A stretch of DNA of 41,420 bases from a virus. Taxonomy: Duplodnaviria; Heunggongvirae; Uroviricota; Caudoviricetes. Positions within the stretch are counted from its first letter, which is position 1, and each line of letters starts with the position of its first letter. Below the pieces are notes generated by a model. The model was not told the origin of the DNA and ran no database searches. It saw only the letters and a list, made by a program, of their open reading frames with translations. Positions 1 through 41,420 of this stretch are shown one piece after another. The stretch spans positions 1 through 41,420 of IMG/VR virus record IMGVR_UViG_2721755647_000003. The stretch is one strand, 5' to 3'. The position numbers were made by a program, and so were the translations under genes.

Positions 1-1257
1 GTGCTTACCGATACAAAATTAAAAAACCTCAAGCCGCAGGACAAACTGTACAAAGTCTCCGATCGTGACGGGCTGTATGTAGCTGTGCTTACGTCAGGTA
101 CGGTCTCGTTTCGCTATGACTACCGTATCAACGGTCGCCGCGAAACACTGGTAATTGGGCAGTATGGGCGTGACGGTATCAGCCTGGCAGAAGCGCGAGA
201 AGAACTGATTGCTGCAAAGAAGCTGCTTAAAGCAGGCCAGTCACCGGCTGCGGCTAAACGTGACGGTATCAAAAAGATTCGTGGTGCCGAGACGTTTGCG
301 GTACATACCGACAGTTATATGAAACACGTCATCCTGGCTGACAGTACCCGCGCAATGAAGCAGGCGGTGATCGACCGTGACATACTTCCTGTTCTTGGTA
401 ACAAAATGATGGCTGAAATTACCACATCGATGGTTCGTGATTTGTGTGACCGGATTGTCGAACGCGGCGGCCGGGCAACAGCAGTGCAGGCCAGGGAGAT
501 CATCAGCAGCGTATACCGTCATGCCAATGACCGTGGTCATGGTTTGTTTAATCCTGCTGCTGACATTAAACCTTCGTCTATCGCCATATTTAAACCACGA
601 GAGCGAACACTGACACCAGAAGAAATTGGTCTGTTCTTCCGCACGCTGGATGCCATTGGTGCTATGGGCACTATGAAAATGGCTTTAAAGCTGGTGCTTA
701 TCACTATGGTTCGTAAAGGCGAATTCACCAATGCAACGTGGGACGAAATAGATTTTAAAAAATGGACATGGACAATTCCTTCAGACCGCATGAAGGGAAG
801 CCGGGCGCACGTTATTTACCTGCCTAAACAGGCACAGGATATATTGGTCGGGCTGCAGATGTGCGCTGGTGGAAGTGAATATCTGGTTCCTGGTCGTTAC
901 AACTTCCGGAAGCCATTATCTAATGCCGCGCTGAACTCTCTGATCGACAGAACGGTGAAAATAATAAATGAAAATGGTGAGCATATTCAGGACTTCACCG
1001 TACACGATATGCGCCGTACAGCCAGTACGTTATTGCATGAGGCTGGTTATCCTTCAGACTGGATTGAAAAGGCTCTGGCACATGAGCAGAAAGGTGTGCG
1101 CGCCGTATATAACAAAGCGGAATACGCCAGACAGCGCGCCTACATGTTGCAGCAGTGGGCAGATATGATTGATTCCTGGATTGACGGGGAGCATACGGAT
1201 CTGATTCCGTTCTCCCCGTCGAAGTTTGAGAAGTGGATGGAAGACAGTAATAAATAA
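1..1257 (+). CDS. int: Tyrosine site-specific integrase (P4-like), 418 aa; first codon at window edge, true start may lie 1-2 codons upstream
   Basis: Uninterrupted ORF from GTG at position 1; N-terminal LTDTKLKNLKP...DGLYVAV segment typical of P4-type integrases; C-terminal HDMRRTAST (HxxR) and VYNKAEY (catalytic Tyr) motifs. Confidence 0.9.
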   Translation: MLTDTKLKNLKPQDKLYKVSDRDGLYVAVLTSGTVSFRYDYRINGRRETLVIGQYGRDGISLAEAREELIAAKKLLKAGQSPAAAKRDGIKKIRGAETFAVHTDSYMKHVILADSTRAMKQAVIDRDILPVLGNKMMAEITTSMVRDLCDRIVERGGRATAVQAREIISSVYRHANDRGHGLFNPAADIKPSSIAIFKPRERTLTPEEIGLFFRTLDAIGAMGTMKMALKLVLITMVRKGEFTNATWDEIDFKKWTWTIPSDRMKGSRAHVIYLPKQAQDILVGLQMCAGGSEYLVPGRYNFRKPLSNAALNSLIDRTVKIINENGEHIQDFTVHDMRRTASTLLHEAGYPSDWIEKALAHEQKGVRAVYNKAEYARQRAYMLQQWADMIDSWIDGEHTDLIPFSPSKFEKWMEDSNK

Positions 1258-1259
1258 TT

Positions 1260-1919
1260 CTATCCTTCCTGGACTTTGGTAAGCGTCAGATTTCCGCAGA
1301 ACACTGCGCCGGTGTCGATGTACATTTGGTTTGCATACACCAGTGGGTGATGTGCTGGCGTATGACCGAAGATGAACAAATCGGCACCGGTTATCTCCGA
1401 GACAATACCGTCCTGCGCGTCGCTAACCCGCTCACGATTCCATATCACCATTTCTTCCGGTACTGGCTTATCGAATGCGTATTCGTTGTGCGGGTAGTCT
1501 GCGTGGCAGATGACGACCTTCTTATTGCCGGTAACCAGTTCGATAATCATCGGGAGGTTGGTAACCTTTGGCAGAAGGTATTTGAGTTGCACATCCTGCT
1601 CAGAATCAAGTTGGTGCCACCATCCACCGCCGTTTGACATCCAATGTCCGAAACTTCCGCCGTTGACCAGTGCATCCAGCATCATCTGCTCATGGTTGCC
1701 ACGAACAGCTCGGAACCACGGCATAGTAATCAAATCCAGGCATTCGACGTTTTCAGCGCCGCGGTCAACAAGGTCACCAACGGAAATAAGCAAATCGCGC
1801 GCCGGGTCGAATGAAACTTTGTCGAGTTCGTTCATCAGCAGCGTGTAGCACCCATGCAGATCGCCGACGACGAAGATATTGCACCAGTCAGCGCCATTGA
1901 TGCGTTGATATAGGTTCAT
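1260..1919 (-). CDS. Ser/Thr protein phosphatase, lambda-PPase-like metallophosphoesterase (219 aa)
   Basis: Metallophosphatase motifs GDLHG, GDLVDRG and GNHE all present; ATG at 1919 chosen (MNLYQ...) with GGGAG upstream; start overlaps stop of upstream gene (ATGA). Confidence 0.85.
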
Positions 1920-2566
1920 GCTGCACGCTCCCGCCCCTGGTTGTCTGTTGGTGACAGCGGAGCATTGCTGAATGCATTTGTTAATCCGCCGATATCCAAC
2001 GCGTATCCAGGGTGTAGTTGCACTGCCGGGTCTTCGCACTGATTACCCCAAACATCGAAGCCATGAGACGTCTGGCGGGCGAACAGTTCAATGCGAGAAA
2101 CATCGCCTAATAATTGCACAAGTTTTTCACGAACGATATCTGGCTTTCTTGAATGCTCAAGCCGCGGTGCGGTAAATGACTGAACGATCCCTGCATTAAT
2201 GCGCGTAGGTAGTTTTCCCTTTACCGCAAACAGGCAATCTTCACTATTGGCGCGAGTCATGTGTCCCATACCCATAACCAGTTTATCTGGTTGTCGACTA
2301 CCACATTTTATCCACGTGAATCCCTTCATGGTCATCAGACGGAATCCCCAGGCCTCAACAACTTTTAGTGCTTCGAGTGGTTGTGTTGGCACCCACCACA
2401 TGGCCAACAGACAGTTTTCATCGGCCAAATCCCACACAGGAAGGCGGCAGATATCCAGCACACTCATAACCGGATATTTAAAACCGGCACCGCGATTACC
2501 ATCTGCGGCTTTGTCCCGGTATACCCAGGGTGGATCTGCATAGATTAGTGTGTATTTCTTAGTCAT
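1916..2566 (-). CDS. DNA N6-adenine methyltransferase, MT-A70-like (216 aa)
   Basis: DPPW catalytic motif (IYADPPWVY) near N-terminus; ATG at 2566 preferred over GTG at 2578; translationally coupled to the phosphatase gene. Confidence 0.8.
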
Positions 2567-2810
2567 AAACCACCCCACAACATCCTATGCCGCTATAGTC
2601 GCCACGGCGAAGGCCGTTACCTTTTGTGATACATTGGTCCCTGCGAACCGCGATCCTTGCACGCTCAACATCACCAGAAGCAACATCCATACACTGAAGC
2701 CAAAGGTGAGCGGCAATGCGGAACTGCCCTTTTTTCTCTCTTTCAATCGCGCGTTTTTCGATCTCTATCGCCGCAGGAGTAACGGCGACAATCTTTGACG
2801 GACTGCGCAT
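2559..2810 (-). CDS. Hypothetical small protein (83 aa); start uncertain (alternatives at 2825 or GTG 2858)
   Basis: ORF in track; ATG at 2810 preceded by AAGG; 3' end overlaps the methyltransferase start. Confidence 0.4.
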   Translation of the reverse strand: MRSPSKIVAVTPAAIEIEKRAIEREKKGQFRIAAHLWLQCMDVASGDVERARIAVRRDQCITKGNGLRRGDYSGIGCCGVVYD

Positions 2811-2967
2811 TGAAACCTTGTTCATGTGATATTTTTCAAGTCGGCTTAACTTTCTCACTTAATCCAACCCTCTCTGAAAATTAATGCCAGCAGATAAAGC
2901 CATGCTGAAACAGAGGCCAGGAATAAGTACCATCCTGACCATTTGCTCCAGTGCCTTAGCAGCACAC

Positions 2968-3216
2968 TCATGCCGCGTTGCTCACGGGACGATATACACG
3001 TTGCTGAACATGAGGTTTTTTACCCTGGAACTCTACCGGGCTTGCTGCCTGACGTTCATCAAGCCAACGCTCAACTTCATCACGGTTCCATGCGCAGCGT
3101 TTATCGGTGATATACCATCGTTTAGGAAATTCCCCTGCGCGCTCCATACGGTCGATAGTGCTCCATGACAGTGGAACCACCGCCAGGAGTTCCTTCTTAC
3201 CTAATGCACCTTTCAT
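2968..3216 (-). CDS. AlpA-family HTH regulator / excisionase-like protein (82 aa)
   Basis: Segment LSWSTIDRMERAGEFPKRWYITDKRCAWNRDEVERWL matches the AlpA/Xis-type winged HTH; position next to the integration module. Confidence 0.8.
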   Translation of the reverse strand: MKGALGKKELLAVVPLSWSTIDRMERAGEFPKRWYITDKRCAWNRDEVERWLDERQAASPVEFQGKKPHVQQRVYRPVSNAA

Positions 3217-3265
3217 AAATACCTCTCTTGGTTGCAGTGCGGCGCGCGTGGCGCCGCGGTGGTGG

Positions 3266-4207
3266 TTACATAGATGTTTCGTTTAATTCTTCCCGACGAA
3301 CGCTGTAAACGTCGGTGGCTTTTGCCAGCAGTTCGTCATCATCTGAAAGTTTTTGTGCAATGTATTTGTAAGCCTTATCCAGTTCGGAGACAGTGCTGTA
3401 ATTCATCGCTGCGCTGGTAAAGGCCATCAGCATTTCTTCTGGATCACGGCTGTCCGATTTACGCGTTTGCTCATCAGGCTTTTTCGCTGGTTTAGCGTTG
3501 ATCAGACTGTTCATTCCCGCAGCAGTGGTCGTTTGCGGAGTAATGTCTCGCTCAACGCGCGGTGCCGTTTCCTGTAATTCGTCTGGGGTGTAGACGCCCA
3601 TGATTACGTCAGGACAGTGCAGGCGAGACCAGCGTTTTGTCGCAAGGTATGCGAGTTGTTGTTTCGGATCACTGGCCCAAAGTGTGGAGTTTCTTACCTG
3701 TGCTTGAGACAGCATTAACTCAAGCACTCGAGGTTGATCCTCGCCCTTCATGGTTGCCCATACGCGAACACCGCAGCCTTCTTCGTCTTTTAGAGTCCAG
3801 CCTGGTGCGATATATGGATTGCCGTTTTTGGATGTTTTCTCAACAAACTTACCGATCACGCGTTCCCACGGCCCGAACCACTCGTAGTTGATGCGATCTT
3901 TTGTTGGCGACATCGTTGAGATAACTGCGTTTACTAATTGGGCTTCATAACCTAGCGTGCCGTTCACAACATGGGTTTTCTGAGCCACGGCAAACGGGTT
4001 CATTCCCCACTGCGCAGCCTGCATTGCCACGGCCATGCAATCAGCTGGTTTCCCGGCGAGGTGCGCCGGTACCGTTACGCGGCTTTGCGCCATTACCTCG
4101 GCGAATTTCATCAGTTGGTTCAAGCCGTCTGGGCTGAAAATAGTTGCAGCAGTTCCAGCGATTGCTGTGTCTACTGGTGCGTTGATGTTTGCGATGTCGT
4201 TGCTCAT
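3266..4207 (-). CDS. recT: RecT/Bet-family single-strand annealing protein (313 aa)
   Basis: Resemblance to RecT/Red-beta proteins including an ERDITP segment; ATG at 4207 overlaps stop of upstream exonuclease gene (ATGA); typical partner gene order. Confidence 0.8.
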   Translation of the reverse strand: MSNDIANINAPVDTAIAGTAATIFSPDGLNQLMKFAEVMAQSRVTVPAHLAGKPADCMAVAMQAAQWGMNPFAVAQKTHVVNGTLGYEAQLVNAVISTMSPTKDRINYEWFGPWERVIGKFVEKTSKNGNPYIAPGWTLKDEEGCGVRVWATMKGEDQPRVLELMLSQAQVRNSTLWASDPKQQLAYLATKRWSRLHCPDVIMGVYTPDELQETAPRVERDITPQTTTAAGMNSLINAKPAKKPDEQTRKSDSRDPEEMLMAFTSAAMNYSTVSELDKAYKYIAQKLSDDDELLAKATDVYSVRREELNETSM

Positions 4208-5025
4208 ATGTACATATCCTGTTTGCGTGCCCACTCAGGGCGTTTAATGATTTCCACACCGCCCCATTCATCATTGATGCGGCATTCGTGATAGGTATTC
4301 AGATCCCGGCGGAACAGAGCGTGCCCGGCATCGACATCCTGCGCATCCAGCTCGAACACGCGTACCGGATACCGACCACAATCAATGCTTTCGCTCACGG
4401 CAAGAAAGAAAAAACCATGCGGCTGACCAGTAACCCTCATTGCGCCTTCGCGGTACATTGCGTCCTGCACGTGGTAGCGGAATTCCTCGATGTGGCGTGC
4501 AAAACGGTCCATATCTGCAACCTTTTTCACGTCGACGATCACGTTGTGCTCGTTCAGCCATTTGTCTGGACGAATTCGGCACAACTCCCCCGTCTCTTCA
4601 TCGTTCCAGTACATTGATGCTTCGCAGTAACCAGGTGCTTCCAGCATCCAGCGTGCCGCCGGGTGAGCCATTGCGCTATCACGCATCAGCTCCAGTTTCC
4701 GCCACTGCTCGGCATCAAGTACCGTAATCCCCATATCCGCCACATCACGAAGAAATTCCTCTTCGTCAGCTTTACCTTGTTTCGTCCGACGATCGAATTT
4801 CGGTGAAACAATGAAGCGTTTGTCGAACTCTCCAGGCTCCAGAAGCAGACAGTGCAATGCGGTTCCCATATCCAGTGCAGACTTTTTCTCTTCGTCTTCT
4901 GGTGCTGCCTGAACCCATTTAAGAAGCGCCGGATTCTTGGCAACCATGTCCAGTTGCGACTTACTCACGCCGTCACCGGCGTGGTAGTCTTCGTTGCTGA
5001 TGTCTAAATAAATTCCCGGTTTCAT
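4204..5025 (-). CDS. PD-(D/E)XK-type recombination exonuclease (RecE C-terminal domain / YqaJ-like), 273 aa
   Basis: N-terminus MKPGIYLDISNEDYHAGDGVSKSQL typical of phage exonuclease VIII-like nucleases; immediately upstream of and coupled to the RecT-like gene. Confidence 0.7.
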   Translation of the reverse strand: MKPGIYLDISNEDYHAGDGVSKSQLDMVAKNPALLKWVQAAPEDEEKKSALDMGTALHCLLLEPGEFDKRFIVSPKFDRRTKQGKADEEEFLRDVADMGITVLDAEQWRKLELMRDSAMAHPAARWMLEAPGYCEASMYWNDEETGELCRIRPDKWLNEHNVIVDVKKVADMDRFARHIEEFRYHVQDAMYREGAMRVTGQPHGFFFLAVSESIDCGRYPVRVFELDAQDVDAGHALFRRDLNTYHECRINDEWGGVEIIKRPEWARKQDMYI

Positions 5026-5321
5026 GCCGCGTCCCTCTGCCCATCAAGCTGATCAGCCAGATCCCAGCGGGCGATAATTGCCATTGCCTCGCGCCGGTAG
5101 GCATCCATTAGTTCTTCGAACTCAGGGCTGTCTTTAGCGGCCTCCAGTACTTCCTGGCGAACGCCTTTAACTGTTACAACGTCGAAAGTTGATGCCAGTT
5201 GATGAAGCCGGATACTCTCAATCAGTTCAACTTGTCGGTCATATAGCTGTTCTGACAGACGGTAGTCCTTGTCGAATGCCAGCATGATTTTTTGAAGATT
5301 TTTCTGCTGATTAACGTTCAT
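5022..5321 (-). CDS. Hypothetical early protein (99 aa)
   Basis: ATG at 5321 (MNVNQQ...) preceded by GGGAGGG; stop overlaps exonuclease start. Confidence 0.55.
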   Translation of the reverse strand: MNVNQQKNLQKIMLAFDKDYRLSEQLYDRQVELIESIRLHQLASTFDVVTVKGVRQEVLEAAKDSPEFEELMDAYRREAMAIIARWDLADQLDGQRDAA

Positions 5322-5323
5322 TA

Positions 5324-5476
5324 TCAGCCCTCCCATATCTCGTTATCGTTGGCCACATCGCGAGCTTCTTTGCTGACGAAAGCCCACTTAATGCCTTCCT
5401 GTAAGGTGCGGAACTTCCAGCTCATGAATCCGCATGCAGTTACGCAGTACCAACCGTTGATGATTTTCCACTGCAT
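5324..5476 (-). CDS. Small Cys/Trp-rich ORF (50 aa), not in the ORF track; possible Kil-like early-left protein
   Basis: ATG at 5476 to TGA at 5324, read by hand (MQWKIINGWYCVTACGF...); GAGG upstream; first ORF downstream of the PL-like operator cluster. Confidence 0.3.
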   Translation of the reverse strand: MQWKIINGWYCVTACGFMSWKFRTLQEGIKWAFVSKEARDVANDNEIWEG

Positions 5477-5482
5477 AACTTG

Positions 5483-5572
5483 TTACCTCGGTCTGTTACC
5501 GTTGAGGTAATAATTATGCGTATATGGTTTGATGTCAATAGATATGAGTTAAAAAAATTACCCGTTAGGTAA
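5483..5572. promoter_or_regulatory. Left operator cluster: half-site TTACC at 5483, perfect TTACC-N5-GGTAA at 5496-5510 and 5558-5572
   Basis: Exact inverted repeats read from sequence; lie between the repressor gene terminator and the leftward early genes, the PL/OL position. Confidence 0.55.
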
Positions 5573-5583
5573 TCGAATAGGCA

Positions 5584-5607
5584 ATAAAAAAGCCGCCATA
5601 AGGCGGC
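5584..5607 (-). terminator. Intrinsic terminator downstream of the repressor gene
   Basis: Minus strand reads GCCGCC-TTAT-GGCGGC followed by TTTTTTATT. Confidence 0.6.
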
Positions 5608-5629
5608 TTACTTACTGAAAAATATGGTT

Positions 5630-6214
5630 TTATTGTTTGTTTTTTTCGTTCTGGTTGATGACAAATTCAATGTAACTTTCGATCTTTGCTTTCTCGGTTT
5701 CGGGTAACAATGCGTAGCGCGAGCGATCATAGTTGATGGTCGCAGGGTCGTGCGGGTGAATCAGTAATTCATAGCCGTGACGCCCGAATGCGGATGCAAC
5801 ATTCTCCAGGGTGGAAATGGAAACGCTGACCTCATTGTTTAACAGGCGGCTGATTGTCACCTGGGCTACGCCGGATGCGCGGTGAAGTTTTCCCTGTGTT
5901 GAAAGGTCGCGGCTTTCGCTCATCCAGCGTTCCAGGTTGTGAGCCGCCAGCTGGCCAATGTCGCTTGGGCCGACAGGCTGAAAACCTTCCTGAGAAAGCG
6001 AGCGATCGATATCAAGCCAGTTACGGGGTTTATTGGCGGCAGCTTCAATTTTTCGTGCAACCTGGTCGCCGATAACCTTCTTGCCAAGAGCCCAGCGGTT
6101 TACCAGATTTGCCTGAGTTCCAAGTTTTTCAGCCATCCGCGTCTGAACACCATTGAATTCACGGTCGATCAAGTCGTTGAGATTTTGCCTGCGGACGTCC
6201 TGGATACTTTTCAT
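5630..6214 (-). CDS. Prophage repressor, CI-like, with two HTH (XRE-type) segments and no recognisable S24 peptidase domain (194 aa)
   Basis: HTH-like segments MAEKLGTQANLVNRWALGKK and VAQVTISRLLNNEVSVSISTLENVASAFG; divergent from a Cro-like gene; no GDSM-type Ser/Lys autocleavage motif seen. Confidence 0.75.
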   Translation of the reverse strand: MKSIQDVRRQNLNDLIDREFNGVQTRMAEKLGTQANLVNRWALGKKVIGDQVARKIEAAANKPRNWLDIDRSLSQEGFQPVGPSDIGQLAAHNLERWMSESRDLSTQGKLHRASGVAQVTISRLLNNEVSVSISTLENVASAFGRHGYELLIHPHDPATINYDRSRYALLPETEKAKIESYIEFVINQNEKNKQ

Positions 6215-6269
6215 TTTCTGGAAAATCGCCTCATATATGAATCAGTAGATGATTCAATTTAAAGCAATA

Positions 6270-6332
6270 TTACCCAACAGGTAAATGCACCCCACAGGTA
6301 ACTATCCTTGATTTTTGTTACCTTATGGGTGA
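6270..6332. promoter_or_regulatory. Right operator cluster between repressor and cro-like genes: perfect site 6270-6284, half-site about 6295, imperfect site 6318-6332 (GGTGA)
   Basis: TTACC-CAACA-GGTAA and TTACC-TTATG-GGTGA in the 154-bp divergent intergenic region. Confidence 0.6.
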
Positions 6333-6368
6333 ATATTTATTATCTGAAATAAATATCAGGCAATAGCT

Positions 6369-6599
6369 ATGAGCGATAACGGACATTTCGATTTCAAAAA
6401 GCACTGGCTTGCACTTACTCCGGATGAGCGTGAAGCCTTCGCACAGGAAGCCGGAACGACGAGTCACTATATCCAGACTCACTTAACAGGTAAGCGCAAA
6501 ATGCCAGGTAAGGTATTGATGAATGGGCTTTTTAAAGCCTGTAAAACAAGACAATGGCTGCGCTCAAAAGCAGAATTGGCATACTTCTTCTACTCATGA
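6369..6599 (+). CDS. Cro-like / YdaS-type small HTH regulator (76 aa)
   Basis: Small basic ORF divergent from the repressor; sequence resembles YdaS/Cro-family proteins of Rac-like prophages. Confidence 0.65.
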   Translation: MSDNGHFDFKKHWLALTPDEREAFAQEAGTTSHYIQTHLTGKRKMPGKVLMNGLFKACKTRQWLRSKAELAYFFYS

Positions 6600-6621
6600 T
6601 ATCCAGCCACAACCCTCTGTA

Positions 6622-6645
6622 GACCGCCATCCGGCGGTCTTTTCA
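6622..6645 (+). terminator. Intrinsic terminator after the cro-like gene (tR1 position)
   Basis: GACCGCC-ATCC-GGCGGTC followed by TTTTCAT; a near-operator GTACC-TCAAA-GGTAA follows at 6655-6669. Confidence 0.5.
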
Positions 6646-6749
6646 TATCTATTCGTACCTCAAAGGTAATAAAAAACCAAATCTGGTTGATCTTTTTTTT
6701 GTGTCAGCACAAAATGACCGTAATCCCAATACTAATAACAGGGCTTACC

Positions 6750-6950
6750 ATGGAAATCATTACACGTATTGATGCCGCAAAGCGCGGACTTAAACGCTAC
6801 TACACCGGAAAAACATGTAAGCACGGACATGACAGTGAACGCTGGGTTTACAACGGACACTGTGTTGAGTGCACCATGGAATCAAACCGTCGTATCAGGG
6901 CAGAGATTAAGCAGATCATGATTAATTCCTCCCCACAACATTCAAGCTGA
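6750..6950 (+). CDS. Small zinc-ribbon-like protein (66 aa) in the cII position; function unknown
   Basis: CKHGH...CVEC Cys/His cluster; ATG at 6750 chosen over upstream ATGs that lack an RBS. Confidence 0.45.
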   Translation: MEIITRIDAAKRGLKRYYTGKTCKHGHDSERWVYNGHCVECTMESNRRIRAEIKQIMINSSPQHSS

Positions 6951-6965
6951 TAGCGGAGATTAATC

Positions 6966-7775
6966 ATGAGCAGACATGCAACAGATTGGGCCTGGGAGAC
7001 AGATCCAGGTAGCTCATCATTAAAGCTCATACTGCTCTCGATGGCTGACAGAGCCGATGAATATAACCTCTGCTACCCCAGCATAGAACGCCTCGTTAAA
7101 GACACTTGCCTGAATAAAAAAACCGTGCAGGCCGGGCTTATATCGCTCATGAAAATGGGGCTTATTTCAGATACCGGAGAGAGAAAGGGAGCGACAAAAA
7201 GAGTGCGGGTTTTCTCTCTTAATATAACCAAAAACGGGAACATTAAAGGCAACCGGGAGGGGGGCAATGAACCCGAAAACGGGAATATACCCGAAAACGG
7301 GAATATACCCGAAAACGGGAATATACCCAAAAACGGGATGTTGAATGATCCCAAAAACGGGATCCAGAACCAGTCATATAACCAGTCATTTAACCAAGAG
7401 AGGGAGAGCAGGACAAAAAGCGGGGATTCTGTGCCTCATGACCCCGGAGCAAACAACGCCGTGATGAATAACTTTGTTCCTCCTGGTGGGCCAGGGCAAT
7501 TAGGCAAATTTGTCATGCATGAACAATGGCAGCCATCAGATGACTTTCTTCGGAAAAGCTCATTGCAGGGGATCTACCTGGACAGTCTGCCAACGGCACA
7601 GGAACTTGCAGAGTTCAGAATTTACTGGATGGCTGAGGGTAAGGCATACCATCAGGCACAGTGGGAGCAGAAGCTGGCAAGGCGGCTGCAGATTAGCAGA
7701 CAGAAGCAATCAACATTACCTGATAACAACGTTCCGCACTGGAACAGCCCTGAAGCATGGGAGGATTTCTTGTGA
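6966..7775 (+). CDS. Replication initiation protein, lambda O-like (N-terminal winged HTH, internal repeat linker, DnaT-like C-terminal domain), 269 aa
   Basis: N-terminal DWAWETDPGSSSLKLILLSMADRADEYNLCYPSIERL replication-protein HTH; C-terminal region DnaT-like; internal ENGNIP repeats encoded by the iterons. Confidence 0.8.
   Translation: MSRHATDWAWETDPGSSSLKLILLSMADRADEYNLCYPSIERLVKDTCLNKKTVQAGLISLMKMGLISDTGERKGATKRVRVFSLNITKNGNIKGNREGGNEPENGNIPENGNIPENGNIPKNGMLNDPKNGIQNQSYNQSFNQERESRTKSGDSVPHDPGANNAVMNNFVPPGGPGQLGKFVMHEQWQPSDDFLRKSSLQGIYLDSLPTAQELAEFRIYWMAEGKAYHQAQWEQKLARRLQISRQKQSTLPDNNVPHWNSPEAWEDFL
7228..7367. repeat. Iteron array inside the O-like gene (putative origin of replication): about six copies of CC(C/A)(G/A)AAAACGGGA, three of them perfect 18-bp tandem units
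   Basis: Tandem CCCGAAAACGGGAATATA at 7272-7289, 7290-7307, 7308-7325; degenerate copies at 7228, 7326, 7350. Confidence 0.7.
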
Positions 7776-8557
7776 ACAACGTTTTTACCGCGATACAAAA
7801 CCGTGACGGAGAAGCCCTTTCTCGCATGTCAGGTTATGAGCATCAGTACGTCAACAATGACAATGTGGTGAACATGTCAGCAGAGAGGCTTGTTGATGCC
7901 CTTTTTAAACAGCTGAAACAACTGTTTCCGGCGGCAGTGGTAACCAACCTGAAGACGCCAGAGCAGGAAGTTGCTGCAAAACAGCAGTGGATTGCTGCGT
8001 TTGCCGAAGGGGGGATCCGAACCCGTGAACAGGTTTCTGCTGGTATGCGCCACGCCCGCGCCAGTGAATCTCCGTTCTGGCCGTCTCCAGGGCAATTTAT
8101 CAAGTGGTGCAAAGACAGCAAGATGGTTCTTGGCGTCACCATTGACGATGTGATGGCGGAGTTTCACCGGTACAGCAAGGAAAAAAGTTTATATCCTGGT
8201 GGTCCCGAAAGATTCCCGTGGCGACATCCGGTTATGTACTGGGTCGTATGTGATACCCGCCGTGCAATGTATCAGCGCCAGCTTAGCGAGATTGAGGTTG
8301 AGAAACACGCACGCAGGCTGCTCGATGATTGGGCGAAAAAGGTGGCTTCCGGACAGCAGATACCCGATCCGGTGATCAGCATACAGGCAAAGCCAGAGCC
8401 CATGAGTACGCCTCCGGACACAGGGAGAGACGTTTACCATCCACCAGGGCGAAGTTTCGGGTGCATGCCTAACGCCGCCACCCTTGGGGGAATAACACCG
8501 GCGCAGTGGCTGATGGAGGAATACAGGCGGGGAAAGGCGGCAGGATTTATCAAGTAA
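7772..8557 (+). CDS. Replication protein P-like helicase loader (261 aa from GTG 7772; alternative ATG 7757)
   Basis: Segment QQWIAAFAEGGIRTREQVSAGMRHARASESPFWPSPGQFIKWCK parallels the conserved core of lambda P; GTG overlaps the O-like stop (GTGA) with GGGAGGA upstream. Confidence 0.8.
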   Translation: MNNVFTAIQNRDGEALSRMSGYEHQYVNNDNVVNMSAERLVDALFKQLKQLFPAAVVTNLKTPEQEVAAKQQWIAAFAEGGIRTREQVSAGMRHARASESPFWPSPGQFIKWCKDSKMVLGVTIDDVMAEFHRYSKEKSLYPGGPERFPWRHPVMYWVVCDTRRAMYQRQLSEIEVEKHARRLLDDWAKKVASGQQIPDPVISIQAKPEPMSTPPDTGRDVYHPPGRSFGCMPNAATLGGITPAQWLMEEYRRGKAAGFIK

Positions 8558-8594
8558 TACCAGCGCGATAGCGCATTTTTTTACGCCTCGACAA

Positions 8595-8671
8595 TTACCT
8601 GTTAGGTAATAAAATATTCTAAAATCTATTGATTTCGTGTCTTATGTGGTTTTTAATTACCTCAGAGGTAA
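8595..8671. promoter_or_regulatory. Two perfect TTACC-N5-GGTAA palindromes (8595-8609, 8657-8671) upstream of the nin-like operon
   Basis: TTACC-TGTTA-GGTAA and TTACC-TCAGA-GGTAA; the second ends 3 nt before the ATG at 8675. Confidence 0.55.
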
Positions 8672-8674
8672 ATC

Positions 8675-9019
8675 ATGAGAAAACAGATACAGGCTCTTGG
8701 TCGACTCAAAACAGGCCAGATGAACAAAACAGAATCTGCGTATTGCCAGCACCTTGAGCTGCGTAAACGTGCAGGAGAAATCGTCTGGTATCGATTTGAG
8801 GGTATCAAGTTGCGGTTAGCTGACAACACGTTCTATACGCCCGATTTTGCTGTGATGCTCGCCACCGGCGAGATGGAACTGCACGAAGTGAAAGGTTTCT
8901 GGACCGACGACGCCAGGGTGAAAACCAAAGTCGCCGCAGATCAGTATCCGTTCCGAATCATCGGGGTAACGGTTAAACCAAAGAAAGCAGGTGGTGGCTG
9001 GAACATCGAAAAGTTCTGA
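8675..9019 (+). CDS. DUF1064-family phage protein (114 aa)
   Basis: Recognised by resemblance to DUF1064 proteins of lambdoid nin regions. Confidence 0.6.
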   Translation: MRKQIQALGRLKTGQMNKTESAYCQHLELRKRAGEIVWYRFEGIKLRLADNTFYTPDFAVMLATGEMELHEVKGFWTDDARVKTKVAADQYPFRIIGVTVKPKKAGGGWNIEKF

Positions 9020-9080
9020 ATCGACGATCTTTTTAGTTATCAATGTAATCAATAAGTTATGTGGATAAGCGAGGGTAAAG

Positions 9081-9575
9081 ATGGAAAGTAATATCAAAGG
9101 GTTAGTTGCCGCCGGGCATGAGATGGCTTCGGAACTGAAAGCTGAATGTGGTGCCGTTGATATGCGTAGTGTGGCAAAGCTGCTCAGCGATTTGGCAACG
9201 CAACTGGAAGTGCAACTGGTGCGTGCTAATGCGCTGGCAGCGGAGAGTGCGGGGCTGAAGTCTGCGCACCCTCAACCATTCGGACATGAGATGATGAAGG
9301 CTCTTGATGCGTATGAGAAGCATCAGGATGAAGTGCCAGAGACTGGAATGCTCAATGCATTTTTCATCTTGCGCGACAGCATCCGTGTTGACACCCCAGC
9401 CACCGACGCTTTCCTGGCTGAAGTACGGGCGCAGGGCGTGGATATGGCTCGTAACGCGATGATTGATTTTGTTGATGGTGAAGTTGGGCCAAACAAGAAC
9501 GTTCCGGGGCTGATTAGAGGCGCAGAGATATGCGTAAGTATTGCTGCCCAGCTTCGCAAAGGAGGCAACCAGTGA
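9081..9575 (+). CDS. Hypothetical protein (164 aa)
   Basis: ORF with GAGGG RBS; stop overlaps the next start. Confidence 0.6.
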   Translation: MESNIKGLVAAGHEMASELKAECGAVDMRSVAKLLSDLATQLEVQLVRANALAAESAGLKSAHPQPFGHEMMKALDAYEKHQDEVPETGMLNAFFILRDSIRVDTPATDAFLAEVRAQGVDMARNAMIDFVDGEVGPNKNVPGLIRGAEICVSIAAQLRKGGNQ

Positions 9576-10240
9576 GCGAAATTAATTACCAGGCACTGCG
9601 TGAGGCGGCGGAACGTGCAATTCCAGCAATGGAACGCCTGTTAATGTTGCCAGCTGATGATGATTTGTTAAGTGAACAGGAACTTAAAGATTACGGTGTG
9701 GATATTGATGCGCTCAACGCCTTCAAATTTCTGACCGGACCAGAAACCGTGCTGGCGCTGCTGGATGAACGGGAAAGAAACCAGCAATACATCAAATCAC
9801 GCGACCAGGAGAACGAGGATATTGCGCTAACGGTAGGGAAACTGCGTGTTGAGCTGGAAGGCAAAGACAGCAAAATAGCCAATCTTACCGCCGAACGCGA
9901 TGCTCTTCGTGAAGGTGAGATGGGCGACGCTAGGCATAGCAACACACGGGCCGCAGCTGATATCTACTTCCAACTGGTCGAGGAGTGCGAAATTCCTGCT
10001 GGCGGTTCTCTGGTCGAGTACGTTGACGATATGCGCGAGAAGCTGGAAGCCGCAGAGAAGCGCATTGCTGAGCTGGAGTTGCGGGAGGTTGTGCTTCCGC
10101 AATGCTATAGCATGTTGCATCGCGTCGATTTTGACGAGCCTTACCACACTGAAATGGTTTACAGGCAGCATCAGGTTCTTGAGGCACTGCACAACGCTGG
10201 AATAAACGTCACCGAAGCATGTAAAGGAGAGGCATCATGA
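9572..10240 (+). CDS. Ead/Ea22-like family protein (222 aa, GTG start)
   Basis: Coiled-coil acidic protein resembling Ea22-like prophage proteins; GTG at 9572 with AGGAGG upstream, overlapping previous stop. Confidence 0.6.
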   Translation: MSEINYQALREAAERAIPAMERLLMLPADDDLLSEQELKDYGVDIDALNAFKFLTGPETVLALLDERERNQQYIKSRDQENEDIALTVGKLRVELEGKDSKIANLTAERDALREGEMGDARHSNTRAAADIYFQLVEECEIPAGGSLVEYVDDMREKLEAAEKRIAELELREVVLPQCYSMLHRVDFDEPYHTEMVYRQHQVLEALHNAGINVTEACKGEAS

Positions 10241-10650
10241 GCACTATCACAAGAGAATGGCTGCAGCAGGCTATCAACGATTATGAAAGCGTTCGTGATG
10301 AGCTTCCTTTCGGGCTTGATGATCACCAGGGGAATATCCTGGCTGCCCTGCGTATTGCACTGGCATCGCTGGAAGCAGAACCGATAGCGTGGGAATGCGG
10401 TGAAAACATAATCCTGTTTAATCCTGACACAGTTGAAGCATACGCAAAACGTGCGGAGATATCACCTAAACCACTATTCGCCGCCCCACCTGTGCTGGTA
10501 GTGCCTGAAGGGCTTGTTAAAGCGGTACGCTTTTATGAACAGGTAAAGTGTGAGAATCCGCCAGCCGAAACCGGAGCATGGAAAGACGCTGTTGACTGGG
10601 TACTCGAAGAAGCTTGCCAGGCTGTAAACATTGGCATCAAAGGAGGGTGA
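10237..10650 (+). CDS. Hypothetical protein (137 aa)
   Basis: ORF with GGAGAGG RBS, coupled to flanking genes. Confidence 0.6.
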   Translation: MSTITREWLQQAINDYESVRDELPFGLDDHQGNILAALRIALASLEAEPIAWECGENIILFNPDTVEAYAKRAEISPKPLFAAPPVLVVPEGLVKAVRFYEQVKCENPPAETGAWKDAVDWVLEEACQAVNIGIKGG

Positions 10651-10651
10651 T

Positions 10652-10939
10652 ATGGCAACTTTGCAGGAATTAATCGACCTGACGCCAGAACAGGAAAAAG
10701 CGTGGAATCGCCTTGTGAAGGCTGTAAAGGATTTCAGGGCAGCCGGAGGAAAGTTTTATAGCGTCCTGGACACGCTGAGCGCATACAACGGCGAGCACGT
10801 TGCCAGCATTGATAACGATAAGGGCTACCACACTGCAAGCGTCTATATGCCTAGCATTGATGCGCCAGGGCTAACCAGTTGGGCTGATGATTGGCACGGC
10901 ATCACGCTGAAAGATGGCGTTGAAGTGGATGAGGACTAA
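10652..10939 (+). CDS. Hypothetical protein (95 aa)
   Basis: ATG at 10652 after AGGAGGG; upstream part of the track ORF overlaps the previous gene. Confidence 0.6.
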   Translation: MATLQELIDLTPEQEKAWNRLVKAVKDFRAAGGKFYSVLDTLSAYNGEHVASIDNDKGYHTASVYMPSIDAPGLTSWADDWHGITLKDGVEVDED

Positions 10940-10942
10940 CAC

Positions 10943-11584
10943 ATGACTACTTTTACCGACAAAGAACTGATTAAAGAAATCAAAGAGCGCATAGGCAGCC
11001 TGGACGTTCGAGACAATATTGAGCGCCGGTCGTATGAAATTGCACTGGCATCGCTGGAACGCGAACAGATTCGCCACGAGCATGCCAAATGGTCTGACTC
11101 CACATTTGGCTGCGTTGGCCCCATTGGTCCACTGAAACACCTCTCAAAAGAGGCACTGGAAGCCGCAGCCGAACCAGACGATCTCAGCGAGTGGGCTGAT
11201 ATGCAGTTCCTGTTGTGGGATGCACAGCGCCGTGCTGGTATCAGTGATGCTGAAATTACCGCTGCTATGGAAAATAAATTGAAGATCAACATGGAACGCC
11301 AGTGGCCTGAACCAAAAGATGGTGAGCCTCGCTTGCACATTAAAGAACCCGGCAACTCTCCGGTAATTCCGGATGGTTGGATAAGCTGTAGTGATCGAAT
11401 GCCGGAAGACACCAAAATGTTACTGGCATTTAGTCAAGGTGAAATCGTGGCCGCATATTGGAACTGGGTTGTAAATCCAATTGATTACAAAAAATATAGA
11501 GCTTTCACGTATTTATCAGGAAATATCTTGGATGACGTAACTCACTGGATGCCGCTACCAGAACCGCCGCAGGAGGTGAAGTGA
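10943..11584 (+). CDS. MazG-like nucleotide pyrophosphohydrolase domain fused to a C-terminal DUF551 domain (213 aa)
   Basis: Central EHAKWSDSTFG...DAEITAAMENKL region MazG-like; C-terminal WISCSDRMPEDT...HWMPLPEPP DUF551-like. Confidence 0.55.
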   Translation: MTTFTDKELIKEIKERIGSLDVRDNIERRSYEIALASLEREQIRHEHAKWSDSTFGCVGPIGPLKHLSKEALEAAAEPDDLSEWADMQFLLWDAQRRAGISDAEITAAMENKLKINMERQWPEPKDGEPRLHIKEPGNSPVIPDGWISCSDRMPEDTKMLLAFSQGEIVAAYWNWVVNPIDYKKYRAFTYLSGNILDDVTHWMPLPEPPQEVK

Positions 11585-11706
11585 TGAACAAGTGCAACGC
11601 TCTGCTTTATGCCATGGTGATTGGTTTCGGCCTGGCTGCTGGTATCCGGGTTTATATTACCTGGGAGTCATTAATCAATCTGGCGTGGAGTGCGATTCGT
11701 GGCTAA
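11584..11706 (+). CDS. Possible small membrane peptide (40 aa), not in the ORF track
   Basis: ATG overlaps the upstream stop (TGATG); single hydrophobic helix LLYAMVIGFGLAAGIRVYI; hand-translated. Confidence 0.3.
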   Translation: MNKCNALLYAMVIGFGLAAGIRVYITWESLINLAWSAIRG

Positions 11707-12037
11707 ATCCCCCGCAGAACGCAAAGCCGCGCAGCGCGCTCGGCAGTCCGCCGCCGGTGAGCGCAAAATTGAACTGGTGCTGGATAAGCAGGAGCAGGAA
11801 ATGCTGGAGCGTAACTGTGCCACGCGTCGCCCCGGGCGTGCGCCTTACGAATTTGGGGAGTATATAGCGTTACTGATCCGCCAGGATGATGCACGCGTGC
11901 GCGGGCGTATAAAATCGATTAGCAGAAAACGTTGCGGTAAGTGCGGCGAGAAAGTTCCCGTTAATTCATGCCCGTGTAATGGTGACTCGCAATGCTGGGT
12001 GACTAAAGGCTGGCATGAAACTAAATTAATAGTGTGA
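11699..12037 (+). CDS. Cys-rich small protein in the Q (late regulator) position (about 112 aa; start uncertain, GTG 11699 or 11690)
   Basis: C-terminal CGKCGEKVPVNSCPCNGDSQCW zinc-finger-like cluster; last gene before a terminator and the terminase genes. Confidence 0.5.
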   Translation: MAKSPAERKAAQRARQSAAGERKIELVLDKQEQEMLERNCATRRPGRAPYEFGEYIALLIRQDDARVRGRIKSISRKRCGKCGEKVPVNSCPCNGDSQCWVTKGWHETKLIV

Positions 12038-12045
12038 CATGTCAC
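12034..12045. repeat. Perfect 12-bp palindrome GTGACATGTCAC (copy 1), contains the stop codon of the preceding gene
   Basis: Exact sequence read from window; TGA at 12035-12037 lies inside it. Confidence 0.9.
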
Positions 12046-12086
12046 GAGTAGATTATGCATGATGAATTTGATGGGTTTTGAATACT

Positions 12087-12112
12087 GCCGCCAACTATGG
12101 CGGCTTTATTTT
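12087..12112 (+). terminator. Intrinsic terminator between the Q-position gene and the terminase (tR'-like)
   Basis: GCCGCC-AACTAT-GGCGGC followed by TTTATTTT. Confidence 0.6.
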
Positions 12113-12155
12113 GCATGGTACTATTACCACAACGGTAACAATTACCAGGGTGGTT

Positions 12156-12788
12156 ATGATGCCTGCTGAACCTAAAACCTATAAACGCAAATCAACGCAA
12201 TTTAAGCCACTAACCGCAATGCAGGAGGCTTATTGCCAGTCATACATCAAAACGCCTGAAAACCAGACTCAGGCAGCGATTAACGCAGGATTCTCCCCAA
12301 ATACAGCGGCAGTTAAAGCCAGTGTCATGATGCGCGATGAACGCATTCAAAAACGGATTGCCGAGTTGATGGAGGAGCGCAACAAACGAATGCGCGTCAG
12401 TGCCGATTACGTTCTCATGCGCCTGGTGGAGATCGACCAGATGGACGTGCTGGATATACTGAACGATGACGGCGGGATGAAGCCGATCGCTGAATGGCCG
12501 AAGGTCTGGCGTACCTCTCTCAGTGCTATGGATATCGCTACCATCAAGACAACCCAGGCTTCCCTGCAAAAAGAGAATGGCGAGGCGGATCTCTCTGTTG
12601 AGGATGTCGAGCATATCCTGAAGAAGGTGAAATGGCCCGACAAGGTGAAAAACCTCGAGCTCATCGGTAAGCACGTCGACGTTAACGCGTTCAAAGAACG
12701 TCTGGATGTTAATGTGAATGTGACAATTGCTGATCGCATAGCAGCAGCCAGGAAGCGACTCAAAGAACGTCAGGATGGTAATCAGTGA
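12156..12788 (+). CDS. Terminase small subunit, P27-type (210 aa)
   Basis: Resembles P27-family small terminase subunits; ATG at 12156 after AGGGTGG; upstream part of the track ORF overlaps the terminator hairpin; coupled to the large subunit. Confidence 0.75.
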   Translation: MMPAEPKTYKRKSTQFKPLTAMQEAYCQSYIKTPENQTQAAINAGFSPNTAAVKASVMMRDERIQKRIAELMEERNKRMRVSADYVLMRLVEIDQMDVLDILNDDGGMKPIAEWPKVWRTSLSAMDIATIKTTQASLQKENGEADLSVEDVEHILKKVKWPDKVKNLELIGKHVDVNAFKERLDVNVNVTIADRIAAARKRLKERQDGNQ

Positions 12789-14260
12789 CAGATACAGCGT
12801 TATCTCCTGAAGAGCAGTTGATCGAGGATATTGCAGGGTTCACTCACGATCCGCTTGGCTATGCCCTCTATGCGTTCCCGTGGGGGGGAGAGGGGACTGA
12901 ACTGGCACATGCCACCGGCCCACGTCAGTGGCAGGCTGATGCGTTCCGAGAGATACGTGATCACCTGCAGAATCCAGAGACGCGCTATCAGCCGCTTATG
13001 CTGGCACGCGCTTCTGGTCACGGTATTGGTAAATCCGCATTCATCTCAATGCTGATCAACTGGGGCATGTCCACTTGCGAGGATTGTAAGGTCGTGGTGA
13101 CTGCCAACACCGACAACCAGCTACGAACGAAGACCTGGCCGGAAATTATCAAGTGGTCGAACCTTGCTATCACGAAAGACTGGTTTACCTGTACCGCTAC
13201 CGCGATGTACAGCAATGATCCTGGGCACGACAAGCGGTGGCGAGCTGACGCAATCCCCTGGTCTGAGCACAACACTGAGGCATTCGCCGGACTACACAAC
13301 GAGCGCAAACGCATCATCGTGGTATTCGATGAAGCGTCGAACATTGCGGATCTGGTGTGGGAAGTTGCTGAGGGTGCGCTTACGGACGAAGACACTGAGA
13401 TTATCTGGGTGGCGTTCGGAAACCCTACACGTAACACCGGGCGTTTCCGCGAATGTTTCCGCAAATATAAACACCGCTGGAAAACTGCGCAGATTGACAG
13501 CCGGACGGTGGAAGGCACTAACAAACAGCAGTTGCAGAAATGGGTTGATGACTACGGGGAAGACAGCGACTTCGTTAAAATCCGTGTGCGCGGCATATTC
13601 CCTGATGCATCTGAATTGCAGTTTATCCCTACCGGTCTTACTGATGAGGCAATGAAACGGGTGGTAACCGCTGCGCAGGTGGCGCATGCTCCGGTGATAA
13701 TCGGTGTTGACCCGGCATATTCAGGCGTTGATGACGCGGTGATATACCTGCGGCAGGGGCTACACAGTAAGGTGCTGTGGACTGGCAACAAGACTACCGA
13801 CGATCTGATTATGGCGAAGCGTATCGCTGACTTTGAAGACCTGTATCAGGCTGACGCAGTGTTCATCGACTTTGGTTACGGTACCGGTCTGAAGTCAATC
13901 GGTGACGGTTGGGGGCGCACATGGCAACTTGTTCCGTTCGGTGGCGCGTCTACTGACCCGCAGATGCTCAACAAGCGTGGGGAGATGTTCAACTCATGCA
14001 AGACATGGCTGAGGCTGGGCGGGATGCTTGATGACCAGGAAACAGCGGACGACCTGTCGGCGGCAGAGTACAAAGTTCGAGTGGACGGTAAAATCGTTAT
14101 CGAACCGAAGGAAGATATCAAGGAGCGGCTTGGGCGTTCGCCGGGTAAAGGCGATGCGCTATTGCTGACGTTTGCTTTCCCTGTGTCGAAGCGTCTGCGA
14201 ATTCCAGGTCAGCAGAACCAGCAAGGCAAGGCCATTACAGATTACGATCCCTATGCTTAA
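12785..14260 (+). CDS. Terminase large subunit (491 aa, GTG start)
   Basis: Walker A-like ARASGHGIGKS; size and position; GTG overlaps the small-subunit stop (GTGA). Confidence 0.85.
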   Translation: MTDTALSPEEQLIEDIAGFTHDPLGYALYAFPWGGEGTELAHATGPRQWQADAFREIRDHLQNPETRYQPLMLARASGHGIGKSAFISMLINWGMSTCEDCKVVVTANTDNQLRTKTWPEIIKWSNLAITKDWFTCTATAMYSNDPGHDKRWRADAIPWSEHNTEAFAGLHNERKRIIVVFDEASNIADLVWEVAEGALTDEDTEIIWVAFGNPTRNTGRFRECFRKYKHRWKTAQIDSRTVEGTNKQQLQKWVDDYGEDSDFVKIRVRGIFPDASELQFIPTGLTDEAMKRVVTAAQVAHAPVIIGVDPAYSGVDDAVIYLRQGLHSKVLWTGNKTTDDLIMAKRIADFEDLYQADAVFIDFGYGTGLKSIGDGWGRTWQLVPFGGASTDPQMLNKRGEMFNSCKTWLRLGGMLDDQETADDLSAAEYKVRVDGKIVIEPKEDIKERLGRSPGKGDALLLTFAFPVSKRLRIPGQQNQQGKAITDYDPYA

Positions 14261-14310
14261 TCCGCTGGTGGGGATAATGTCGTTGATATCCTCTGGTGAG
14301 GATAAAACAA

Positions 14311-14330
14311 AGCCAGCTCATAGGCTGGCT
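14311..14330. terminator. Hairpin between convergent terminase and Gp49-like genes (acts as terminator at least on the minus strand)
   Basis: AGCCAGC-TCATAG-GCTGGCT; the minus strand continues into TTTGTTTTAT. Confidence 0.5.
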
Positions 14331-14334
14331 GTTT

Positions 14335-14346
14335 GTGACATGTCAC
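14335..14346. repeat. Perfect 12-bp palindrome GTGACATGTCAC (copy 2)
   Basis: Exact sequence; 4 nt after the stop of the minus-strand gene and directly before the hairpin. Confidence 0.9.
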
Positions 14347-14350
14347 GGTG

Positions 14351-14722
14351 TTATTGCTCGCTTAACTTCTGCTTCAGCAAGTAACCTTCAAGCATCCAGA
14401 TTTTGTTTACAGCATTCTGCCTGGCAATCTTCCGACCAATTTCTGCATCAAAGTTTTCCGGGCTTGCACATGCGCTCTCTCCGGTGACGGTGAAGCCGTT
14501 GCGCAGCACCAGGACGCAGAACGTCAGCAGAGAAAGTGATTCGTGCGGCTGGTAGTTTACCTCTCCGCCAGTATGTTTCGCTTTTATGGCTTTGCCAAAG
14601 GCACCATCTTCTGCTGTGAAATATGCCCCCTGAGCAATAATGCCTTCGATATGGTCTGGCGTAACGCGCGGTGCCGTTTTGCCTTTCTCAACGATTTCTT
14701 TTTCGATTTGCTTGTCGTTCAT
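14351..14722 (-). CDS. Gp49-like phage protein (N4 Gp49 / Sf6 gp66 family; 123 aa)
   Basis: Family call by resemblance only (not searched); AAGGTGAG RBS directly follows the T-run of an upstream terminator. Confidence 0.6.
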   Translation of the reverse strand: MNDKQIEKEIVEKGKTAPRVTPDHIEGIIAQGAYFTAEDGAFGKAIKAKHTGGEVNYQPHESLSLLTFCVLVLRNGFTVTGESACASPENFDAEIGRKIARQNAVNKIWMLEGYLLKQKLSEQ

Positions 14723-14732
14723 AATCTCACCT

Positions 14733-14758
14733 TAAAAAAAATGCCCGGCGAACCGGGC
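14733..14758 (-). terminator. Intrinsic terminator between the tRNA and the Gp49-like gene
   Basis: Minus strand reads GCCCGG-TTCG-CCGGGC followed by ATTTTTTTT. Confidence 0.55.
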
Positions 14759-14921
14759 GAACTGGAAGCAATGAGTTATGCCTTCCGTGGCTGTACGGGT
14801 TTACAGCATGAAGTCATCGCAATGGCGTCCTGCTGTAAAAAGGGCGGTGATAGTCCTTCAAGGGAAACCATCACCGCCAAGCCCCTGGAACTTCTGGCAT
14901 CACGGTCCTTAGGCGTGATTC

Positions 14922-14998
14922 TGGCGTGGCATGCAGGATTCGAACCTGCGACCAACCGCTTAGAAGGCGGTTGCTCTGTCCGACTGAGCTAATGCCAC
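14922..14998 (-). tRNA. tRNA-Arg, anticodon UCU (77 nt, CCA encoded)
   Basis: Cloverleaf folded by hand: acceptor GTGGCAT/ATGCCAC, D-stem GCTC/GAGC, anticodon stem ACCGC/GCGGT with loop CTTCTAA, T-stem GCAGG/CCTGC, T-loop TTCGAAT, discriminator G, CCA. Confidence 0.85.
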
Positions 14999-15320
14999 AA
15001 CGCTGAGAGCACTTAGCCTGTTAAGGCGCCACACTTTGTCGCGGCTCCATAAATGCTCTCATCGTTGTACCCTCGTCTCTTCCGAGGCGTCACACCGAAT
15101 CGCCGGGATGGTGAATCCCCGTGCGCGGAATAAAACCGCTCGACTTGCACATTCCGGCTACCTGGTTCGTTTGCCCGAGCAAGGGAGGGTGCCCCTTAAA
15201 CGTATCCAGACCGCTATCGGCGCATGTGCCATACGCCGTACTGCTCAAAATAAAAGCTCACTCCACCTGTTTAATTTAACGACAAGCCAGTCAGGTTAGT
15301 AACCAGAATGAGCTCTTTAG

Positions 15321-15335
15321 TTACCTGAAAGGTAA
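15321..15335. promoter_or_regulatory. Perfect palindrome TTACC-TGAAA-GGTAA upstream of the morphogenesis operon
   Basis: Exact sequence; AT-rich region about 90 bp before the first structural-block ATG. Confidence 0.55.
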
Positions 15336-15425
15336 TAATTAACGCGTTAAATGTCAACCTTCTACGATAAATAAATCATATGTGGTTAAATTGGTAATAA
15401 TTTAATTGCGTACGGAGTCATTGAT

Positions 15426-15632
15426 ATGTGCATGGGTAGCTCACCATCAGTGCCTGCAACACCAGAAGTTCAGGCAGCACCACAGGAGCAGGATGCCGCC
15501 GTTGTTGATGCCCGCGACGAAGAAACACGTCGCCGTCGCGCTGCTGCTGGTCGTAGTTCTACGCTGCTTACCGGTTCTCAGGGCGACACATCAACTGCTA
15601 ATACCAGCGGTAAAACGCTGCTTGGTCAGTAA
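15426..15632 (+). CDS. Small hypothetical protein (68 aa) preceding the portal gene
   Basis: GGAG RBS; Ala/Arg-rich low-complexity sequence. Confidence 0.5.
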   Translation: MCMGSSPSVPATPEVQAAPQEQDAAVVDARDEETRRRRAAAGRSSTLLTGSQGDTSTANTSGKTLLGQ

Positions 15633-15646
15633 CCGGAGTCATTGAA

Positions 15647-17326
15647 ATGGCGGAAACAACTAAAGAGCGATTGAACAAACAGTTCGCACAACTTGAAAGC
15701 GAGCGTCAGTCGTTCGAGCCGCACTGGCGCGAGTTGAGTGATTACATCAACCCGCGTGGTTCCCGCTTTCTGACTTCTGAGGTCAACCGTAACGATCGAC
15801 GCAATACACGCATTATTGATTCGACCGGGACTATGGCGGCGCGCACTCTCGCCAGCGGCATGATGTCAGGCATCACAAGCCCTGCGCGTCCGTGGTTTCG
15901 CCTGGCTACGCCAGATCCTGAAATGATGGATTATGGTCCTGTTAAGTTGTGGCTCGAGGCGGTGCAGAACCGCATGAACGATATGTTCAATAAGTCGAAT
16001 CTCTACCAGTCTCTTCCGCAGTTATACGGAAGCCTCGGCACATACAGCACTGGTGCAATGGCGGTGCTGGAGGATGACGAGGACATCATTCGCACAATGC
16101 CATTCCCGATAGGCAGTTACTACCTGGCTAACTCACCTCGTGGCAGTGTGGACACCTGTTTTCGCAAGTTCTCTATGACTGTTCGTCAGCTTGTTCAGGA
16201 GTTCGGGCTAAATAACGTCAGCGAATCCGTAAAAAGCATGTGGGAAAGCGGCACCTACGAGAAGTGGATTGACGTGATGCATTCGGTTTACCCGAACATT
16301 GACCGCGATACATCGAAGCTGGATAGCAAGAACAAGCCATTCAAATCGGTTTATTACGAGGTTGGTGGCGATAACGACAAGTTGTTGCGTGAGTCCGGAT
16401 TTGATGAGTTTCCAATTATGGCTCCGCGCTGGGAAGTTAATGGCGAAGATGTTTATGGATCATCATGCCCGGGTATGCTGGCGCTTGGACCTGTTAAGGC
16501 ATTGCAGCTTCTCCAGAAGCGCAAGTCGCAGTTGATTGATAAAGCCACCAATCCGCCGATGGTTGCTCCGACTTCCCTCAAGAATCAGCGTGCCTCCCTT
16601 CTTCCTGGCGACATCACGTATATCGATCAGATTACTGGTCAGGATGGTTTCAGGCCTGCTTATCTGGTTAACCCCAGTACAGCAGATTTGGTGGCAGACA
16701 TTCAGGACACTCGTCAAATCATTAACAGCGCCTACTTTGTCGATCTGTTCATGATGTTGCAGAACATCAATACCCGCTCGATGCCTGTTGAAGCGGTGAT
16801 CGAAATGAAAGAAGAAAAACTTCTGATGTTGGGGCCGGTTCTGGAGCGTCTGAACGACGAATGTCTTAATCCTCTCATTGACCGCTCTTTCTCGATGATG
16901 GTGCGTAAAAACATGCTGCCGCCACCGCCAGACGTGATGGAAGGTATGCCCCTGAAGGTCGAATACATTTCCGTCATGGCTCAGGCGCAGAAGTCTATCG
17001 GCCTGTCCAGTCTGGCGTCCACGGTTAACTTCATTGGTCAACTTGCGCAAGCGAAACCAGAAGCTCTCGACAAACTCAACGTTGATCAGGCGATCGATGC
17101 ATTCGCTGATATGTCCGGAGTGTCTCCAACCGTCATTGTTCCGCAGGAACAGGTTGAGCAGGCTCGCCAGCAACGGGCACAGCAACAACAGCAGCAACAA
17201 ATGATGGCGATGGGGATGGCGGCGGCACAGGGTGCCAAGACGCTAAGCGAAGCTAAAACTTCGGATCCGAGTGTTTTGTCAGCTATGGCGAATGCAGTTA
17301 GTGGTCAGGGTGGGCAATCACAATGA
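15647..17326 (+). CDS. Portal protein, T7 gp8-like (559 aa)
   Basis: Gln/Met/Ala-rich C-terminal tail (QQQQQQMMAMGMAAAQG) and N-terminal region resemble podoviral gp8-type portals; follows the terminase genes. Confidence 0.8.
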   Translation: MAETTKERLNKQFAQLESERQSFEPHWRELSDYINPRGSRFLTSEVNRNDRRNTRIIDSTGTMAARTLASGMMSGITSPARPWFRLATPDPEMMDYGPVKLWLEAVQNRMNDMFNKSNLYQSLPQLYGSLGTYSTGAMAVLEDDEDIIRTMPFPIGSYYLANSPRGSVDTCFRKFSMTVRQLVQEFGLNNVSESVKSMWESGTYEKWIDVMHSVYPNIDRDTSKLDSKNKPFKSVYYEVGGDNDKLLRESGFDEFPIMAPRWEVNGEDVYGSSCPGMLALGPVKALQLLQKRKSQLIDKATNPPMVAPTSLKNQRASLLPGDITYIDQITGQDGFRPAYLVNPSTADLVADIQDTRQIINSAYFVDLFMMLQNINTRSMPVEAVIEMKEEKLLMLGPVLERLNDECLNPLIDRSFSMMVRKNMLPPPPDVMEGMPLKVEYISVMAQAQKSIGLSSLASTVNFIGQLAQAKPEALDKLNVDQAIDAFADMSGVSPTVIVPQEQVEQARQQRAQQQQQQQMMAMGMAAAQGAKTLSEAKTSDPSVLSAMANAVSGQGGQSQ

Positions 17327-17619
17327 CAGATTACGAAGACGATCAACTGAAAGAAGAAAACGCCCGTAAGCAACGTGACATGGCACAGCGTGAAATTGAT
17401 GACATTCGCTTTGTCATGAGCAGTGAACAGGGGCGTCGCGTTGTCTGGTCGGTGCTGGAGAAAGGCCGGGTGTTTTCCGCTATCTCTCCGATGGATGCTA
17501 TGGCAATGGCATTTAATGAGGGGCAACGCAATCTGGCGCTGGAACTGTTTCAGCGCGTTATGGCGCATTGCCCTGAACAGTATTTGAAGATGGCCAAAGA
17601 GGCCAGTGAACAGGAGTGA
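17323..17619 (+). CDS. Hypothetical protein (98 aa)
   Basis: ATG overlaps the portal stop (ATGA). Confidence 0.6.
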   Translation: MTDYEDDQLKEENARKQRDMAQREIDDIRFVMSSEQGRRVVWSVLEKGRVFSAISPMDAMAMAFNEGQRNLALELFQRVMAHCPEQYLKMAKEASEQE

Positions 17620-17621
17620 TC

Positions 17622-18317
17622 ATGAGTTTATTTGAGCGTTTGCTGTATCGCCGTCTTTGCAATGAGCAACAAGTCGATGGTGGGGCAGCTCCGGCTGCGT
17701 CAGAACCGTCAGCGCATGCAGGTGATAACCCTGCTCCAGTTGGTGATCCATCACAACAGGAAGGTGATAAGCCACAACCTGTTTCTGATGGCGATAAACC
17801 TGCTGATGACAAAAAGCCTGAAAACGATAAGCAGGATGAAAAAAAGGGCGGCGATAAACCAGAGGGTGCGCCTGAGAAGTACGAGTTTCAGGCTGCCGAA
17901 GGCGTAGAGCTGGATACAGAAGCGTTGAAGGAATTCGAGCCGGTGGCGCGAGAACTAAACCTGACCAACGAGCAAGCGCAAAAGCTGGTTGATGCTTATC
18001 CGAAGATTCTGGCAGGTGTTCAGCAGCGCCAGGCAGAAGCCTGGCAGAAAACAACCGAGCAGTGGGCTGCGGATGTAAAAGCTGACAAAGAAATCGGTGG
18101 CGACAAGTTGATTTCTAACCTTAGCGCCGCACAGCGTGCGCTTGACCAGTTCGGGACACCTGAACTCAAAGAATATCTGAACACCACCGGACTGGGTAAT
18201 CACCCTGACCTGGTCAAAACGTTCGTGAAAATCGGAAAGGCGATGTCTGAAGATGGCATGGTCACCGGTGGTAATGAAGGCCAGCGTAGTGCGGCCGAAG
18301 TGCTCTATGGCAAATAA
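17622..18317 (+). CDS. Scaffolding protein (231 aa)
   Basis: Acidic Pro/Asp/Lys-rich N-terminus then helical region; sits between portal and capsid genes; CAGGAG RBS. Confidence 0.65.
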   Translation: MSLFERLLYRRLCNEQQVDGGAAPAASEPSAHAGDNPAPVGDPSQQEGDKPQPVSDGDKPADDKKPENDKQDEKKGGDKPEGAPEKYEFQAAEGVELDTEALKEFEPVARELNLTNEQAQKLVDAYPKILAGVQQRQAEAWQKTTEQWAADVKADKEIGGDKLISNLSAAQRALDQFGTPELKEYLNTTGLGNHPDLVKTFVKIGKAMSEDGMVTGGNEGQRSAAEVLYGK

Positions 18318-18331
18318 GAGAGGAAATGACA

Positions 18332-19318
18332 ATGGCTGTTAAAGGCTTAACTGCGCTAACGCTGGCTGACTGGGGTAAGCGCGTCGATCCAAACGGGAAA
18401 GTCGATAAGATTATCGAGCTTCTCGGTCAAACTAACCCGATCCTTCAGGATATGCCTTTTGTCGAAGGGAACCTTCCTACCGGACACCGAACCACCATTC
18501 GTTCTGGTTTACCTTCAGCTACCTGGCGTTTGCTGAACTATGGCGTACAGCCAAGCAAATCAACCACAGTGCAGGTAACCGATTACGTTGGCATGCTGGA
18601 AACCTATGCTGAAGTCGATAAGTCACTGGCTGATCTGAACGGCAATACCGCCGAATTCCGCCTGTCTGAAGACCGCGCATTTATTGAAGCGATGAATCAG
18701 CAGATGGCGCAGACGCTGTTTTATGGTGATTCCAGCGTTAACCCTCAGCAGTTTATGGGACTGTCCTCCCGCTATTCCAGCCTGTCTGCAGGTAATGCTC
18801 AGAACATCATTGATGCTGGTGGCACGGGCACAGATAACACCTCAATCTGGTTAGTGGTGTGGGGCGAAAACACCGTGCATGGCATCTTCCCGAAAGGGCA
18901 GAAGGCTGGCATTCAGATGGAAGATAAAGGCCAGGTGACACTGGAAGATGCTAATGGCGGCAAGTACGAAGGCTACCGTACCCATTACAAATGGGACAAC
19001 GGACTTGCTCTGCGTGACTGGCGTTATGTTGTTCGCATTGCAAACATCGATGTCAGCAATCTTTCAGAACCTTCCTCTGCCGCAAATATTGCGAAGTTGA
19101 TGGTTAAAGCACTGCATCGCATTCCAAACCGTGGCATGGGTCGCCCGGTGTTCTACATGAACCGCTCTGTAGGCCAGGCTCTTGATCTGCAGTCTCTGGA
19201 GAAAACATCTCTGGCGATTAGCGTAAAAGAGACTGAAGGCGAGTGGTGGACGTCATTCCGTGGTGTACCAATCCGTGAAACTGATGCGCTTCTGGAAACA
19301 GAAGCCCGCGTGGTGTAA
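18332..19318 (+). CDS. Major capsid protein (328 aa)
   Basis: Size and position after the scaffold gene; strong RBS; stem-loop downstream. Confidence 0.7.
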   Translation: MAVKGLTALTLADWGKRVDPNGKVDKIIELLGQTNPILQDMPFVEGNLPTGHRTTIRSGLPSATWRLLNYGVQPSKSTTVQVTDYVGMLETYAEVDKSLADLNGNTAEFRLSEDRAFIEAMNQQMAQTLFYGDSSVNPQQFMGLSSRYSSLSAGNAQNIIDAGGTGTDNTSIWLVVWGENTVHGIFPKGQKAGIQMEDKGQVTLEDANGGKYEGYRTHYKWDNGLALRDWRYVVRIANIDVSNLSEPSSAANIAKLMVKALHRIPNRGMGRPVFYMNRSVGQALDLQSLEKTSLAISVKETEGEWWTSFRGVPIRETDALLETEARVV

Positions 19319-19334
19319 CGCCTGTTATTAACCT

Positions 19335-19354
19335 GTGGGTCGTAACAGACCCAC
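19335..19354 (+). other. Stem-loop without T-run immediately after the capsid gene
   Basis: GTGGGTC-GTAACA-GACCCAC. Confidence 0.4.
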
Positions 19355-19369
19355 TAATGGAGAAAGAAG

Positions 19370-19807
19370 ATGATCACCGACAAACTGTTGATGTTCTCCG
19401 AAGCTCAGGCGGTTACGAATACCGCGGCTTCTACTGACGTAATCGATCTCGGTCCAATTGATGGAAACCGTCGCGATATCGGTGTGGGTTACCCGCTTGA
19501 GTTTTGGGTGCTGGTTAACGAAGCCGCCACGGCAAGTGGTGAGGCAACTGTAAACATCCAGTTGCAGACGAGTGAGAATAACAGCTCTTGGACCACTATT
19601 TATGATAGTGGTGCGTTGGCAAAGGCCACCCTGACAGCAGGTAAGCGAGTTGTTTCTGCAAAGGTGCCAGCCGGTGTTCAGCGATATCTGCGTGTTAACT
19701 ACTCCGTCGCAACTGGCCCACTAACGGCCGGCAAATTCACTGCGGGTATCAGTCTGGATGTTGATGCCAATACGCCGTACCCGATCCGCTCAAAAGTAAC
19801 TGGTTAA
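19370..19807 (+). CDS. Hypothetical virion protein (145 aa), possible head decoration or fibre protein
   Basis: GGAG RBS; Thr/Ala/Ser/Val-rich beta-type composition; location in the head module. Confidence 0.5.
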   Translation: MITDKLLMFSEAQAVTNTAASTDVIDLGPIDGNRRDIGVGYPLEFWVLVNEAATASGEATVNIQLQTSENNSSWTTIYDSGALAKATLTAGKRVVSAKVPAGVQRYLRVNYSVATGPLTAGKFTAGISLDVDANTPYPIRSKVTG

Positions 19808-19817
19808 GGTGATATCG

Positions 19818-20153
19818 ATGTCAGGTGAGAAACCAAGATACCGCGTTCTGCGCCTCTCTCATATCCATAACACACTGTGGCCGGAGGGGGCAGAAATCGA
19901 ATACGAAGGTGAGCCTGGTAGCGCACTGGAACCTGTTAACGATGCAGCCAGACAGGCAAAAGCAAAGGTAGCAGGAAAGGTGTCTATGGCAGCAACCAGC
20001 ACCAAAATCATCAACGATGTGTCAGATGATGGTGAACTGGATAAGCTCCGTGAAGAGTACGAATTGCTCTTTAACGAGAAGCCACACCATAACGCTAAAG
20101 CCGAAACGCTCCGAGAGAAGATCGCAGATAAGCGTAAAGAACTGGGCGTGTAA
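19818..20153 (+). CDS. Hypothetical protein (111 aa)
   Basis: ATG at 19818 after AAGGTGA. Confidence 0.5.
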   Translation: MSGEKPRYRVLRLSHIHNTLWPEGAEIEYEGEPGSALEPVNDAARQAKAKVAGKVSMAATSTKIINDVSDDGELDKLREEYELLFNEKPHHNAKAETLREKIADKRKELGV

Positions 20154-20171
20154 GCCTCGCGAATCCGACAA

Positions 20172-20191
20172 GGGGCTTCGGCCCCTTTATT
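20172..20191 (+). terminator. Intrinsic terminator after the head gene block
   Basis: GGGGC-TTCG-GCCCC followed by TTTATT. Confidence 0.6.
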
Positions 20192-20203
20192 GCAGGAGTG
20201 TAT

Positions 20204-20527
20204 ATGGAACTCGTAAACCTCAAAACCGGCACTGACAGCTACCAGGATGAGAGCGGAGAAACCAGAACTCGCGATGAATACCCGTGGGGGCTGTGCATCA
20301 CTCTTAATAACGACACATTGAATAAGCTGAAGGCGCAACCTCAGGGCGTCGGAACAGAAGTGATGATAACTGCAAAGGCTGTTATTCGAGGCCTGTCTGC
20401 CAGAGAAACTGACGATGGTGTTAATCGCAGCGCCGATCTGCAGATCACTGATATGGCGATCGCTCCTGTTTCCAGGGATGTAGAAAAATCAGCGGCTGAA
20501 ACTCTGTACGGTAACGGAGGTGAGTGA
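20204..20527 (+). CDS. Hypothetical virion protein (107 aa)
   Basis: ATG at 20204 after AGGAG. Confidence 0.5.
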   Translation: MELVNLKTGTDSYQDESGETRTRDEYPWGLCITLNNDTLNKLKAQPQGVGTEVMITAKAVIRGLSARETDDGVNRSADLQITDMAIAPVSRDVEKSAAETLYGNGGE

Positions 20528-21132
20528 TGGCCTCTGTAGTAGAGATCTGTAATCGTGCGCTGTCCAATATTGGCAACAGCCGCAGTATTAACAGCCTGAC
20601 GGAAGCCAGCAAGGAAGCGGGGGAATGTTCGCTGCACTTTGAGGCCTGCCGTGATGCTGTTCTTTCTGATTTTGACTGGAACTTTGCTACCAAACGCGTG
20701 GCACTTGCAGATACGAGCAATCCACCGCCTGACTGGGAATATGCGTACCAGTACCCGTCCGATTGTCTGCGCATTACTGAAATTATGCTTCCTGGTGTAC
20801 GCAATCCAACAGCAGCAATGCGCGTTCAGTACGAAGTTGGTGCGGACACCAACGGAACAGGAAAGTTGATCTACACAGACCAGCCGCAGGCATGGCTCAA
20901 GTATGTCTCTCGCGTTTCAGATGTGAACATGTTTGATGCCATTTTTATGGAGGCGTTGGCCTGGCGTCTTGCGGCAGCTATTAACATGGCGCTGACTGGG
21001 AATGCAGACCTCGGTACGTTTGCCCTCAATATGTACAATCGCGTGATTCTTAGTGCTGGCTCGCATAGCCAGAATGAATCACAGGAACCACAGCCACCGG
21101 TTGACGAGTTTACCATTGCGAGGTTGTCCTGA
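20527..21132 (+). CDS. Tail tubular protein A-like (T7 gp11-like), 201 aa
   Basis: Size, N-terminal pattern and position directly before a large gp12-like gene; GGAGG RBS. Confidence 0.6.
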   Translation: MASVVEICNRALSNIGNSRSINSLTEASKEAGECSLHFEACRDAVLSDFDWNFATKRVALADTSNPPPDWEYAYQYPSDCLRITEIMLPGVRNPTAAMRVQYEVGADTNGTGKLIYTDQPQAWLKYVSRVSDVNMFDAIFMEALAWRLAAAINMALTGNADLGTFALNMYNRVILSAGSHSQNESQEPQPPVDEFTIARLS

Positions 21133-23603
21133 TGGCTATCAGTTGGATCCAGCCCAGCTTTGCCGGTGGTGAGATTGGACCGTCGTTGTACGGTCGTATC
21201 GACATGGCGAAGTACCAGGTGGCATTGCGCAAGTGCGATAACTTTATCGTGCGGCAGTATGGCGGCGTTGAGAATCGACCTGGTACGCGTTTTGTCGGTG
21301 CCGCCAAATACCCAAATCGGAAATGCCGCCTGATCCCGTTCCAGTTCTCGACGGTTCAGACTTATGCTCTGGAGTTCGGACACCAGTACATGCGCGTTAT
21401 CAAAGATGGTGCGTTGGTGCTGAACAGCAGCAATGTTATTTATGAAATTGCCACGCCATATACTGAAGCCGATCTGTTCCGAATTAAATTCACGCAAAGC
21501 GCAGACGTGCTTACGCTGGTTCATCCGGCATACCCGCCGAAAGAGTTGCGCCGCTATGCGCATGACAACTGGCAACTGGTTGATGTGGTAACGAAGAACG
21601 GGCCATTTGAAGATATCAATATTGACGAGTCAGTGACGGTTTATGCCAGCGCCAGCACCGGGACAATTACGTTAACGGCAAGCGCCTCAATTTTTGGCGC
21701 GGAGCAGGTAGGCAAATTGTTCTATCTGGAACAGCCTGCAGTGGATTCTGTGCCGGTATGGGAAACCAGTAAGAGTACGTCGATTGGCGATATTCGCCGT
21801 GCAGACAGTAACTACTATCGCGCCGTTACAGCAGGCAAAACAGGCACTTTGCGCCCTTCGCATACAGAAGGCACATCATGGGATGGCTGGGGCGGATCCG
21901 GTGATGATGATACTGGCATTGAGTGGGAGTATCTGCACAGTGGTTTTGGCATTGCCCGTATCACTGCTGCAAATGGCACTACTGCAACTGCTGAGGTGAT
22001 TTCCTATATCCCTTCGCAGGTCGTTGGCGAGGATAATGCCAGCTATAAATGGGCTAAATATGCCTGGAACAGTATTAACGGTTATCCTGGCACTGTTGTT
22101 TATTATCAACAACGCCTTTACTTCGCCGCATCGACTGCGTTCCCTCAGACTATCTGGGCCAGCCGTACCGGGGATTATAAGGATTTTGGCAAAAGCAATC
22201 CTACGCAGGATGACGACAGAATTATCTACACCTATGCCGGACGTCAGGTTAATGAGATCCGCCACCTGATTGATGTCGGTTCGCTGGTGGCGCTGACTTC
22301 CGGAGGTGAGTACGTCATCACCGGCGACCAGAACAAAGTGTTAACCCCATCATCATTTGCATTCAGCTCTCAGGGATCAAATGGCTCGAGCAATGTCCCA
22401 CCAATTGCCGTGGCGAATATTGCTCTGTTCGTCCAGGAGAAAGGCAGTGTTGTCCGTGATCTGGCCTACTCATTCGATGTTGACGGCTATCAGGGGAACG
22501 ACCTGACCATCCTTGCCAATCATCTTTTTCAGAAGCACAGCATTGTTGACTGGTGCTTCTCTATTGTCCCTTACTCCAGCGCCTTCTGCATTCGTGATGA
22601 CGGTAAATTACTGGTGATGACCTATTTGCGTGATCAGCAGGTTTTTGCATGGGCACCACAATCCAGTACCGGAAAATATGAAAGCACATGCAGTATCAGC
22701 GAAGGAAATGAAGATGCGGTGTATTTCGTCGTTAACCGAACCGTTAACGGGCAAACAGTGAGATACATCGAGCGACTGTCCAGCCGTTTATTTACCAGCG
22801 ATGAAGATGCTTTCTTTGTTGATTCTGGCCTTAGCTATGATGGAAGAAATACGTCTGACAGAACGATGACCATCACTGGTGGTTCTGGCGAATGGGATTA
22901 TCGCGCGGAATATACAATCAGTGTTTCTGGTGGTGCGTACTTCACCAGTAGTGATGTCGGCGCGCAACTACAGTTCCCTTATGTCGGAACTGATCCTGAT
23001 ACTGGCGATGAAGTGTCAAAAGAATTACGTTGCGACATTATTTCTGTAACCAGCAATACCGCTGTAGTGGTTCGTGCTAACAGGAACGTCCCGCCATCCC
23101 TCAGGAATGTGGCCACCACGAACTGGCAGATGGCGCGCCGGACATTTGGAGGCCTGTCTCATCTTGAAGGCCAGACCGTAAACATTCTCTCTGATGCGAA
23201 CGTGGAACCACAGAAAGTAGTTTCCGGAGGTGCCGTCACGCTGGAATCACCGGGGGCTGTAGTGCACATCGGCCTGCCAATAACTGCTGAATTCGAAACA
23301 CTGGATATCAACATTAACGGACAGGAAACGCTGCTGGACAAAAAACAGGTGATCCCATCCGTTACTCTGGTTGTGAATGCCAGCCGCGGCATCTGGGCGA
23401 CTACGCCCGGCGGTAAATGGTACGAATATCCACAGCGTGAATTCGAGTTCTACGATGATCCTGTTGATGACGCTACCGGAAAAGTAGAAGTGAAACTGGA
23501 CAGTAACTGGGGCAAAAACGGACGTGTAAGAATCCGTCAGCTTGACCCGTTGCCGCTGTCTGTTCTTGCCGTTATTCCTCGCCTTACTGTTGGGGGATTC
23601 TGA
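21132..23603 (+). CDS. Tail tubular protein B-like (T7 gp12-like), 823 aa
   Basis: N-terminal ISWIQPSFAGGEIGPSLYGRID pattern resembles gp12-type nozzle proteins; size and order. Confidence 0.65.
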   Translation: MAISWIQPSFAGGEIGPSLYGRIDMAKYQVALRKCDNFIVRQYGGVENRPGTRFVGAAKYPNRKCRLIPFQFSTVQTYALEFGHQYMRVIKDGALVLNSSNVIYEIATPYTEADLFRIKFTQSADVLTLVHPAYPPKELRRYAHDNWQLVDVVTKNGPFEDINIDESVTVYASASTGTITLTASASIFGAEQVGKLFYLEQPAVDSVPVWETSKSTSIGDIRRADSNYYRAVTAGKTGTLRPSHTEGTSWDGWGGSGDDDTGIEWEYLHSGFGIARITAANGTTATAEVISYIPSQVVGEDNASYKWAKYAWNSINGYPGTVVYYQQRLYFAASTAFPQTIWASRTGDYKDFGKSNPTQDDDRIIYTYAGRQVNEIRHLIDVGSLVALTSGGEYVITGDQNKVLTPSSFAFSSQGSNGSSNVPPIAVANIALFVQEKGSVVRDLAYSFDVDGYQGNDLTILANHLFQKHSIVDWCFSIVPYSSAFCIRDDGKLLVMTYLRDQQVFAWAPQSSTGKYESTCSISEGNEDAVYFVVNRTVNGQTVRYIERLSSRLFTSDEDAFFVDSGLSYDGRNTSDRTMTITGGSGEWDYRAEYTISVSGGAYFTSSDVGAQLQFPYVGTDPDTGDEVSKELRCDIISVTSNTAVVVRANRNVPPSLRNVATTNWQMARRTFGGLSHLEGQTVNILSDANVEPQKVVSGGAVTLESPGAVVHIGLPITAEFETLDININGQETLLDKKQVIPSVTLVVNASRGIWATTPGGKWYEYPQREFEFYDDPVDDATGKVEVKLDSNWGKNGRVRIRQLDPLPLSVLAVIPRLTVGGF

Positions 23604-24067
23604 TGATCGATGTTCGAATTGTTCCCGCTACCGAAGAGCATCTTCAGATGATTTTGCCGGATGTTCGTCAGGCTGATATTGACGAACTGTATGCGGTATC
23701 GCTGATGACTACCGAAGATGCGCTGCGTGTTGGTCTTCGCACTGCGACTATGGCCTGGTCAGGATTTGCGAACGGAGAACTGGTAACCATGTTTGGCGTA
23801 TCTCCGGCGTCAATGATCGGTGGCAATGGTACGCCCTGGCTGGTAGGAACCAGCCGTATTGAAAAATATCAGAAGACATTTCTTCGCCACTGCCGCCCTG
23901 TATTGCAGCAGATGCTGGCAGTTTATCCGCACCTGGAAAACTACGTCGACGAGCGAAACCATGTTGCCAAAGCATGGCTGCACTGGCTTGGATTCAGGCT
24001 TGAAGAAGCCGCGCCTTATGGTGCTCTTGGTCTTAATTTCCACAGATTTCACATGGAGAGAAAATAA
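23603..24067 (+). CDS. Virion-associated protein (154 aa), gp13-position
   Basis: Coupled ATG (TGATG overlap); position between tubular and internal virion genes. Confidence 0.5.
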   Translation: MIDVRIVPATEEHLQMILPDVRQADIDELYAVSLMTTEDALRVGLRTATMAWSGFANGELVTMFGVSPASMIGGNGTPWLVGTSRIEKYQKTFLRHCRPVLQQMLAVYPHLENYVDERNHVAKAWLHWLGFRLEEAAPYGALGLNFHRFHMERK

Positions 24068-24612
24068 TGTGCGATCCGGTTATTGCTGGTGGCGCAATGC
24101 TCGCCATGAGTGGCATTCAGGCATACACCCAGTACCAACAGGGAAAGTATGCCTCGAAGGTTGCAGAAGCGAACGCAGATATAGCCACAGCTCAGGCAAA
24201 TGATGCAATAAACAGAGGTAACGCTGAAGCTGAGCAACGGCGCAGAGAGACCCGACAGCGGCTTGGTACACAGGCGGCGACAATGGGGGCTACCGGCGCT
24301 GATTTATCTACAGGTAACGCGCTGGATATATTTGGCGACACTGCCCAGTTTGGCGCTCTTGATTCGCTGACGACGGTGAATAACGCGCAACGCGAGGCTT
24401 ACGGTTATCAGGTTCAGGCTGCCAACTATAAAGCAGAAGCCAGTTCAGCCCGTAAACAGGGGAATGTGGGAGCAGCAACAACATTGCTCACTGCGCCTCT
24501 GAAGGCATACGGTGCGTACCAGATGTTTGGTGGGACGTGGAGTCCGTTTACTCAAAGCACTCCTGCGCCAATCGGGGCAGCAGCAGGAACCAGATTGCCA
24601 GGAGGATTATAA
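24067..24612 (+). CDS. Internal virion protein (181 aa), gp14-position
   Basis: Ala/Gly/Gln-rich low-complexity protein with hydrophobic N-terminus; gene order. Confidence 0.55.
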   Translation: MCDPVIAGGAMLAMSGIQAYTQYQQGKYASKVAEANADIATAQANDAINRGNAEAEQRRRETRQRLGTQAATMGATGADLSTGNALDIFGDTAQFGALDSLTTVNNAQREAYGYQVQAANYKAEASSARKQGNVGAATTLLTAPLKAYGAYQMFGGTWSPFTQSTPAPIGAAAGTRLPGGL

Positions 24613-27233
24613 TGCCAGTCGTACCAACAGTATCCGGCCGTCAGGTTCAGAGCCGTGGAGTTCAGTCAGCAGGCTTGCAGACGTTTTCTCAGCCAGGTAT
24701 TGGTGATGCTTTTGTTCGGGCAGGGACAGAGGCAATTGATGTTTTTGGTCAGGCAAAACAGCGTGCCAATATCGCTCTGGCTCAGGAGGCATCTCTTAAC
24801 CTCAGTCAGATAAGCAGTGATCTGCTGAATAACCCTGAAACAGGTTTGCTTAACCTGAAAGGGAAAAATGCTATTGGAAAAGGTCAGGAGTATACGCAGC
24901 AGTTTGATGCTCAGATCGAACAACTGGCTATGTCGCTGCCGGATGAACAGGCTCGTAATGCTTTCATGCAGCAGGCGCAGCAGCAGCGTATTCAGTTCAC
25001 TACGCAGGCCGGGCGGCACGAGATAGGGCAGGTTCGCCAGTATGAGGCGGATATGCAGGATGCGACACTAAAAAACCTATCGATGCAGTTCCGTAACCCG
25101 ACAATGGCAAACCAGGCAGGATTGAAGGCATATCATAGCATCATCGCTTACGGCGAAGCCCACGGCCAGAGTCAGGAAGAGATCGAACAGAACTGGGTTT
25201 CGTGGCGCGAGAATGCCGCGAACGGTGCGGCGGAGGCGTGGTATGTGCCGATGTATCAACAGATGATGGGGCCGAACGGCAAGATTGAGGTAACCGATAC
25301 ACCGAGTGAGGCGCAGTTATTCTCTGCAATAATCTGGCAGGAGAGTGGCGGAAATCAGTACGGAAAGGACGGAACACCTCTGGTGTCGCCAAAAGGCGCT
25401 GTTGGCGTAGCGCAGGTGACGGAAGATACTGGCCCCGAAGCTGCCCGCCTTGCTGGTGTGCCGTGGGACCGAGATAAATGGTTGAATGACCCGCGCTATA
25501 ATGCCCGCTTGGGGCAAGCTTATTTCGGCGCGCAGATGAAGAAATACGACAATAACCCGGTTCTGGCAGTAGCTGCCTATAACGCTGGCCCAGGAAAGGT
25601 TGACGGCTGGATTAAACAGATTGGCGATCCGCGCACAGGCGAAGTCAGTAACGCCCAGTTTGCCGCAGCTATCCCATACGACGAGACGCGCAATTATGTG
25701 GCAAAAGTAACTGGCAGTGCTGGAGCTATTCCTGGATCTGCGACGATGGAAAACCTCATCGCACAGCCATTCTGGAACGCCATGAGTCCGGACAAAAAGT
25801 CGCAGATGATGAGCAAGGTTGCTGGCATGTACGACATGCAGGCTTCAGCCGGTCGCGTTGCGCTACAGAGTCGAATGCAGGACGACCTATCCAAAATTGA
25901 GGCCGGTAAGCAGGTGACGCCTATTTCAGCGCACGAATGGGCCGCCGTTATGCCGCTTCAGGCTGCGCCTGCCGAGCGCCTGCAGATGGAAAAAACCTTC
26001 CAGCAATACCAGCAGGCAATGACGCTACAACCTGTTTATCAGACCATCATGCAGGGCAACGTCCAGCAGGGTACCGCCGCCGTGCAGGCAATGGCACCGC
26101 AGGAAAACGACCCTGACTTTAAATACAAAGCCGAGCTTTATGCATCGGCAAAGGTCAAGCTTGGGCAGGTACTGAAGGCGCGGGAAGCGGATCCGGGGGC
26201 ATGGCTGCAACAAAACTCTCCGGTTGTGCAGGCTGCATTCCAGCAGTACCTCAATGACCCTTCATCTGGTGAATACCTAGTTTCCCGCATACAGTCTGAA
26301 AAAGACCGCCTGGGGATAATGAGCAAAAAAGTTTTACCGGAGTCCATGGTCAACGACGTACTGCAGCGTATTGACAACACGCAGGAATCTAGCGTAAAGG
26401 CCATTCAGTCGGTGGCGCAGTCGTTCGGAAAATACTCGGATCAGGTGATGCAGCAGGTTCAGAAGAGCGCTTATCCTGCGTTGCAGGTTGTCATGGCTAC
26501 CGAGAACCCGCGCGCGGCAAATGCGCTCTGGCAAAACCGTAGCGTTAAAACTGCTGACTTACGCGGCAGTCTTGAGAAAACCGACGCGGATAGCGCCGAC
26601 TCGTCATGGAATGACCAATCGAAAGATTTTGCTGGCACGATGGTTGTTCAGCCTGGTGGCACTGCCGTGTGGAATAACTTCAACGAGCAGGGAAAACGAC
26701 TTACTTACATCAACATGCAGCGCGGAATGTCGGCGTCTGATGCAGCAAAACAGGCGTATCAGGACATCCTCGGCGAGCAGTATCAGACCAATGGCACTTG
26801 GCGGCTACCTAAGCGTGCAGGGATAGATATTCGTGACGTTAACGATGGTGCCAATGCGTATCTGAAAAACCTGTCAGCAGATCAGATTATGCCGCTTATT
26901 GGTGACCCAAGGCTACCTGATGAGGTCAACCGTGAGCAGAGTATCTCCCGCATTCGTGATAATGCGCAGTGGGTTACCAACAGCGACGAAACAGGACTTA
27001 CCCTGATGCTCAACGGGCTGATCGTCAACGGTGCCGACGGCAACCCGATTACGGTGCCGTTCAACGATCTGGCGAAACTGGGAACAACCAACCGATCAGT
27101 ATGGAACAGCATTACCAAGTTCATTGATACTCCGGTGAAATATACTCCCGGACAGTCTAAGGAATACAGCGCAGAAAGTCAGCGCGACAACCTGATTAAC
27201 ATTTTCCAGAACGGCCAGCAATCAGGACGATAA
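24612..27233 (+). CDS. Internal virion / ejection protein with lytic transglycosylase (SLT) domain (873 aa)
   Basis: SLT-type motifs WQESGGNQ and AAYNAG; ATG at 24612 after GGAGG. Confidence 0.75.
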   Translation: MPVVPTVSGRQVQSRGVQSAGLQTFSQPGIGDAFVRAGTEAIDVFGQAKQRANIALAQEASLNLSQISSDLLNNPETGLLNLKGKNAIGKGQEYTQQFDAQIEQLAMSLPDEQARNAFMQQAQQQRIQFTTQAGRHEIGQVRQYEADMQDATLKNLSMQFRNPTMANQAGLKAYHSIIAYGEAHGQSQEEIEQNWVSWRENAANGAAEAWYVPMYQQMMGPNGKIEVTDTPSEAQLFSAIIWQESGGNQYGKDGTPLVSPKGAVGVAQVTEDTGPEAARLAGVPWDRDKWLNDPRYNARLGQAYFGAQMKKYDNNPVLAVAAYNAGPGKVDGWIKQIGDPRTGEVSNAQFAAAIPYDETRNYVAKVTGSAGAIPGSATMENLIAQPFWNAMSPDKKSQMMSKVAGMYDMQASAGRVALQSRMQDDLSKIEAGKQVTPISAHEWAAVMPLQAAPAERLQMEKTFQQYQQAMTLQPVYQTIMQGNVQQGTAAVQAMAPQENDPDFKYKAELYASAKVKLGQVLKAREADPGAWLQQNSPVVQAAFQQYLNDPSSGEYLVSRIQSEKDRLGIMSKKVLPESMVNDVLQRIDNTQESSVKAIQSVAQSFGKYSDQVMQQVQKSAYPALQVVMATENPRAANALWQNRSVKTADLRGSLEKTDADSADSSWNDQSKDFAGTMVVQPGGTAVWNNFNEQGKRLTYINMQRGMSASDAAKQAYQDILGEQYQTNGTWRLPKRAGIDIRDVNDGANAYLKNLSADQIMPLIGDPRLPDEVNREQSISRIRDNAQWVTNSDETGLTLMLNGLIVNGADGNPITVPFNDLAKLGTTNRSVWNSITKFIDTPVKYTPGQSKEYSAESQRDNLINIFQNGQQSGR

Positions 27234-27234
27234 C

Positions 27235-28932
27235 ATGCCAATTTACACAGATGATCCGGGACAGGGCATTAACCAGCCAATTGGCAACGCGCCAGCAGGG
27301 CTTGGCGAATCGCTGCTTTCTTCCCTTAAGCAGGGATTTGAAGAGGGGCCGGTCATGTCCGGCTACCGCTTTGCGCAGGCCGACTCGCTGGCGAATGACC
27401 CAAACTCTACAGTTATCAGTAAGCAGGACGCAGATGAGCTCCTGAAGCAGTACGGCGTAAAGAGCATAAACGTGCCAGATTCTGGCGTTACGCAGGCTTT
27501 TCTCGATCATGTTATTGCCGAACGCAAAGATTCTCTGGCACGCCAGCAGATTGCGATGTCGGCACCGAGCGGGTGGGTAGCCACGCCGCTTAATTTCGCA
27601 GCCAGCCTAGCTGGTTCAATGGCAGATCCTGGTAACGTGGCGCTGGCGCTGGTTCCGTTCGCTGGAGAAGCAAAGGCAGCTTCTGTGCTTGGCCGATTTG
27701 GCGAGCGATTTGTTGCTGGTGCACGCATGGGGGCAGCGCAGGCGGTGGTGACCGTGCCGCTTACCGGGCTGGCAGCGGCGGCGGAAGGTGACGACTTCAC
27801 CTATAGCAACGCGTTGGAAAGTACTTTCTTTAACACGATGGCTGGCGGTCTAATGCATGCCGGCGGCGGCCTTATCGCCGATATCGTGCGACCGCGTCGC
27901 GTTCCCGATGCTGCAACGGGAGAGTCCCCGGCGTTTTCTGGCGATGCGCAGCCAACCCCGGTGATAACGCCTGACAACATTCCGGCGGGCGTGAATATCC
28001 CTGAGGTTGGCGCTAACGCAGATCTGGCGGCGGCCATTTCCAGTGAAGCGGAGAGCTACGCATACAGCCGGGCTTATGACGACGTGGTTCCTGACTATAT
28101 GGCGCGCCAGCAGGAGTTACAGAGCGGGCAGATCGGTAACGTTGCCGACCTGCGTGCCGAGCTTGCGGCTAATCAACGTCATGCTGACTCGCTTGATGCG
28201 ACGCTGCAACAGCGCACCAAAAAGTATCAGGGGAAGCGGATGAAGTTTAAGGATGCGCGCTCTAGGGCACTGAAAGAGATTCAGGCCGAGAAAGACGCCA
28301 TCGCTGCACGCAATCAGGAGATCAACACATCGCTGGAGCAGAACGCGACAGCAGAGCAGGCGCGCTGGCGCCAGTCTCAGATTTCCCGCGGCGAGATCCC
28401 CGACGACCTGAAAGTCACCATTTCCGAGCGTGCGCAGCAGATCCTGGACGGCATGCAGATGTCGCCGGTCGCTGGCGCAGTTCGCACTGCCGCAAGCGCC
28501 ATCAGGGATGCTGACTGGAGCGTGAACCAGCAGGCGTATCGCGCTGCGCTGGCACACATGATGGAAGGACGTAGCCCAGATGTTGAGCCCTTCTATGAAC
28601 TGCACAAACCGGCACTGCGTGAACGCGCCATCCATCGCATACAGAATCCGGCACGGCAGGTTGATGAAACGGCTCGCCCAGCAAGCGAAACAGCCGATCG
28701 GGTTTATCAAGAAACGCAAAAGGCAGATCATGAAATTACCGCTGCCGCTGCAGACCTTGATAACGAGCTCAACCTGAGTAACGCCCTGCTTGACGATATC
28801 GCTGTCGATAACCCTGATCTTGCGACCACGTTGCGCCAGAAACTCAATGATATTCGTGCCGACGCCAGCGACAATAGCATGAGCAACGCTTTCCGGGCAT
28901 TTGCCGCCTGTATGATTAACCGGGGGATGTGA
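27235..28932 (+). CDS. Internal virion / ejection protein (565 aa)
   Basis: Large Ala-rich ORF in the ejection-protein block. Confidence 0.6.
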   Translation: MPIYTDDPGQGINQPIGNAPAGLGESLLSSLKQGFEEGPVMSGYRFAQADSLANDPNSTVISKQDADELLKQYGVKSINVPDSGVTQAFLDHVIAERKDSLARQQIAMSAPSGWVATPLNFAASLAGSMADPGNVALALVPFAGEAKAASVLGRFGERFVAGARMGAAQAVVTVPLTGLAAAAEGDDFTYSNALESTFFNTMAGGLMHAGGGLIADIVRPRRVPDAATGESPAFSGDAQPTPVITPDNIPAGVNIPEVGANADLAAAISSEAESYAYSRAYDDVVPDYMARQQELQSGQIGNVADLRAELAANQRHADSLDATLQQRTKKYQGKRMKFKDARSRALKEIQAEKDAIAARNQEINTSLEQNATAEQARWRQSQISRGEIPDDLKVTISERAQQILDGMQMSPVAGAVRTAASAIRDADWSVNQQAYRAALAHMMEGRSPDVEPFYELHKPALRERAIHRIQNPARQVDETARPASETADRVYQETQKADHEITAAAADLDNELNLSNALLDDIAVDNPDLATTLRQKLNDIRADASDNSMSNAFRAFAACMINRGM

Positions 28933-31481
28933 TGGCAGCAAACGAATTTTTGACGCAGTGCGAGCGCAGTGTAAATGCTGCCGCTGGTCGCGAGCTTTCT
29001 TCCGATGAGATGGAGTCGCTGGTGCGTGACATGAACGACACCACTAGGCGAATTCTGGCGACCAATGAGGCGCTGTCTCTGGAAGAGGCCGCGATGCGCG
29101 CAGCGGAAGAACTGAGCAATGCCGATATGCTGGCAAAACAGATTGAGGCTCGCAATAAGGCAATCAACACCCGTATTGCCGCACAACGACTTAGAGAGCT
29201 TCGTACTATCTGGAAAGACCGCCCGGATATCGGGCTTGAAGCAATGCTGGTTGGCCGCAACGATGCGCGTACCGGCGCCCGCCGGTCGGTATCTTCGGAG
29301 GTGGCGCAACTGCGCGGCAAGTATCATTCCGGTATCAACTACGATTTTGACCGTGCCGGGCTGGTGCAATTCATCGCCAGCGGCAGCAATGACAGGGAAA
29401 TTGCCGATGCAATGTGGCGCATAGGGCGCGGGCAGTCAACTGACGGTATGACAAAGCAATCCGTAAGCGCTGCACAAATCATCATGAAATGGCAGGAAAC
29501 TGCGCGCATTGATGAGAACCGCGCCGGGGCATGGATACGCAAAGAGCCGGGCTATATAGTGCGCCAGTCACACGACATCATGAAGATCCGCGCCGCAGGT
29601 TATGAAGCATGGCGAAATGCTATTCTCCCGCGCCTTGATGAGCGCACTTTTGACGGCGTGGCTGACCGCGAGCAGTTCATGCGTAACATTTATAACGGGC
29701 TGGCTTCCGGCGTGCATCTTACATCTGAAAAGCCAGATTGGATGAATGGCTTTAAGGGATCGGCGAACGCAGCTAAACGCGCCAGCCAAGAGCGAATTTT
29801 GCACTTCAAAGATGGTATCTCGTGGCACGAGTACAACCAGCAATTCGGCACCGGCAGCCTGCGAGAGGCGCTGTTTGGTGGCTTAAACAGCGCTGCCCGC
29901 ACAACGGGCATGATGCGCGTACTGGGCACTAACCCACAGAACATGTTTAAGTACCTGACGGACACCATTGCTGAAGATATCAGCAAATCCGGAAGACCGG
30001 CAGCGTTGGCTGACTACATGACGAAGGTGCGTCGCATTAACCGTACCGTAATGCCGCAGGTTGACGGCTCGCTAAATATTCCTGGCAGCGTAGGCTGGGC
30101 CAATGCGTCGGCGGCTGTACGCGGCTGGTTGCGTATGAGCCAGCTTGGTGGCGCGGTAATCTCATCGTTTAACGACGTGCCTATCGCCGCTACCGAGATG
30201 CGCTACCAAGGGCAGAATTTTATGCAGGCGTTGCTTGGTGCTATGAGAGGCCGCTTCACGCGTTACAACAGCGCGGAGCAGAAAGAGATCCTTTCCTCTA
30301 TCGGAGTTTATTCCGACTCCATGACGCAGGAAATCATCCGGCGCATATCTGGTGATGACACGCTGAATGGAAAACTTGGTCGCGCGCAGCAGCTTTTCTT
30401 TAAGTACAACCTCATGAACTTCTGGACCGAGAGCGGTCGTAACAGCAACGCCATGATGATAACCAACTGGCTTGCAAAGAATGCTGACCAGTCTCATGCG
30501 CGGCTACCGGAAGACCTGCGACGCGTGCTGGATCTGCACGGTATTGGCGAACGTGAGTGGGAAATTTTTCGTAACATGGACATGGCCGATAGCGAAGGTC
30601 GTAAGTTCATGACGACCAGCGGCATGCGCGGCGTGCCTGACGAAGTGATTGCCGGTTATGTAGAGAGTAAGGGGATCAAACCAACGCAGCGCGCTATCGC
30701 TGACGCACGCGATCAATTGGAAGGGCAGTTGCGCGGCTACATCCTTGACCGCCTGAATATCGCCATGTCAGAGCCTGGCGATCGCACGCAGGCGTTTATG
30801 AAGATGGGCACGGTGCCAGGAACGGTGGCTGGGGAAGCAATACGATTCGCTGGTCAATACAAATCGTTCACTGCAAGCTTCATGCAGAACGTACTAGGAC
30901 GCGAAGTATTCGGGCGTGGTTATATTCCTGCTGGGCTTGGTGAGTCGAAAACCGGATCGCTGACGAATGCGCTGCTACGTAACGGGAAGGGGGCTTTCCT
31001 TGGTGCTGCAAACCTCTTTGTCTGGGCGACTATGTTTGGTTATATCTCCATGCAGTCAAAACTCATGCTGAAAGGGCAAACACCACGCCCGGCAGATGCC
31101 AAGACGTTTCTCGCAGCCGCATCTCAGGGGGGCGGTCTTGGCATCTTGGGTGACTTCATGTTTGGCGAGGTCAACCGCATGGGGGCCGGGCCGGTTACGT
31201 CGCTAATGGGACCGGCAGCATCGAACGCTGACAGCATTATCACGCTGCTCCAGCAGACCACGAGAGGGGATGCAGATTTGGGTGACTGGTATCGCACGGC
31301 ACTTGACAATACGCCATTCCTCAACGTGTTCTGGCTTCGTACGGCGATGAATGGTTTAATATTGAACAGGATACAAGATGCCCTTGACCCAGGCTCTCTT
31401 GAGCGTTATCAGCGCCGTGTTGAGCGTGAGCAGGGTAACGACTTTCTGATCCCACCATCGCAGTTCATGCTAGGTAAATAA
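28932..31481 (+). CDS. Internal virion / DNA ejection protein (849 aa), gp16-position
   Basis: Large ORF coupled to the previous gene; last gene of the GC-rich structural block. Confidence 0.6.
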   Translation: MAANEFLTQCERSVNAAAGRELSSDEMESLVRDMNDTTRRILATNEALSLEEAAMRAAEELSNADMLAKQIEARNKAINTRIAAQRLRELRTIWKDRPDIGLEAMLVGRNDARTGARRSVSSEVAQLRGKYHSGINYDFDRAGLVQFIASGSNDREIADAMWRIGRGQSTDGMTKQSVSAAQIIMKWQETARIDENRAGAWIRKEPGYIVRQSHDIMKIRAAGYEAWRNAILPRLDERTFDGVADREQFMRNIYNGLASGVHLTSEKPDWMNGFKGSANAAKRASQERILHFKDGISWHEYNQQFGTGSLREALFGGLNSAARTTGMMRVLGTNPQNMFKYLTDTIAEDISKSGRPAALADYMTKVRRINRTVMPQVDGSLNIPGSVGWANASAAVRGWLRMSQLGGAVISSFNDVPIAATEMRYQGQNFMQALLGAMRGRFTRYNSAEQKEILSSIGVYSDSMTQEIIRRISGDDTLNGKLGRAQQLFFKYNLMNFWTESGRNSNAMMITNWLAKNADQSHARLPEDLRRVLDLHGIGEREWEIFRNMDMADSEGRKFMTTSGMRGVPDEVIAGYVESKGIKPTQRAIADARDQLEGQLRGYILDRLNIAMSEPGDRTQAFMKMGTVPGTVAGEAIRFAGQYKSFTASFMQNVLGREVFGRGYIPAGLGESKTGSLTNALLRNGKGAFLGAANLFVWATMFGYISMQSKLMLKGQTPRPADAKTFLAAASQGGGLGILGDFMFGEVNRMGAGPVTSLMGPAASNADSIITLLQQTTRGDADLGDWYRTALDNTPFLNVFWLRTAMNGLILNRIQDALDPGSLERYQRRVEREQGNDFLIPPSQFMLGK

Positions 31482-31483
31482 TA

Positions 31484-32044
31484 ATGAAGGCAATTATATT
31501 TTTTGTTTCAATATTGATGTCTGCATTTTCTTTTGCAGGGCAAAATGTTAAATGCGAACTTCAATACTTTGGAGATAGCGATAAATTTAAGGTAACTCAG
31601 TTTTCTTTTATGGGGATTCCATCTGATTCATACCTTTATACCTGTGCCGACTGTGGAGGCATCCAGATAAACGTGTTCCCATCTATTCAGACTGTTGCTT
31701 CCTACTCATTTGAAAACAACATTGATTTCGAAAGGAAAATCAATGCTGAATACAACAGAAAAGACATAGCTAAACTTGAGATGGAAAACGTTACTCAAGG
31801 CGGGAGAATAAAATATTCAATCACCGATACTGGTTTGGCAGAGTTTTACCCAGAGGGCAAAAAGATAAGCTACCTCTACTTTTTAGCCAAGCAACAAAAT
31901 GGTAAAGAACAAGTAGGTTATTCAGGATTTGTTACCTCTAACGGGGATAAGTCATGCTCAATTATTGCGACATATCCAGGAAAAGAAATTTCTTTTCTGG
32001 GAAGTAAATCTCTAAGCTACTTTATGAATCATATATCAATGTAG
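31484..32044 (+). CDS. AT-rich secreted protein of unknown function (186 aa), signal peptide predicted by eye
   Basis: N-terminal MKAIIFFVSILMSAFSFAGQ hydrophobic signal; Cys-containing mature part; marked AT-richness relative to neighbours. Confidence 0.6.
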   Translation: MKAIIFFVSILMSAFSFAGQNVKCELQYFGDSDKFKVTQFSFMGIPSDSYLYTCADCGGIQINVFPSIQTVASYSFENNIDFERKINAEYNRKDIAKLEMENVTQGGRIKYSITDTGLAEFYPEGKKISYLYFLAKQQNGKEQVGYSGFVTSNGDKSCSIIATYPGKEISFLGSKSLSYFMNHISM

Positions 32045-32045
32045 C

Positions 32046-32057
32046 GTGACATGTCAC
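32046..32057. repeat. Perfect 12-bp palindrome GTGACATGTCAC (copy 3)
   Basis: Exact sequence; 1 nt after the TAG stop, directly followed by a terminator hairpin. Confidence 0.9.
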
Positions 32058-32083
32058 AGGCCGCTTTCGCGGCCTTGTTTTTT
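32058..32083 (+). terminator. Intrinsic terminator after the secreted-protein gene
   Basis: AGGCCGC-TTTC-GCGGCCT followed by TGTTTTTT. Confidence 0.65.
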
Positions 32084-32160
32084 AACGAATGCCGCCTCCG
32101 CCCGGGCGGGAATCCGCAGAACGCCCACCGCAGCGGGAGCCGTCAGCGGCAGTATCGTTG

Positions 32161-32673
32161 TTATACTATTGAATTAAATGATATCTTGTCCTTAATATCA
32201 TTAAGTTTGCCATATATCTTTTTTGCATAAGAATCAGCTTCCTCAATAAACTTCGACTTCTCATTATCAGGCATATTTTTGAAGGTATGTGCACATGTAT
32301 ATTGAGAGTAGTAATTGTGAAACTTGTTATACAAATTATTGAGTTCTTGTAAGTCTTTTTTATACTCAGGAAGGTATATGTTTATTAGCATTTCCATCGT
32401 TTGCAACGGATTGACTTTTGATGTGTCAAATTTACTACCAGAGTGGTAACTGGCATTGTTAACAAAATTGAGAATAGCCACTTCGCTTGAAGCTATGACT
32501 TTTTCAGTAAGTATGCAATTTGTGAATAATTGCTCACGTTTATCTCTTAATATTTTTTCGCGCTCTAATTTTATGCTGTTTTTGTATCCTTGCCTTGCAC
32601 TTATGTAAGTAGAAACTATAGCAATAACTGCACCTATCAATGCGCCTAAGATAGTATTATCCATATAAGCCAC
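32161..32673 (-). CDS. AT-rich membrane-anchored protein of unknown function (170 aa; one N-terminal TM helix, then coiled-coil-like domain)
   Basis: Hydrophobic TILGALIGAVIAIVSTYI segment; Lys/Asn/Tyr-rich remainder; third gene of a minus-strand operon. Confidence 0.6.
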   Translation of the reverse strand: MAYMDNTILGALIGAVIAIVSTYISARQGYKNSIKLEREKILRDKREQLFTNCILTEKVIASSEVAILNFVNNASYHSGSKFDTSKVNPLQTMEMLINIYLPEYKKDLQELNNLYNKFHNYYSQYTCAHTFKNMPDNEKSKFIEEADSYAKKIYGKLNDIKDKISFNSIV

Positions 32674-32689
32674 CTAAACTGCGTAAAAA

Positions 32690-33553
32690 TTATTTCCTGC
32701 CACTTCTGTAGTATATGTTGCGACCATTTTTGGTCACATTAACAACATGCCCCTTTGTTTCTACTTTGTTATTTGTTGCCTTATATACTTCAAAGTCAAA
32801 CCATGATATATGACTTATTTCGTCTATAGATACCATAATTTCTAGACCTTGAACTTTCTTTTTGCTTATCCCTTTTATCGCAGCACTGCGCTTAATTTGG
32901 ATTTCACCTGGGTAAGCGTTTGTAAATGTAACAGATAAATTTTCTTTGTTTCTGTACCCTGACATTAAAGGAACAAAAGATATGTGTTGGTGTGGCCCTT
33001 GATTTTCCGTTAGCTCACCAGAACCATTTATTATTCCAACGTATACTTTATTTGATGATAAAGTAATTAACATTGGTTTCTTAGGATCTGATTCGATTGC
33101 ATCAAGCAATAGCAAATCTAAAGAACCCTGGGAGTACGTTTTTCGCAATACTCTAGCTTTCATTGCCTCTGATATTTTGTCATAAATATCACGTTTATAA
33201 AAACAACCTAAAAGAAGATCTTTTAGCCAAACAAAAGATACATAACACAAAGAGAAGCAAATTGATGTGGCTGAGAGAAGAAGCAGCCACATGTAAATTC
33301 TATCTGTTTCTGGTTTTGATGTTACATTAAAAGTTTCCACCATATCGTGAACTAGGTGAAAATCAGGCCATTTATATTTTATAGCGGCTGCAATTATTAC
33401 TGATGCAACAAGGCAATATGTACCTAGTGCCGCTACCTTCATATAAAGAAGCTGGCCTTCGTGTCGGTATAAACGGAAATAATGATACTGGTTAGCGGTT
33501 ATCATAATATAACCGCTAACCAGGATTGGGATAATTAGAAGAGCTAGCAACAC
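32690..33553 (-). CDS. AT-rich integral membrane protein of unknown function (287 aa; about 3 TM helices plus C-terminal soluble domain)
   Basis: Three hydrophobic segments in the first 110 residues; GTG start overlapping the upstream stop (TAGTG). Confidence 0.6.
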   Translation of the reverse strand: MLLALLIIPILVSGYIMITANQYHYFRLYRHEGQLLYMKVAALGTYCLVASVIIAAAIKYKWPDFHLVHDMVETFNVTSKPETDRIYMWLLLLSATSICFSLCYVSFVWLKDLLLGCFYKRDIYDKISEAMKARVLRKTYSQGSLDLLLLDAIESDPKKPMLITLSSNKVYVGIINGSGELTENQGPHQHISFVPLMSGYRNKENLSVTFTNAYPGEIQIKRSAAIKGISKKKVQGLEIMVSIDEISHISWFDFEVYKATNNKVETKGHVVNVTKNGRNIYYRSGRK

Positions 33554-33762
33554 TACTTCCTTACAGTGGCAAGATCCTGTTTAACAATTGCAGCAGCGAG
33601 ACGACGCATCTCCTTAACCTCAGGAAGCTCAGAAATTTGCTGTGATGAGATATATACTCCACCACGCTTGTTAACCTGCGCTGACGCCGGAACTTCTGCA
33701 TTTTTTGCCTGAGGGCTGGGTGCATTATCCCTCGTTTTTGTACGAGCGAACCAAAATCCCAT
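33553..33762 (-). CDS. Small basic protein (69 aa), first gene of the AT-rich operon; possible DNA-binding or regulatory protein
   Basis: ATG at 33762 with strong GAGGAGG RBS; operator palindrome 27 bp upstream. Confidence 0.6.
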   Translation of the reverse strand: MGFWFARTKTRDNAPSPQAKNAEVPASAQVNKRGGVYISSQQISELPEVKEMRRLAAAIVKQDLATVRK

Positions 33763-33788
33763 ATCTCCTCCTCATGTAAACACATGGT

Positions 33789-33803
33789 TTACCTTTAAGG
33801 TAA
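33789..33803. promoter_or_regulatory. Perfect palindrome TTACC-TTTAA-GGTAA upstream of the AT-rich operon
   Basis: Exact sequence; a TAATAT -10-like hexamer lies immediately upstream on the minus strand. Confidence 0.55.
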
Positions 33804-33868
33804 TATTACGCGAATCTACATCACATCGCCAATGATTATTTTAAAGGCACATCCCTGTGCCGCCGCCG

Positions 33869-34579
33869 TCAGAAGAACCCTGCCTTGTCGTTGATGTACT
33901 CCGCGTGGGTCTGGATATCACGCAGGCATTTACTCACACCGACGATGTAGCAGAACATGGTGGTCAGCTCCGCCGCCGCGCCCGATACATCGTGCCCGTC
34001 TTCCTGTAACTGGTTTAGCAGATTCATCAGCAGTGAGTTCTCCGTCAGGCCGAGAACACCAGACGGCGAATGAATCAGGCTACGGTAGCCGGGCTTCAGT
34101 GGGGCACTGTAGGTTTTGTTCTCTATCTTCATCGCCTGCATTACTGCTGACGCCGTGGCGTTGGCTACCTGGTCGGCAACCATCTTTATGCGTTCTTCCT
34201 GCGGGAGCGAGTTTTTAATGTAGCTTCCGGTGCGGCGGATCTGAGGAAGAACCTCACCTGTAACCCATTTACGAAAGCGGTAGGGGATAGTGCCTGGTGT
34301 CACCGCATCGCGGCAGCGGAGGATCAGTGTGTAGAGGCCTGACTCGGAGATGATGTTGATCTCTTTTACTCGGCTGTCAAAAATTGCACGATGTTCATGC
34401 CCTATGTTGAACATAGACCTTTCATCATCATCCAGTTTTTCAAGTGCTTGGGTGACGTTTTGGATACGCAGCGCACTACAAACGTCTTGGGCTACAAACC
34501 ATGGTTGGCCATCGATAATGATGGAACGGATAGGGTTAACAGATTCAAATTTGAAGATGGCAGTTTGAGCATTAGCCAT
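33869..34579 (-). CDS. Bro-N domain antirepressor-like protein (236 aa)
   Basis: N-terminal FKFESVNPIRSIIIDGQPWFVAQDVCSALRIQN...ESGLYTLILRC Bro-N pattern; ATG at 34579 with GGAGAT RBS. Confidence 0.75.
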   Translation of the reverse strand: MANAQTAIFKFESVNPIRSIIIDGQPWFVAQDVCSALRIQNVTQALEKLDDDERSMFNIGHEHRAIFDSRVKEINIISESGLYTLILRCRDAVTPGTIPYRFRKWVTGEVLPQIRRTGSYIKNSLPQEERIKMVADQVANATASAVMQAMKIENKTYSAPLKPGYRSLIHSPSGVLGLTENSLLMNLLNQLQEDGHDVSGAAAELTTMFCYIVGVSKCLRDIQTHAEYINDKAGFF

Positions 34580-34733
34580 GGTGGTTATCTCCACTTAGTG
34601 ATTTTAATCACCACCGCAACGCCAATTACTGGTGGTGAACTGGACAAGGTTGGCGTACCGGCCTAAGTGGTACCGGCGTCCTTTCGGACCCCTGCCCAGC
34701 CCACCATAATTCGGATATAGCTGTGCTTAACGC

Positions 34734-34758
34734 ATAAAAAAACCACGTCTGGCGTGGT
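34734..34758 (-). terminator. Intrinsic terminator between the two Bro-related genes
   Basis: Minus strand reads ACCACG-CCAGA-CGTGGT followed by TTTTTTTAT. Confidence 0.5.
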
Positions 34759-34848
34759 ATGCGCCACTTAGTAACTCGGGACGCCAATCCCGGCACTGGA
34801 TTTTGCCAGTACCCGATTACTATGGCACAAGAGGAGTGCGATGTAAAT

Positions 34849-34863
34849 TTACCGCAAAGGTAA
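34849..34863. promoter_or_regulatory. Perfect palindrome TTACC-GCAAA-GGTAA
   Basis: Exact sequence, in the intergenic region between the two Bro-related genes. Confidence 0.5.
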
Positions 34864-34894
34864 ATATAAGCACTCCACTTGGTAATTGCAAACC

Positions 34895-35152
34895 TTATCT
34901 GGTTTGTTTTCGTAATTGTTCGGCACAATAGTCGAGATGTGTTTGCAGATCCCGCATAGACATCTGTGAGCTGGTGACGTAGTTAATCAGTGCAGTCAGT
35001 TCGGCAAGTGGGCCATCGACATTAAATCCATCCTTATCGAGATCCCGGAGTAATTTCATCAAGTGCGATCCCTCCACCAGTGACCTGACGCCTCCCGGCG
35101 TGTGAATCCTTTCGGTAAATCCGTCTTCCAGTGGATAGTGATACTGCTGCAT
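34895..35152 (-). CDS. Small protein (85 aa) homologous to the C-terminal domain of the adjacent Bro-N protein
   Basis: Aligns by eye to the Bro-N protein C-terminus (TPGGVRSLVEGSHLMKLLRDL...MRDLQTHLDYC versus SPSGVLGLTENSLLMNLLNQL...LRDIQTHAEYI); ATG at 35152 with GGAG RBS. Confidence 0.6.
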   Translation of the reverse strand: MQQYHYPLEDGFTERIHTPGGVRSLVEGSHLMKLLRDLDKDGFNVDGPLAELTALINYVTSSQMSMRDLQTHLDYCAEQLRKQTR

Positions 35153-35228
35153 CTTATCTTCTCCATGCAATAACTGTATAAATATACAGTATCAAATAAT
35201 TTGTTTGCTATCCAGCACGTTTTGCAAA

Positions 35229-35243
35229 TTACCTGAAAGGTAA
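35229..35243. promoter_or_regulatory. Perfect palindrome TTACC-TGAAA-GGTAA upstream of the tail fibre gene (identical to the 15321 copy)
   Basis: Exact sequence; TATGTGGTTTTT plus a GGTAAT half-site follow at 35275-35294. Confidence 0.55.
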
Positions 35244-35347
35244 TATCTTTTCGTATTTATGGGTTATCTATCCATATGTGGTTTTTCAGGTAATAGAATA
35301 ACCAGATATGCGGCGCAACGGGTGCTGCGACTATCTGGAGATTTAAC

Positions 35348-38104
35348 ATGACGGTCTCAACCGAAGTTGACCACAACGAATACACCGGTAACGGCGCTAC
35401 GACATCATTTCCGTATACCTTCCGTATTTTCAAAAAATCCGACCTGGTTGTTCAGGTGTCTGACCTGAACGGGAACGTAACAGAATTGGTTCTGGATACC
35501 GGTTATACGGTAACTGGGGCGGGCACTTATAGTGGCGGTTCTGTTGTTCTTCCGTCGCCGCTTGCTGCTGGATGGCGAATTACGATAGATCGTGTGCTTG
35601 ATGTAGTGCAGGAGACAGACCTTCGCAATCAGGGAAAATTTTTCCCCGAAGTGCATGAAGATGCTTTTGACTACCTGACGATGCTGATCCAGCAATGTTT
35701 TGGGTGGTTCAGACGTGCATTGATGAAACCATCTTTGCTTGCAAAATATTACGATGCAAAGCAAAACAGAATTTCTAACCTTGCAGATCCATCACTTGAG
35801 CAGGATGCTGTAAATAATCGCTCAATGCGTAATTATGTTGATGCTGCAATCGCCGGAGTTGTTGGTGGTTTTGGTTGGTTTATTCAGTATGGTTCTGGAG
35901 CAGTATACCGAACGTTCCAGGATAAGATGCGGGATAACGTTAACGCTCTTGATTTTGTTCCGTTTGAGCAAAGATATGCTGCATTAAATTTTGAAGTTGA
36001 TGCGTCTGAATGGTTAATTAATGCGATAAATTCTGGTGCAAGTGTCGTTAGAATACCTGCAGGTAAATGGATGATTTCTAAGAACATAGATGTGCCTCCT
36101 GGAGTGTCATTAATTGGTGATGGCATTGATTATTGGGATACATATAGACCAGCGCCTGAAAGATTATTAAAAAGTTGGAGTAAAGGAACCCATCTTGTAT
36201 TTACTGGTGATGGAGAAAAAAACAAATATTTTTTTAACATCTCTAATGAAAGACCAGTTAAAATTGTTGAAGGGATATCTTGTAAGTTCACTGAGTTTAC
36301 AAATGAAGATTCTGTAGGTGTTACTCCTGCTACACCAAAAGCCATGAGCGTAGCTGTTAGTATCAACAGGGCATCACAGTTACGCAACCTGAGAATAATG
36401 GTAAGTAAAAATGGTATTGAAGGATACAATAACCCTGATTCTTATTCATTGGGTGATGACTGGGATATAGGGTTGCATGTATACGATAGCTGTGATTCAG
36501 TTATTGATAACGTACAGATTGTCGGCTATTGGAGGGTAAAAGGACTACTACTGACAGAAAATGACGGGAGCCTTTCAATGAAGGGAAATCCTGAAAAAAC
36601 GCACTTTAATAACGTTTATGTCCAGTCAGGGATCGCGATAAGGAATAGCCCTCAGATTGATCTTGTAAGTAATACTGAAAGCTCAGTGACATTTAAACAT
36701 AAAAAGTCGATGAGAATAACTTCAGTTAAACAGTTTAAAATTGCTGGCAGTGAATCAGTATATACGTATTCAGATGCATCATTTGATGGAGCTAACATCA
36801 CACTATCTGGTATTTCTCCTGAAATACAAGGTACAATAAGTGTAATCAGGTTTCCGTCAATTGGTAATAATTTTAGCGGGACTGTTTTTGAGAATACAGT
36901 AGCCACTACTCTTGATCATACATCAGGTAAGCCATCAGAATACTTTGGCCTTCCTGCATCCTTTGCATTAGAGGTTGATGGTTTCCCTGTTCGTAATTTA
37001 AGGTTTGATAAATTCAAAGCTCAAACAACATTTGATAAAGGAAATTGCATTTTTGGTGATTGCCGTGATGTTAAAATAACATCATCTGAGTTTGAAAATG
37101 GAATTATGATTGCGTATAACCTGACCGAGACTCAGGGTTATACAGGAAATCTTAGATTTTTTGCTTCTGATCTTCAGAGCAGCGTTAACACAAGTGAGTT
37201 TAAACCAAGAGACGCATTTGTAGACAATAGACAAATAAAAACGGAGTTTACTGATGGTTCGTTCATTATAAAGAACTGGAGGCCTACAGATACAAAAATA
37301 CAATGGTCGTCTGGAGTAGATGCTATTGTTCTTAGAGAGTCACCTGACGAACAATCAGACGGAAATATTTACGGGTATCACATTGATGGTAAAAGATGGA
37401 TTAATGTTAGTGGATATAACAAAGATATAAATATTTCATCAAGAAACTTAAGCGTAAAAAACCATGGTGATGACTCTGCAGTTATTAATATATTCGGCGA
37501 CTCTGGAAATATTGCCATTAAAGGTAATTTTTCACCAATTATTGATAACAGCAAATCTCTTGGTGCACCATCATTTAGATGGGCACAGGTTTATTCTGCG
37601 AACGGTTCGATAAACACATCAGATGGTAGAGAAAAAAGTGAACCGATTAGTACAAGTGAGCTCAGCTTGTATATGTCTCGTGGTTATGAAGGTGATGCAA
37701 TTCTGGATGCATGGGGAGATATCAGGATTGTAGCTTTTCGCTGGCTTGATGCCGTCAGGGAAAAGGGAGATGGTGCCCGCTGGCATTTTGGTGTTATAGC
37801 ACAACAAGTGAGAGACACTTTCCTCGCGCATGGGATTGATGGAACCAGATTTGGCCTTCTCTGTTACGATGAATGGGATGATAAATACGCGCCAGTGATG
37901 GCGGTAAGGATGATCACTAAAGTTGTGGATGGCGTCGAAATTGAGATGGAAGAAGAATACGAAACAGAAGAGCGAACTCTGGTTTGCAAGGCTGGAAATA
38001 GGTGGGGTATCCGTACTGACCAGTGTTTATGGCTTGAGTCAGCTTATTTGCGTAGAAGAATCGAAAAAATAGAATCACGTCTTGCAATGCTTAAAAGTAG
38101 CTAA
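35348..38104 (+). CDS. Tail fibre / tailspike protein (918 aa): conserved N-terminal virion-attachment region, AT-rich central receptor-binding region, C-terminal chaperone-like domain
   Basis: N-terminus MTVSTEVDHNEYTGNGATTSFPYTF typical of podoviral tail fibre anchors; central part Asn/Ser/Ile-rich and AT-rich; C-terminal region resembles intramolecular-chaperone domains (inference). Confidence 0.75.
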   Translation: MTVSTEVDHNEYTGNGATTSFPYTFRIFKKSDLVVQVSDLNGNVTELVLDTGYTVTGAGTYSGGSVVLPSPLAAGWRITIDRVLDVVQETDLRNQGKFFPEVHEDAFDYLTMLIQQCFGWFRRALMKPSLLAKYYDAKQNRISNLADPSLEQDAVNNRSMRNYVDAAIAGVVGGFGWFIQYGSGAVYRTFQDKMRDNVNALDFVPFEQRYAALNFEVDASEWLINAINSGASVVRIPAGKWMISKNIDVPPGVSLIGDGIDYWDTYRPAPERLLKSWSKGTHLVFTGDGEKNKYFFNISNERPVKIVEGISCKFTEFTNEDSVGVTPATPKAMSVAVSINRASQLRNLRIMVSKNGIEGYNNPDSYSLGDDWDIGLHVYDSCDSVIDNVQIVGYWRVKGLLLTENDGSLSMKGNPEKTHFNNVYVQSGIAIRNSPQIDLVSNTESSVTFKHKKSMRITSVKQFKIAGSESVYTYSDASFDGANITLSGISPEIQGTISVIRFPSIGNNFSGTVFENTVATTLDHTSGKPSEYFGLPASFALEVDGFPVRNLRFDKFKAQTTFDKGNCIFGDCRDVKITSSEFENGIMIAYNLTETQGYTGNLRFFASDLQSSVNTSEFKPRDAFVDNRQIKTEFTDGSFIIKNWRPTDTKIQWSSGVDAIVLRESPDEQSDGNIYGYHIDGKRWINVSGYNKDINISSRNLSVKNHGDDSAVINIFGDSGNIAIKGNFSPIIDNSKSLGAPSFRWAQVYSANGSINTSDGREKSEPISTSELSLYMSRGYEGDAILDAWGDIRIVAFRWLDAVREKGDGARWHFGVIAQQVRDTFLAHGIDGTRFGLLCYDEWDDKYAPVMAVRMITKVVDGVEIEMEEEYETEERTLVCKAGNRWGIRTDQCLWLESAYLRRRIEKIESRLAMLKSS

Positions 38105-38333
38105 ACATTGAGGATTAATCTTAGTAGCCGGATTGCTTATTACGAAGTAAGTTCGGCTTCTTTCTTCTTTAATTGTGACTGAGAGGTACACTAGACCATT
38201 TTCTGAACGAAATTTTCATTGCCGTAGAAGGCAGAAATACAGCGTTTTGAGGTAACTATTATCCTTAAATGGTTTATTATGTGTGCATCTTCAATAGTAA
38301 GGAGATTGTTATGCGTAATAAACGGTGTTCATT

Positions 38334-38738
38334 ATGTCAGCCCATCTAACTACTGATTCTTTAAATCAATGGCTTAGTATGAGCTCTCTTGCTGCAGTTA
38401 TCGTAGGCGTTCCGCCAGAGGTGGCGCTCGGTGCTCTTGCTGGTGCGGTAATTTTTGTTACCTCTGCGGTAGAGTATCCAATTCATCGTCGCGTACTCTT
38501 ATCGATGCTTAGCTTTCTCTGTGGACTTCTTTTCTACAAACCAGCAGCATCAATTCTTATCGGCATAGCCAGCCTGATCCCTACCATCACGCAGGACTCT
38601 TTTGAAAAAGGGATTGTTTTCTCTGCTGGCGCATTCGTGTCAGCAATTGTCGCTGTGCGTATTGGTATATGGCTCTACCACCGTTCAGACAATCCACGCG
38701 ATTTAATTCCGGGGAGAAAAGACGATGGTAACGCATGA
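38334..38738 (+). CDS. Putative holin / lysis membrane protein (about 134 aa; start uncertain)
   Basis: Several hydrophobic helices; first gene of the lysis cassette; a strong AAGGAG RBS serves an overlapping 12-codon ORF at 38311 in another frame. Confidence 0.55.
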   Translation: MSAHLTTDSLNQWLSMSSLAAVIVGVPPEVALGALAGAVIFVTSAVEYPIHRRVLLSMLSFLCGLLFYKPAASILIGIASLIPTITQDSFEKGIVFSAGAFVSAIVAVRIGIWLYHRSDNPRDLIPGRKDDGNA

Positions 38739-39033
38739 GTTTTTTTTGCTTATCACCAATGCAGTTATTTGTACTGGCATAGCAATTCGCGTTGTCACAT
38801 TCCGGCGTAACGGCTCTCAACATCGAAGATGGGGAGGGTGGCTTGCTTATTTCCTTATTGTTGCTGCGGCCAGTATTCCTGTTCGTGTCGTCTATGCAAT
38901 CTGGTTACGCACGCCAATGGCTGTGGATTTATCTGAGGTCATTATCAACGCTGTCATGCTTGCCGCGGTTATTAAAACACGCGGTAACGTTGTTCAGATT
39001 TTCAAAATATCGAGGTCTAAACATGGAGATTAA
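38725..39033 (+). CDS. Second putative holin-like membrane protein (102 aa)
   Basis: Three hydrophobic segments, basic C-terminus; GGGGAG RBS; overlaps both flanking genes. Confidence 0.55.
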
Positions 39034-39652
39034 ACAATTCCAGCGAGCTGCTGGTATTAGCGAGGCGCTGGCCGCACGCTGGTTCTCGCATATAACTTCT
39101 GCGATGAAAGAGTTTGGTATCAGCAAAGCAGAAGATCAGGCAATGTTTATTGCTCAAGTCGGGCATGAGTCTGGGGGCTTCACCAGGTTGCAGGAGAATT
39201 TCAACTACAGTGTCAGCGGACTGGCTAACTTCGTTCGGGCTGGGCGTCTCACTCAGGGGCAGGCTAATGCGCTGGGTCGCCATGCTGGTGAACCACCATT
39301 GCCACTCGAGCGCCAGCGAGCGATTGCCAATCTGGTGTACAGCAAACGCATGGGGAACAATGCCCCAGGCGATGGCTGGAATTACCGTGGCCGCGGACTT
39401 ATCCAGATTACCGGTTTGAATAACTATCGTGATTGCGGAAACGGCCTGAAAGTGGACCTGCTGGAGAATCCTGAACTGTTGGCGCAGGACGAATACGCGG
39501 CTCGTAGCGCGGCGTGGTTCTTCTCCAGCAAAGGTTGCATGAAGTATACCGGCGATATTGCACGTGTAACTCTGATTATCAATGGTGGCAGGAATGGCAT
39601 CGACGACCGGCGCGCGCGGTACGTCACTGCCAGTAAGGTGCTGGCTGTATGA
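39023..39652 (+). CDS. Endolysin, glycoside hydrolase family 19 (chitinase-like lysozyme), 209 aa
   Basis: [12 protein letters not shown] and [15 protein letters not shown] motifs typical of GH19 endolysins. Confidence 0.85.
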
Positions 39653-40131
39653 TCTGGTCATTCGTAAAAGCATACCGTAAACAGTTGATTATCATGGCGG
39701 TGCTTGCTGTTCTGGTCATATCAGGAGTTGTTGCCTGGAATGTGCACGGCAGTCGTCAGTACGACGCTGGGTATGCACAGGCGAAAGAAGACCGCAAAAC
39801 CGAAGATGAGAGAATTCGTCAGCACTACGAACAGGAGAAATCGATCAATGAACGTGAAGCGCAGCAGAGGATCGACCAGGCGCGCAATGATGCTCTTGAT
39901 GCTGCCGCTCGCGCTGGCCGGTTGCAGCAACAGCTCGTTGCCATCCGTGAGCAGCTCAGGCACTATAACGCCATTGTCGGCGCTGGGTCGTCAGCCGCAG
40001 ACACCGGAGTTTTGCTTGCCGACGTGTTCAGCAAATCTCTCGAGAGAAATAGACAACTGGCAGAGTATGCTGACCGGGCAGCCGAAGCCGGAAGAGTCTG
40101 CGAAAAACAGTACGACACCCTGACCAGATAG
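39649..40131 (+). CDS. Rz-like i-spanin (160 aa)
   Basis: N-terminal TM helix, coiled-coil periplasmic domain; coupled to endolysin; contains an embedded +1-frame lipoprotein gene. Confidence 0.8.
39887..40123 (+). CDS. Rz1-like o-spanin lipoprotein embedded in the Rz gene (78 aa)
   Basis: [13 protein letters not shown] lipobox signal followed by Pro-rich sequence, wholly inside Rz in another frame. Confidence 0.75.
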   Translation: MMLLMLPLALAGCSNSSLPSVSSSGTITPLSALGRQPQTPEFCLPTCSANLSREIDNWQSMLTGQPKPEESAKNSTTP

Positions 40132-40285
40132 CATGGCATTTTTCATGGTACTGATTTCCGGTGACGGTATATAAAACGGTACGAGAAAAATTCATCTTTG
40201 GAAAAATGTTATCACTCAATTGGTTATGGTATCCGTAAATAATTGAGTGGGAATGATTTGAACCCTGCACTATGAATGAACAAAA

Positions 40286-40311
40286 CCCTCTGTTACTACA
40301 GAGGGTTTTTT
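40286..40311. terminator. Bidirectional intrinsic terminator between the lysis cassette and the convergent lipoprotein genes
   Basis: CCCTCTG-TTACTA-CAGAGGG followed by TTTTTT on the plus strand, A-run on the other side. Confidence 0.65.
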
Positions 40312-40349
40312 ATACTCACGAATCATAGGCTTGAAGTTACTGACATCGC

Positions 40350-40889
40350 TTAGTTAAACCAGCTGTCCGATTTGTTCTCTTCTGCTTTACCCACGCTTTT
40401 CATCAGATCGCGACCGCCTTCAGTCATATTTCTGTTTGCGTCAGCTTCAGATTGCACCACATCGGTTTGCGCAGCTTTGTGCTTCAGTTCCTGATCGATA
40501 AATTCGTTTTCGCGCTTGACGCGGGCTTCTTCTTTCGCCAGCGCCAGTTTTTGTTTCTGAATCTCTAAGCTGCGTAGCTCATCTTCATAACTTTGATCGC
40601 GTTTTTTGTCCGCAGTGGCTTCGGCGTCCAGTTTATCCTGACGAGCTTTCTTATTCGCCGCTGCCGTTGCCGCTCTTTTATTAGCCGCGGCCTGGGCGTT
40701 TGCGCGACGTTGCTTCTCTTGCTGGATTTCCCTGTTGCGCTCCGCGACCCATTCGTCATGCTGCCTTTGCTCTTCATTTTTACCTTGCTGTTCCGCTTCT
40801 GCGACAGCCGAGAGTTGATCCTGCAATGATGAGGCGATAGCCGGATAGCTTAAGGAGGCTAAGATGGCGCAAAGAAAAACTTTCTTCAT
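40350..40889 (-). CDS. Secreted coiled-coil protein of unknown function (179 aa); host flank or moron
   Basis: Signal peptide MKKVFLCAILASLSYPAIAS; Lys/Glu/Ala/Gln-rich helical remainder. Confidence 0.6.
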   Translation of the reverse strand: MKKVFLCAILASLSYPAIASSLQDQLSAVAEAEQQGKNEEQRQHDEWVAERNREIQQEKQRRANAQAAANKRAATAAANKKARQDKLDAEATADKKRDQSYEDELRSLEIQKQKLALAKEEARVKRENEFIDQELKHKAAQTDVVQSEADANRNMTEGGRDLMKSVGKAEENKSDSWFN

Positions 40890-40904
40890 GACTCCTCCTG
40901 ATTA

Positions 40905-41420
40905 TTAGCTCTTTTCAGGACATTTGGTATTTGGCTGAATACGCGTTTCGTTATACGTCGTGGTAATAACAACGGCTAAACCTGTCGTAAACTGGCACTC
41001 TTTACCCACCTGGGTGGAGGTATACACTTTGGTGCCTTCCTTATATGTTAAAGAAACACCTTCCACTAAGGTTTTATCATTCACCATCGAACCCGCTGCC
41101 GCGCCTACAGCTCCGCCGCCAACTGCACCTGCCGTCGTTCCGGAATTGCTGCCAGACCCGACGTTGTGGCCGATAACACCGCCAGCGACAGCGCCAATAA
41201 GCGCGCCGAAGGCTTGTGCGTTCCGTTTATTTTGGGCGTTGTCTACGGCAACTTTTGCGGGAAGAATGGAAATAATATTAACGGTTTTAGTTTCTTGTTT
41301 GGTATTCAGTTGATCGGTTTGATAAACATCGGCAGCATGATCATCAGCATTTGACTGGCATCCTGCCAGAGTGAATGACGCTAACATTGCCACAGGCAGA
41401 AGACATTTTTTAAATTTCAT
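40905..41420 (-). CDS. Glycine-zipper outer-membrane lipoprotein (SlyB/Pcp-like), 171 aa; host flank or moron
   Basis: Lipobox LAGC; glycine zipper GALIGAVAGGVIGHNVGSG; ATG exactly at the window end. Confidence 0.65.
   Translation of the reverse strand: MKFKKCLLPVAMLASFTLAGCQSNADDHAADVYQTDQLNTKQETKTVNIISILPAKVAVDNAQNKRNAQAFGALIGAVAGGVIGHNVGSGSNSGTTAGAVGGGAVGAAAGSMVNDKTLVEGVSLTYKEGTKVYTSTQVGKECQFTTGLAVVITTTYNETRIQPNTKCPEKS

Follow-up and report, generated by a model that had tools for sequence, protein, structure and literature searches.

A probable Uetakevirus prophage at guaA with a divergent ejection cassette

Results

We analysed a DNA window of 41,420 nucleotides (positions 1 to 41,420 of IMG/VR record IMGVR_UViG_2721755647_000003). 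An integrase gene, whose GTG start codon is window base 1, heads an early region with the following features.

1-1257, +: P4-type tyrosine integrase (Pfam Arm-DNA-bind_3, central and catalytic domains)
1260-5336, -: leftward early operon
1260-1919, -: NinI-like Ser/Thr metallophosphatase (Pfam Metallophos; phrog_246, NinI-like, E 9e-108)
within 1916-5336, -: MT-A70 adenine methyltransferase, PerC-like protein, AlpA-like protein (excisionase/regulator) and RecT (Pfam)
within 1916-5336, -: PD-(D/E)XK (DUF3799) exonuclease (Pfam) and a 104-aa protein
5630-6214, -: prophage repressor (Pfam HTH_3 at residues 106-147; YdaS-like HTH at 21-61)
6369-6599, +: cro-like early regulator (phrog_35, transcriptional repressor)
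6966-7775, +: HTH_36 and DnaT-domain initiator (Pfam PF13730 and PF17948; NCBIfam DnaT)
7757-8557, +: lambda P-family helicase loader (PF06992, 191 bits)
8675-12037, +: early-right accessory genes, namely DUF1064, Eae-like, Ead/Ea22, and dATP/dGTP pyrophosphohydrolase plus DUF551 (Pfam, phrog_536)
11690-12037, +: gp49-like putative regulator

The integrase is 99% identical to those of phiV10 and TL-2011b, and a P4-like integrase has likewise been described in ZX5 (ZX5 paper). Proteins encoded at 1916-5336 share 97-99% identity with their phiV10 counterparts. The NinI-like phosphatase, 67% identical to lambda NinI, is the product of an accessory gene adjoining int that is present in PAS61 and absent from phiV10, TL-2011b and epsilon15. 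An earlier note on this DNA had listed nin-like genes, but this is the sole nin homologue; the genes between P and terminase are ea-type, with tblastn matches in lambda ea22 and P22 eaA, eaD and eaE. The note's O/P replication pair stands for its second member, a lambda-family loader 30% identical to lambda P, but not for its first, as the initiator combines HTH_36 and DnaT domains and has no match to lambda O. The repressor is 100% identical to phiV10 p40, and Pfam detected no S24 peptidase (LexA-like cleavage) domain in it. Its ZX5 homologue was shown to function as a repressor, and the repressor, antirepressor and integrase functions of ZX5 were verified by overexpression (ZX5 paper). The cro-like gene is divergent from the repressor gene, a position conserved in phiV10 and epsilon15. 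A Pfam search of the window found no N homologue.

Packaging, head, tail and ejection genes follow.

12078-14260, +: terminase small and large subunits (TerS PF03592, Terminase_2, 98.5 bits; phrog_51, phrog_2)
14351-14722, -: Gp49/Sf6 gp66-family protein, cargo at the terminase-portal junction (Pfam PF13876)
14922-14998, -: tRNA-Arg(TCT), cargo at the same junction (ARAGORN)
15647-17326, +: portal, T7 gp8 family (PF12236, 623 bits; PDB 8ck0 portal, E 4e-178)
within 17323-20527, +: Bbp19-like protein, 233-aa "protease"/scaffold-like protein and major capsid protein (GP7 family)
within 17323-20527, +: Bbp16-like cement protein, gp9-like protein and gp10-like staple protein
20524-21132, +: tail adaptor (tubular tail protein A), T7 gp11 fold (AlphaFold2 model, pLDDT 87)
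21132-23603, +: tail nozzle (tubular tail protein B), T7 gp12 homologue (PDB 8ck1_A "Tail Nozzle", E 9e-218)
23603-24067, +: internal virion protein A
24067-24612, +: internal virion protein B, T7 gp14 family (PF24072 T7_gp14)
24612-31481, +: ejection genes for an 873-aa SLT transglycosylase (PF01464), a 565-aa protein and an 850-aa IVP-D-like protein (phrog_1044, phrog_3003, phrog_684)

The terminase had been described as P27-type. Control runs assigned P27 TerS to PF05119 and P27 TerL to PF03354 and PF20441, whereas the small subunit here falls in PF03592 and the large subunit has neither TerL family, nor any other Pfam, NCBIfam or PDB family match; the small subunit likewise had no NCBIfam match. 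Tblastn of both subunits against phiP27 returned nothing, and the description is not supported. PGAP annotates the same tRNA-Arg(TCT) in the Combat2C1 prophage, and one tRNA has been reported in ZX5 (ZX5 paper). The head genes match Pfam PF25181, PF20911, PF21190 and PF21628, and the major capsid protein matches BPP-1 3j4u (4e-128), Carin-1 8cjz and epsilon15 3j40. The 233-aa protein falls in phrog_458, named "protease", yet no peptidase domain was found in it.

Similarity to T7 emerged at the level of profiles and folds. On PF12236 the T7 gp8 control scored 379 bits. Foldseek matched the adaptor model to Carin-1 8ck1_E (2.7e-16), LME-1 (1.4e-9) and T7 gp11 7box_M (2.1e-6, probability 1.00, TM 0.58-0.61), with an identity to gp11 of only 12-14%. 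Alignment of the epsilon15-group nozzle with an Autographiviridae gp12 profile by hhalign gave a probability of 98% and E 2.3e-13 over 502 columns at 15% identity (reversed control, E 0.44). This nozzle family reaches phages of Pseudomonas, Bordetella, Vibrio, Pelagibacter and Liberibacter. With T7 proteins run as controls, the PF24072 match reached 31.2 bits (cut-off, 27); the region 23603-24612 also matches phrog_308 (internal virion protein), and a T7_Gp13 match there was below threshold (E 0.07). Window proteins gave no tblastn match (E<1e-3) to T7 virion genes, and nucleotide similarity was 0.2% to T7 and 1.5% to lambda. The T7 order of portal, tail proteins A and B, ejection proteins and fibre proposed earlier is upheld, as distant homologues of gp8, gp11, gp12, gp14 and (weakly) gp17, and Hardies et al. 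2016 reached the same conclusion on tail and ejection homology (PMC4819975). Portal, adaptor, nozzle and capsid matched only podophage PDB structures (Carin-1, LME-1, BPP-1, epsilon15 and T7-like phages); the siphoviral clustering that the note had named as counter-evidence did not appear for the tail.

At the DNA level the 7-kb ejection cassette at 25031-32042 matches no sequenced phage, megablast matches of the ejection region in the phage collection being confined to 24601-25030. GC content is 55.3% in the cassette versus 50.5% in 1-25030. Among phages, the 565-aa protein has its nearest homologues in Stenotrophomonas BUCT708 (39%) and Pseudomonas Ab31 (31%). The cassette nonetheless recurs at at least 95% identity in 60 of 5,426 complete E. 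coli genomes, and is one distinctive feature of the window's prophage.

The remainder of the window runs from a variable junction into host sequence.

31484-35170: ejection-tailspike variable junction
junction start, +: 186-aa ORF with hydrophobic N-terminus; terminator-like hairpin downstream at 32058-32075 (terminator scan)
32161-33553, -: low-GC membrane-protein pair
within the junction, -: 69-aa ORF
33869-34594, -: Bro-N antirepressor (Pfam Bro-N)
34895-35170, -: gp19-like gene
35348-38104, +: tailspike (phrog_1171, E 1.6e-299; PF13884)
38325-40131, +: lysis genes for two holin-family proteins, a GH19 endolysin and an Rz-like spanin (PF16931, PF05449, PF00182, PF10721)
39848-40123, +: Rz1 embedded in Rz (lipobox LAGC)
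40242-40258, +: attR core ATTGAGTGGGAATGATT, duplicating the guaA 3' end
40350-40889, -: host gene yfgI, not phage
40905-41420, -: host gene yfgH, not phage

The low-GC junction genes (31484-33762) have a GC content of 35.7-35.8%. Neither membrane protein has a Pfam, NCBIfam or PADLOC match, and PHROGs assigns both to families of unknown function. Relatives carry different genes in this slot; like the terminase-portal slot it holds cargo, in keeping with the earlier placement of accessory genes at module junctions. In the tailspike, a conserved particle-binding domain (~165 aa) at the N-terminus is followed by a receptor-binding body that varies and, at the C-terminus, by an S74 intramolecular chaperone. 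Only the first ~18% of the protein aligns to phiV10, epsilon15 and TL-2011b, at 66-72% identity. phiV10 and epsilon15 have their lysis genes in this order too. As noted before, it is the tailspike, and not a Q gene, that the lysis cassette follows, and Pfam detected no Q-family protein in the window.

The right boundary of the prophage is the attR core, not 40131. The core occurs once in the window, brackets the prophage of strain Combat2C1 as a 17-bp direct repeat, and exactly matches the attP/attB core published for ZX5 at guaA. In relatives attL lies ~190 bp upstream of the integrase; the window starts at the integrase GTG, and therefore attL and guaA fall outside it. With guaA on one side and yfgI on the other, the element occupies the attachment site described in the literature, and E. 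coli epsilon15-like prophages have one single integration site (PMC3603311). We found the Rz-yfgI junction in 488 of the 5,426 complete E. coli genomes. The annotated yfgI and yfgH, a region matching PF17358 DUF5384, are both present in 5,421. Length to attR is ~40.3 kb, with ~190 bp missing at the left, and viable relatives measure 39-40 kb. The prophage is apparently complete, ending at attR with attL beyond the window.

Discussion

The window almost certainly carries a prophage of the epsilon15/phiV10 group, genus Uetakevirus, sited at guaA. PAS61, phiv142-3, ZX5 and HEMP4 (Uetakevirus) share 97% identity with its first 25 kb at 80-88% coverage, and the phiV10, epsilon15 and PAS61 records are classified in that genus. 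Outside three variable blocks, nearly all proteins are 84-100% identical to those of phiV10 or TL-2011b, and identity to epsilon15 proteins is 36-94%. Approximate intergenomic similarity to phiV10 is 63%; by the same method phiV10 and epsilon15, of one genus, score 38%. The nearest phages, at 61-63%, fall below the 70% genus guideline because ~11 kb has been replaced. What the analysis shows directly is the gene content, how the genes are ordered, their homologies, the site of integration and the frequency in the population. The group comprises well-known temperate short-tailed phages of E. coli and Salmonella, whose lambda-style early region and T7-related tail have already been described. 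Every gene module listed in the earlier note lies on 1-40131 in the order given there (Pfam, PHROGs, ORF positions), and its temperate podophage lineage with lambda-style early layout is borne out. The mosaic outline thus holds, but "joined" overstates what is a known, old lineage. No sequenced phage has exactly this ejection cassette together with this junction cargo and this tailspike, and no more than 69% of the length of 28000-38300 is matched in any complete E. coli genome. The arrangement as a whole is common to Escherichia, Salmonella, Enterobacter and Klebsiella phages.

In its most literal sense, "joined" implies that a lambdoid phage recently took up a T7-like (Autographiviridae) virion module and so became a chimera. 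The T7 Pfam families of the portal and one internal protein, the T7 gene order from portal to fibre, and P, Ea22 and NinI homologues 30-67% identical to lambda's could all be read this way. Tblastn and nucleotide comparison with T7 contradict it, however: virion proteins lack BLAST-level matches, T7 RNA polymerase, DNA polymerase and primase-helicase have no tblastn match either, and the adaptor and nozzle have diverged to the low identities given above. Moreover, the layout occurs in phages of four host genera and the nozzle family extends far wider; the combination is therefore old, and a recent origin very improbable. The T7 relationship is ancient, and only comparisons of profiles and folds reveal it. 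Still less credible is a P22-like (Lederbergvirus) lambdoid podophage. P22 is also a temperate podophage with an antirepressor and cargo between ejection genes and tailspike (sieA-mnt-arc-ant), and several ea-type genes have P22 homologues. Yet nucleotide similarity to P22 is 1.6%; virion, terminase, replication and lysis proteins have no P22 match; the portal is a T7 gp8-family protein; genes for N/gp24 and Q/gp23 were not found, nor were nin genes; and lysis genes follow the tailspike. Protein and nucleotide comparisons thus both contradict it.

A defective or composite prophage, whose cassette and low-GC genes would be signs of decay or of a second element inserted into a phiV10-like remnant, is unlikely, though less so than either of these. 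It would account for the 55% GC of 25031-32042, the lack of DNA-level matches in isolated phages, the 36% GC of the 31484-33762 genes, and a left breakpoint inside the SLT protein gene. But the cassette ORFs (873, 565 and 850 aa) are long, uninterrupted and tightly packed, match full-length PHROG families (E 1e-270 to 1e-282), and are conserved across the 60 E. coli genomes. The total length fits that of viable relatives, Pfam revealed no transposase or second integrase, and in relatives this place is taken by cassettes of other types that are just as complete.

For the Uetakevirus prophage, regulation, expression, particle form and viability are inferred. The two-HTH repressor, with no self-cleavage domain, would keep the prophage silent, and induction would most likely proceed via the Bro-N antirepressor encoded between ejection genes and tailspike. 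Judging by family assignments, the leftward operon may supply RecT/exonuclease recombination and an adenine methylase, and the rightward operon an initiator with a DnaT domain, together with a loader of lambda P type that serves the host DnaB helicase. The Terminase_2-type small subunit and large terminase would package DNA into a predicted HK97-fold, BPP-1/epsilon15-type capsid that also contains cement and staple proteins. A portal of the T7 gp8 family would lead to a short tail formed by the gp11-like adaptor and gp12-like nozzle. An O-antigen-specific tailspike probably recognizes the host, and the internal proteins, the gp14-like protein and SLT transglycosylase among them, are presumably ejected, forming a channel through the cell envelope. 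The holin, the GH19 endolysin and the spanin, encoded at the distal end of the rightward virion block, would lyse the cell; the "far end" position of their cassette simply reflects that attP is situated between Rz and int.

Organization and identity of the prophage

The mosaic organization proposed in an earlier note on this DNA, a lambdoid early region joined to a T7-like podoviral virion module, is a real observation that was mostly read rightly, and it is the standard architecture of a known and common prophage group. Much is already published, including the epsilon15/phiV10 group itself, its guaA integration site, the antirepressor switch and the distant T7 ancestry of tail and ejection proteins. 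The practical value of the present analysis is right annotation of a common E. coli prophage type, in which the terminase is not P27-type, the initiator is not O and the genes called nin are not nin genes. The only lead of some value comes from the ejection-protein cassette and the junction cargo, whose modular replacement is relevant to the diversification of infection and exclusion functions among temperate podophages.

ORF listing, base composition and a tRNA scan gave the overview, in which a compact gene block was seen.

Overall gene layout of the window (ORF listing; for the junction, ORF listing and composition)
1-1257, + strand: integrase
up to 6214, - strand: leftward gene block
6369-32044, + strand: almost unbroken run of rightward genes
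32161-35170, mixed strands: low-GC junction
35348-40131, + strand: rightward genes again
40350-41420, - strand: two leftward genes at the window end

Megablast against 50,697 phage records matched the first 25 kb of the window at 97% identity and 80-88% coverage to vB_EcoP_PAS61, phiv142-3, vB_EcoP_ZX5 and HEMP4, with 78% coverage by TL-2011b. Coverage by phiV10 starts at the terminase genes, and Salmonella phage epsilon15 and Enterobacter phage Tyrion aligned at 77-81% identity. The second half of the window is covered to about 50% at most by any phage in the same records. The taxonomy lines of phiV10, epsilon15 and PAS61 place them in the genus Uetakevirus. Gene-by-gene tblastn against phiV10, TL-2011b and epsilon15, together with Pfam and annotated relatives, found the Uetakevirus core genes and their collinearity in the window: TerS and TerL, gp8-type portal, GP7-type capsid, gp10 staple, tail proteins A and B, internal proteins, tailspike, and a lysis cassette beside attP-int.

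In phiV10, PAS61, ZX5, phiv142-3, HEMP4 and TL-2011b the gene order from int to the lysis cassette is as in the window. Most early, packaging, head and tail proteins of phiV10 and its close relatives are 84-100% identical to those of the window by tblastn, and the attachment core and guaA site, the tRNA and the repressor/Bro-N antirepressor pair are held in common; these phages differ from the window in ejection cassette, tailspike body and junction cargo. Epsilon15, the type member of the group, shares module order and all core virion families, with tblastn identities of 81% for the portal, 84% for the adaptor, 88% for the nozzle, 94% for TerL and 83-91% for the lysis cassette, whereas its capsid shell proteins are just 36-43% identical. 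The window recombination genes have no tblastn match in epsilon15, the replication genes differ, with no P homologue by tblastn, and the O-antigen conversion genes of epsilon15 are missing from the window.

Approximate intergenomic similarities, BLASTN-based and not VIRIDIC values, were 63% to phiV10, 61% to PAS61, 56% to TL-2011b and 34% to epsilon15; the same method gave 38% for phiV10 versus epsilon15 and 78% for phiV10 versus PAS61. The ICTV genus guideline is about 70% nucleotide similarity. The window thus lies inside the present span of Uetakevirus (phiV10 versus epsilon15, 38%) yet under the 70% guideline. The shortfall arises because three blocks have been replaced, of which 25031-32042 is the largest. 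Among 5,426 complete E. coli genomes searched, none carries the combination found in the window. E. coli strain Combat2C1 has a 100%-identical flank but a different related prophage, with 62% similarity to that of the window. The window prophage is a further member of the epsilon15/phiV10 group and probably a separate species. Short-tailed particles and temperate life are described for ZX5 (ZX5 paper), and homology to phages of known morphology predicts that the window phage would likewise be a podovirus with a temperate life cycle.

Integration site and boundaries

The right-hand 1.8 kb of the window is 100% identical to E. coli Combat2C1, where PGAP annotates, in order, an Rz-like protein, yfgI and yfgH. 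The Combat2C1 prophage lies between yfgI and guaA, bracketed by a 17-bp direct repeat. The window has a single copy of this repeat, the attR core ATTGAGTGGGAATGATT, at 40242-40258 beside yfgI; its sequence is exactly that of the published ZX5 attP/attB core, located at the 3' end of guaA. The right end of the prophage is therefore about 125 bp past position 40131, where the earlier note had ended it. Since the window starts at the integrase GTG, attL and guaA are placed just outside it. The Rz-yfgI junction is present at 80% coverage or more in 488 of the 5,426 complete E. coli genomes (~9%), and epsilon15-like prophages have been described as using one single site in E. coli (Bobay et al., PMC3603311). 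The TL-2011b RefSeq record (NC_019445.1) itself runs into host DNA: its positions 41360-42430 are yfgI and yfgH, 99% identical to window 40350-41420, and the yfgH homologue is labeled "DNA methyltransferase".

Early region and lysogeny switch

Early-region assignments were made with Pfam, PHROGs and NCBIfam, and all 51 window proteins were compared by tblastn with lambda, P22, phiP27, T7, epsilon15, phiV10 and TL-2011b.

Features of the early region
1-1257, + strand: integrase, P4-type, with Arm-DNA-bind_3 (Pfam)
1260-1919, - strand: NinI-like Ser/Thr phosphatase, lambda NinI 67% identical (PHROGs)
leftward block, - strand: MT-A70 methylase, PerC, AlpA, RecT and DUF3799 PD-(D/E)XK exonuclease (Pfam/PHROGs/NCBIfam)
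leftward block, - strand: repressor of 194 aa with two HTH motifs and no S24 domain (Pfam)
from 6369, + strand: cro-like gene, divergent from the repressor gene (PHROGs)
rightward genes, + strand: initiator with HTH_36 and DnaT domains (Pfam, NCBIfam)
rightward genes, + strand: lambda P-family protein (PF06992, 191 bits)
8675-11584, + strand: DUF1064, Eae-like, Ead/Ea22, dATP/dGTP pyrophosphohydrolase (DUF550) and DUF551 proteins (Pfam)
rightward genes after the ea-type genes, + strand: gp49-like regulator (PHROGs)

The layout of this region is lambdoid, as the earlier note had it: as in lambda, the repressor gene and a cro-like gene diverging from it separate a leftward recombination operon from the rightward genes for replication. 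A number of the specifics did not hold. The tblastn matches to lambda were NinI (67%), Ea22 (56%, partial), P (30%) and a marginal one to integrase, and those to P22 fall in eaA, eaD and eaE. The proposed O/P replication pair is half right; the P-family helicase loader is a PF06992 member with 30% identity to lambda P, whereas the protein taken for O is an HTH_36 and DnaT-domain initiator that matches neither lambda O nor P22 gp18. The supposed nin-like genes at 8675-11584 are ea-type genes with homologues in the lambda and P22 ea regions, and the sole nin homologue is the NinI gene beside int (1260-1919). N, Q, cII, cIII, O, Exo/Bet/Gam and Xis families were not detected in the window. Antiterminator families were absent from every ORF scanned, and tblastn gave no match to lambda N or Q or to P22 gp24 or gp23.

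Beyond the central switch and P, the window shares with lambda its Ea22 and NinI homologues and embedded Rz/Rz1 spanins. It differs from lambda in a P4-type integrase that has attP on its 5' side and is read opposite to the leftward operon, in ea-type genes at the nin position with NinI beside int, and in lysis genes that do not come after a Q gene; at the nucleotide level the similarity to lambda is 1.5%. Lambda positions are in effect reversed, with a nin gene in the leftward operon and lambda/P22 ea-type genes downstream of the replication genes.

Pfam detected only HTH domains, and no LexA-like (S24) autocleavage domain, in the 194-aa repressor, and it identified a Bro-N antirepressor at 33869-34594. 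A repressor lacking the cleavage domain, along with a Bro-N antirepressor, points to antirepressor-driven induction. When the homologous repressor and antirepressor were overexpressed for ZX5, the balance between lysis and lysogeny moved as a model of antirepressor-driven induction predicts (ZX5 paper).

Packaging

12078-14260 region, + strand: TerS (PF03592, Terminase_2, 98.5 bits; Pfam)

The terminase had been called P27-type, an assignment contradicted by both subunits. In phiP27, run as a control, TerS is PF05119 (Terminase_4) and TerL carries PF03354 (ATPase) and PF20441 (nuclease); window TerS is instead PF03592, window TerL has neither PF03354 nor PF20441, and neither subunit matches phiP27 by tblastn. 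With the threshold at E 10, TerL had no Pfam match better than E 0.026. Neither TerS nor TerL had an NCBIfam match, and sequence search found no PDB relative of TerL. PHROGs assigns it to the large terminases (phrog_2), and RefSeq notes on TerL of relatives name Sf6 gp2 (by HHpred) and P1 PacB. A terminase class is absent from the 2025 epsilon15 packaging paper.

Virion module and its kinship to T7

Virion genes of the window follow the T7 order of portal, capsid genes, tail proteins A and B (the adaptor at 20524-21132 and the nozzle at 21132-23603), internal proteins, fibre and lysis genes. The portal is in the same Pfam family as T7 gp8 (PF12236, 623 bits in the window versus 379 bits for T7 gp8). 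Since tail A, tail B and TerL lack Pfam matches, fold and profile-profile methods were used. Tail A matched nothing in Pfam, PF17212 included, even at E<=10. Homologues were collected, 29 were aligned, and an AlphaFold2 model (pLDDT 87) was compared with the PDB by Foldseek, giving 26 matches at E<=0.001, mainly annotated podophage adaptors. These included Carin-1 (2.7e-16), LME-1, PhiM1, P-SCSP1u and HRP29, and T7 gp11 at 2.1e-6; T7 gp11 and KP32 tail tubular protein A together ranged from 2e-6 to 4e-5 with probability 1.00 and TM ~0.6, indicating the same fold. No long-tailed-phage neck protein gave a Foldseek match to tail A below E 0.07.

Tail B likewise had no Pfam match, PF25675 included, even at E<=10. 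It matched the Carin-1 "Tail Nozzle" in the PDB (E 9e-218) and had 221 tblastn relatives, some from phages in which they are annotated as tail tube B. A 9-sequence epsilon15-group profile built from diverse relatives was aligned by hhalign with a 7-sequence Autographiviridae gp12 profile at probability 98% and E 2.3e-13 over 502 columns (window 21-569 versus T7 17-600), against E 0.44 for a reversed control; the same profile against the single T7 gp12 sequence gave a probability of 67%. The protein at 24067-24612 clears the Pfam cut-off for the T7_gp14 family (PF24072, 31.2 bits versus a cut-off of 27), and the one preceding it has a below-threshold T7_Gp13 match (E 0.07). Nothing pointed directly to a gp15 counterpart. 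An SLT domain, as in T7 gp16, is present in the window protein after the gp14-like one. Each phage thus has an SLT-bearing internal protein, at a different position: in the window it is the first large one, whereas in T7 the domain is at the N-terminus of the last (gp16).

The capsid shell, comprising a GP7-family major capsid protein, Bbp16-like cement, Bbp19-like protein and gp10-like staple (Pfam), is not T7-family at the sequence level. Its relatives in the PDB are BPP-1, Carin-1 and epsilon15, all podophages. T7 and the window further differ in that T7 capsid protein is of another Pfam family than the GP7-family protein with its cement and staple, T7 terminase genes follow the fibre while those of the window precede the portal, T7 has a fibre and the window a tailspike, and the window phage is predicted to be temperate. 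Homologues of T7 RNA polymerase or T7 replication genes were not found in the window by tblastn or Pfam; its only tblastn match to the T7 genome is a marginal one (E 7e-4) of the DUF1064 protein to the gene 3 region.

Two readings of these likenesses can be weighed. A recent chimera of lambdoid and T7 phages would account for the gene order, and is rejected by tblastn of the 51 window proteins, which gave no virion or terminase match to T7, lambda, phiP27 or P22. Alternatively, the kinship is old. The present results agree with Hardies et al. (2016, PMC4819975), who united epsilon15 and T7 in one homology group for both tubular tail proteins, A and B, as well as for internal virion proteins A, B and D, assigned epsilon15 gp17 to IVP-D, could not confirm IVP-C, and grouped epsilon15 terminase and capsid with siphoviral ones. 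As judged from sequence, profile and fold comparison, kinship of the virion module to T7 is ancient homology. "T7-like" is therefore apt in that sense and misleading as a statement of close kinship, there being no BLAST-level T7 virion match and only 0.2% nucleotide similarity. The tail does not fall with siphoviral families; adaptor and nozzle match podophage proteins.

The nearest experimentally solved virion proteins are those of Carin-1 from Cobetia (portal, connector, nozzle and capsid), LME-1 from Legionella (adaptor and nozzle) and BPP-1 from Bordetella (capsid). Hosts and non-structural genomes of these phages are unlike those of the window, and the adaptors of Carin-1 and LME-1 are 32% and 18% identical, respectively, to the window adaptor.

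Capsid shell genes at 18326-20527 (major capsid protein, cement, gp9-like and staple) are 36-43% identical to epsilon15 and the flanking portal, adaptor and nozzle 81-88%, which implies mosaicism within the Uetakevirus virion module. As a match to the window major capsid protein, BPP-1 (3j4u) outscores epsilon15 gp7 (3j40). Relatives, and likewise PHROG 458, label the 233-aa protein at 17616-18317 a "protease" or "peptidase". Pfam and NCBIfam found no peptidase domain in it, and the PDB gave no useful match. The protein is a candidate scaffolding protein, as suggested by a sequence that is acidic and of low complexity and by a gene position, between those for portal and capsid, where T7 carries its scaffold gp9.

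Ejection-protein cassette and cargo at module junctions

Three large ejection proteins of 873 aa (the SLT protein), 565 aa and 850 aa are encoded at 24612-31481, and the replaced cassette, set in a virion module otherwise near-identical to that of phiV10, spans 25031-32042. Megablast of 24600-31500 against the 50,697 records gave phage matches for the first 430 bp alone, and 25031-32042 has no DNA match among them. The left joint falls inside the SLT protein gene, some 140 codons from its start, and GC content of the cassette is 55% (versus 50.5% for 1-25030). The cassette is intact, its proteins matching PHROG families over their whole length. By tblastn, the 850-aa protein and phiV10 gp20 share 23% identity. 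The 565-aa protein has no detectable homologue in enterobacterial phages; its nearest phage relatives are in the podophages Stenotrophomonas BUCT708/BUCT709 (39%) and Pseudomonas Ab31 (31%). PGAP names the same protein "V-type ATP synthase subunit E family protein" in NZ_CP133923.1 (2236-3933, equal to window 27235-28932), probably a spurious coiled-coil match.

The cassette is present at 95% identity or more in 60 of the 5,426 complete E. coli genomes. The set of two or three genes found here differs among TL-2011b, phiV10, Combat2C1 and the window, so that E. coli prophages hold at least four cassette types of this size in the slot.

The earlier note had also remarked that cargo sits at module junctions, which is right as a description; variable genes lie at four places. 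Beside int there is NinI in the window and PAS61, and DUF1382 in phiV10 and TL-2011b.

Cargo features
between TerL and portal, - strand: Gp49/Sf6-gp66 family gene (Pfam)
14922-14998, between TerL and portal, - strand (opposite to the virion genes): tRNA-Arg(TCT) (tRNA scan)
32161-33553, - strand: membrane-protein pair of 170 aa and 287 aa, ~36% GC, with hydrophobic N-terminal segments (matching only PHROGs of unknown function)

Annotation of the Combat2C1 prophage includes the same tRNA-Arg(TCT), and ZX5 is reported to have one tRNA. At the ejection-to-tailspike junction, a terminator scan found a terminator-like hairpin at 32058-32075 after the 186-aa ORF. This slot holds Arc/Ant and a YafO toxin in TL-2011b, two YafO toxins in Combat2C1 and a DUF4760 protein in E. 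coli M21816, another strain with a related prophage. Part of the "cargo" here is a second immunity region, the Bro-N antirepressor. The membrane-protein pair had no Pfam, NCBIfam or PADLOC family and could be candidate superinfection exclusion or defence cargo. A palindrome with a perfect 15-bp stem, CTGGTTAGCGGTTATATTATGATAACCGCTAACCAG, at 33488-33523 falls in the opening codons of the 287-aa ORF and may be an operator, a terminator or a sign that the true start codon is further downstream.

A speculative reading, which we consider rather unlikely to hold in all its parts, is that the three large ejection ("ejectosome") proteins behave as an exchangeable cassette in otherwise near-identical phiV10-like virion modules. 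If the swaps are adaptive, for example through matching of envelope structure or escape from host defences directed at sensing or blocking what is ejected, these proteins would be a second determinant of host range or defence evasion beside the tailspike. Separately, the pair at 32161-33553 could be an undescribed superinfection exclusion system.

Tailspike and lysis end

Features of the tailspike and lysis region
35348-38104, + strand: tailspike, ending in an S74 chaperone domain
38325-40131, + strand: two holin-family proteins, GH19 endolysin and DUF2514 Rz-like spanin (Pfam)
39848-40123, + strand: embedded Rz1 lipoprotein gene (lipobox LAGC)

Only the first ~165 residues of the tailspike are common to phiV10, epsilon15 and TL-2011b, at 66-72% identity, and the tailspike body is 38.6% GC. 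The M21816 prophage, with the ejection cassette as in the window, has a different tailspike, to which PGAP assigns an endosialidase catalytic domain. Relatives phiV10, PAS61 and epsilon15 carry O-antigen modification genes between tailspike and lysis genes, in the phiV10 group an acetyltransferase; in the window only 220 bp separate the two, with no O-antigen-modifying gene.

The statement that the lysis cassette follows the tail fibre rather than a Q gene is borne out: lysis genes come after the tailspike, and no antiterminator family was found. The arrangement in phiV10 and epsilon15 is the same as in the window. The cassette is "at the end" in the prophage map only because attP lies between Rz and int. 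In T7, holin gp17.5 and the spanins likewise follow the fibre gene gp17. The lysis position would thus fit the T7-like gene order and may not be a peculiarity in its own right.

What the first reader, a model, noticed from the sequence alone, without database searches (positions are those of the whole stretch)
1260..2858. Phosphatase, adenine methyltransferase and small ORF form a coupled module next to the integrase
A lambda-PPase-type Ser/Thr phosphatase, an MT-A70-like N6-adenine methyltransferase and a small unknown ORF are packed with overlapping stop/start codons on the minus strand beside int. An orphan methyltransferase with no partner endonuclease suggests anti-restriction or epigenetic host modulation; the phosphatase may manipulate host signalling. 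Pairing them in one operon at the prophage edge is notable.
Basis: partly seen in the sequence, partly recalled or inferred. Interest (0 to 1): 0.42.

Follow-up and report, generated by a model that had tools for sequence, protein, structure and literature searches.

The report
Prophage phosphatase, methylase and PerC genes
The three genes are real, but they are ordinary, already-annotated accessory genes at the far end of a long early operon of a common phiV10-type E. coli prophage, and the phosphatase sits beside the methyltransferase only because one gene cassette was swapped in.

Summary
On the minus strand lie a lambda NinI-type Ser/Thr phosphatase (1260-1919), an MT-A70 adenine methyltransferase (1916-2566) and a 99-aa ORF (2559-2858), with 4-, 8- and 4-nt overlaps, next to int.

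The small ORF is a PerC-family protein that is a backbone gene of epsilon15/phiV10-type (Uetakevirus) phages.

The trio is not a discrete module. It is the distal end of a nine-gene early-left operon (recE/recT, xis and others) in which all but one junction overlap. The promoter is flanked by repressor-operator palindromes.

The phosphatase is a transplanted lambdoid ninI gene in a variable cargo slot. It replaces the DUF1382 gene of phiV10. It is present in 141 of 5426 complete E. coli genomes, among about 540 records that match this stretch at 95% identity or more. None of 80 phosphatase loci from other species has an MT-A70 gene nearby.

The methyltransferase is 83% identical to the Stx-phage enzyme M.EcoPA8orf6770P, which its authors call highly similar to M.EcoGV. 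GATC DNA methylation is reported for M.EcoGV and 16S rRNA methylation for the Stx enzyme with its partner PNB-2. This prophage lacks PNB-2, and the C-terminal tail differs.

The orphan status is correct, but I found no evidence of functional pairing. Interest is low.

The parts
1..1257 (+). Tyrosine integrase (P4-type), convergent with the operon. The prophage lies next to guaA.
   Evidence: Pfam Arm-DNA-bind_3, Phage_int_M and Phage_integrase. A 99.8% identical locus in E. coli DSM 103246 reads guaB-guaA-int.
1241..1913 (.). Exchanged cargo cassette: the phosphatase gene plus the last codons of int. It replaces the DUF1382 gene of phiV10.
   Evidence: Alignment with phiV10 and PAS61. Homology stops after ...GAGAAGTGGATGG in int and resumes at the shared ATGAA at the methyltransferase stop.
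1260..1919 (-). Lambda NinI-type Ser/Thr(/Tyr) metallophosphatase, 219 aa
   Evidence: 1G5B E = 7e-100 and 66.8% identity. D20, H22, D49, R53, N75, H76, H139, R162 and H186 are all kept. PHROG 246, NinI-like. Below the NCBIfam PrpA and PrpB equivalog cut-offs.
1916..2566 (-). Stand-alone MT-A70 (beta-class) N6-adenine methyltransferase, 216 aa, DPPW at residues 11-14. The catalytic domain spans about residues 1-187, followed by a 29-aa lineage-specific tail.
   Evidence: Pfam MT-A70 covers profile positions 1-172 of 172. PDB hits to the Tetrahymena MT-A70 family protein and METTL3. 83% identical over residues 1-187 to Stx-phage gp5. The primer and terminator of Gong et al. match that locus.
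1916..1966 (-). Conserved 3' end of the methyltransferase gene, carrying the Shine-Dalgarno sequence and ATG for whatever cargo gene follows. It is the boundary sequence for cassette exchange.
   Evidence: The last 51 nt are 96% identical to Enterobacter phage Tyrion, against 58-83% in the rest of the gene. The sequences diverge completely right after ATGAA.
2559..2858 (-). PerC-family small protein, 99 aa from GTG 2858. It is a backbone gene of Uetakevirus phages.
   Evidence: Pfam PerC 30.1 bits (cut-off 22.6). PHROG 868 matches 1-99 of 99. 36 phage records hold it, all at 80% coverage or more. The epsilon15 homologue starts at the equivalent codon.
2855..2971 (-). 38-aa membrane protein gene
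   Evidence: PHROG 17484. Annotated in phiV10 and epsilon15.
2968..3216 (-). AlpA-family excisionase/regulator
   Evidence: Pfam Phage_AlpA; PHROG 66.
3239..3257 (-). GC-rich 7-bp hairpin with no U-tract, in the only intergenic gap of the operon
   Evidence: Read and folded (not better than shuffles, z = -1.3). Epsilon15 annotates a 'pausing' stem-loop at the same place.
3266..5025 (-). RecT (3266-4207) and RecE-like PD-(D/E)XK exonuclease (4204-5025)
   Evidence: Annotation of 98-99% identical loci. Junction overlaps.
5022..5476 (-). The first two small genes of the operon (99 aa and 50 aa), function unknown
   Evidence: PHROG 856 and 898. Annotated in phiV10.
5496..5572 (-). Early-left promoter-like site (TTGACA-17-AATTAT, 5538-5510) flanked by two perfect TTACC-N5-GGTAA palindromes (5558-5572 and 5496-5510)
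   Evidence: The same palindrome is the curated 'repressor' binding site in epsilon15 NC_004775.2.
5590..6214 (-). Repressor gene (5630-6214, HTH_3) and its terminator (5609-5590), which separate it from the early-left operon
   Evidence: Annotated in phiV10.

Best explanation
The region is the promoter-distal end of the repressor-controlled early-left operon of a phiV10/epsilon15-type (Uetakevirus) prophage integrated beside guaA. That operon also carries the recombination and excision genes.

It encodes three proteins that are unrelated in ancestry and move independently:
1. A PerC-family small protein that belongs to the phage backbone.
2. A stand-alone MT-A70 N6-adenine methyltransferase, orthologous to Stx-phage gp5 (M.EcoPA8orf6770P), which its authors call highly similar to M.EcoGV.
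3. A lambda NinI-type Mn-dependent protein phosphatase.

A single cassette exchange put the phosphatase into the hypervariable cargo slot between the methyltransferase and int. The exchange used the conserved 3' end of the methyltransferase gene and the 3' end of int as recombination boundaries.

The overlapping stop and start codons are the general packing style of the whole operon. They give co-expression after induction or infection, not a dedicated three-protein machine.

Inferred functions, not shown here:
- The methyltransferase uses SAM to make m6A, most likely at GATC in replicating phage DNA. Its Stx-phage relative is also reported to act on 16S rRNA.
- The phosphatase removes phosphate from host or phage phosphoproteins during lytic growth.
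- The PerC-family protein is a phage regulator.
For: Gene models and junctions:
-. Overlaps of 4, 4, 4, 4, 8 and 4 nt and a 2-nt spacer; the only real gap is 49 nt.

Operon control:
- On the minus strand between 5590 and 1260 the scan finds no terminator-like site and, apart from the early-left promoter itself at 5538-5510, no promoter-like site.
- The promoter at 5538-5510 is flanked by TTACC-N5-GGTAA palindromes identical in type to the curated repressor sites of epsilon15.

Backbone or cargo:
- PerC is present in all 36 related phage records.
- The methyltransferase is present in epsilon15, SPN1S, Tyrion and a Klebsiella phage, but with DUF1317, a winged-helix protein or a DGQHR protein between it and PerC.
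- The slot next to int holds DUF1382, the phosphatase, Ant plus a hypothetical gene, or other small genes.

Cassette boundaries:
-.

Origin of the phosphatase:
- The closest relatives (70-79% identity) are all in a NinE-NinI-NinG context.
- None of 80 loci has an MT-A70 gene nearby.

Frequency:
- 141 of 5426 complete E. coli genomes carry the phosphatase version, out of about 540 records matching the stretch at 95% identity or more.

Methyltransferase orthology and published activities:
-; Gong et al. 2023, PMC10810198; Forde et al. 2019, PMC6602927.
Against: - No expression data were available. Repression in the lysogen rests on a consensus scan and on homology to annotated epsilon15 operators. 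A weak internal or stationary-phase promoter, as reported for Stx-phage gp6-gp5, cannot be excluded.
- The substrate of the methyltransferase is not established even for its characterised orthologue (GATC DNA against 16S rRNA).
- The biological role of lambda NinI itself is unknown.
- The 141 genomes show that the phosphatase version is maintained and spreads, so some benefit of this combination cannot be ruled out.
Confidence: 0.78

Rival explanations
1. One reading: the three genes form a functionally coupled host-manipulation or anti-restriction module. It would be expressed from the prophage edge, with the orphan methyltransferase reprogramming the host epigenome or protecting DNA and the phosphatase rewiring host signalling.
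For: - Orphan methyltransferase with no nuclease partner.
- Intact phosphatase active site.
- Tight translational coupling.
- The arrangement persists at 98% identity or more in 141 genomes.
- The Stx-phage orthologue does change lysogen behaviour, raising spontaneous induction.
Against: - The pairing arose in one lineage only, by cassette replacement of DUF1382.
- None of 80 phosphatase loci elsewhere has an MT-A70 gene.
- Most methyltransferase-bearing relatives lack the phosphatase.
- No separate promoter was found, and the operon promoter carries repressor operators.
- The overlaps are operon-wide.
Confidence: 0.08
2. The methyltransferase is primarily a 16S rRNA m6A methyltransferase that tunes translation and spontaneous prophage induction, as reported for the Stx-phage phiPA8 gp5-PNB-2 holoenzyme, rather than a DNA methyltransferase.
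For: - 83% identity over the catalytic domain to gp5.
- The locus identity is confirmed by the paper's primer and terminator sequences.
- The closest solved structures include RNA m6A enzymes such as METTL3.
- In vitro, gp5 alone acts only weakly on DNA.
Against: - In that study the rRNA preference needed PNB-2. PNB-2 is absent here, and the gene in its position (PerC) is not homologous to it.
- The C-terminal tail, which the authors propose contacts PNB-2, is replaced.
- M.EcoGV, which the authors describe as highly similar to gp5, methylated GATC in DNA when over-produced alone.
- The modified rRNA base was never identified.
Confidence: 0.2
3. The PerC-family protein is the specificity or targeting subunit of the methyltransferase in this phage, a functional replacement for PNB-2, translationally coupled to it through the 8-nt overlap.
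For: - It occupies the position of PNB-2, immediately upstream and overlapping.
- According to Gong et al., MT-A70 enzymes typically work as heteromers.
- In relatives the upstream neighbour is often a small nucleic-acid-binding protein: the winged-helix protein gp30 in Tyrion, or DGQHR in SPN1S and E. coli 98203.
Against: - PerC is a backbone gene. In epsilon15, SPN1S, Tyrion, the Klebsiella phage and E. coli 98203 it is separated from the methyltransferase by one to two other genes.
- The same methyltransferase tail occurs with three different upstream genes.
- More distant homologues follow a DnaB helicase, a DUF4060 protein or unknown ORFs.
- The PerC-methyltransferase junction looks like the product of a deletion at the shared ATGACTAA start.
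Confidence: 0.06

Closest known systems
Bacteriophage lambda Ser/Thr protein phosphatase (NinI / ORF221; PDB 1G5B) and E. coli PrpA/PrpB
   Same: Same length and fold family. 66.8% identity over 217 residues. The GDxHG, GDxVDRG and GNHE motifs and all nine catalytic or metal residues are conserved.
   Different: The genomic position differs. Lambda-type and enterobacterial relatives sit between ninE and ninG in the rightward nin region. Here the gene is the last one of the leftward operon, next to int. It scores below the NCBIfam equivalog cut-offs for PrpA and PrpB.
Stx-phage phiPA8 gp5 (M.EcoPA8orf6770P), described by its authors as highly similar to M.EcoGV; with PNB-2, the '16S rRNA methyltransferase' of Gong, Chakraborty and Koudelka 2023 (PMC10810198)
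   Same: 83% identical MT-A70 catalytic domain, including the N-terminal [14 protein letters not shown]. Both lie a few genes from int in a leftward operon. In phiV10 and in Stx phages alike, the gene is followed by a DUF1382 gene.
   Different: There is no PNB-2 homologue. The C-terminal 29 residues are unrelated to the 21-residue Stx tail. No terminator or promoter sits immediately upstream. The downstream gene is a phosphatase.
Early-left operons of phiV10 and epsilon15 (genus Uetakevirus)
   Same: Same gene order from the repressor to int, 98% nucleotide identity to phiV10-type phages, and the same operator palindrome.
   Different: The phosphatase replaces DUF1382. Epsilon15 and Tyrion keep DUF1317 or other genes between PerC and the methyltransferase.
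PerC / Pch family regulators of EPEC and EHEC (Pfam PF06069); ANR family
   Same: Passes the Pfam PerC gathering score. The core (residues 35-80) is predicted to be a helical hairpin.
   Different: Only profile positions 5-50 of 90 match. It scores below the ANR cut-off. It is conserved in phages of Salmonella, Klebsiella and Enterobacter, hosts that as far as I know lack the LEE island, so a LEE-activating role is unlikely (inference).
Orphan phage adenine methyltransferases (P1 Dam, T4 Dam, VT2-Sa Dam, M.EcoGII)
   Same: Works like them in outline: no cognate nuclease, phage-borne, and expected to be silent or weakly expressed in the lysogen.
   Different: A different structural class from Dam: a minimal MT-A70 domain of 216 aa with no separate target-recognition domain detected.

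Membership tests
Lambda-type PPP metallophosphatase (NinI/PrpA/PrpB) | Signature motifs GDxHG, GDxVDRG and GNHE, and the metal and catalytic residues D20, H22, D49, R53, N75, H76, H139, R162, H186 (lambda numbering) | tested here: met
   All nine residues are identical at the aligned positions. The alignment to 1G5B is full length, E = 7e-100.
Lambda-type PPP metallophosphatase (NinI/PrpA/PrpB) | NCBIfam equivalog score for PrpA (NF008516) or PrpB (NF007425) | tested here: not met
   266 bits against a cut-off of 326, and 221 against 332. It is a NinI-like paralogue, not a PrpA or PrpB equivalog.
Lambda-type PPP metallophosphatase (NinI/PrpA/PrpB) | Location in the nin region (ninE-ninI-ninG) of a lambdoid phage | tested here: not met
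   Here it lies between the methyltransferase and int. The relatives at 70-79% identity, and lambda, are in nin context.
Lambda-type PPP metallophosphatase (NinI/PrpA/PrpB) | Mn2+-dependent phosphoprotein phosphatase activity | not testable with these tools
   Needs an enzyme assay.
MT-A70 / beta-class N6-adenine methyltransferase | Pfam PF05063 above the gathering score, with the catalytic DPPW motif | tested here: met
   80 bits against 23.9, covering profile positions 1-172 of 172. DPPW is at residues 11-14.
Restriction-modification system | A cognate restriction endonuclease gene adjacent to the methyltransferase | tested here: not met
   The neighbours are a phosphatase and a PerC-family protein. 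PADLOC gives only MTase_II hits. The methyltransferase is therefore an orphan.
Stx-phage gp5-PNB-2 rRNA methyltransferase holoenzyme | Catalytic subunit orthologous to M.EcoPA8orf6770P | tested here: met
   156 of 187 residues identical, E = 4e-124. The locus identity is confirmed by the paper's primer and terminator.
Stx-phage gp5-PNB-2 rRNA methyltransferase holoenzyme | PNB-2 partner encoded immediately upstream | tested here: not met
   There is no BLASTP alignment between the upstream PerC-family protein and PNB-2.
Stx-phage gp5-PNB-2 rRNA methyltransferase holoenzyme | The STEC-type C-terminal tail proposed to be needed for PNB-2 binding | tested here: not met
   The alignment ends at residue 187 and the tails are unrelated.
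Stx-phage gp5-PNB-2 rRNA methyltransferase holoenzyme | Preferential methylation of 16S rRNA | not testable with these tools
   Needs biochemistry.
PerC family (PF06069) | Pfam score above the gathering threshold | tested here: met
   30.1 bits against 22.6, but only profile positions 5-50 of 90 match.
PerC family (PF06069) | Transcriptional activation (of ler/LEE1 in EPEC) | not testable with these tools
   No DNA-binding or partner assay is possible. The structure model was too poor to use.
ANR family (NF033650) | NCBIfam score above the cut-off | tested here: not met
   23.6 bits against 32.
Uetakevirus (phiV10/epsilon15) early-left operon | Collinear gene order from repressor to int, with TTACC-N5-GGTAA operators at the promoter | tested here: met

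The most novel reading that the evidence does not exclude
The phage MT-A70 enzyme is a bare catalytic core whose substrate (DNA GATC or 16S rRNA) is set by interchangeable small proteins encoded just upstream. These would be PNB-2 in Stx phages, a winged-helix protein in Tyrion, and a DGQHR/DndB-like protein in SPN1S and some E. coli prophages. In this prophage the translationally coupled PerC-family protein would take that role, or the enzyme would work alone. Either way, the phiV10-type prophages found in roughly a tenth of complete E. coli genomes would be a natural experiment for settling the disputed substrate of this enzyme family.
Probability: 0.07. Interest if true: 0.5.

Novelty: already known. 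Interest (0 to 1): 0.17.

Why it matters
It matters little as a discovery. The same gene trio is already deposited and correctly named in phage vB_EcoP_PAS61 (also deposited in phage BP9) and in 141 RefSeq E. coli genomes, and each protein belongs to a well-described family.

Two points are useful:
1. The locus is a clean example of how a defined cargo slot works. It is bounded by a conserved gene end that supplies the ribosome-binding site and start codon, and it lets phages swap accessory genes without disturbing operon translation.
2. The methyltransferase is a close orthologue of the Stx-phage enzyme whose substrate is disputed, and it occurs here naturally without the PNB-2 partner. That makes it a convenient comparison enzyme.

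Tried and rejected
- AlphaFold2 on single sequences failed for the PerC-family protein (mean pLDDT 48) and the methyltransferase (mean pLDDT 32). I therefore ran no fold search. I ran no further search on building alignments, because the family assignments were already unambiguous.
- A PDB sequence search with the PerC-family protein gave nothing meaningful.
- PADLOC gave no defence-system hit for the phosphatase, PerC, the 38-aa protein or AlpA.
- I tested whether the methyltransferase C-terminal tail co-varies with the upstream partner, which would support a partner-binding tail. I rejected it: the same tail occurs with PerC, with a winged-helix protein and with DGQHR.
- The winged-helix protein gp30 of Tyrion is not detectably similar to PNB-2.
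- GATC counts in the prophage are 145 observed against 157 expected from base composition and 202 expected from a Markov model. This mild under-representation is not interpretable, so I did not use it.
- Literature searches for a biological role of NinI, or for phage phosphatases acting as anti-defence factors, found nothing usable.
- Fang et al. 2012, the primary source for M.EcoGV, is not held. I cite it second-hand through.
- The hairpin at 3257-3239 folds no better than shuffled sequence (z = -1.3), so I do not claim it is a terminator.
Full report
**What is there**

The window is a prophage of the phiV10/epsilon15 type (genus Uetakevirus).
- Bases 1-6000 are 96-99% identical to Escherichia phages BP9, vB_EcoP_PAS61, phiV10 and others.
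- A 99.8% identical copy in E. coli DSM 103246 lies directly after guaB-guaA.
- The last 1.1 kb of the window (40350-41420) carries a DUF5384 gene and a glycine-zipper lipoprotein gene beyond the lysis cassette. These are probably host flank.

Reading the minus strand gives these genes:
- phosphatase, 1260-1919 (219 aa);
- MT-A70 methyltransferase, 1916-2566 (216 aa);
- a 99-aa ORF, 2559-2858 (GTG start);
- a 38-aa membrane protein, 2855-2971;
- an AlpA-type excisionase, 2968-3216;
- RecT, 3266-4207;
- a RecE-like nuclease, 4204-5025;
- two small unknown ORFs, 5022-5321 and 5324-5476.

int (1-1257) is on the plus strand and convergent. Only two bases separate its stop codon from the phosphatase stop codon.

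**Check of the observation**

The phosphatase ATG overlaps the methyltransferase TGA (ATGA). The methyltransferase ATG lies 8 nt inside the small ORF. The small ORF's GTG overlaps the preceding TGA.

The phosphatase:
- It matches Metallophos, and the lambda phosphatase structure 1G5B over its full length (E = 7e-100).
- Identity is 66.8%, and all nine catalytic or metal residues are kept.

The methyltransferase:
- It covers the whole MT-A70 profile and has DPPW at residues 11-14.
- Its nearest solved relatives are the Tetrahymena MT-A70 family protein and METTL3.
- Four profile libraries detect no extra domain that could be a target-recognition domain. Apart from the catalytic domain there is only a 29-residue tail.

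The 'small unknown ORF':
- It is a PerC-family protein: Pfam 30.1 bits against a cut-off of 22.6, and PHROG 868 matched from residue 1 to 99.
- The 99-aa form starting at GTG 2858 is better supported than the shorter forms in RefSeq. Conservation in epsilon15, SPN1S, Tyrion and Klebsiella phages starts at residue 1-4, and the epsilon15 homologue starts at the equivalent codon.

**The trio is not a separate module**

- Every junction from 5476 down to 1260 is an overlap of 4-8 nt or a 2-nt spacer. The one exception is a 49-nt gap before the excisionase gene. That gap holds a GC-rich hairpin without a U-tract, and the hairpin folds no better than shuffled sequence.
- The consensus scan finds no other promoter-like site and no terminator-like site on the minus strand between 5590 and 1260.
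- The only promoter-like site is TTGACA-17-AATTAT at 5538-5510, just downstream of the repressor gene's terminator (5609-5590).
- That promoter is flanked by two perfect TTACC-N5-GGTAA palindromes, at 5558-5572 and 5496-5510.
- The same palindrome is the curated 'repressor' binding site at the corresponding promoter of epsilon15.

I infer that all nine genes are one repressor-controlled early transcript. The three genes would then be made after induction or infection, not in the quiet lysogen. This step is inferred from sequence and homology, not shown.

**Comparative anatomy**

PerC is a backbone gene. All 36 related phage records carry it at full length.

The methyltransferase is widespread in the group, but it is not always next to PerC:
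- epsilon15 has a 35-aa remnant ORF between the two genes;
- the Klebsiella phage has DUF1317;
- Tyrion has DUF1317 plus a 75-aa winged-helix protein;
- SPN1S has DUF1317 and a DGQHR (DndB-like) protein;
- E. coli 98203 has a DGQHR protein.

PerC ends with ...TATGACTAA in the window, and DUF1317 (MTN...) and this methyltransferase (MTK...) both begin with Met-Thr. The direct PerC-methyltransferase junction in phiV10-type phages therefore looks like the product of a deletion (inference).

More distant homologues of the methyltransferase follow a DnaB helicase, a DUF4060 protein or unknown ORFs. I found no constant partner.

**The phosphatase is swapped-in cargo**

- phiV10 and most E. coli prophages of this type carry a 64-aa DUF1382 gene where the window has the phosphatase. 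One prophage has Ant plus a hypothetical gene. Epsilon15, SPN1S, Tyrion and the Klebsiella phage have yet other small genes.
- Homology between the window and phiV10 stops within the last codons of int, after ...GAGAAGTGGATGG at about 1240. It resumes exactly at the shared ATGAA formed by the methyltransferase stop and the downstream start.
- The last 51 nt of the methyltransferase gene carry the Shine-Dalgarno sequence and the ATG of whatever follows. They are 96% identical between the window and Enterobacter phage Tyrion, against 58-83% in the rest of the gene. The sequences then diverge completely. This is a conserved boundary sequence for cassette exchange.
- The nearest relatives of the phosphatase (70-79% identity; Enterobacter, Scandinavium, Citrobacter, Atlantibacter and others) and the lambda-type copy in K-12 all sit in the NinE-NinI-NinG region.
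- None of 80 phosphatase loci from different species has an MT-A70 gene within 3 kb.
- Among phage records, only BP9 and PAS61 carry this allele.
- Among 5426 complete E. coli genomes, 141 carry the phosphatase version. About 540 records match the queried stretch (1100-3300) at 95% identity or more.

The pairing is therefore one recent event that has spread. It is not a recurrent association.

**What the methyltransferase is related to**

- It is 83% identical over residues 1-187 to the methyltransferase of Stx2a phages.
- That Stx gene is gp5, or M.EcoPA8orf6770P, of Gong, Chakraborty and Koudelka (PMC10810198). Their mutagenesis primer and the terminator they describe between gp7 and gp6 both match the fetched Stx locus.
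- They report that gp5 alone has weak, non-specific activity.
- They report that it forms a 1:1 complex with the upstream product PNB-2, and that the complex prefers 16S rRNA.
- They report that the enzyme raises spontaneous induction and virulence.
- They also note that M.EcoGV, which they call highly similar, methylated GATC in DNA when over-produced. REBASE-based annotation lists M.EcoGV as GATC-specific.
- In the window there is no PNB-2. The upstream PerC-family protein shows no similarity to it.
- The C-terminal tail, which the authors suspected of binding PNB-2, is replaced by an unrelated 29-residue tail.
- That tail is the same in phages whose upstream gene is PerC, a winged-helix protein or DGQHR. 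This argues against a partner-specific tail here.

**Most likely mechanism**

After derepression the early-left transcript yields the recombination proteins, the excisionase, PerC, the methyltransferase and the phosphatase together.

- I consider the methyltransferase most likely a stand-alone m6A DNA methyltransferase, probably acting at GATC. It would keep rapidly replicating phage DNA fully methylated (inference from the reported M.EcoGV activity). rRNA methylation is a real alternative, which I put at about 0.2.
- The phosphatase should be an active Mn-dependent protein phosphatase. Its targets are unknown, as they are for lambda NinI.
- The role of PerC is unknown. Its conservation in phages of Salmonella, Klebsiella and Enterobacter suggests a phage-internal regulatory role rather than LEE activation.
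- Nothing indicates that the three proteins act on one another.

**Verdict**

The 'coupled module' idea is not supported.

The genes are already deposited, and correctly named in PAS61 and in RefSeq. Interest is low.

The one thread worth keeping is that this is a natural PNB-2-less orthologue of an enzyme whose substrate is disputed.

Noticed in passing
window 5496, 5558, 6270, 6318, 6655, 8595, 8657, 12124, 12142, 15321, 31846, 32435, 33789, 34849, 35229, 38458 (15-mers): The palindrome TTACC-N5-GGTAA occurs 16 times (at most one mismatch) against 0.6 expected. It occurs not only at the immunity region but across the genome. It is the motif annotated as the repressor operator in epsilon15, so one regulator may control many transcription units.
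   Followed up: partly
window 1255-1262: The convergent stop codons of int and the phosphatase gene are 2 nt apart with no terminator between them. Early-left transcripts should therefore run antisense through int. phiV10 has the same layout with 3 nt.
   Followed up: no
window 34628-34812 (-) and 33869-34594 (-): Rfam finds a C4 antisense RNA (66 bits) and an isrK RNA (63.5 bits) directly upstream of a Bro-N/Ant-type gene. This looks like a P1/P7-style antisense-controlled anti-repressor unit, a second layer of immunity.
   Followed up: no
window 32161-33553 (-) and 31484-32044 (+): These genes (170, 287 and 186 aa) have no Pfam or PADLOC match and only 'unknown function' PHROGs. They lie at the start of the window's low-G+C stretch (kilobases 31001-34000 are 36-45% G+C, lowest at 32001-33000). 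They are possible moron or defence cargo.
   Followed up: partly
window 35348-38104 (+): The 918-aa tailspike has a C-terminal Peptidase_S74 chaperone domain and a low G+C content (37-39% over kilobases 36001-38000). No phage record matches more than 56% of the window's right arm (30000-41420), and phiV10 matches only 30% of it, so the host-recognition part of the prophage may have been exchanged.
   Followed up: no
window 40350-41420 (-): A DUF5384 gene and a glycine-zipper/TraT-like lipoprotein gene lie after the Rz gene. They are probably host flank beyond attR. The homologous gene in phage record TL-2011b is annotated 'DNA methyltransferase', which looks like a mis-annotation.
   Followed up: partly
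window 14922-14998 (-): A tRNA-Arg (anticodon TCT) gene lies inside the prophage (ARAGORN; Rfam 73 bits).
   Followed up: no
L003 2517-3512; L006 1491-2558; L010 3463-3690: In relatives the gene immediately upstream of the MT-A70 gene, and overlapping it, is a DGQHR (DndB-like) protein (SPN1S, E. coli 98203) or a small winged-helix protein (Tyrion gp30). Tyrion also has a second, weakly similar winged-helix gene just downstream. These could be methyltransferase partners analogous to PNB-2.
   Followed up: partly
window 2559-2858 (-): RefSeq and PGAP annotate the PerC-family gene as 83 or 88 aa from internal ATGs. Conservation from residue 1 and the GTGA overlap support the 99-aa form.
   Followed up: yes
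L004 2774-3004 versus L005 2648-3004: Two Stx2a phages with the same methyltransferase carry different upstream ORFs that share only the last roughly 20 residues (...LYIDEFENAL). The PNB-2 position is therefore itself mosaic within Stx phages.
   Followed up: no

Follow-up and report, generated by a model that had tools for sequence, protein, structure and literature searches.

A dispersed palindrome as the probable operator of the Rep repressor in a Uetakevirus prophage of E. coli

The palindrome and its occurrence

The DNA analysed (the window, 41,420 nucleotides in length) is a Uetakevirus prophage, related to the podoviruses phiV10 and ε15, that adjoins guaA/yfgI in E. coli. It contains ten perfect copies of the palindrome TTACC-N5-GGTAA, and comparison of related genomes indicates that these are very probably operators for the prophage's own repressor, Rep, which would gate nearly every transcription unit. 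A motif scan placed the copies at 5496, 5558, 6270, 8595, 8657, 12124, 15321, 33789, 34849 and 35229. The nine that had been listed in a first-pass annotation are all confirmed; the tenth, at 12124 to 12138 and just 5′ of terS, had been overlooked.

The motif is strongly enriched. The genome-wide scan with shuffled controls that had been proposed gave 10 copies vs a mean of 0.01 in 100 dinucleotide-preserving shuffles, and ten copies were reached in none of the 100. The rarity claimed earlier is therefore real, while the figure then given (0.04) was a naive estimate of 41420/4^10. In an unbiased count of all 5-mer half-sites with spacers of 0 to 11 bp, TTACC-N5-GGTAA ranks first among the palindromes of the window, the runner-up independent motif having three copies. 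All ten perfect copies are intergenic, as had been stated before the copy at 12124 was found, compared with an intergenic fraction of 6.3% on the gene map made in the present analysis (P ~1e-12).

The imperfect copies noticed earlier at 6318 and 6655 have one mismatch each. Further degenerate palindromes are found between genes at 12142 (one mismatch, 18 bp from 12124) and 6287 (two mismatches, 17 bp from 6270). Three one-mismatch matches lie inside genes (31846, 32435 and 38458); these are probably chance or non-functional, although their number is above the 0.6 such matches expected across the whole window.

Conservation in the genus

TTACC-N5-GGTAA is the most enriched palindrome in the window and five other Uetakevirus genomes, with 8 to 11 copies in each (ε15 11, SPC32H 10, Tyrion 9, BUCT711 9 and PAS61 8). 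It had been suggested that related prophages be checked for the motif at equivalent positions, and it is kept there, at six shared loci: the early-left pair, the rep/cro region, the nin pair, terS, the portal operon and the ant/tailspike region. In alignments the half-sites do not vary, whereas the spacers and flanks have diverged. A or T is preferred in the flanking and central positions, i.e. (A)TTACC-N5-GGTAA(T). In a set of 69 distinct sites from 11 genomes (28 from the phiV10-type Rep lineage and 41 from the ε15-type) the stems are invariant, with no covariation, and the loop is variable. The A/T content of the spacer is 64% here vs 87% in the ε15-type.

The motif travels with a segment of the repressor. 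NLVNRW, in the N-terminal part of Rep, is invariant wherever the motif occurs, in Reps that are only 42 to 45% identical overall. Six further prophages with an xLVNRW Rep (hosts Superficieibacter, Erwinia, Klebsiella, Citrobacter and Scandinavium) have four to seven perfect sites each within 4 kb. In five distant homologues only the N-terminal domain is shared and this segment differs; these have no perfect sites. Note that the pattern used to search for distant Rep loci contained NLVNRW, so that this test of co-occurrence is biased towards the segment.

Position of the sites relative to promoters

The promoter-proximal candidate operator of the early-left unit (5496 to 5510; half-sites invariant in five genomes) begins on the last −10 base of a promoter on the minus strand, TTGACA-17-AATTAT, and extends across the predicted +1. 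Its upstream partner (5558 to 5572) lies 62 bp away, about 20 bp 5′ of the −35. The nin-like operon has a similar pair. The first site (8595 to 8609) occupies the spacer between TCGACA and TAAAAT, and the second (8657 to 8671) is 62 bp 3′ of it, containing the Shine-Dalgarno sequence and ending 4 bp 5′ of the ATG at 8675. The paired sites at these two loci are 61 to 63 bp apart in 11 genomes.

Three graded sites lie in the intergenic region between rep and the cro-like gene. O1 (6270 to 6284) is perfect in all the genomes. O2 (6287 to 6301) reads GCACC...GGTAA here, and its counterpart in ε15-type phages is perfect. O3 (6318 to 6332) is imperfect in all five genomes, and sits in the spacer of a rightward PR-like promoter, 3′ of an invariant TTGATT −35. 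The site at 6655 to 6669 lies between the terminator that follows the cro-like gene (6621 to 6640) and the replication genes.

The terS site (12124 to 12138) follows a terminator at 12087 to 12104, and the imperfect second site (12142 to 12156) lies directly against the start of terS, where MPAEPK is conserved; such a pair is also present in ε15 and Tyrion. Another copy (15321 to 15335) lies 5′ of the gp3/portal (morphogenesis) operon. At 33789 to 33803 the palindrome abuts a minus-strand −10, TAATAT, in a promoter read by eye, and is 27 bp 5′ of a three-gene accessory operon on the minus strand (33762 to 32161). The site at 34849 to 34863 abuts the −10 (TATATT) of a minus-strand promoter and is offset by 37 bp from isrK, the identical offset being found in phage Tyrion. 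The last site (35229 to 35243) lies between two divergent genes, the short ant gene on the minus strand and the tailspike gene on the plus strand.

Promoter-like hexamers are thus overlapped by the sites at 5496, 6318, 8595 and 34849. Several promoters of the late region are weak or below detection in a consensus scan, so that the placing of operator on promoter was read by eye there. The first-pass claim that putative sites for one phage-encoded regulator precede almost every transcription unit, late and accessory units included, is supported by the comparison of genomes.

The repressor

Rep is encoded on the minus strand at 5630 to 6214 (194 aa), and has an N-terminal HTH domain and an HTH_3-like domain at its C-terminus. 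It is a full-length homologue of the SPC32H Rep (PDB 5D50_A, E 4e-42, residues 1 to 190), the C-terminal domain aligning to the tetramerisation domain of that protein (5D4Z), and is 42% identical to both ε15 gp38 and SPC32H Rep. A Pfam scan of Rep returned HTH-type domains only, with no Peptidase_S24 autocleavage domain, and no match to the C1 family was found in Pfam and PHROG scans.

Two secondary reports (PMC9638917; PMC9986798) describe the SPC32H Rep as binding palindromic DNA as a tetramer, with N-terminal domains that form DNA-binding pairs and a second HTH-like domain that serves both tetramerisation and antirepressor binding. It had been proposed that one dimeric tandem-HTH repressor contacts all the sites. 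The comparative evidence favours the repressor as the single regulator, while by analogy with its SPC32H homologue Rep is probably a tetramer, and the description as a dimer probably wrong. When Rep was overexpressed during infection by phage ZX5 the holin and endolysin mRNAs fell by ~99.97 to 99.99% (PMC9782041); the ZX5 Rep is identical in sequence to that of the window.

Antirepressor genes and the isrK/C4 cassette

A short antirepressor gene of the SPC32H type (phrog_450) lies on the minus strand at 34895 to 35166, starting at 35166 or 35152. Directly 5′ of it is a LexA box, CTGTATAAATATACAG (35174 to 35189), that is conserved across the genus. The site at 35229 had been placed before the tail fibre gene; this is correct, and the divergent region also serves the LexA-controlled antirepressor.

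A second gene, on the minus strand at 33869 to 34594, encodes a Bro-N protein with a C-terminal domain homologous to the SPC32H Ant (5D50_E, E 1e-13). Its leader (34628 to 34812, minus strand) has Rfam matches to the isrK sRNA (34736 to 34812, 63.5 bits) and to the C4 antisense RNA (34628 to 34711, 66 bits), which lie between the operator and promoter at 34849 to 34891 and the Bro-N/Ant gene; the layout is the same in Tyrion. The earlier placing of a site before the Bro-N genes is right as to position, with the correction that its promoter would first read the predicted isrK and C4 antisense RNAs, in a cassette like immI of P1.

A possible mechanism

Paired N-terminal HTH domains of Rep would recognise the two invariant (A)TTACC half-sites that flank the A/T-centred 5-bp spacer. 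A tetramer, assumed by homology, would contain two such DNA-reading pairs, which fits the occurrence of many sites in twos. The genome appears to be split into separately terminated units, each opening with an operator-bearing promoter, where the operator would lie inside the spacer between −35 and −10, or abut the −10 and extend over +1. The second operator of the early-left and nin promoters would stand at a fixed distance of 62 bp. This is about six helical turns, so one tetramer could clamp both sites, with the promoter enclosed in a short loop between them.

In the lysogen Rep would directly shut off the early-left, early-right, replication, nin, packaging, morphogenesis and tailspike units, together with the accessory operon and the RNA-controlled second antirepressor cassette. 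On induction the short antirepressor, expressed from the LexA-box promoter, would pull Rep off all sites simultaneously. Binding by Rep, stoichiometry, looping and the assignment of sites to promoters are all deduced from sequence. Cargo genes of prophages are often expressed in lysogens, so a repressor that shuts the accessory operon would be unusual, and this counts against assigning the sites to Rep.

A more elaborate scheme may be put forward tentatively, and we consider it doubtful that its three parts hold jointly. One tetrameric repressor would gate each separately terminated unit in a flat switch that uses neither antitermination nor a cascade of late activators; an invariant operator pair, one member at +1 and the other ~62 bp 5′, would be wrapped by one tetramer in a micro-loop; and the half-site would have remained unchanged as the Reps diverged. 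With the exact half-site retained by Reps at 42% identity, any specificity of immunity would lie outside the contacted bases, in spacer composition (64% vs 87% A/T) or in the pairing of Rep with Ant. Parts of this scheme may already be contained in the SPC32H and ε15 papers.

Alternative readers of the palindrome

The gene beside rep encodes a small Cro-like regulator (6369 to 6599, plus strand, 76 aa) that matches phrog_35, 'transcriptional repressor'. Its identity across the genus is 58 to 84%, and the HTH-like segment AGTTSHYIQ does not vary. It is more conserved than Rep, the segment being at least as conserved as the Rep N-terminal domain. If it were the protein that mainly reads the palindrome, or had all the sites in common with Rep in the manner of lambda Cro and CI, it would be a genome-wide regulator of the lytic phase, and the three graded sites beside its gene do resemble a CI/Cro switch. 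This is nevertheless unlikely. A protein bound at late and packaging promoters in the lytic phase would work against the production of phage, the ε15 annotation gives the sites to the repressor, and Rep overexpressed alone abolished late transcripts in ZX5 (PMC9782041); PMC9638917 moreover reports palindrome binding for Rep homologues. The Cro-like protein is a possible second binder in the rep/cro region, and it is quite possible from the sequences that it shares these sites only.

A role of the palindromes as RNA (hairpin, processing site or terminator), or as module boundaries that promote recombination, is highly improbable. Each site can be folded into a hairpin with a 6 to 7 bp stem (−4.2 to −7.2 kcal/mol), and those at 33789, 34849 and 35229 border variable accessory modules. 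Yet these weak hairpins lack a U tract, while the genuine terminators nearby are GC-rich, and several sites would be outside the transcripts because they lie 5′ of the predicted start. Stems that are invariant rather than covarying, with a variable loop, are the signature of protein-DNA readout, and recombination at module borders would be a by-product rather than a competing function. It is more improbable still that the phage exploits a site belonging to a DNA-binding protein or global regulator of the host. Phages from four host genera do have an identical half-site, as might be expected of a conserved enterobacterial factor. The first-pass annotation had itself raised the question of a site common throughout the host chromosome, and the 100 kb of E. 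coli DNA flanking the prophage contain no perfect copy, vs ten in the ~40-kb prophage. The motif also travels with Rep-encoding elements, and we know of no E. coli regulator with a TTACC-N5-GGTAA consensus, which counts against a host factor. Rep is thus very probably the reader of these sites.

Relation to known systems

Lambda has operators only at OL and OR, a repressor whose autocleavage is stimulated by RecA, and late genes expressed by antitermination. The window resembles it in the three graded operators between divergent repressor and cro-like genes, and in paired operators at which cooperative or looped binding is probable. Here, by contrast, every unit has a putative operator in front of it and a terminator of its own, and an antirepressor would bring about induction. 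Immunity of the OL/OR type was rejected given the further sites at 6655, 8595/8657, 12124/12142, 15321, 33789, 34849 and 35229, as was an autocleaving repressor of the lambda type, from the domain content of Rep.

The nearest analogies are the P1 C1 operators and the stoperators of L5-type mycobacteriophages. The C1 operators include that of the immI (c4-icd-ant) operon. There are 22 of them dispersed over the P1 genome (PMC8546580), so that one repressor directly gates many scattered operons, and from one target promoter a C4 antisense RNA is transcribed ahead of an antirepressor gene, as predicted here. They are asymmetric 17-mers (ATTGCTCTAATAAATTT), unlike the perfect inverted repeats of the window; C1 is moreover unrelated to Rep, and the P1 prophage is a plasmid. 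L5-type genomes have 20 to 30 repressor sites genome-wide, well outside the immunity region (PMC6550527), and in this the window is similar. Stoperators are asymmetric 13-mers, oriented with transcription and mostly off promoters, that block elongation (PMC6550527), whereas the sites here are symmetric and lie on or beside promoter-like elements, and so do not qualify as stoperators.

Closest in descent are SPC32H and ε15. The Rep-Ant-LexA switch of SPC32H is said to have been described by Kim and Ryu in 2013 and by Kim et al. in 2016 (PDB 5D50 and 5D4Z). The window shares with it a full-length Rep lacking Peptidase_S24, an Ant homologue, a LexA box on the ant promoter and the same set of operators; it differs in sequence (~42% identity) and in the second, Bro-N-fused Ant under predicted control by C4 antisense RNA. 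The repressor sites of ε15 were reportedly studied by Kropinski et al. in 2007 (Virology 369:234). ε15 belongs to the same genus and has the same palindrome at corresponding positions (terS, gp3/portal, tailspike, nin-like genes, and early left, where ε15 has a triplet). Beyond the divergence of Rep from gp38 and the less A/T-rich spacers, the window has extra sites on the accessory operon and the isrK/C4/Bro-N-Ant cassette that are absent from ε15, and lacks the site between the ε15 conversion and lysis genes.

The arrangement had been treated as unrecognised, and this does not stand. The ε15 GenBank record (AY150271.2) already marks the same palindromes as 'protein_bind' features for the repressor and lysogeny, which may themselves be predictions, before terS, the portal operon, tailspike, nin-like genes and early-left operon. 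Dispersed Rep operators are thus already known; with the structure of the SPC32H repressor-antirepressor complex also solved, the discovery value of the present sites is small. In practice the motif sharply marks both Uetakevirus prophages and the bounds of the transcription units within them, and the strict 62-bp pairing with fixed positions relative to promoters makes it simple to test how repression is achieved by a tetramer whose DNA-binding domains pair in trans. The sites also bear on why a prophage should subject both its accessory genes and a second antirepressor to one repressor.

The annotation of ε15 itself omits the rep/cro sites and a few others found by the scan, and repressor-site features are missing from phiV10-type records (phiV10, PAS61, ZX5 and PGAP prophage calls). 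Some phiV10-type records start terS 5′ of the operators, and here the motif helps to correct the annotation.

Perfect palindromes and their placement

The window is a Uetakevirus prophage (phiV10/ε15-like podoviruses) that shares 97-98% identity with PAS61, phiv142-3, ZX5 and phiV10 along most of its length, and is bounded by the integrase gene at its start and the host genes yfgI and yfgH at its end. The integrase gene is followed by the early-left operon and rep (5630-6214), both on the minus strand, and then by the cro-like gene and those for replication. Next come the nin-like genes, the terminase genes terS and terL, a gene for tRNA-Arg and the portal-to-injection-protein operon; an accessory block at 31.4-35.2 kb precedes the tailspike gene and the lysis genes. 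The tRNA-Arg gene (anticodon TCT; 14922-14998, minus strand) separates terL from the portal operon, and a tRNA-Arg is annotated at the same place in SPC32H. Indels in the left half distinguish the prophage of the best-matching E. coli genome from the window; its PGAP annotation was therefore not carried over by coordinates, and this prophage served only as another relative.

The palindrome TTACC-N5-GGTAA occurs perfectly ten times in the window, beginning at 5496, 5558, 6270, 8595, 8657, 12124, 15321, 33789, 34849 and 35229, against a mean of 0.01 in dinucleotide-preserving shuffles. The first-pass annotation had listed nine of these, all of which are present, and had overlooked that at 12124. 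In an unbiased count the palindrome ranks first among all 5-mer palindromes with spacers of 0-11 bp. All ten copies are intergenic, as had been claimed, though intergenic DNA makes up 6.3% of the window in a gene map drawn from open reading frames and the annotation of relatives (P about 1e-12). Allowing one mismatch adds intergenic copies at 6318, 6655 and 12142, each adjoining perfect copies, and a copy with two mismatches lies at 6287, 17 bp from 6270. Three one-mismatch matches fall within genes (31846, 32435 and 38458); these are probably chance or non-functional, though their number is above the 0.6 one-mismatch matches expected in the whole window.

The same sites in related phages

The sites are not new in the sense that the first-pass annotation had implied, for the GenBank record of ε15 already marks them as 'protein_bind: repressor, lysogeny'. 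These features lie before terS (12-27), gp3/portal (2931-2947), the tailspike gene (19895-19911) and the nin-like genes (35906-35922), with three more on the early-left side (32479-32632). Every one of them is a perfect TTACC-N5-GGTAA, and scanning finds four further perfect copies in ε15. The same sequence is the commonest palindrome in ε15 (11 copies), SPC32H (10), Enterobacter phage Tyrion (9), Klebsiella phage BUCT711 (9) and PAS61 (8), and the same six loci hold it in all five, so that genome scans and alignments agree in placing the motif at equivalent positions in relatives. In five-genome alignments of the regions upstream of the early-left, rep/cro, nin, portal and tailspike units the half-sites are invariant, while spacers and flanks vary; ε15 and Tyrion also retain the operator pair before terS. 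Judged from sequence, the palindrome is the already known Rep operator set of ε15/SPC32H-type phages, with which it shares every defining feature that could be tested.

An A or T occupies the centre of the spacer in 92-100% of sites. The 5-bp spacers differ in composition by lineage (64% A/T in the phiV10/Tyrion type vs 87% in the ε15/Klebsiella type), a difference that might set immunity specificity.

The protein proposed to bind the sites

Rep aligns over its full length with SPC32H Rep (PDB 5D50 chain A, E 4e-42), and its C-terminal half aligns with the tetrameric fragment 5D4Z. Pfam finds HTH-type domains in Rep and no S24 peptidase. SPC32H Rep is said in the secondary literature to bind palindromic DNA as a tetramer, with DNA-binding pairs contributed by different dimers and a C-terminal domain that both tetramerises and binds the antirepressor (PMC9638917; PMC9986798). 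The earlier proposal of a dimeric repressor stands in substance, given the homology of Rep and the conservation of the motif, but probably not in oligomeric state, since the SPC32H homologue is described as a tetramer.

The half-site is identical between Rep lineages whose identity falls to 42-45%. Reps of the group nevertheless all keep NLVNRW at residues 36-41, and much of the rest of their first 70 residues is invariant too, matching the invariance of the half-site. Scanning one genome per bacterial species revealed a further six prophages whose Rep has xLVNRW (in Superficieibacter, Erwinia, Klebsiella, Citrobacter and Scandinavium), and all six have 4-7 perfect sites no more than 4 kb from rep; five distant homologues that have only the N-terminal domain in common, with a different segment there, have no site, and this comparison is biased in that the search pattern contained the segment itself. 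Overexpression of Rep during ZX5 infection lowered holin and endolysin mRNA by about 99.97-99.99% (PMC9782041), and the overexpressed Rep is identical in sequence to that of the window.

Conservation is also very high in the Cro-like protein (6369-6599), which may share the rep/cro sites but is unlikely to be the reader of the late sites. A site for a host factor was rejected on the absence of perfect copies from 100 kb of E. coli DNA on either side of the equivalent prophage. Were the repeats to act as RNA hairpins or terminators their stems should covary, and among 69 distinct sites (28 from the phiV10-type Rep lineage and 41 from the ε15-type) the stems never do so while the loop varies. 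The hairpins are moreover weak (-4.2 to -7.2 kcal/mol) and have no U tract, and this reading too was rejected. Invariant stems with a variable loop instead indicate readout of duplex DNA by a protein. Restriction-modification targets, for instance bipartite Type I sites, were considered and set aside, since we would expect such sites to be avoided rather than enriched, and not to be confined to promoters. Rep remains the preferred reader of the operators.

Operators, predicted promoters and terminators

Promoters were inferred throughout, from consensus scans and reading by eye, and the sites take up two positions relative to them. In one the site begins at the last base of the -10 element and is centred near +1. 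This applies to 5496 (minus-strand TTGACA-17-AATTAT), 34849 (TTGCAA-17-TATATT), 33789 (TTGGCG-17/18-TAATAT, by eye) and probably 8657. In the other the site occupies the spacer between -35 and -10, as at 8595 (TCGACA-a-site-TAAAAT), 35229 (TTGCAA-a-site-TATCTT, by eye), 6655, and 6318 in the PR-like promoter.

The predicted early-left (5496/5558) and nin (8595/8657) promoters have a second operator at a distance of 62 bp. In 11 of 11 genomes (including loci L002, L004-L006 and L010-L015) the two sites of a pair are 61-63 bp apart (about six helical turns), with a conserved -35-like CTATTGA between them. In the rep/cro region there are three sites (6270, 6287 and 6318) spaced by 17 and 31 bp, of which the promoter-embedded one is imperfect in every genome. 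Intrinsic terminators lie between the units, at 5590-5609, 6621-6640, in a T-run before 8595 and at 12087-12104, which suggests that transcription ends at the close of each unit and begins afresh under the control of Rep.

Before terS an 18-bp operator pair (12124 and 12142) reaches the start codon. The terS start in the PAS61 and PGAP annotations is 5′ of the operators, corresponding by length to a long TTG start at 12078; the ATG at 12156/12159 (MPAEPK...) is the start conserved in ε15 and Tyrion. With this ATG, both operators and the 12087-12104 terminator fall outside the gene.

A conserved block, ATATGTGGTT...GGTAATA, follows three operators. In the form (A/T)TATGTGGTT-N5/6-GGTAATA(G/A)AAT it lies at 8642-8660, 15378-15403 and 35274-35300, in each case 48-60 bp downstream of the operator that precedes the nin, portal or tailspike unit, and it accounts for the 'half-sites nearby' of the first-pass annotation. 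The nin copy merges into the 8657 operator; the portal copy is part of a stretch of ~40 bp extending to the ribosome-binding site that is identical in four genomes and near-identical in a fifth. As a dispersed motif ATATGTGGTT has three convincing copies only, its count at two mismatches being no better than in shuffles. A promoter that depends on an activator is one possible function of the block, and a leader element is another.

A small early-left gene (2559-2858, minus strand) has a weak match to ANR-family regulators, while the corresponding genes of phiV10 and of the PGAP annotation are labelled PerC-family. Its product is a candidate activator of weak late promoters.

Accessory genes and antirepressors

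Operator 33789 apparently controls an accessory operon of three genes (32161-33762, minus strand; 69, 287 and 170 aa; PHROGs 5739, 3630 and 36918), for which Pfam, NCBIfam and PADLOC gave no match.

The site at 34849 does precede a Bro-N gene, as first described, but not directly: an isrK Hfq-binding sRNA (34736-34812, minus strand, 63.5 bits) and a C4 antisense RNA (34628-34711, minus strand, 66 bits), both identified with Rfam, lie in tandem (34628-34812) between the operator-bearing predicted promoter and the Bro-N/Ant gene. In its C-terminal domain the Bro-N protein shows homology to SPC32H Ant. The cassette recurs in Tyrion (locus L005, 21171-21356), with its operator at an equal offset of 37 bp from isrK; it is absent from ε15 and BUCT711. 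We take this layout to resemble the immI operon of P1.

The 35229 site is flanked by the tailspike gene and a short ant gene of the SPC32H type (34895-35166, minus strand). Directly 5′ of the latter is a perfect LexA box, CTGTATAAATATACAG (35174-35189), conserved in five Uetakevirus genomes, which would imply SOS induction through the antirepressor and not by repressor cleavage. The prophage thus has two Ant-domain genes under differing controls.

Operators are also dispersed in P1, where C1 has 22 (PMC8546580), and more loosely the arrangement is like that of the L5 stoperators (PMC6550527). The sites of both are asymmetric and their repressors unrelated to Rep, so the present set belongs to neither. 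It differs from lambda in the dispersal of the operators, in a Rep without an autocleavage domain and in its predicted induction by an antirepressor.

Follow-up and report, generated by a model that had tools for sequence, protein, structure and literature searches.

The repressor gene of this prophage raises the question of how lysogeny can be ended when the protein that maintains it shows two helix-turn-helix (HTH)-like segments and no recognisable domain for self-cleavage. The window, i.e., the whole stretch of 41,420 nucleotides analysed here, is, as judged by sequence comparison, an E. coli prophage of the phiV10/epsilon15 type, because its immunity region, the region around the repressor gene rep, is 97-99% identical to that of Uetakevirus phages and is common in E. 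coli genomes. The phages that share this level of identity are the Escherichia members phiV10, PAS61, ZX5 and the O157 typing phages 9 and 10, with the Enterobacter and Salmonella members of Uetakevirus being more distant relatives of the rep region, and 561 of the 5426 complete E. coli genomes searched contain the immunity region. By analogy with Salmonella phage SPC32H, it is very likely that lysogeny is governed here by an SPC32H-type (Uetakevirus) switch, in which an uncleavable repressor, Rep, would be inactivated by a LexA-controlled antirepressor, Ant. Some doubt remains, since the experimentally characterised protein, SPC32H Rep, shares only 43% identity with Rep and since the evidence on the window phage itself comes from its sequence.

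The repressor gene and the parts of its product are the following:
5630..6214 (-): rep, encoding the 194-aa lysogeny repressor; ATG start; 100% identity to phiV10 gp40 and 43% to SPC32H Rep
5590..5609 (-): terminator-like hairpin 3' of rep, from a hairpin scan; a terminator in the phiV10 annotation
5999..6214 (-): Rep residues 1-72, N-terminal HTH DNA-binding domain; 53% identity to SPC32H Rep, with an invariant NLVNRW motif
5765..5950 (-): Rep residues 89-150, second HTH_3-like segment; counterpart of the middle dimerisation domain of SPC32H Rep, 34% identity
5645..5764 (-): Rep residues 151-190, C-terminal segment; counterpart of the tetramerisation and Ant-binding domain (CAD / TetDloop) of SPC32H Rep, 47.5% identity

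A preliminary description of this locus credited the 194-aa repressor with two HTH-like segments in tandem, and a whole-protein scan does give Pfam HTH_3 matches in two stretches. When the halves were scanned separately, residues 106-147 reached 25.8 bits with HTH_3, above the 23-bit gathering score, and residues 24-67 gave 15.7 bits with HTH_3 and 20.3 bits with a YdaS-type HTH, both below threshold; together, the N-terminal matches (HTH_3 and YdaS-type) span residues 21-67. The presence of two such segments is already stated in GenBank for phiV10, whose gp40 is identical to the window Rep and is said there to have 'two helix-turn-helix motifs'. The term tandem is nevertheless misleading, since in the SPC32H homologue the second segment is a dimerisation domain and the N-terminal one alone is described as DNA-binding. 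An internal duplication was considered and rejected: the best match between the two halves, 19 residues long, has E 0.022, too weak to be meaningful, which argues against a recent duplication. The third, C-terminal segment (about residues 151-190) had been left out of the preliminary description.

The most informative comparison is with the SPC32H structures. Rep residues 1-190 align end to end with residues 2-197 of PDB 5D50_A, entitled "Repressor" (phmmer E 4e-42), and residues 89-190 match PDB 5D4Z (E 4e-20). Of these entries, 5D4Z is the SPC32H repressor fragment 92-198 and 5D50 the SPC32H repressor bound to its antirepressor. A structural paper that reviews this work divides SPC32H Rep into an N-terminal DNA-binding domain (DBD), a middle dimerisation domain (MDD) and a C-terminal CAD or "TetDloop", the CAD being the part that forms the tetramer and binds Ant (PMC9986798). 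According to another paper, Rep on DNA is a tetramer, and a tetrameric Ant binds two Rep dimers and splits the tetramer (PMC9638917). Over the whole of Rep (residues 1-194) the identity to SPC32H Rep is 43%, the DNA-binding domain being the best-conserved part.

The preliminary description had also failed to find a LexA/CI-type S24 domain, and profile searches agree with it. Peptidase_S24 was absent at E<=1 in the whole protein and at E<=10 in the separate halves (Pfam), and was absent too in NCBIfam; there is no Ala-Gly or Cys-Gly dipeptide in Rep, nor any cysteine; and BLASTP of Rep against LexA and lambda CI, a weak check, returned no similarity. The end-to-end alignment with 5D50_A leaves no room for an S24 domain, and since the DBD, MDD and CAD cover the whole Rep chain, such a domain is not needed to explain it. 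With neither the S24 domain nor a cleavage-site dipeptide, Rep falls outside the S24 (LexA / lambda CI-type) family. It shares with lambda CI, P22 C2 and LexA an N-terminal HTH repressor architecture that keeps lysogeny from a divergent promoter region, but those proteins are S24 autocleaving repressors, whereas Rep has a different C-terminal oligomerisation module. Conversely, every feature of an SPC32H-type Rep that lends itself to comparison at this level was found, namely full-length homology of both partners, absence of S24, synteny, a LexA box and the shared operator. In terms of its sequence, the window protein is an SPC32H-type Rep without a self-cleavage domain.

The control region around rep contains the following elements:
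5496..5510 and 5558..5572: two operator palindromes past the rep terminator, flanking the leftward early promoter-like site
5538..5510 (-): leftward early promoter-like site TTGACA-17-AATTAT, from a promoter scan
6270..6284 (exact) and 6318..6332 (one mismatch): operators in the intergenic region between rep and the cro-like gene, from a palindrome scan
6315..6343 (+): rightward promoter-like site, overlapped by the operator 6318..6332
6369..6599 (+): divergent cro-like early regulator of 76 aa (phrog_35)

The palindrome TTACC-N5-GGTAA occurs in the window at ten exact and six one-mismatch sites, when about 0.6 would be expected, and none of 100 shuffles reached 16 matches. The consensus is ATTACC-T-N3-A-GGTAAT, corresponding to the 17-bp palindrome ATTACC-N5-GGTAAT, and the operators are simple 2-fold palindromes built from a single type of 5-bp half-site. 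Further copies, at 6655, 8595, 8657, 12124, 15321, 33789, 34849 and 35229, lie in front of blocks of early, late and accessory genes. In the epsilon15 GenBank record, the equivalent palindromes near rep and at ant are annotated 'protein_bind repressor', and the repressor itself carries the annotation "HHpred: 5d50_A". Rep would thus be expected to bind the ATTACC-N5-GGTAAT palindromes in the window's phage.

One of these operators lies upstream of a small gene far from rep, in a region with three features:
34895..35152 (-): ant, encoding an 85-aa antirepressor; orthologue of SPC32H Ant (PDB 5D50_E, "Anti-repressor protein", E 2e-46)
35172..35191: LexA box, TACTGTATATTTATACAGTT on the gene strand; 18 of 20 consensus positions, with its end 20 nt upstream of the ant ATG (35152)
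35229..35243: operator palindrome, ATTACCTTTCAGGTAAT on the gene strand; kept in all eight phages aligned and annotated as a repressor site in epsilon15

The window ant is 84.6% identical to the annotated SPC32H ant and, like the latter, is flanked by the last tail gene and the tailspike gene, to which it runs antiparallel; Pfam finds no Bro-N domain in the small Ant. The LexA box is the sole site in the window with three or fewer mismatches to the 20-mer consensus (0.00 expected). Its core, CTGT-N8-ACAG, has four matches in the window, only that of 35172..35191 having an A+T-rich spacer; the cores at 14791, 19333 and 36354, with G+C-rich spacers and more than three mismatches to the 20-mer consensus, were rejected as SOS boxes. 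An alignment of the region upstream of ant covered eight phages, namely the window's, phiV10, SPC32H, epsilon15, Tyrion, BUCT554 and two that infect Klebsiella. Six of them, those of Escherichia, Salmonella and Enterobacter, keep the LexA core, with the two Klebsiella phages showing an altered left half of the box. All eight keep the ATTACC-N5-GGTAA palindrome, which lies roughly 40 bp beyond the core as seen from ant, while the bases around core and operator diverge. Taken together, box and conservation point to LexA control of ant through the site at 35172..35191. A consensus promoter scan called no ant promoter, so that the overlap between LexA box and promoter is judged from position only.

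The LexA-boxed 85-aa ant (34895..35152(-)) is the link that was missing from the preliminary description. With respect to SPC32H, the 2013 work of Kim & Ryu is said to have found that Rep stays uncleaved during SOS and that ant is LexA-controlled, that one substituted base in the LexA site turns the sibling phage SPC32N lytic, and that the SPC32H-type Ant is structurally distinct from the Gifsy/Fels-1 and 186 Tum antirepressors. For Salmonella prophages of this kind, a review, which cites Kim & Ryu 2013 among other work, describes a sequence in which LexA cleaves itself, Ant is made and the repressor is inhibited by protein-protein contact (PMC7380047).

The proposed switch joins domain content, homologies, sites and their conservation, all determined here, to inactivation by Ant binding and a Rep tetramer, both demonstrated in relatives. 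Rep tetramers would close the divergent early promoters around rep and some ten further promoter regions through ATTACC-N5-GGTAAT, and Rep would be unable to cleave itself. In the lysogen, host LexA sitting on the near-consensus SOS box would keep ant shut, about 29 kb away from rep. Upon DNA damage, RecA would become active, LexA would cleave itself and the 85-aa Ant would be made; Ant would then bind the C-terminal domain of Rep, taking the tetramer apart and off the DNA, and the lytic promoters would fire. Departure of Rep from the operator beside the ant promoter would presumably add a positive feedback on ant. We infer that these LexA, Ant and Rep events take place in the window's E. coli prophage too, with Ant-Rep binding being an extrapolation from SPC32H, given the 43% overall identity of Rep and the 47.5% identity of its Ant-binding segment. 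As a Rep operator also lies upstream of ant, loss of LexA alone might not fully derepress the gene.

Downstream of ant, the phage carries a second candidate antirepressor gene preceded by two small RNAs:
34891..34863 (-): promoter-like site TTGCAA-17-TATATT upstream of isrK / C4 / Bro-N, from a promoter scan
34849..34863: operator ahead of isrK / C4 / Bro-N, in contact with the -10 hexamer of that promoter-like site
34736..34812 (-): isrK-family RNA with its own terminator hairpin (Rfam RF01394, 63.5 bits against a threshold of 50)
34628..34711 (-): C4-family antisense RNA of the P1 c4 / P4 CI type (Rfam RF01695, 66 bits against a threshold of 45)
33869..34579 (-): Bro-N gene with a 236-aa product, N-terminal Bro-N and C-terminal Ant-like domain; probable ATG at 34579
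33789..33803: operator between the Bro-N gene and the three-ORF cluster that follows it

Several Bro-N genes behind the operator palindrome had been proposed. The position is borne out by the site at 34849..34863, but the number is not: by Pfam, and by tblastn with the Bro-N domain as query, the window has a single such gene. The product of the ORF 33869..34594(-) matches Pfam Bro-N (PF02498) with E 1e-19 and 71.4 bits, the cut-off being 25.6. Over its last 74 residues it shares 43% identity with the small Ant (E 2e-16), and by sequence the C-terminus of the Bro-N protein is a paralogue of Ant. Compared with ZX5 ORF4, the protein is 81% identical overall and identical over the last 167 residues; in phiV10 it is shortened to 194 aa, most of the Ant-like domain being gone. 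The three-ORF cluster downstream gave no match in Pfam or PADLOC.

The arrangement of the two RNAs suggests how the gene may be kept silent. In C4, the loop predicted to stay unpaired contains CCACUUAG at 34670..34663, and the exact complement of this sequence, CUAAGUGG, occurs twice, once at 34771..34764 in the isrK linker and once at 34598..34591, where it is fused to the GGAG Shine-Dalgarno of the Bro-N gene. Both the single-stranded isrK linker ACUAAGUGG (34772..34764) and the Shine-Dalgarno region of the Bro-N gene, CUAAGUGGAG, are thus complementary to the C4 loop. The energies of the full-length C4/target duplexes beat shuffles only modestly (they were reached by 6 of 500 and 31 of 500), and the case for C4 pairing rests for that reason on the exact 8-9 nt complementarity of loop and targets. 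The isrK and C4 pair was also found ahead of the antirepressor genes of phiV10, Tyrion and Klebsiella phage phi13.3; SPC32H does not have it.

In the proposed switch, the Bro-N::Ant-like fusion would accordingly be placed downstream of ant under both a Rep operator and an isrK/C4 switch that masks its ribosome-binding site, and in a lysogen the gene should be silenced by Rep as well as by the C4 RNA. As it would be silent in the lysogen behind Rep's own operator, it could not start induction; being doubly silenced and without an SOS box, it is unlikely to be the primary trigger of DNA-damage induction. It is plausible that the Bro-N protein is a second antirepressor. The repressor of ZX5 is reported to be identical to phiV10 ORF40 (PMC9782041), which is in turn identical to the window Rep, so the ZX5 and window repressors are the same protein. 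In ZX5 (vB_EcoP_ZX5), the repressor and ORF4 were both tried by overexpression: the former wiped out free phage, and the latter lowered the lysogens from 1e9 to 1e6 (~1000-fold) and the repressor transcripts by 75% (PMC9782041). These results back, directly though crudely, the idea of the preliminary description that the Bro-N protein works against this repressor. In Gifsy-1, an RNA switch governs translation of the antirepressor AnrP, which is able to induce the prophage (PMC4825925). In the light of the ZX5 overexpression results, the Bro-N::Ant-like fusion probably provides an SOS-independent or anti-immunity route. A more elaborate reading, in which the phage has two paralogous Rep-binding Ant modules with different inputs, i.e., a LexA-gated Ant with positive feedback through the Rep operator and a Bro-N::Ant gated by Rep and isrK/C4, is put forward tentatively, as a possibility on the doubtful side. 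The Bro-N::Ant route could answer SOS-independent signals, superinfection or prophage cross-talk.

The alternatives to the LexA-Ant-Rep switch differ in the step that they change. Formally, the missing S24 signature leaves room for inactivation of Rep by RecA-stimulated or other proteolysis, at a non-canonical site or by a host protease, with the antirepressors being accessory. Nothing positive was found for such a cleavage, and it has to be set against the absence of S24 from Rep at any threshold, the absence of both dipeptides, a chain entirely accounted for by the DBD, MDD and CAD of 5D50_A, and papers citing the SPC32H work that describe inactivation by Ant binding and not cleavage; this alternative is exceedingly improbable. 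Another possibility concerns the way Rep reads DNA, both HTH segments being DNA-binding and Rep a true tandem-HTH repressor that takes two half-sites per monomer. The second segment is indeed a better match than the first to Pfam HTH_3, HTH_26 and LacI-type profiles, and the C-terminal HTH was taken as the DNA-binding one by the ZX5 authors (PMC9782041). However, the homologue fragment 92-198 is described as the dimerisation, tetramerisation and Ant-binding portion, the DNA-binding domain being N-terminal (PMC9986798); the operators have simple 2-fold symmetry and a single type of 5-bp half-site; and the N-terminal domain is the one most conserved (53%) between phages that have their operators in common, the window's and SPC32H. 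A true tandem-HTH repressor is, hence, very improbable, and by analogy with SPC32H the most likely role of the "second HTH" is dimerisation and not a second reading of DNA.

The remaining alternative keeps the antirepressor principle and changes its agent: the Bro-N antirepressor (33869..34579(-)) would titrate Rep and drive induction, the small ant being dispensable. The Bro-N domain is present (71 bits), and the C-terminal domain has 43% identity to Ant, but the phiV10 protein has lost most of that domain, and SPC32H, epsilon15 and BUCT554 have no Bro-N gene, yet keep ant with its LexA box. ZX5 ORF4, with which the last 167 residues are identical, favoured the lytic pathway on overexpression against an identical Rep; that experiment was, however, an overexpression in infection and not a prophage induction. 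The isrK-controlled AnrP of Gifsy-1 can induce its prophage (PMC4825925), whereas the Bro-N transcription unit in the window starts at a promoter-like site touching a Rep operator, has a ribosome-binding site complementary to the C4 loop, which would leave it doubly silenced in the lysogen, and has no LexA box. Induction driven by the Bro-N protein is thus improbable. What survives of the antirepressor-driven induction suggested in the preliminary description is its principle, through orthology to the SPC32H Rep-Ant pair, which is characterised by experiment and structure; the mechanism as described there, with the Bro-N gene as an unlikely trigger, lacks a DNA-damage sensor.

Among the known systems, SPC32H Rep-Ant (Kim & Ryu 2013; Kim et al. 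2016; PDB 5D4Z, 5D50) is the closest to the LexA-Ant-Rep switch proposed here. It belongs to the same genus, Uetakevirus, has its genes in the same positions and presents, as the window does, a LexA box and a Rep operator with ATTACC-N5-GGTAAT half-sites upstream of ant. The differences are that the Rep proteins are just 43% identical, compared with about 85% for Ant, that SPC32H has no isrK / C4 / Bro-N::Ant-like cassette, which in the window follows ant, and that SPC32H is a Salmonella phage while the window host is E. coli. Since Ant is that much more conserved than Rep, antirepressors might cross-induce heteroimmune Uetakevirus prophages.

The RNA-controlled cassette has other counterparts. 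The P1 immI region (c4-icd-ant operon) resembles the isrK/C4/Bro-N layout of the window, and P4 CI with seqA/seqC has the same arrangement, with a C4-type loop complementary to an upstream target and a ribosome-binding-site target. In the isrK-orf45(STnc1160)-anrP region of Gifsy-1, isrK and C4-family RNAs precede an antirepressor gene, as in the window (PMC4825925). With respect to P1 immI, P4 and Gifsy-1, the window cassette is distinguished by its predicted control of a Bro-N::Ant-like fusion and by lying directly downstream of a LexA-controlled ant; with respect to P1 immI and Gifsy-1, it has no evident orf45- or icd-like coupled ORF. The LexA-controlled antirepressors of Gifsy-1, Gifsy-3 and Fels-1 (Lemire et al. 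2011) and Tum of coliphage 186 follow the same logic as the window and were compared by logic only. This shared logic consists of an uncleavable repressor and a LexA-repressed small antirepressor gene whose product is made on SOS induction (PMC7380047).

An uncleavable Rep with antirepressor induction is already known for the genus Uetakevirus, and the GenBank records of phiV10 and epsilon15 state part of it. The small Ant, the LexA box and the RNAs receive no mention in the phiV10 or ZX5 records or in the ZX5 paper, where the words 'LexA' and 'SPC32H' have zero occurrences (PMC9782041). Likewise, neither the paralogy between Ant and the Bro-N C-terminus nor the isrK/C4 cassette in these E. 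coli phages appears in the phiV10/ZX5 annotation or in the ZX5 paper (PMC9782041), although both carry little novelty because they recombine known modules. The sole mildly new element is the RNA-gated, Bro-N::Ant-like second antirepressor, and the main gain is the correct annotation of the locus rather than a discovery: in most of the 561 E. coli records, Rep is labelled merely 'HTH domain-containing protein' and ant 'hypothetical protein'.

The SPC32H-type LexA-Ant-Rep assignment predicts that these prophages would be SOS-inducible without repressor cleavage and that their induction would be reversible, and that point mutations in ant or in the LexA box could make them virulent. A 21- to 47-fold induction of Uetakevirus phiV10 prophages has been reported for microcin Mcc1229, which is among the bacteriocins called DNA-damaging in the title of the paper concerned (bioRxiv 10.64898/2026.05.26.727859), and such an induction of prophages of the phiV10 species fits the LexA-Ant-Rep model.

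The small antirepressor Ant, encoded behind a LexA box, and the last 74 residues of the 236-aa Bro-N protein are paralogues (43% identity, E 2e-16), which suggests, at the level of sequence, that the prophage may carry two modules able to bind the lysogeny repressor Rep, one being Ant itself and the other the Bro-N C-terminus. The two genes are:
34895..35152 (-), ant
33869..34579 (-), Bro-N gene
The Bro-N protein of the related phage phiV10 stops at 194 aa, most of the Ant-like C-terminal domain being missing. In comparison with SPC32H, a Salmonella phage whose Rep-Ant pair has been solved, conservation is asymmetric, with Ant about 85% identical and Rep only 43% identical. Despite this divergence of Rep, the half-sites of the SPC32H operator are the same as those of the palindrome TTACC-N5-GGTAA. 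Given this asymmetry and the common half-sites, one may ask whether this prophage and SPC32H could cross-induce each other or share immunity.

Between ant and the Bro-N gene, Rfam significantly identifies RNAs of the isrK and C4 families (34628..34812, minus strand). The C4 loop CCACUUAG has as its complement CUAAGUGG, which is found both within isrK and at the Shine-Dalgarno sequence of the Bro-N gene. phiV10, Tyrion and the Klebsiella phage ST512-KPC3phi13.3 carry this isrK/C4 pair as well, and SPC32H lacks it. The records of phiV10 and ZX5 annotate neither RNA; that of ZX5 labels a small ORF at this position as 'ash family protein'.

Palindromes matching the operator also stand before the blocks of terminase and head genes, as well as before further operons distant from rep, and Rep may directly repress late and accessory promoters:
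8595..8609, operator palindrome
8657..8671, operator palindrome
12124..12138, operator palindrome
12142..12156, operator palindrome
15321..15335, operator palindrome
Equivalents of these distant sites carry annotation in epsilon15. The motif CTGT-N8-ACAG occurs four times in the window (0.54 expected), including three further matches with G+C-rich spacers:
14791..14806
19333..19348
36354..36369
Because of these spacers and of their failure against the 20-mer LexA consensus, they are probably not SOS boxes.

Downstream of the operator at 33789..33803 lies a cluster of ORFs, beside which a further one is found:
32161..33762 (-), ORFs of 69, 287 and 170 aa
31484..32044 (+), ORF of 186 aa
Their sole matches were PHROG families of unknown function, with no significant match in Pfam and none in PADLOC. 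It has the look of an accessory (moron) cassette that was inserted between the tail genes and the antirepressor region, and the cluster is described here on that footing. An inverted repeat with a perfect 15-bp stem, CTGGTTAGCGGTTAT-ATTATG-ATAACCGCTAACCAG (33488..33523, minus strand), lies within the start of the 287-aa ORF.

Elsewhere, a tRNA-Arg gene (anticodon TCT; 14922..14998, minus strand), also present in phiV10, sits between the terminase and portal regions, and the DnaT-like replication protein (6966..7775, plus strand) contains about three copies of the short tandem peptide repeat NGNIPE.

Follow-up and report, generated by a model that had tools for sequence, protein, structure and literature searches.

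The window analysed here, a whole stretch of viral DNA of 41,420 nucleotides, belongs to a temperate podophage resembling epsilon15, phiV10, and TL-2011b. At the end of its early-right operon, just ahead of the terminase genes, lies a gene for a protein of 112 amino acids. An earlier note on this DNA had singled the gene out as the last early gene before the terminase operon, encoding a small protein with a cysteine cluster and ending in a stop codon embedded within a 12-bp palindrome some 40 bp before a strong terminator. Each of these observations was borne out, and the features concerned are as follows:

11699..12037, plus strand: gene for the 112-aa protein, predicted to combine a ribbon-helix-helix (RHH) fold with a zinc knuckle (the RHH-Zn gene), running from GTG 11699 to TGA 12035-12037
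12034..12045, no strand: palindrome copy 1, GTGACATGTCAC, in which TGA 12035-12037 occupies positions 2-4; predicted protein binding site
12055..12081, plus strand: ORF remnant of eight codons, MHDEFDGF and a stop, recognised by comparison with the 72-aa cargo ORF of relatives
12087..12112, plus strand: terminator of the early-right operon, with a 7-bp GC stem (12087-12093/12098-12104), a 4-nt loop, and the tail TTTATTTT
12124..12156, no strand: two TTACC-N5-GGTAA operators (12124-12138 exact, 12142-12156 with one mismatch) between the terminator and the start of TerS

The mechanical list of ORFs places the start of the RHH-Zn gene at GTG 11690; GTG 11699 is preferred because it overlaps the stop codon of the 41-aa ORF upstream and agrees with the length of the 112-aa homologues. 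The upstream ORF (11581-11706) is hydrophobic, matches phrog_5525 (E 8e-30), and shares 8 nt with the beginning of the RHH-Zn gene. In epsilon15, gp49 overlaps gp48 in the same manner, although gp48 is a different gene of 90 aa.

On the downstream side, 41 nt separate palindrome copy 1 (12034-12045) from the terminator at 12087-12112, which folds at -13.8 kcal/mol (z -4.95) and whose homologous feature carries a terminator annotation in the epsilon15 record. TerS (Terminase_2, E 6e-28; start ATG 12156 or 12159) and then TerL follow the terminator. The lysis genes, identified by homology to the holin, endolysin, and Rz of epsilon15, are found only at about 38.3-40.1 kb, some 26 kb further on.

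Judging from the comparison with relatives, the spacer between copy 1 and the terminator is a deletion scar and not a designed leader, since the eight codons at 12055-12081 are what is left of an ORF that other phages retain. About a third of relatives have this 72-aa ORF (MPKIRYDLEDMRDN...YDEFDGL) intact between palindrome and terminator. It has no match in Pfam, and one close relative carries yet another ORF between copy 1 and the terminator.

The 112-aa protein and its predicted fold

By sequence similarity, the 112-aa protein is a member of the uncharacterised epsilon15 gp49 / N15 gp46 family (phrog_536; E 5.4e-54 over residues 1-111). Epsilon15 gp49 is 81% identical to it and occupies the same position before the terminator and TerS, in a genome that shares the three palindromes described below; no difference between the two proteins is known, gp49 and gp46 both being uncharacterised. 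The gp49 record notes a similarity to N15 gp46. All database names of family members are 'hypothetical', with the term 'transcriptional regulator' on gp49 and gp46 being an automatic label. Literature searches found no study of gp49 or gp46, and the paper on vB_EcoP_ZX5 covers the repressor, antirepressor, and integrase only. Searched alone, the 112-aa protein matched no Pfam family at E<=1 and no NCBIfam family, and a PDB sequence search came back empty.

A total of 184 relatives were recovered from 1.84 billion cluster representatives, and conservation within the family was scored on 56 diverse full-length members. Across these 56, the N-terminal stretch is basic (ERKxAQRxRxK) and is succeeded by a short strand, by two conserved helices with an 'EPYxxxEYIxxLIR' motif, and by a C-terminal cluster of the form C-x2-C-G-x2-[LV]-P...C...G-D-x2-C-W. 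Both C79 and C82 are invariant in this set and C99 is at least 90% conserved, while among close relatives C79, C82, C91, C93, and C99 are all invariant, as is C40. In the 112-aa protein itself, the cysteines are spaced CxxC-x8-C-x-C-x5-C.

A confident model of the protein needed the 56 diverse members; AF2 supplied with 20 close homologues gave an all-helical structure of pLDDT 56, which was useless. The model obtained from the diverse set (pLDDT 92) comprises a basic N-terminal helix (residues 5-19), a ribbon-helix-helix core (about 20-74), and a C-terminal zinc knuckle with C79, C82, C91/C93, and C99 as its putative ligands. The strand-helix-helix fold of the RHH (Arc/MetJ/CopG) superfamily is present in this model. 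Matches to RHH families in Pfam are marginal and were found for 5 of the 56 members (RHH_5 at E 0.013, RepB-RCR_reg at 0.028, RHH_1 at 0.071), and a Foldseek comparison of the model with the PDB gave no useful lead, its best hit being TTHA0139 at E about 1. On the basis of the model, the 112-aa protein can be regarded with high confidence as a ribbon-helix-helix DNA binder.

The likeness to RHH regulators such as Arc, Mnt, CopG, MetJ, and the RHH antitoxins extends over the strand-helix-helix order, the basic N-terminal arm, and the presence of a short candidate palindrome. The protein differs from these regulators, however, in the predicted zinc knuckle added at its C-terminus and in the placement of the candidate site, which lies over the stop codon at the 3' end of the gene and not over a promoter. 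As far as could be found, neither the predicted RHH plus zinc-knuckle architecture of the gp49 family nor its assignment to this fold has been described before.

Residues 47-108 weakly resemble TraR/YbiI (PDB profile E 0.03; hhalign 72%), and TraR/DksA share with this part of the protein a helix followed by C-x2-C-G-x2-[ILV]-P...G...C. The C4 finger of DksA/TraR (PF01258) has the form CxxC-x17-CxxC, however, as opposed to CxxC-x8-C-x-C-x5-C here, and no PF01258 match is listed. Since the cysteine spacing differs, this weak resemblance in sequence is taken as a lead only.

Several other assignments were considered and rejected. Readings as an HNH nuclease, an antitoxin, or a partition protein were dropped, the protein having no catalytic residues, the gene no conserved partner, and the prophages being integrated ones. 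The late activators P2 Ogr and P4 Delta (PF04606) gave no Pfam match to the 112-aa protein and do not occur among the Pfam matches listed for the 56 members.

A palindrome linked to the gene

The window contains three exact copies of the palindrome (at 12034, 14335, and 32046) and one with a single mismatch, against 0.17 expected, and none of 100 shuffles of the window reached four copies. The copy with a mismatch, GTGACATGGCAC, lies at 17375-17386, inside the coding region 17323-17619. Among the close relatives that reach 12034-12045, 76 of 79 have the exact palindrome on the stop codon, and the sequence 3' of it is not conserved.

Beyond the close relatives, 15 more distant lineages (33-81% identity) were sampled one by one. 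An exact GTGAC-NN-GTCAC on or beside the stop codon is found in 10 of the 16 sampled lineages, with protein identities of 35-97%; by our own estimate, the chance of such a match at a stop codon is about 1e-4 per lineage. The TGA stop codon forms positions 2-4 of the palindrome in epsilon15, in three N15-like phages (L089, L099, and L103), in a P2-like Yersinia phage (L100), in two prophage or phage contigs of unclear type (L082 and L086), and in a short contig (L095). In L087, the palindrome immediately follows a TAG stop codon, and in an eleventh lineage, the Mu-like L093, it occupies the corresponding position, which there falls within a C-terminal extension of the protein. The palindrome is degenerate in two of the sampled lineages and absent at the stop codon in four.

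The epsilon15-, N15-, Mu-, and P2-like carriers share no neighbouring gene except the RHH-Zn gene itself; in the P2-like L100, for instance, the gene and its palindrome come directly after gpA. Because the pair persists across four phage groups whose neighbouring genes differ, the palindrome is assigned, on this comparative evidence, to the gene and not to the terminator or the late operon.

The composition of the site is also informative. The centre varies across copies (AT, CG, CT, TG, AG, and GC), the base 5' of the palindrome is always Y and the base 3' always R in every copy found, and the sequence around the copies is essentially random. The arms are identical in all copies found, an identity that is partly built in, as copies were located by the arm pattern; the weight lies instead on an exact match at 10 specified bases, so close to the stop codon, recurring in so many lineages. 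Invariant arms around a variable centre have the look of a site for a symmetric dimer.

No sigma-70 promoter is conserved at or after copy 1 in this window, in epsilon15, or in relatives, and the palindrome is thus not a classical operator over a promoter. The one candidate, with GTGACA as a -35 element, scores 9/12 with an 18-nt spacer here and 9/12 in epsilon15; it was rejected, being lost in those relatives that carry an ORF after the palindrome. A short symmetric site that is kept beside the gene for a DNA-binding fold of symmetric dimers is most plausibly read as that protein's own site. Judged from co-inheritance and fold alone, Y-GTGAC-NN-GTCAC-R is quite probably the binding site of the 112-aa protein. 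It counts against this assignment that the putative DNA-reading strand varies among members sharing identical palindrome arms (xELxL, RRDWxL, and EIRARL), so that the conserved basic N-terminal helix would need to do most of the recognition; no clean rule of covariation relates this strand to the presence or the centre of the palindrome.

The gp49 family is already known, as are the terminator and the repressor sites annotated in epsilon15. The palindromes, by comparison, bear no annotation in the epsilon15 record, and literature searches found nothing on them. As far as could be found, linkage of this gene to a stop-codon palindrome that recurs at operon ends has no earlier description.

Three copies of the palindrome are also present in the 16-kb N15-like locus L089. 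The N15-like L089 and L090 have extra palindromes inside mazE and inside a 1338-aa replication gene (positions 73 and 4647 of L089). At the homologous place in the 1334-aa replication gene of L083 (1060-1103), a palindrome copy, GTGACTGGTCAC, lies 12 nt from the inverted repeat GGGACCACGGTCCC, which looks like a SopB-type centromere site.

Operon ends, cargo slots, and repressor operators

The second and third exact copies of the palindrome lie among the following features:

14311..14330, minus strand: terminator hairpin after TerL, with a T-run on the minus strand only
14335..14346, no strand: palindrome copy 2, 4 nt past the stop codon of a minus-strand cargo ORF and 4 nt before the hairpin
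14351..14722, minus strand: variable cargo ORF of the Phage_gp49_66 family, with at least 7 alleles swapped ORF-for-ORF among relatives
32046..32057, no strand: palindrome copy 3, 1 nt past TAG 32042-32044, the stop codon of the final plus-strand ORF in the head-tail operon
32058..32083, plus strand: intrinsic terminator after copy 3, a hairpin with a T-run beginning about 1 nt past the palindrome

All three exact copies have the same setting: each marks the end of a transcription unit, where it comes between stop codon and intrinsic terminator and adjoins a variable cargo slot. Homology between relatives breaks at all three. Copy 2 marks the exact left edge of a hypervariable slot (14351-14722), the boundaries of which are 14335-14346 and about 14712-14718; each of at least 7 unrelated cargo ORFs has its stop codon exactly 4 nt from this copy. 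Among 75 relatives, 48 carry copy 2 in exact form and a further 6 carry it with one mismatch; in about a quarter it is missing or replaced. In the relative L017, the slot is reduced to an eight-codon remnant, MKYEFDGF and a stop.

The hairpin at 14311..14330 is effective mainly for the minus-strand cargo gene, since its T-run on the plus strand is poor. On the other side of the slot, a tRNA-Arg(tct) gene (14922-14998, minus strand) is followed by an intrinsic terminator on the same strand (14758-14743) and then, immediately, by the start signals of the cargo ORF, its ribosome-binding site and its ATG. The terminator leaves no space after it in which a promoter could lie, and expression of the cargo ORF at 14351-14722 therefore seems to depend on read-through.

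At copy 3, the hairpin of the palindrome and the adjoining terminator (32040-32086) fold together at -16.5 kcal/mol (z -2.96). The three palindrome copies are all present in epsilon15 as well, where the stop codon of gp18 lies inside the equivalent of copy 3; the ORF upstream of copy 3 and about 2.8 kb of minus-strand genes downstream of it differ between the two phages. The downstream part is an insert relative to epsilon15 (32161-34900, minus strand, about 2.8 kb), situated between the terminator after copy 3 and the gp19 homologue and carrying ORFs of 170, 287, 74, and 241 aa, the 170-aa ORF having no match in Pfam. It is probably a conversion or cargo module.

A second palindrome, TTACC-N5-GGTAA, is present in the window in 10 exact copies and 6 with one mismatch, against 0.6 expected. 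Its positions include 5496, 5558, 6270, 6318, 6655, 8595, 8657, and 12124, with further sites at 12142, 15321, 33789, 34849, 35229, 38458, and others; the sites fall in the cI/cro region and also directly upstream of TerS, of the head operon, and of the tailspike gene. The epsilon15 RefSeq record annotates homologous sites, including those at TerS, as 'repressor' binding sites. From the distribution of these sites, the immunity repressor seems to act genome-wide, late operons included, and late operons under such direct immunity control would have a weaker need for a switch of the Q type.

Roles considered for the protein and its site

By analogy with known systems, the role preferred here, albeit tentatively, is that of a boundary or insulator factor that acts as a roadblock at the palindromes and regulates its own synthesis, and not that of a late-gene switch. 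The protein would accumulate late in early-right transcription, whereupon a dimer would occupy each palindrome and halt elongating RNA polymerase arriving from either side. Within the RHH-Zn gene, the halt would come before the stop codon is transcribed, which would both cut off read-through downstream and yield messages without a stop codon; by way of these messages, the protein would cap its own level, an arrangement known from the Lac repressor at O3. Bound at copies 2 and 3, the protein would help the operon ends to prevent transcription from running on into convergent or cargo genes.

The precedent is LacI at O3, an operator at the 3' end of the repressor's own gene, where a roadblock limits the synthesis of the repressor (PMC3711431). 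The fold of LacI is a different one, however, and the roadblock proposed here is suggested only by the conserved register between site and stop codon. Such a block at the gene's own stop codon would account for a site that is kept in stop-codon register even where no terminator follows, and the position of all three copies at the ends of transcription units, between stop codon and terminator, is consistent with it. Mycobacteriophage L5 possesses 'stoperators', which are dispersed short intergenic sites at gene ends thought to stop elongation. L5 has about 30 of these sites, which are asymmetric and have the immunity repressor as their ligand, whereas the sites here are three, are symmetric, and have an early lytic protein as their predicted ligand.

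Several observations count against a roadblock. The site is missing from the stop codon in the four sampled lineages mentioned above, and about a quarter of close relatives lack copy 2 or have other sequence in its place. The roadblock formed by one RHH dimer on 12-14 bp may be weak, and the added block looks redundant, since strong terminators are already present at all three places.

The earlier note had likened the locus to the Q / qut / tR' arrangement of lambdoid phages, and the likeness is one of layout: a last early gene, a terminator, and late genes in the same orientation. A Q-like role for the 112-aa protein is nonetheless not supported. Lambda Q has another fold and no sequence relation to the protein, and the locus is without a conserved promoter or pause element. 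The profile and structure searches that had been proposed did place the protein, in phrog_536 and in a predicted RHH-Zn fold, but not in any Q family: none of the Q models (PF03589, PF06530, and PF06323) matched the 112-aa protein or appeared among the Pfam matches listed for the 56 members, and the predicted model does not have the fold of Q. Nor was the layout of qut, with the site inside a late promoter, a pause, and a terminator at a fixed short distance, found here or in relatives. The distance from palindrome to terminator is 22 nt in epsilon15, 41 nt here, and about 230 nt in a third of relatives, and in N15-like members there is no terminator after the palindrome, the ribosome-binding site of the next gene following directly. 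Pairs of gene and palindrome in N15-, Mu-, and P2-like phages often have no terminator or late operon downstream. Furthermore, the N15-like phages carry a true Q (PF06323, next to cro) besides the RHH-Zn gene and its palindrome, the N15-like immB layout being taken from PMC4488713, and Mor occurs alongside the RHH-Zn gene in one of two sampled Mu-like members (L096). What stands of the suggestion that the protein may be a distinct late regulator is that a regulator is reasonable, given a DNA-binding fold and a very probable site; a Q-type late switch is not supported.

A functional analogue of Q, unrelated in descent, has also to be weighed, in which the protein would bind the palindrome, as DNA or as nascent RNA, and enable RNA polymerase to pass the 12087 terminator and enter the terminase and head genes, or would activate a weak late promoter nearby. 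It would suit a last early gene that lies just upstream of a strong terminator and late genes, in a group that yielded no Q homologue (none of the genes in the TL-2011b and epsilon15 records is annotated as Q), and there is no convincing sigma-70 promoter between the 12087 terminator and TerS. The arginine-rich N-terminus and the weak resemblance of residues 47-108 to TraR, which binds RNA polymerase, point the same way. This analogue is nevertheless unlikely in view of the missing Q fold and Pfam match, the inconstant or absent terminator, and the coexistence of the family with true Q and Mor already described. In addition, the terminators that follow copies 2 and 3 ought to function, and antitermination at these copies would be harmful because the operon ends there face convergent genes; the late operons, moreover, possess repressor operators of their own.

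The break of homology exactly at the palindrome, in all three copies, raises the question of whether the palindrome is a recombination junction, that is, a short conserved linker for the exchange of cargo, with the job of the neighbouring protein unrelated to it. The at least 7 cargo ORFs ending 4 nt from copy 2, the different ORFs or the deletion that follow copy 1, and the upstream ORF and downstream cargo at copy 3 that are unlike those of epsilon15 would all fit a junction. A passive linker would not, however, stay identical across four phage groups while the protein diverges to 35% identity, and no recombinase is associated with the palindrome. Cargo gathers at operon ends anyway, so that its adjacency to the palindrome may be a by-product, and a junction of this kind is considered quite improbable.

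There is less likelihood still that the protein is a DNA-loaded modifier of RNA polymerase, in which an RHH dimer parked on the palindrome would engage the arriving polymerase through its TraR-like helix and zinc module and alter its behaviour at downstream terminators, thereby effecting the handover from early to late transcription in the Q-less epsilon15-like phages.

Cross-talk with the host, whereby a host protein would read the palindrome or the phage protein would target host sites, was considered with regard to MatP and matS and is very unlikely. The phages of the family have hosts among the Enterobacterales, Vibrio, and Aeromonas, bacteria in which MatP is known. The GTGAC/GTCAC arms of the palindrome recur unchanged in matS, the E. 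coli site to which MatP, itself an RHH protein, binds; matS has 13 bp, a 3-bp centre, and the consensus GTGACRNYGTCAC (PMC6907758). The phage site is of 12 bp, though, with a spacing of 2 bp in every copy and never the 3 bp of matS. RHH folds are common to both proteins, but there is no detectable sequence relation between them: an hhalign comparison of the family with MatP gave a probability of 0.3%, and the model is without the four-helix bundle and coiled coil of MatP. The resemblance to matS was, furthermore, noticed after the fact.

The weakest of the alternatives, a role in RNA as a short 3'-UTR hairpin by which messages beside terminators would be stabilised or processed, finds some encouragement in copies 2 and 3 abutting a terminator hairpin on the transcribed strand and in a symmetry that reaches 8-bp arms in two lineages with different flanking bases, but is highly improbable in that the RNA hairpin of the palindrome is negligible (-2.9 kcal/mol, z -0.18, no better than shuffles), its 5-bp arms are identical and not covarying across lineages, its 2-nt loop is sterically poor, and no Rfam family matched at the three palindrome sites covered.

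No description of late-gene control was found for the epsilon15-like phages (Uetakevirus), a group that includes serotype-converting and reporter phages of Salmonella and E. coli O157. For these phages, the present analysis removes the 'Q-like' label from gp49 and replaces it with a testable pair, a predicted RHH and zinc protein and its candidate 14-bp site, which have stayed associated in phages resembling epsilon15, N15, Mu, and P2. That the arms of the site are also those of matS raises the question of cross-talk with the Ter-organising system of the host. Should the protein prove to be a self-limiting roadblock and boundary factor, it would constitute a second natural example of the LacI-O3 principle and would offer synthetic biology a compact, portable insulator part.

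What the first reader, a model, noticed from the sequence alone, without database searches (positions are those of the whole stretch)
12034..32083. Exact 12-bp palindrome GTGACATGTCAC occurs three times, each wedged between a stop codon and an intrinsic terminator
Copies are at 12034-12045 (containing the stop of the Q-position gene), 14335-14346 (4 nt after the Gp49-like stop on the minus strand) and 32046-32057 (1 nt after the secreted-protein stop). About 0.005 copies of a given 12-mer are expected by chance in 41 kb on both strands. In each case a hairpin terminator follows in the direction of transcription, immediately in two cases and about 40 bp downstream in the third. This stop-palindrome-terminator module marks the 3' ends of inserted or regulatory genes. 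It could be a protein-binding site, an RNA processing element, or a recombination scar for moron acquisition.
Basis: seen in the sequence. Interest (0 to 1): 0.65.

Follow-up and report, generated by a model that had tools for sequence, protein, structure and literature searches.

The report
Phage matS-like protein-binding palindrome
The three identical 12-base palindromes are real, are conserved in related phages, and are most likely docking sites for a small DNA-binding protein encoded right next to one of them; this gene-plus-site unit is shared by many temperate phages and nearly copies the matS sites that organise the E. coli chromosome end.

Summary
Observation confirmed: GTGACATGTCAC occurs exactly three times (0 expected), each between a stop codon and an intrinsic terminator. 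The window is an epsilon15/phiV10-like prophage of E. coli ECONIH2.

- **Conservation:** the same three junctions carry the 12-mer in epsilon15 and phiV10, although flanks, terminators and neighbouring genes differ.
- **The motif:** it is the core of a 14-bp dyad, Y-GTGAC-NN-GTCAC-R.
- **Gene linkage:** it is tied to the 112-aa basic, Cys-rich gene at 11699-12037 (PHROG 536). Of 41 homologues found by protein alone, 30 have the dyad at their own stop codon. These sit in epsilon15-, lambda/ZF40-, P2-, N15- and Mu-like phages.
- **Spacing:** strictly N2, with 75 sites against about 1 for every other spacing.
- **Other copies:** some lie inside genes with synonymous positions frozen.
- **The protein:** its model resembles ribbon-helix-helix proteins, weakly.
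- **matS:** the site equals host matS (GTGACRNYGTCAC) minus its central base.

Best reading: cognate binding sites of this phage protein. Their effect is unresolved, either marking or bridging DNA as MatP does, or controlling RNA polymerase at unit ends. The data do not support a promoter, an RNA element, a cassette-borne scar or a host repeat. The system is undescribed in the papers searched and moderately interesting.

The parts
12033..12046 (.). Site 1: TGTGACATGTCACG, a 14-bp dyad. Its first arm contains the TGA stop of the candidate binder gene.
   Evidence: The same position holds the dyad in epsilon15 (39612) and phiV10 (split over the record ends). In 24 of 41 homologues the stop codon is this TGA.
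14334..14347 (.). Site 2: TGTGACATGTCACG, at the convergent junction between terL and the Gp49_66 gene, on the side of the terminator hairpin facing the Gp49_66 gene (opposite the run that gives the minus-strand U-tract).
   Evidence: The homologous site is in epsilon15 (2142) and phiV10 (2262). It is present at 23 of 32 TerL 3' junctions.
32045..32058 (.). Site 3: CGTGACATGTCACA, at the end of the head-tail operon, abutting the terminator stem.
   Evidence: The homologous site is in epsilon15 (19517) and phiV10 (19493) behind three different upstream genes.
11699..12037 (+). Candidate binder: a 112-aa protein (epsilon15 gp49 / phiV10p55 / PHROG 536). It has a basic N-terminal helix, a ribbon-helix-helix-like core and a C-terminal Cys4 cluster.
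12087..12112 (+). Intrinsic terminator between site 1 and terS (stem 12087-12104 plus T-run).
   Evidence: The equivalent feature is annotated in epsilon15 at 39646-39672.
14303..14330 (-). Intrinsic terminator of the minus-strand Gp49_66/tRNA-Arg unit (stem 14330-14311 plus T-run). On the + strand only a weak GTTTGTG tail follows, and it runs into site 2.
32058..32083 (+). Intrinsic terminator of the head-tail operon (stem 32058-32075 plus T-run). It is one-directional.
14351..14722 (-). Gp49_66 family gene (PF13876), whose 3' end faces site 2. It is a neighbour, not part of the system.
   Evidence: Close homologues in an Stx2a phage and mEpX1 lack the palindrome.
31484..32044 (+). Variable last gene of the structural operon (PHROG 11983), whose stop precedes site 3. 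It is a neighbour, not part of the system.
   Evidence: Different genes occupy this slot in phiV10 and epsilon15.

Best explanation
**What it is.** The 12-mer is the core of a 14-bp two-fold symmetric DNA site, Y-GTGAC-NN-GTCAC-R. Its most likely ligand is a dimer of the small protein encoded at 11699-12037, whose stop codon lies inside copy 1. That protein is basic, ribbon-helix-helix-like and zinc-cluster-bearing (inferred).

**A travelling unit.** Gene and site form a unit that has spread through at least five kinds of temperate phage: epsilon15-like, lambda/ZF40-like, P2-like, N15-like and Mu-like. Each genome holds one to three isolated sites.

**In this prophage.** The protein is made from the last gene of the early rightward operon. 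It would occupy three sites at unit boundaries: early genes | terminase, terminase | minus-strand insert, and head-tail operon | minus-strand accessory genes. All three sit in the short free stretch between a stop codon and a terminator.

**What is shown and what is inferred.**
- Shown: the conservation, the gene-site linkage, the strict 2-bp spacing and the DNA-level constraint inside genes.
- Inferred: that this protein is the binder.
- Least certain: the consequence of binding.

**My preferred reading of the consequence.** The system works like host MatP on matS. The phage site is matS with its central base removed. Single dimers would mark the phage DNA at a few dispersed points and, through the C-terminal domain, bridge sites or recruit or exclude a partner. 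I put this at about 0.4, given that the protein is the binder. A direct effect on RNA polymerase at the adjacent terminators is nearly as likely, at about 0.35.
For: **Non-random and conserved.**
- Three exact copies against 0 in shuffles.
- The same three junctions carry it in epsilon15 (about 77% identical DNA) and phiV10. The terminator sequences and neighbouring genes differ.

**Linkage to the gene, tested without reference to the site.**
- 41 loci were chosen by protein homology alone. In 30 the dyad lies within -60..+30 nt of the gene's stop, and in 24 the stop is the TGA of the first arm. 39 of 41 have at least one site in the locus.
- Where the ORF is longer, the site lies inside its 3' end and encodes V-T-G-H.

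**Symmetric double-stranded DNA recognition.**
- In 963 kb of such loci, GTGAC-Nk-GTCAC occurs 0, 1, 75, 1, 0, 0, 0, 0, 0 times for k = 0-8, against 0.92 expected for each.
- The arms are invariant down to 33-37% protein identity. The centre is free (AT, GC, TG, CT, AC, CG). The flanks are Y...R.

**DNA-level constraint inside genes.** Three unrelated genes all encode (C/R)-D-M-S across the identical 12-mer, amid variable neighbours. They are a roughly 100-aa early-left gene (PHROG 2479), a cII-like gene and a lambdoid Q.

**The matS parallel.**
- matS is GTGACRNYGTCAC, with consensus GTGACATTGTCAC, and is bound by the RHH protein MatP (PMC6907758, PMC8669397).
- The named hosts of the family are Enterobacterales, Vibrio and Aeromonas, with one exception.
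Against: - No binding experiment exists.
- Profile comparison with Arc/Mnt/CopG and with MatP puts the RHH in register, but at a probability below 1%. Homology to MatP is therefore not shown, and the shared arms could be coincidence.
- Some homologues lack a site at their own end (L138, L143, L145, L146, L149, L154), and one locus has none (L166).
- Site 2 is dispensable in close relatives.
- In this window all three sites touch or precede terminators, as does a fourth context in a Serratia prophage. A pure DNA-marking role explains this only through the argument that these are the free slots in a compact genome.
Confidence: 0.65

Rival explanations
1. Same binder, different purpose. The sites exist to control RNA polymerase at unit ends. 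One version is a protein roadblock or insulator. It would stop read-through in both directions at one-way terminators, and by sitting on its own stop codon it would also limit its own mRNA. The other version is a locally acting antiterminator loaded at the site, which lets early or late transcripts pass the adjacent hairpin. That would be a Q-like early-to-late switch without a promoter-embedded site.
For: - All three sites in this window, and their counterparts in epsilon15 and phiV10, lie 0-41 nt from intrinsic terminators whose sequences are unrelated to one another.
- In a Serratia prophage the site lies 1-2 nt before a terminator between the protease and major capsid genes, which late transcription must cross.
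- The order gene - site - terminator - terS mimics lambda Q - qut - tR' - late genes. Epsilon15-like phages have no recognisable Q.
- At both convergent junctions the site is on one flank of the hairpin and the T-run on the other.
Against: - About half of the independent placements are inside coding sequences with no terminator nearby.
- The homologue coexists with bona fide late regulators in ZF40 (Q-like), N15-like (Q) and P2-like (Ogr) phages.
- Sites are single and isolated, unlike strong operators.
- Every lytic unit here, terS included, already starts with repressor-operator-like dyads, so no late switch is obviously needed.
- Site 2 can be lost.
- A roadblock inside a transposase gene or at the start of Q would be self-defeating.
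Confidence: 0.25
2. The sites are variant matS sites bound by host MatP (or another host protein). The linkage to the phage gene would then be incidental.
For: The arms are identical to matS, and the commonest phage form equals consensus matS minus one base. The hosts are largely the group in which MatP is known, which I state from my own knowledge.
Against: - Spacing is N2 in 75 of 77 dyads in these loci, and N3 (true matS) is at chance level.
- There is no 13-bp matS in the window.
- Losing one base pair turns the half-sites by about 36 degrees.
- Host binding offers no reason for the site to overlap the stop codon of one particular phage gene in five phage lineages.
Confidence: 0.06
3. The palindrome is a recombination linker or scar. 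It would be a short conserved sequence at module boundaries through which inserted genes are gained and swapped, with no protein ligand.
For: On one side of each site the flank drops to near-random similarity while the other side stays conserved. Different genes occupy the slots next to sites 2 and 3 in different phages.
Against: - The same Gp49_66 gene elsewhere carries no palindrome.
- Where the terL junction was replaced, the break is at the terL stop codon, not at the palindrome.
- BLAST mosaic breakpoints fall 50-110 bp away from site 3.
- Sites inside genes, with frozen synonymous positions and strict N2 spacing, cannot be explained by a scar.
- No dedicated recombinase was found.
Confidence: 0.06
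4. The palindrome acts as RNA, as a small hairpin at mRNA 3' ends that serves as a processing or stability signal or as part of the terminator.
For: It is always transcribed. It lies in 3' untranslated regions next to terminator hairpins in this phage.
Against: - The hairpin is only 4-5 bp with a 4-nt loop and folds at -2.9 kcal/mol, no better than shuffled sequence (z = -0.18). It stays separate from the terminator stems.
- The invariant positions include bases that would lie in the loop.
- The symmetric Y...R flanks and the tolerance of any centre fit a protein dimer on duplex DNA.
- Many copies are inside ORFs.
Confidence: 0.03

Closest known systems
MatP / matS of E. coli (Ter macrodomain organiser)
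   Same: - The 5-bp arms GTGAC/GTCAC are the same. The 6-bp arms GTGACA/TGTCAC are the same in the commonest form.
- A ribbon-helix-helix-type protein is the (candidate) binder.
- Single isolated dyads are dispersed kilobases apart, many of them inside genes.
- The hosts are enterobacteria and vibrios.
   Different: - The site is 12 bp rather than 13 bp, with a strict N2 rather than N3 spacer.
- The protein is not in the MatP Pfam families. It lacks the N-terminal four-helix bundle and has a Cys4 cluster in place of the C-terminal coiled coil.
- It is phage-encoded, with one site fused to its own stop codon.
- No link to MukBEF, ZapB or the terminus has been shown.
Lambdoid Q protein with its qut/QBE site
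   Same: - The regulator gene is the last early gene, its site lies directly downstream, and a terminator and then terS follow.
- Gene and site are inherited as one specificity unit.
   Different: - There is no similarity to any Q family.
- The site is not embedded in a promoter (no -10 element at the right distance).
- Homologues coexist with real Q or Ogr regulators.
- Further sites lie inside genes.
ParB/Spo0J with parS (from my own knowledge: one B. subtilis parS lies inside spo0J)
   Same: A palindromic site lies within or at the 3' end of the gene for its own binding protein, and a few further copies are dispersed and tolerated inside coding sequence.
   Different: The fold is different (HTH/CTPase against RHH-like). 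There is no ParA partner here, and most of these phages integrate rather than partition.
Ribbon-helix-helix repressors and their operators (P22 Arc and Mnt, CopG)
   Same: The protein is a small dimeric beta-ribbon DNA reader, and the DNA site is short and dyad-symmetric.
   Different: Those operators overlap promoters and usually hold two adjacent subsites bound by a tetramer. Here the sites are single, are not at promoters, and the protein carries an extra zinc-cluster domain.
Boundary or linker sequences at module junctions of lambdoid phages (from my own knowledge)
   Same: They are short conserved sequences found where conserved and variable segments meet.
   Different: Here the sequence is a strict dyad with fixed spacing. 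It is linked to one gene, is also found within genes, and is absent from the same inserted gene in other phages.

Membership tests
MatP/matS | 13-bp site GTGACRNYGTCAC | tested here: not met
   The arms are identical, but the spacer is N2: 75 dyads with N2 against 1 with N3 in 963 kb. There is no 13-bp site in the window. The matS sequence comes from PMC6907758 and PMC8669397.
MatP/matS | Protein belongs to Pfam MatP (PF06303) / MatP_C (PF17414) | tested here: not met
   No Pfam hit for six diverse members, even at E <= 10. hhalign against E. coli MatP aligns the RHH in register, but with a probability of 0.4%.
MatP/matS | Ribbon-helix-helix DNA-binding core | tested here: inconclusive
MatP/matS | Isolated single sites dispersed over the replicon, including inside genes | tested here: met
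   There are three sites per genome in this window, epsilon15, phiV10, ZF40, Vibrio K303 and the N15-like phage. Several lie inside CDSs.
MatP/matS | Tetramerisation, site bridging, MukBEF unloading and ZapB binding | not testable with these tools
   The C-terminus is a Cys4 cluster, not a coiled coil. No interaction data exist.
Lambdoid Q / qut antitermination | Protein of a Q family | tested here: not met
   There is no Pfam or NCBIfam hit. ZF40 and the N15-like phage encode a separate Q as well as the homologue.
Lambdoid Q / qut antitermination | Binding element embedded in a sigma-70 promoter | tested here: not met
   -10-like hexamers 16-18 bp from GTGACA occur in 7.5% of 333 unique site flanks, against 5.4% at control offsets. 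Promoter-like hits in the window are no more frequent than in shuffles.
Lambdoid Q / qut antitermination | Regulator gene directly upstream of its site, then a terminator, then late genes | tested here: met
   The order in the window is 11699-12037, site 12034-12045, terminator 12087-12104, terS from 12159. Epsilon15 has the same order.
RHH repressor/operator (Arc, Mnt, CopG type) | Operator overlaps the regulated promoter, usually as paired subsites | tested here: not met
   Sites are single (one tandem pair, in L152) and lie at 3' ends or inside genes.
Cassette 3' recombination site (integron attC-like) / insertion scar | The element travels with the inserted gene | tested here: not met
   Gp49_66 genes 97% and 73% identical, in an Stx2a phage and mEpX1, have no GTGAC-NN-GTCAC within 3 kb.
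Cassette 3' recombination site (integron attC-like) / insertion scar | Mosaic breakpoints coincide with the element | tested here: inconclusive
   Similarity drops on one side of each site. However, replaced terL junctions break at the terL stop codon, and one relative keeps the terminator and the gene without the palindrome.
Intrinsic terminator (as part of it) | Contributes to the G+C-rich stem or the U-tract | tested here: not met
   It folds as a separate weak hairpin (-2.9 kcal/mol, z = -0.18). The terminator stems are complete without it.

The most novel reading that the evidence does not exclude
Temperate phages of enterobacteria and vibrios carry their own MatP/matS-like system. It uses a 12-bp 'matS minus one' code that host MatP does not read. 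With it they would mark replicating phage DNA and manipulate, or escape, the host SMC complex MukBEF or related loop-extruding defences, or disturb terminus organisation and cell division.
Probability: 0.18. Interest if true: 0.85.

Novelty: new variant of a known kind. Interest (0 to 1): 0.62.

Why it matters
- **A testable role for an unnamed protein family.** If the protein binds these sites, about 180 sequence clusters present in five major groups of temperate phage gain a DNA-binding function and a precisely defined target.
- **An open question in epsilon15-like phages.** The system may explain how these phages, which lack a recognisable Q, handle the terminators that separate their early, terminase, head-tail and accessory units.
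- **A link to host chromosome organisation.** The near-identity with matS raises the possibility that phages have copied, or converged on, the host's chromosome-organising code. That would connect phage development to MukBEF/MatP biology.
- **Practical use.** The 14-mer is a simple marker for this regulon, and the stop-codon overlap helps correct annotation.

Tried and rejected
**Readings tested and rejected.**
1. The palindrome as a promoter -35 element (GTGACA). The scan tool reports GTGACA-18-CATGAT at copy 1 and GTGACA-18-TATGAT on the minus strand at copy 3. Across 333 unique flanks, -10-like hexamers are not enriched.
2. An RNA hairpin. It is weak and no better than shuffles.
3. An element carried by the inserted gene. 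It is absent next to close Gp49_66 homologues in other phages.
4. The upstream protein as the Q-equivalent late regulator. Homologues coexist with Q or Ogr in other phages.

**Searches that led nowhere.**
5. Sequence-based naming of the protein. Pfam, NCBIfam and PDB (phmmer and profile) gave nothing.
6. The first AF2 run, with 27 close homologues, gave a poor model (pLDDT 57). A diverse alignment fixed this.
7. Profile-profile comparison with Arc/Mnt/CopG and with MatP gave the right register but negligible probability.
8. A MatP family search to build a better profile returned only 98-99% identical sequences.
9. Foldseek against the PDB and the viral library found nothing useful. afdb50 was not available.
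10. No paper held in the library contains the 12-mer. The 10-mer occurs only in unrelated contexts. The epsilon15 genome paper could not be opened. The ZX5 paper concerns the repressor, the antirepressor and the integrase.

**Other.**
11. The 1-mismatch copy at 17375 is not conserved in epsilon15, so I treat it as chance.
Full report
**1.

GTGACATGTCAC occurs exactly three times in the window, at 12034, 14335 and 32046. None of 100 dinucleotide-preserving shuffles contained a single copy.

- **Copy 1** contains the TGA stop of the CDS 11699-12037 and lies 41 nt upstream of a + strand terminator (stem 12087-12104).
- **Copy 2** lies 4 nt past the stop of the minus-strand gene 14351-14722 and 4 nt before that strand's terminator (14330-14311).
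- **Copy 3** starts 1 nt after the stop of 31484-32044 and abuts the terminator 32058-32075.

All three copies share a 14-mer, TGTGACATGTCACG. One 1-mismatch copy inside a gene (17375) is what chance predicts, and it is not kept in epsilon15.

**2. What the window is**

The window is 100% identical to a prophage of E. coli ECONIH2, lying between an integrase gene and yfgI. It belongs to the epsilon15/phiV10 group (Uetakevirus).

- The gene before copy 1 is the last gene of the early rightward operon (epsilon15 gp49, phiV10p55).
- terS and terL follow.
- Next comes a minus-strand insert, a Gp49_66 family gene (PF13876) plus tRNA-Arg.
- Then comes the portal-to-tail operon, which ends at copy 3 and faces minus-strand accessory genes.

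The three copies therefore sit at three transcription-unit boundaries.

**3. The sites are conserved where little else is**

Epsilon15 is a Salmonella phage with about 77% identical DNA. It has the 12-mer at the same three junctions (2142, 19517, 39612). phiV10 has it too, with one copy split across the record ends.

The adjacent terminators have different sequences. The genes upstream of the third site are three different genes in the three phages.

A scan of IMG/VR with the 14-mer returned more than 120 stretches. They fall into three main groups:

- the end of gp49-like genes, with many unrelated downstream sequences;
- the terL junction, with many different minus-strand neighbours;
- the end of the structural operon.

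There were also several other contexts.

**4. The motif is tied to one gene**

This is the central result.

*Where the gene occurs.* The 112-aa product of 11699-12037 belongs to PHROG 536. Homologues occur in phages with unrelated virion and regulatory modules:

- Pectobacterium myovirus ZF40;
- P2-like Yersinia phages;
- N15-like phage-plasmids;
- Vibrio siphoviruses;
- a Mu-like prophage.

ZF40 and the N15-like phage have their own Q, and the P2-like phages have Ogr. The protein is therefore not simply 'the Q' of these phages.

*The linkage test.* I collected 41 loci by protein similarity alone, without reference to the motif.

- 30 have GTGAC-NN-GTCAC within -60..+30 nt of the gene's own stop codon.
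- In 24 of them the stop codon is the TGA of the first arm.
- 39 of the 41 have at least one site somewhere in the locus.

Where the reading frame is longer, the site lies inside its 3' end and is translated as V-T-G-H.

*The spacing test.* In 963 kb of these loci, the count of GTGAC-Nk-GTCAC for k = 0 to 8 is 0, 1, 75, 1, 0, 0, 0, 0, 0, against about 0.9 expected for each.

- The arms never vary, even at 33-37% protein identity.
- The two central bases vary freely.
- The flanks are pyrimidine on the left and purine on the right.

This is the signature of a symmetric protein dimer reading duplex DNA.

**5. Other copies lie inside genes, under DNA-level constraint**

- ZF40 has three exact 14-mers. 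One follows gp22, one is inside gp08 and one is inside the cII-like gene.
- A family of roughly 100-aa early-left genes (PHROG 2479) carries the 12-mer in all seven members examined. It always encodes C-D-M-S, with synonymous positions unchanged, while the neighbouring residues vary.
- The motif also lies in the first codons of a lambdoid Q gene, in a phage that carries the homologue 12 kb away. It is inside a Mu-like transposase gene, inside N15-like repA, and directly before ribosome-binding sites, including that of terS in a Vibrio phage.

So 'stop-palindrome-terminator' describes this phage group. It is not a rule of the element.

**6. The protein**

- No Pfam, NCBIfam or PDB sequence match was found.
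- A diverse alignment shows a conserved basic N-terminal helix, a strand-helix-helix segment, a long helix and four invariant cysteines.
- With that alignment AlphaFold2 gives a confident model (pLDDT 88).
- Foldseek found nothing significant.
- Profile comparisons with Arc/Mnt/CopG and with MatP align the strand and helices in the expected register, but with negligible probability.

I therefore treat 'RHH-like, zinc-binding DNA-binding protein' as a reasonable inference, not a demonstrated fact.

**7. The resemblance to matS**

Host MatP contains an RHH domain. It binds matS, GTGACRNYGTCAC, with E. coli consensus GTGACATTGTCAC (PMC6907758, PMC8669397, PMC12756933).

- The commonest phage site, GTGACATGTCAC, is that consensus with the central base removed.
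- True 13-bp matS is neither present in the window nor enriched in these loci. MatP is therefore unlikely to be the ligand.
- The named hosts of the family are Enterobacterales, Vibrio and Aeromonas. The one exception is an N15-like contig in an alphaproteobacterial assembly.
- Like matS, the phage sites are single, dispersed and tolerated within genes.

Whether this reflects common descent, convergence or coincidence cannot be settled here.

**8. What it is not**

- **Not a promoter element.** -10-like hexamers at the right distance are no commoner than at control offsets.
- **Not a notable RNA structure.** The hairpin has -2.9 kcal/mol and z = -0.18, and it stays separate from the terminator stems.
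- **Not carried by the inserted gene.** Gp49_66 genes 97% and 73% identical, in an Stx2a phage and mEpX1, have their own terminator and no dyad within 3 kb.
- **Not a strict recombination breakpoint.**
  - Relatives that replaced the terL junction break at the terL stop codon.
  - One relative keeps the terminator and the gene but has ATGATGATG in place of the dyad.
  - One has a decayed copy, GTGACATGCCAC.
  - Overall, 23 of 32 TerL junctions carry the site.

**9. How it most likely works**

*Established:* the conservation, the gene-site linkage, the strict spacing and the constraint inside genes.

*Inferred:* a dimer of the 11699-12037 protein binds each site. I put this at about 0.65-0.7.

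*Uncertain:* the consequence of binding. Two readings remain.

- **(a) A MatP-like marking or bridging system.** This best explains the whole set of placements: single dispersed sites, sites inside genes, one site welded to the gene so that the pair cannot be separated by recombination, and no link to promoters. On this reading, the position between stop codon and terminator is one of the few neutral slots in a compact genome.
- **(b) Control of RNA polymerase at unit ends, as a roadblock or insulator or as a local antiterminator.**
  - This best explains why all three sites here lie 0-41 nt from terminators.
  - It also explains the site 1-2 nt before a terminator between the protease and capsid genes of a Serratia prophage.
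  - It explains why the order gene - site - terminator - terS mimics Q - qut - tR'.
  - Against it: every lytic unit here already begins with repressor-operator-like dyads (ATTACC-N5-GGTAAT, 14 copies against 1 expected). In addition, several placements in other phages would block essential genes.

I slightly prefer (a), at about 0.4 against 0.35, conditional on the protein being the binder.

**10. Novelty and limits**

No paper in the searchable library contains the 12-mer or describes a phage MatP-like system. The epsilon15 record annotates other motifs but not this one. The original epsilon15 paper could not be read, so I cannot exclude that it mentions the repeat.

As a kind of thing, binding sites for a phage DNA-binding protein, this is known. 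Four features are new:

- the family;
- the stop-codon-fused gene-site unit;
- its spread across five phage lineages;
- its near-identity with matS.

Everything about binding and function is inference from sequence. Whole host chromosomes could not be scanned for the dyad.

Noticed in passing
window 5495, 5557, 6269, 6654, 8594, 8656, 12123, 12141, 15320, 33788, 34848, 35228 (17-bp sites): A second, different dyad, ATTACC-N5-GGTAAT, occurs 14 times at up to 2 mismatches, against 1.03 expected. It sits at the start of essentially every lytic transcription unit, including terS, the portal unit and the tail-fibre gene. It matches the 'repressor' protein_bind features in the epsilon15 record. This suggests that the prophage repressor controls the late units directly.
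   Followed up: partly
window 12078-12161: The RefSeq terS start (TTG 12078) makes the gene run across the intrinsic terminator 12087-12104. The epsilon15-type start, ATG 12159 (MPAEPK...), with a Shine-Dalgarno sequence upstream, is much more plausible.
   Followed up: partly
window 12055-12081: An eight-codon ORF (MHDEFDGF*) lies between site 1 and the terminator. Its stop is 5 nt before the terminator stem. It is kept, with one amino-acid change, in L017, L132 and L133 but is frameshifted in L004. It could be a leader peptide that modulates termination, or it could be nothing.
   Followed up: partly
L005, L006, L128, L129, L134 (just after the palindrome); L143, L145, L146 (after the homologue): In several relatives the gp49-like gene is followed by a strong sigma-70-like promoter that overlaps a LexA-box-like sequence (for example TACTGTGTATTTATACAGTA). 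This suggests an SOS-controlled gene, perhaps an antirepressor, in the slot that holds the terminator in this window.
   Followed up: no
L143 15390-15440 (Serratia marcescens prophage): A palindrome plus a strong intrinsic terminator sits between the protease/scaffold gene and the major capsid gene, inside what should be one late operon.
   Followed up: partly
L124 (ZF40) 4919-5407; L137, L138, L139, L143, L145, L146: A roughly 100-aa early-left gene family (PHROG 2479, function unknown) always contains the 12-mer, translated as C-D-M-S. ZF40 gp08 appears to be annotated with an over-long N-terminus compared with its homologues.
   Followed up: partly
window 14922-14998 and 14351-14722 (minus strand): A tRNA-Arg gene and a Gp49_66 family gene form a minus-strand insert between terL and the portal unit. 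Relatives carry unrelated, often AT-rich genes in the same slot.
   Followed up: partly
window 10943-11584 and 35348-38104: The dATP/dGTP pyrophosphohydrolase/DUF551 gene is annotated as a truncated piece plus an overlapping CDS. The tail-fibre CDS is flagged incomplete by RefSeq, although an ORF of 918 aa runs to 38104.
   Followed up: no
L127 (Escherichia phage YDC107_1, CP025712.1): The deposited N15-like record contains a large inverted duplication. The protelomerase, repA and neighbouring genes appear twice in mirror orientation, so its dyad sites are counted twice.
   Followed up: no
L022, L041, L070, L108 (IMG/VR contigs): In other phages the 12-mer lies within arrays of GTGAC/GTCAC half-sites spaced about 10-11 bp apart. 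These may be iterons of a replication origin inside a gene. No gp49-like gene was seen in the stretches held.
   Followed up: no
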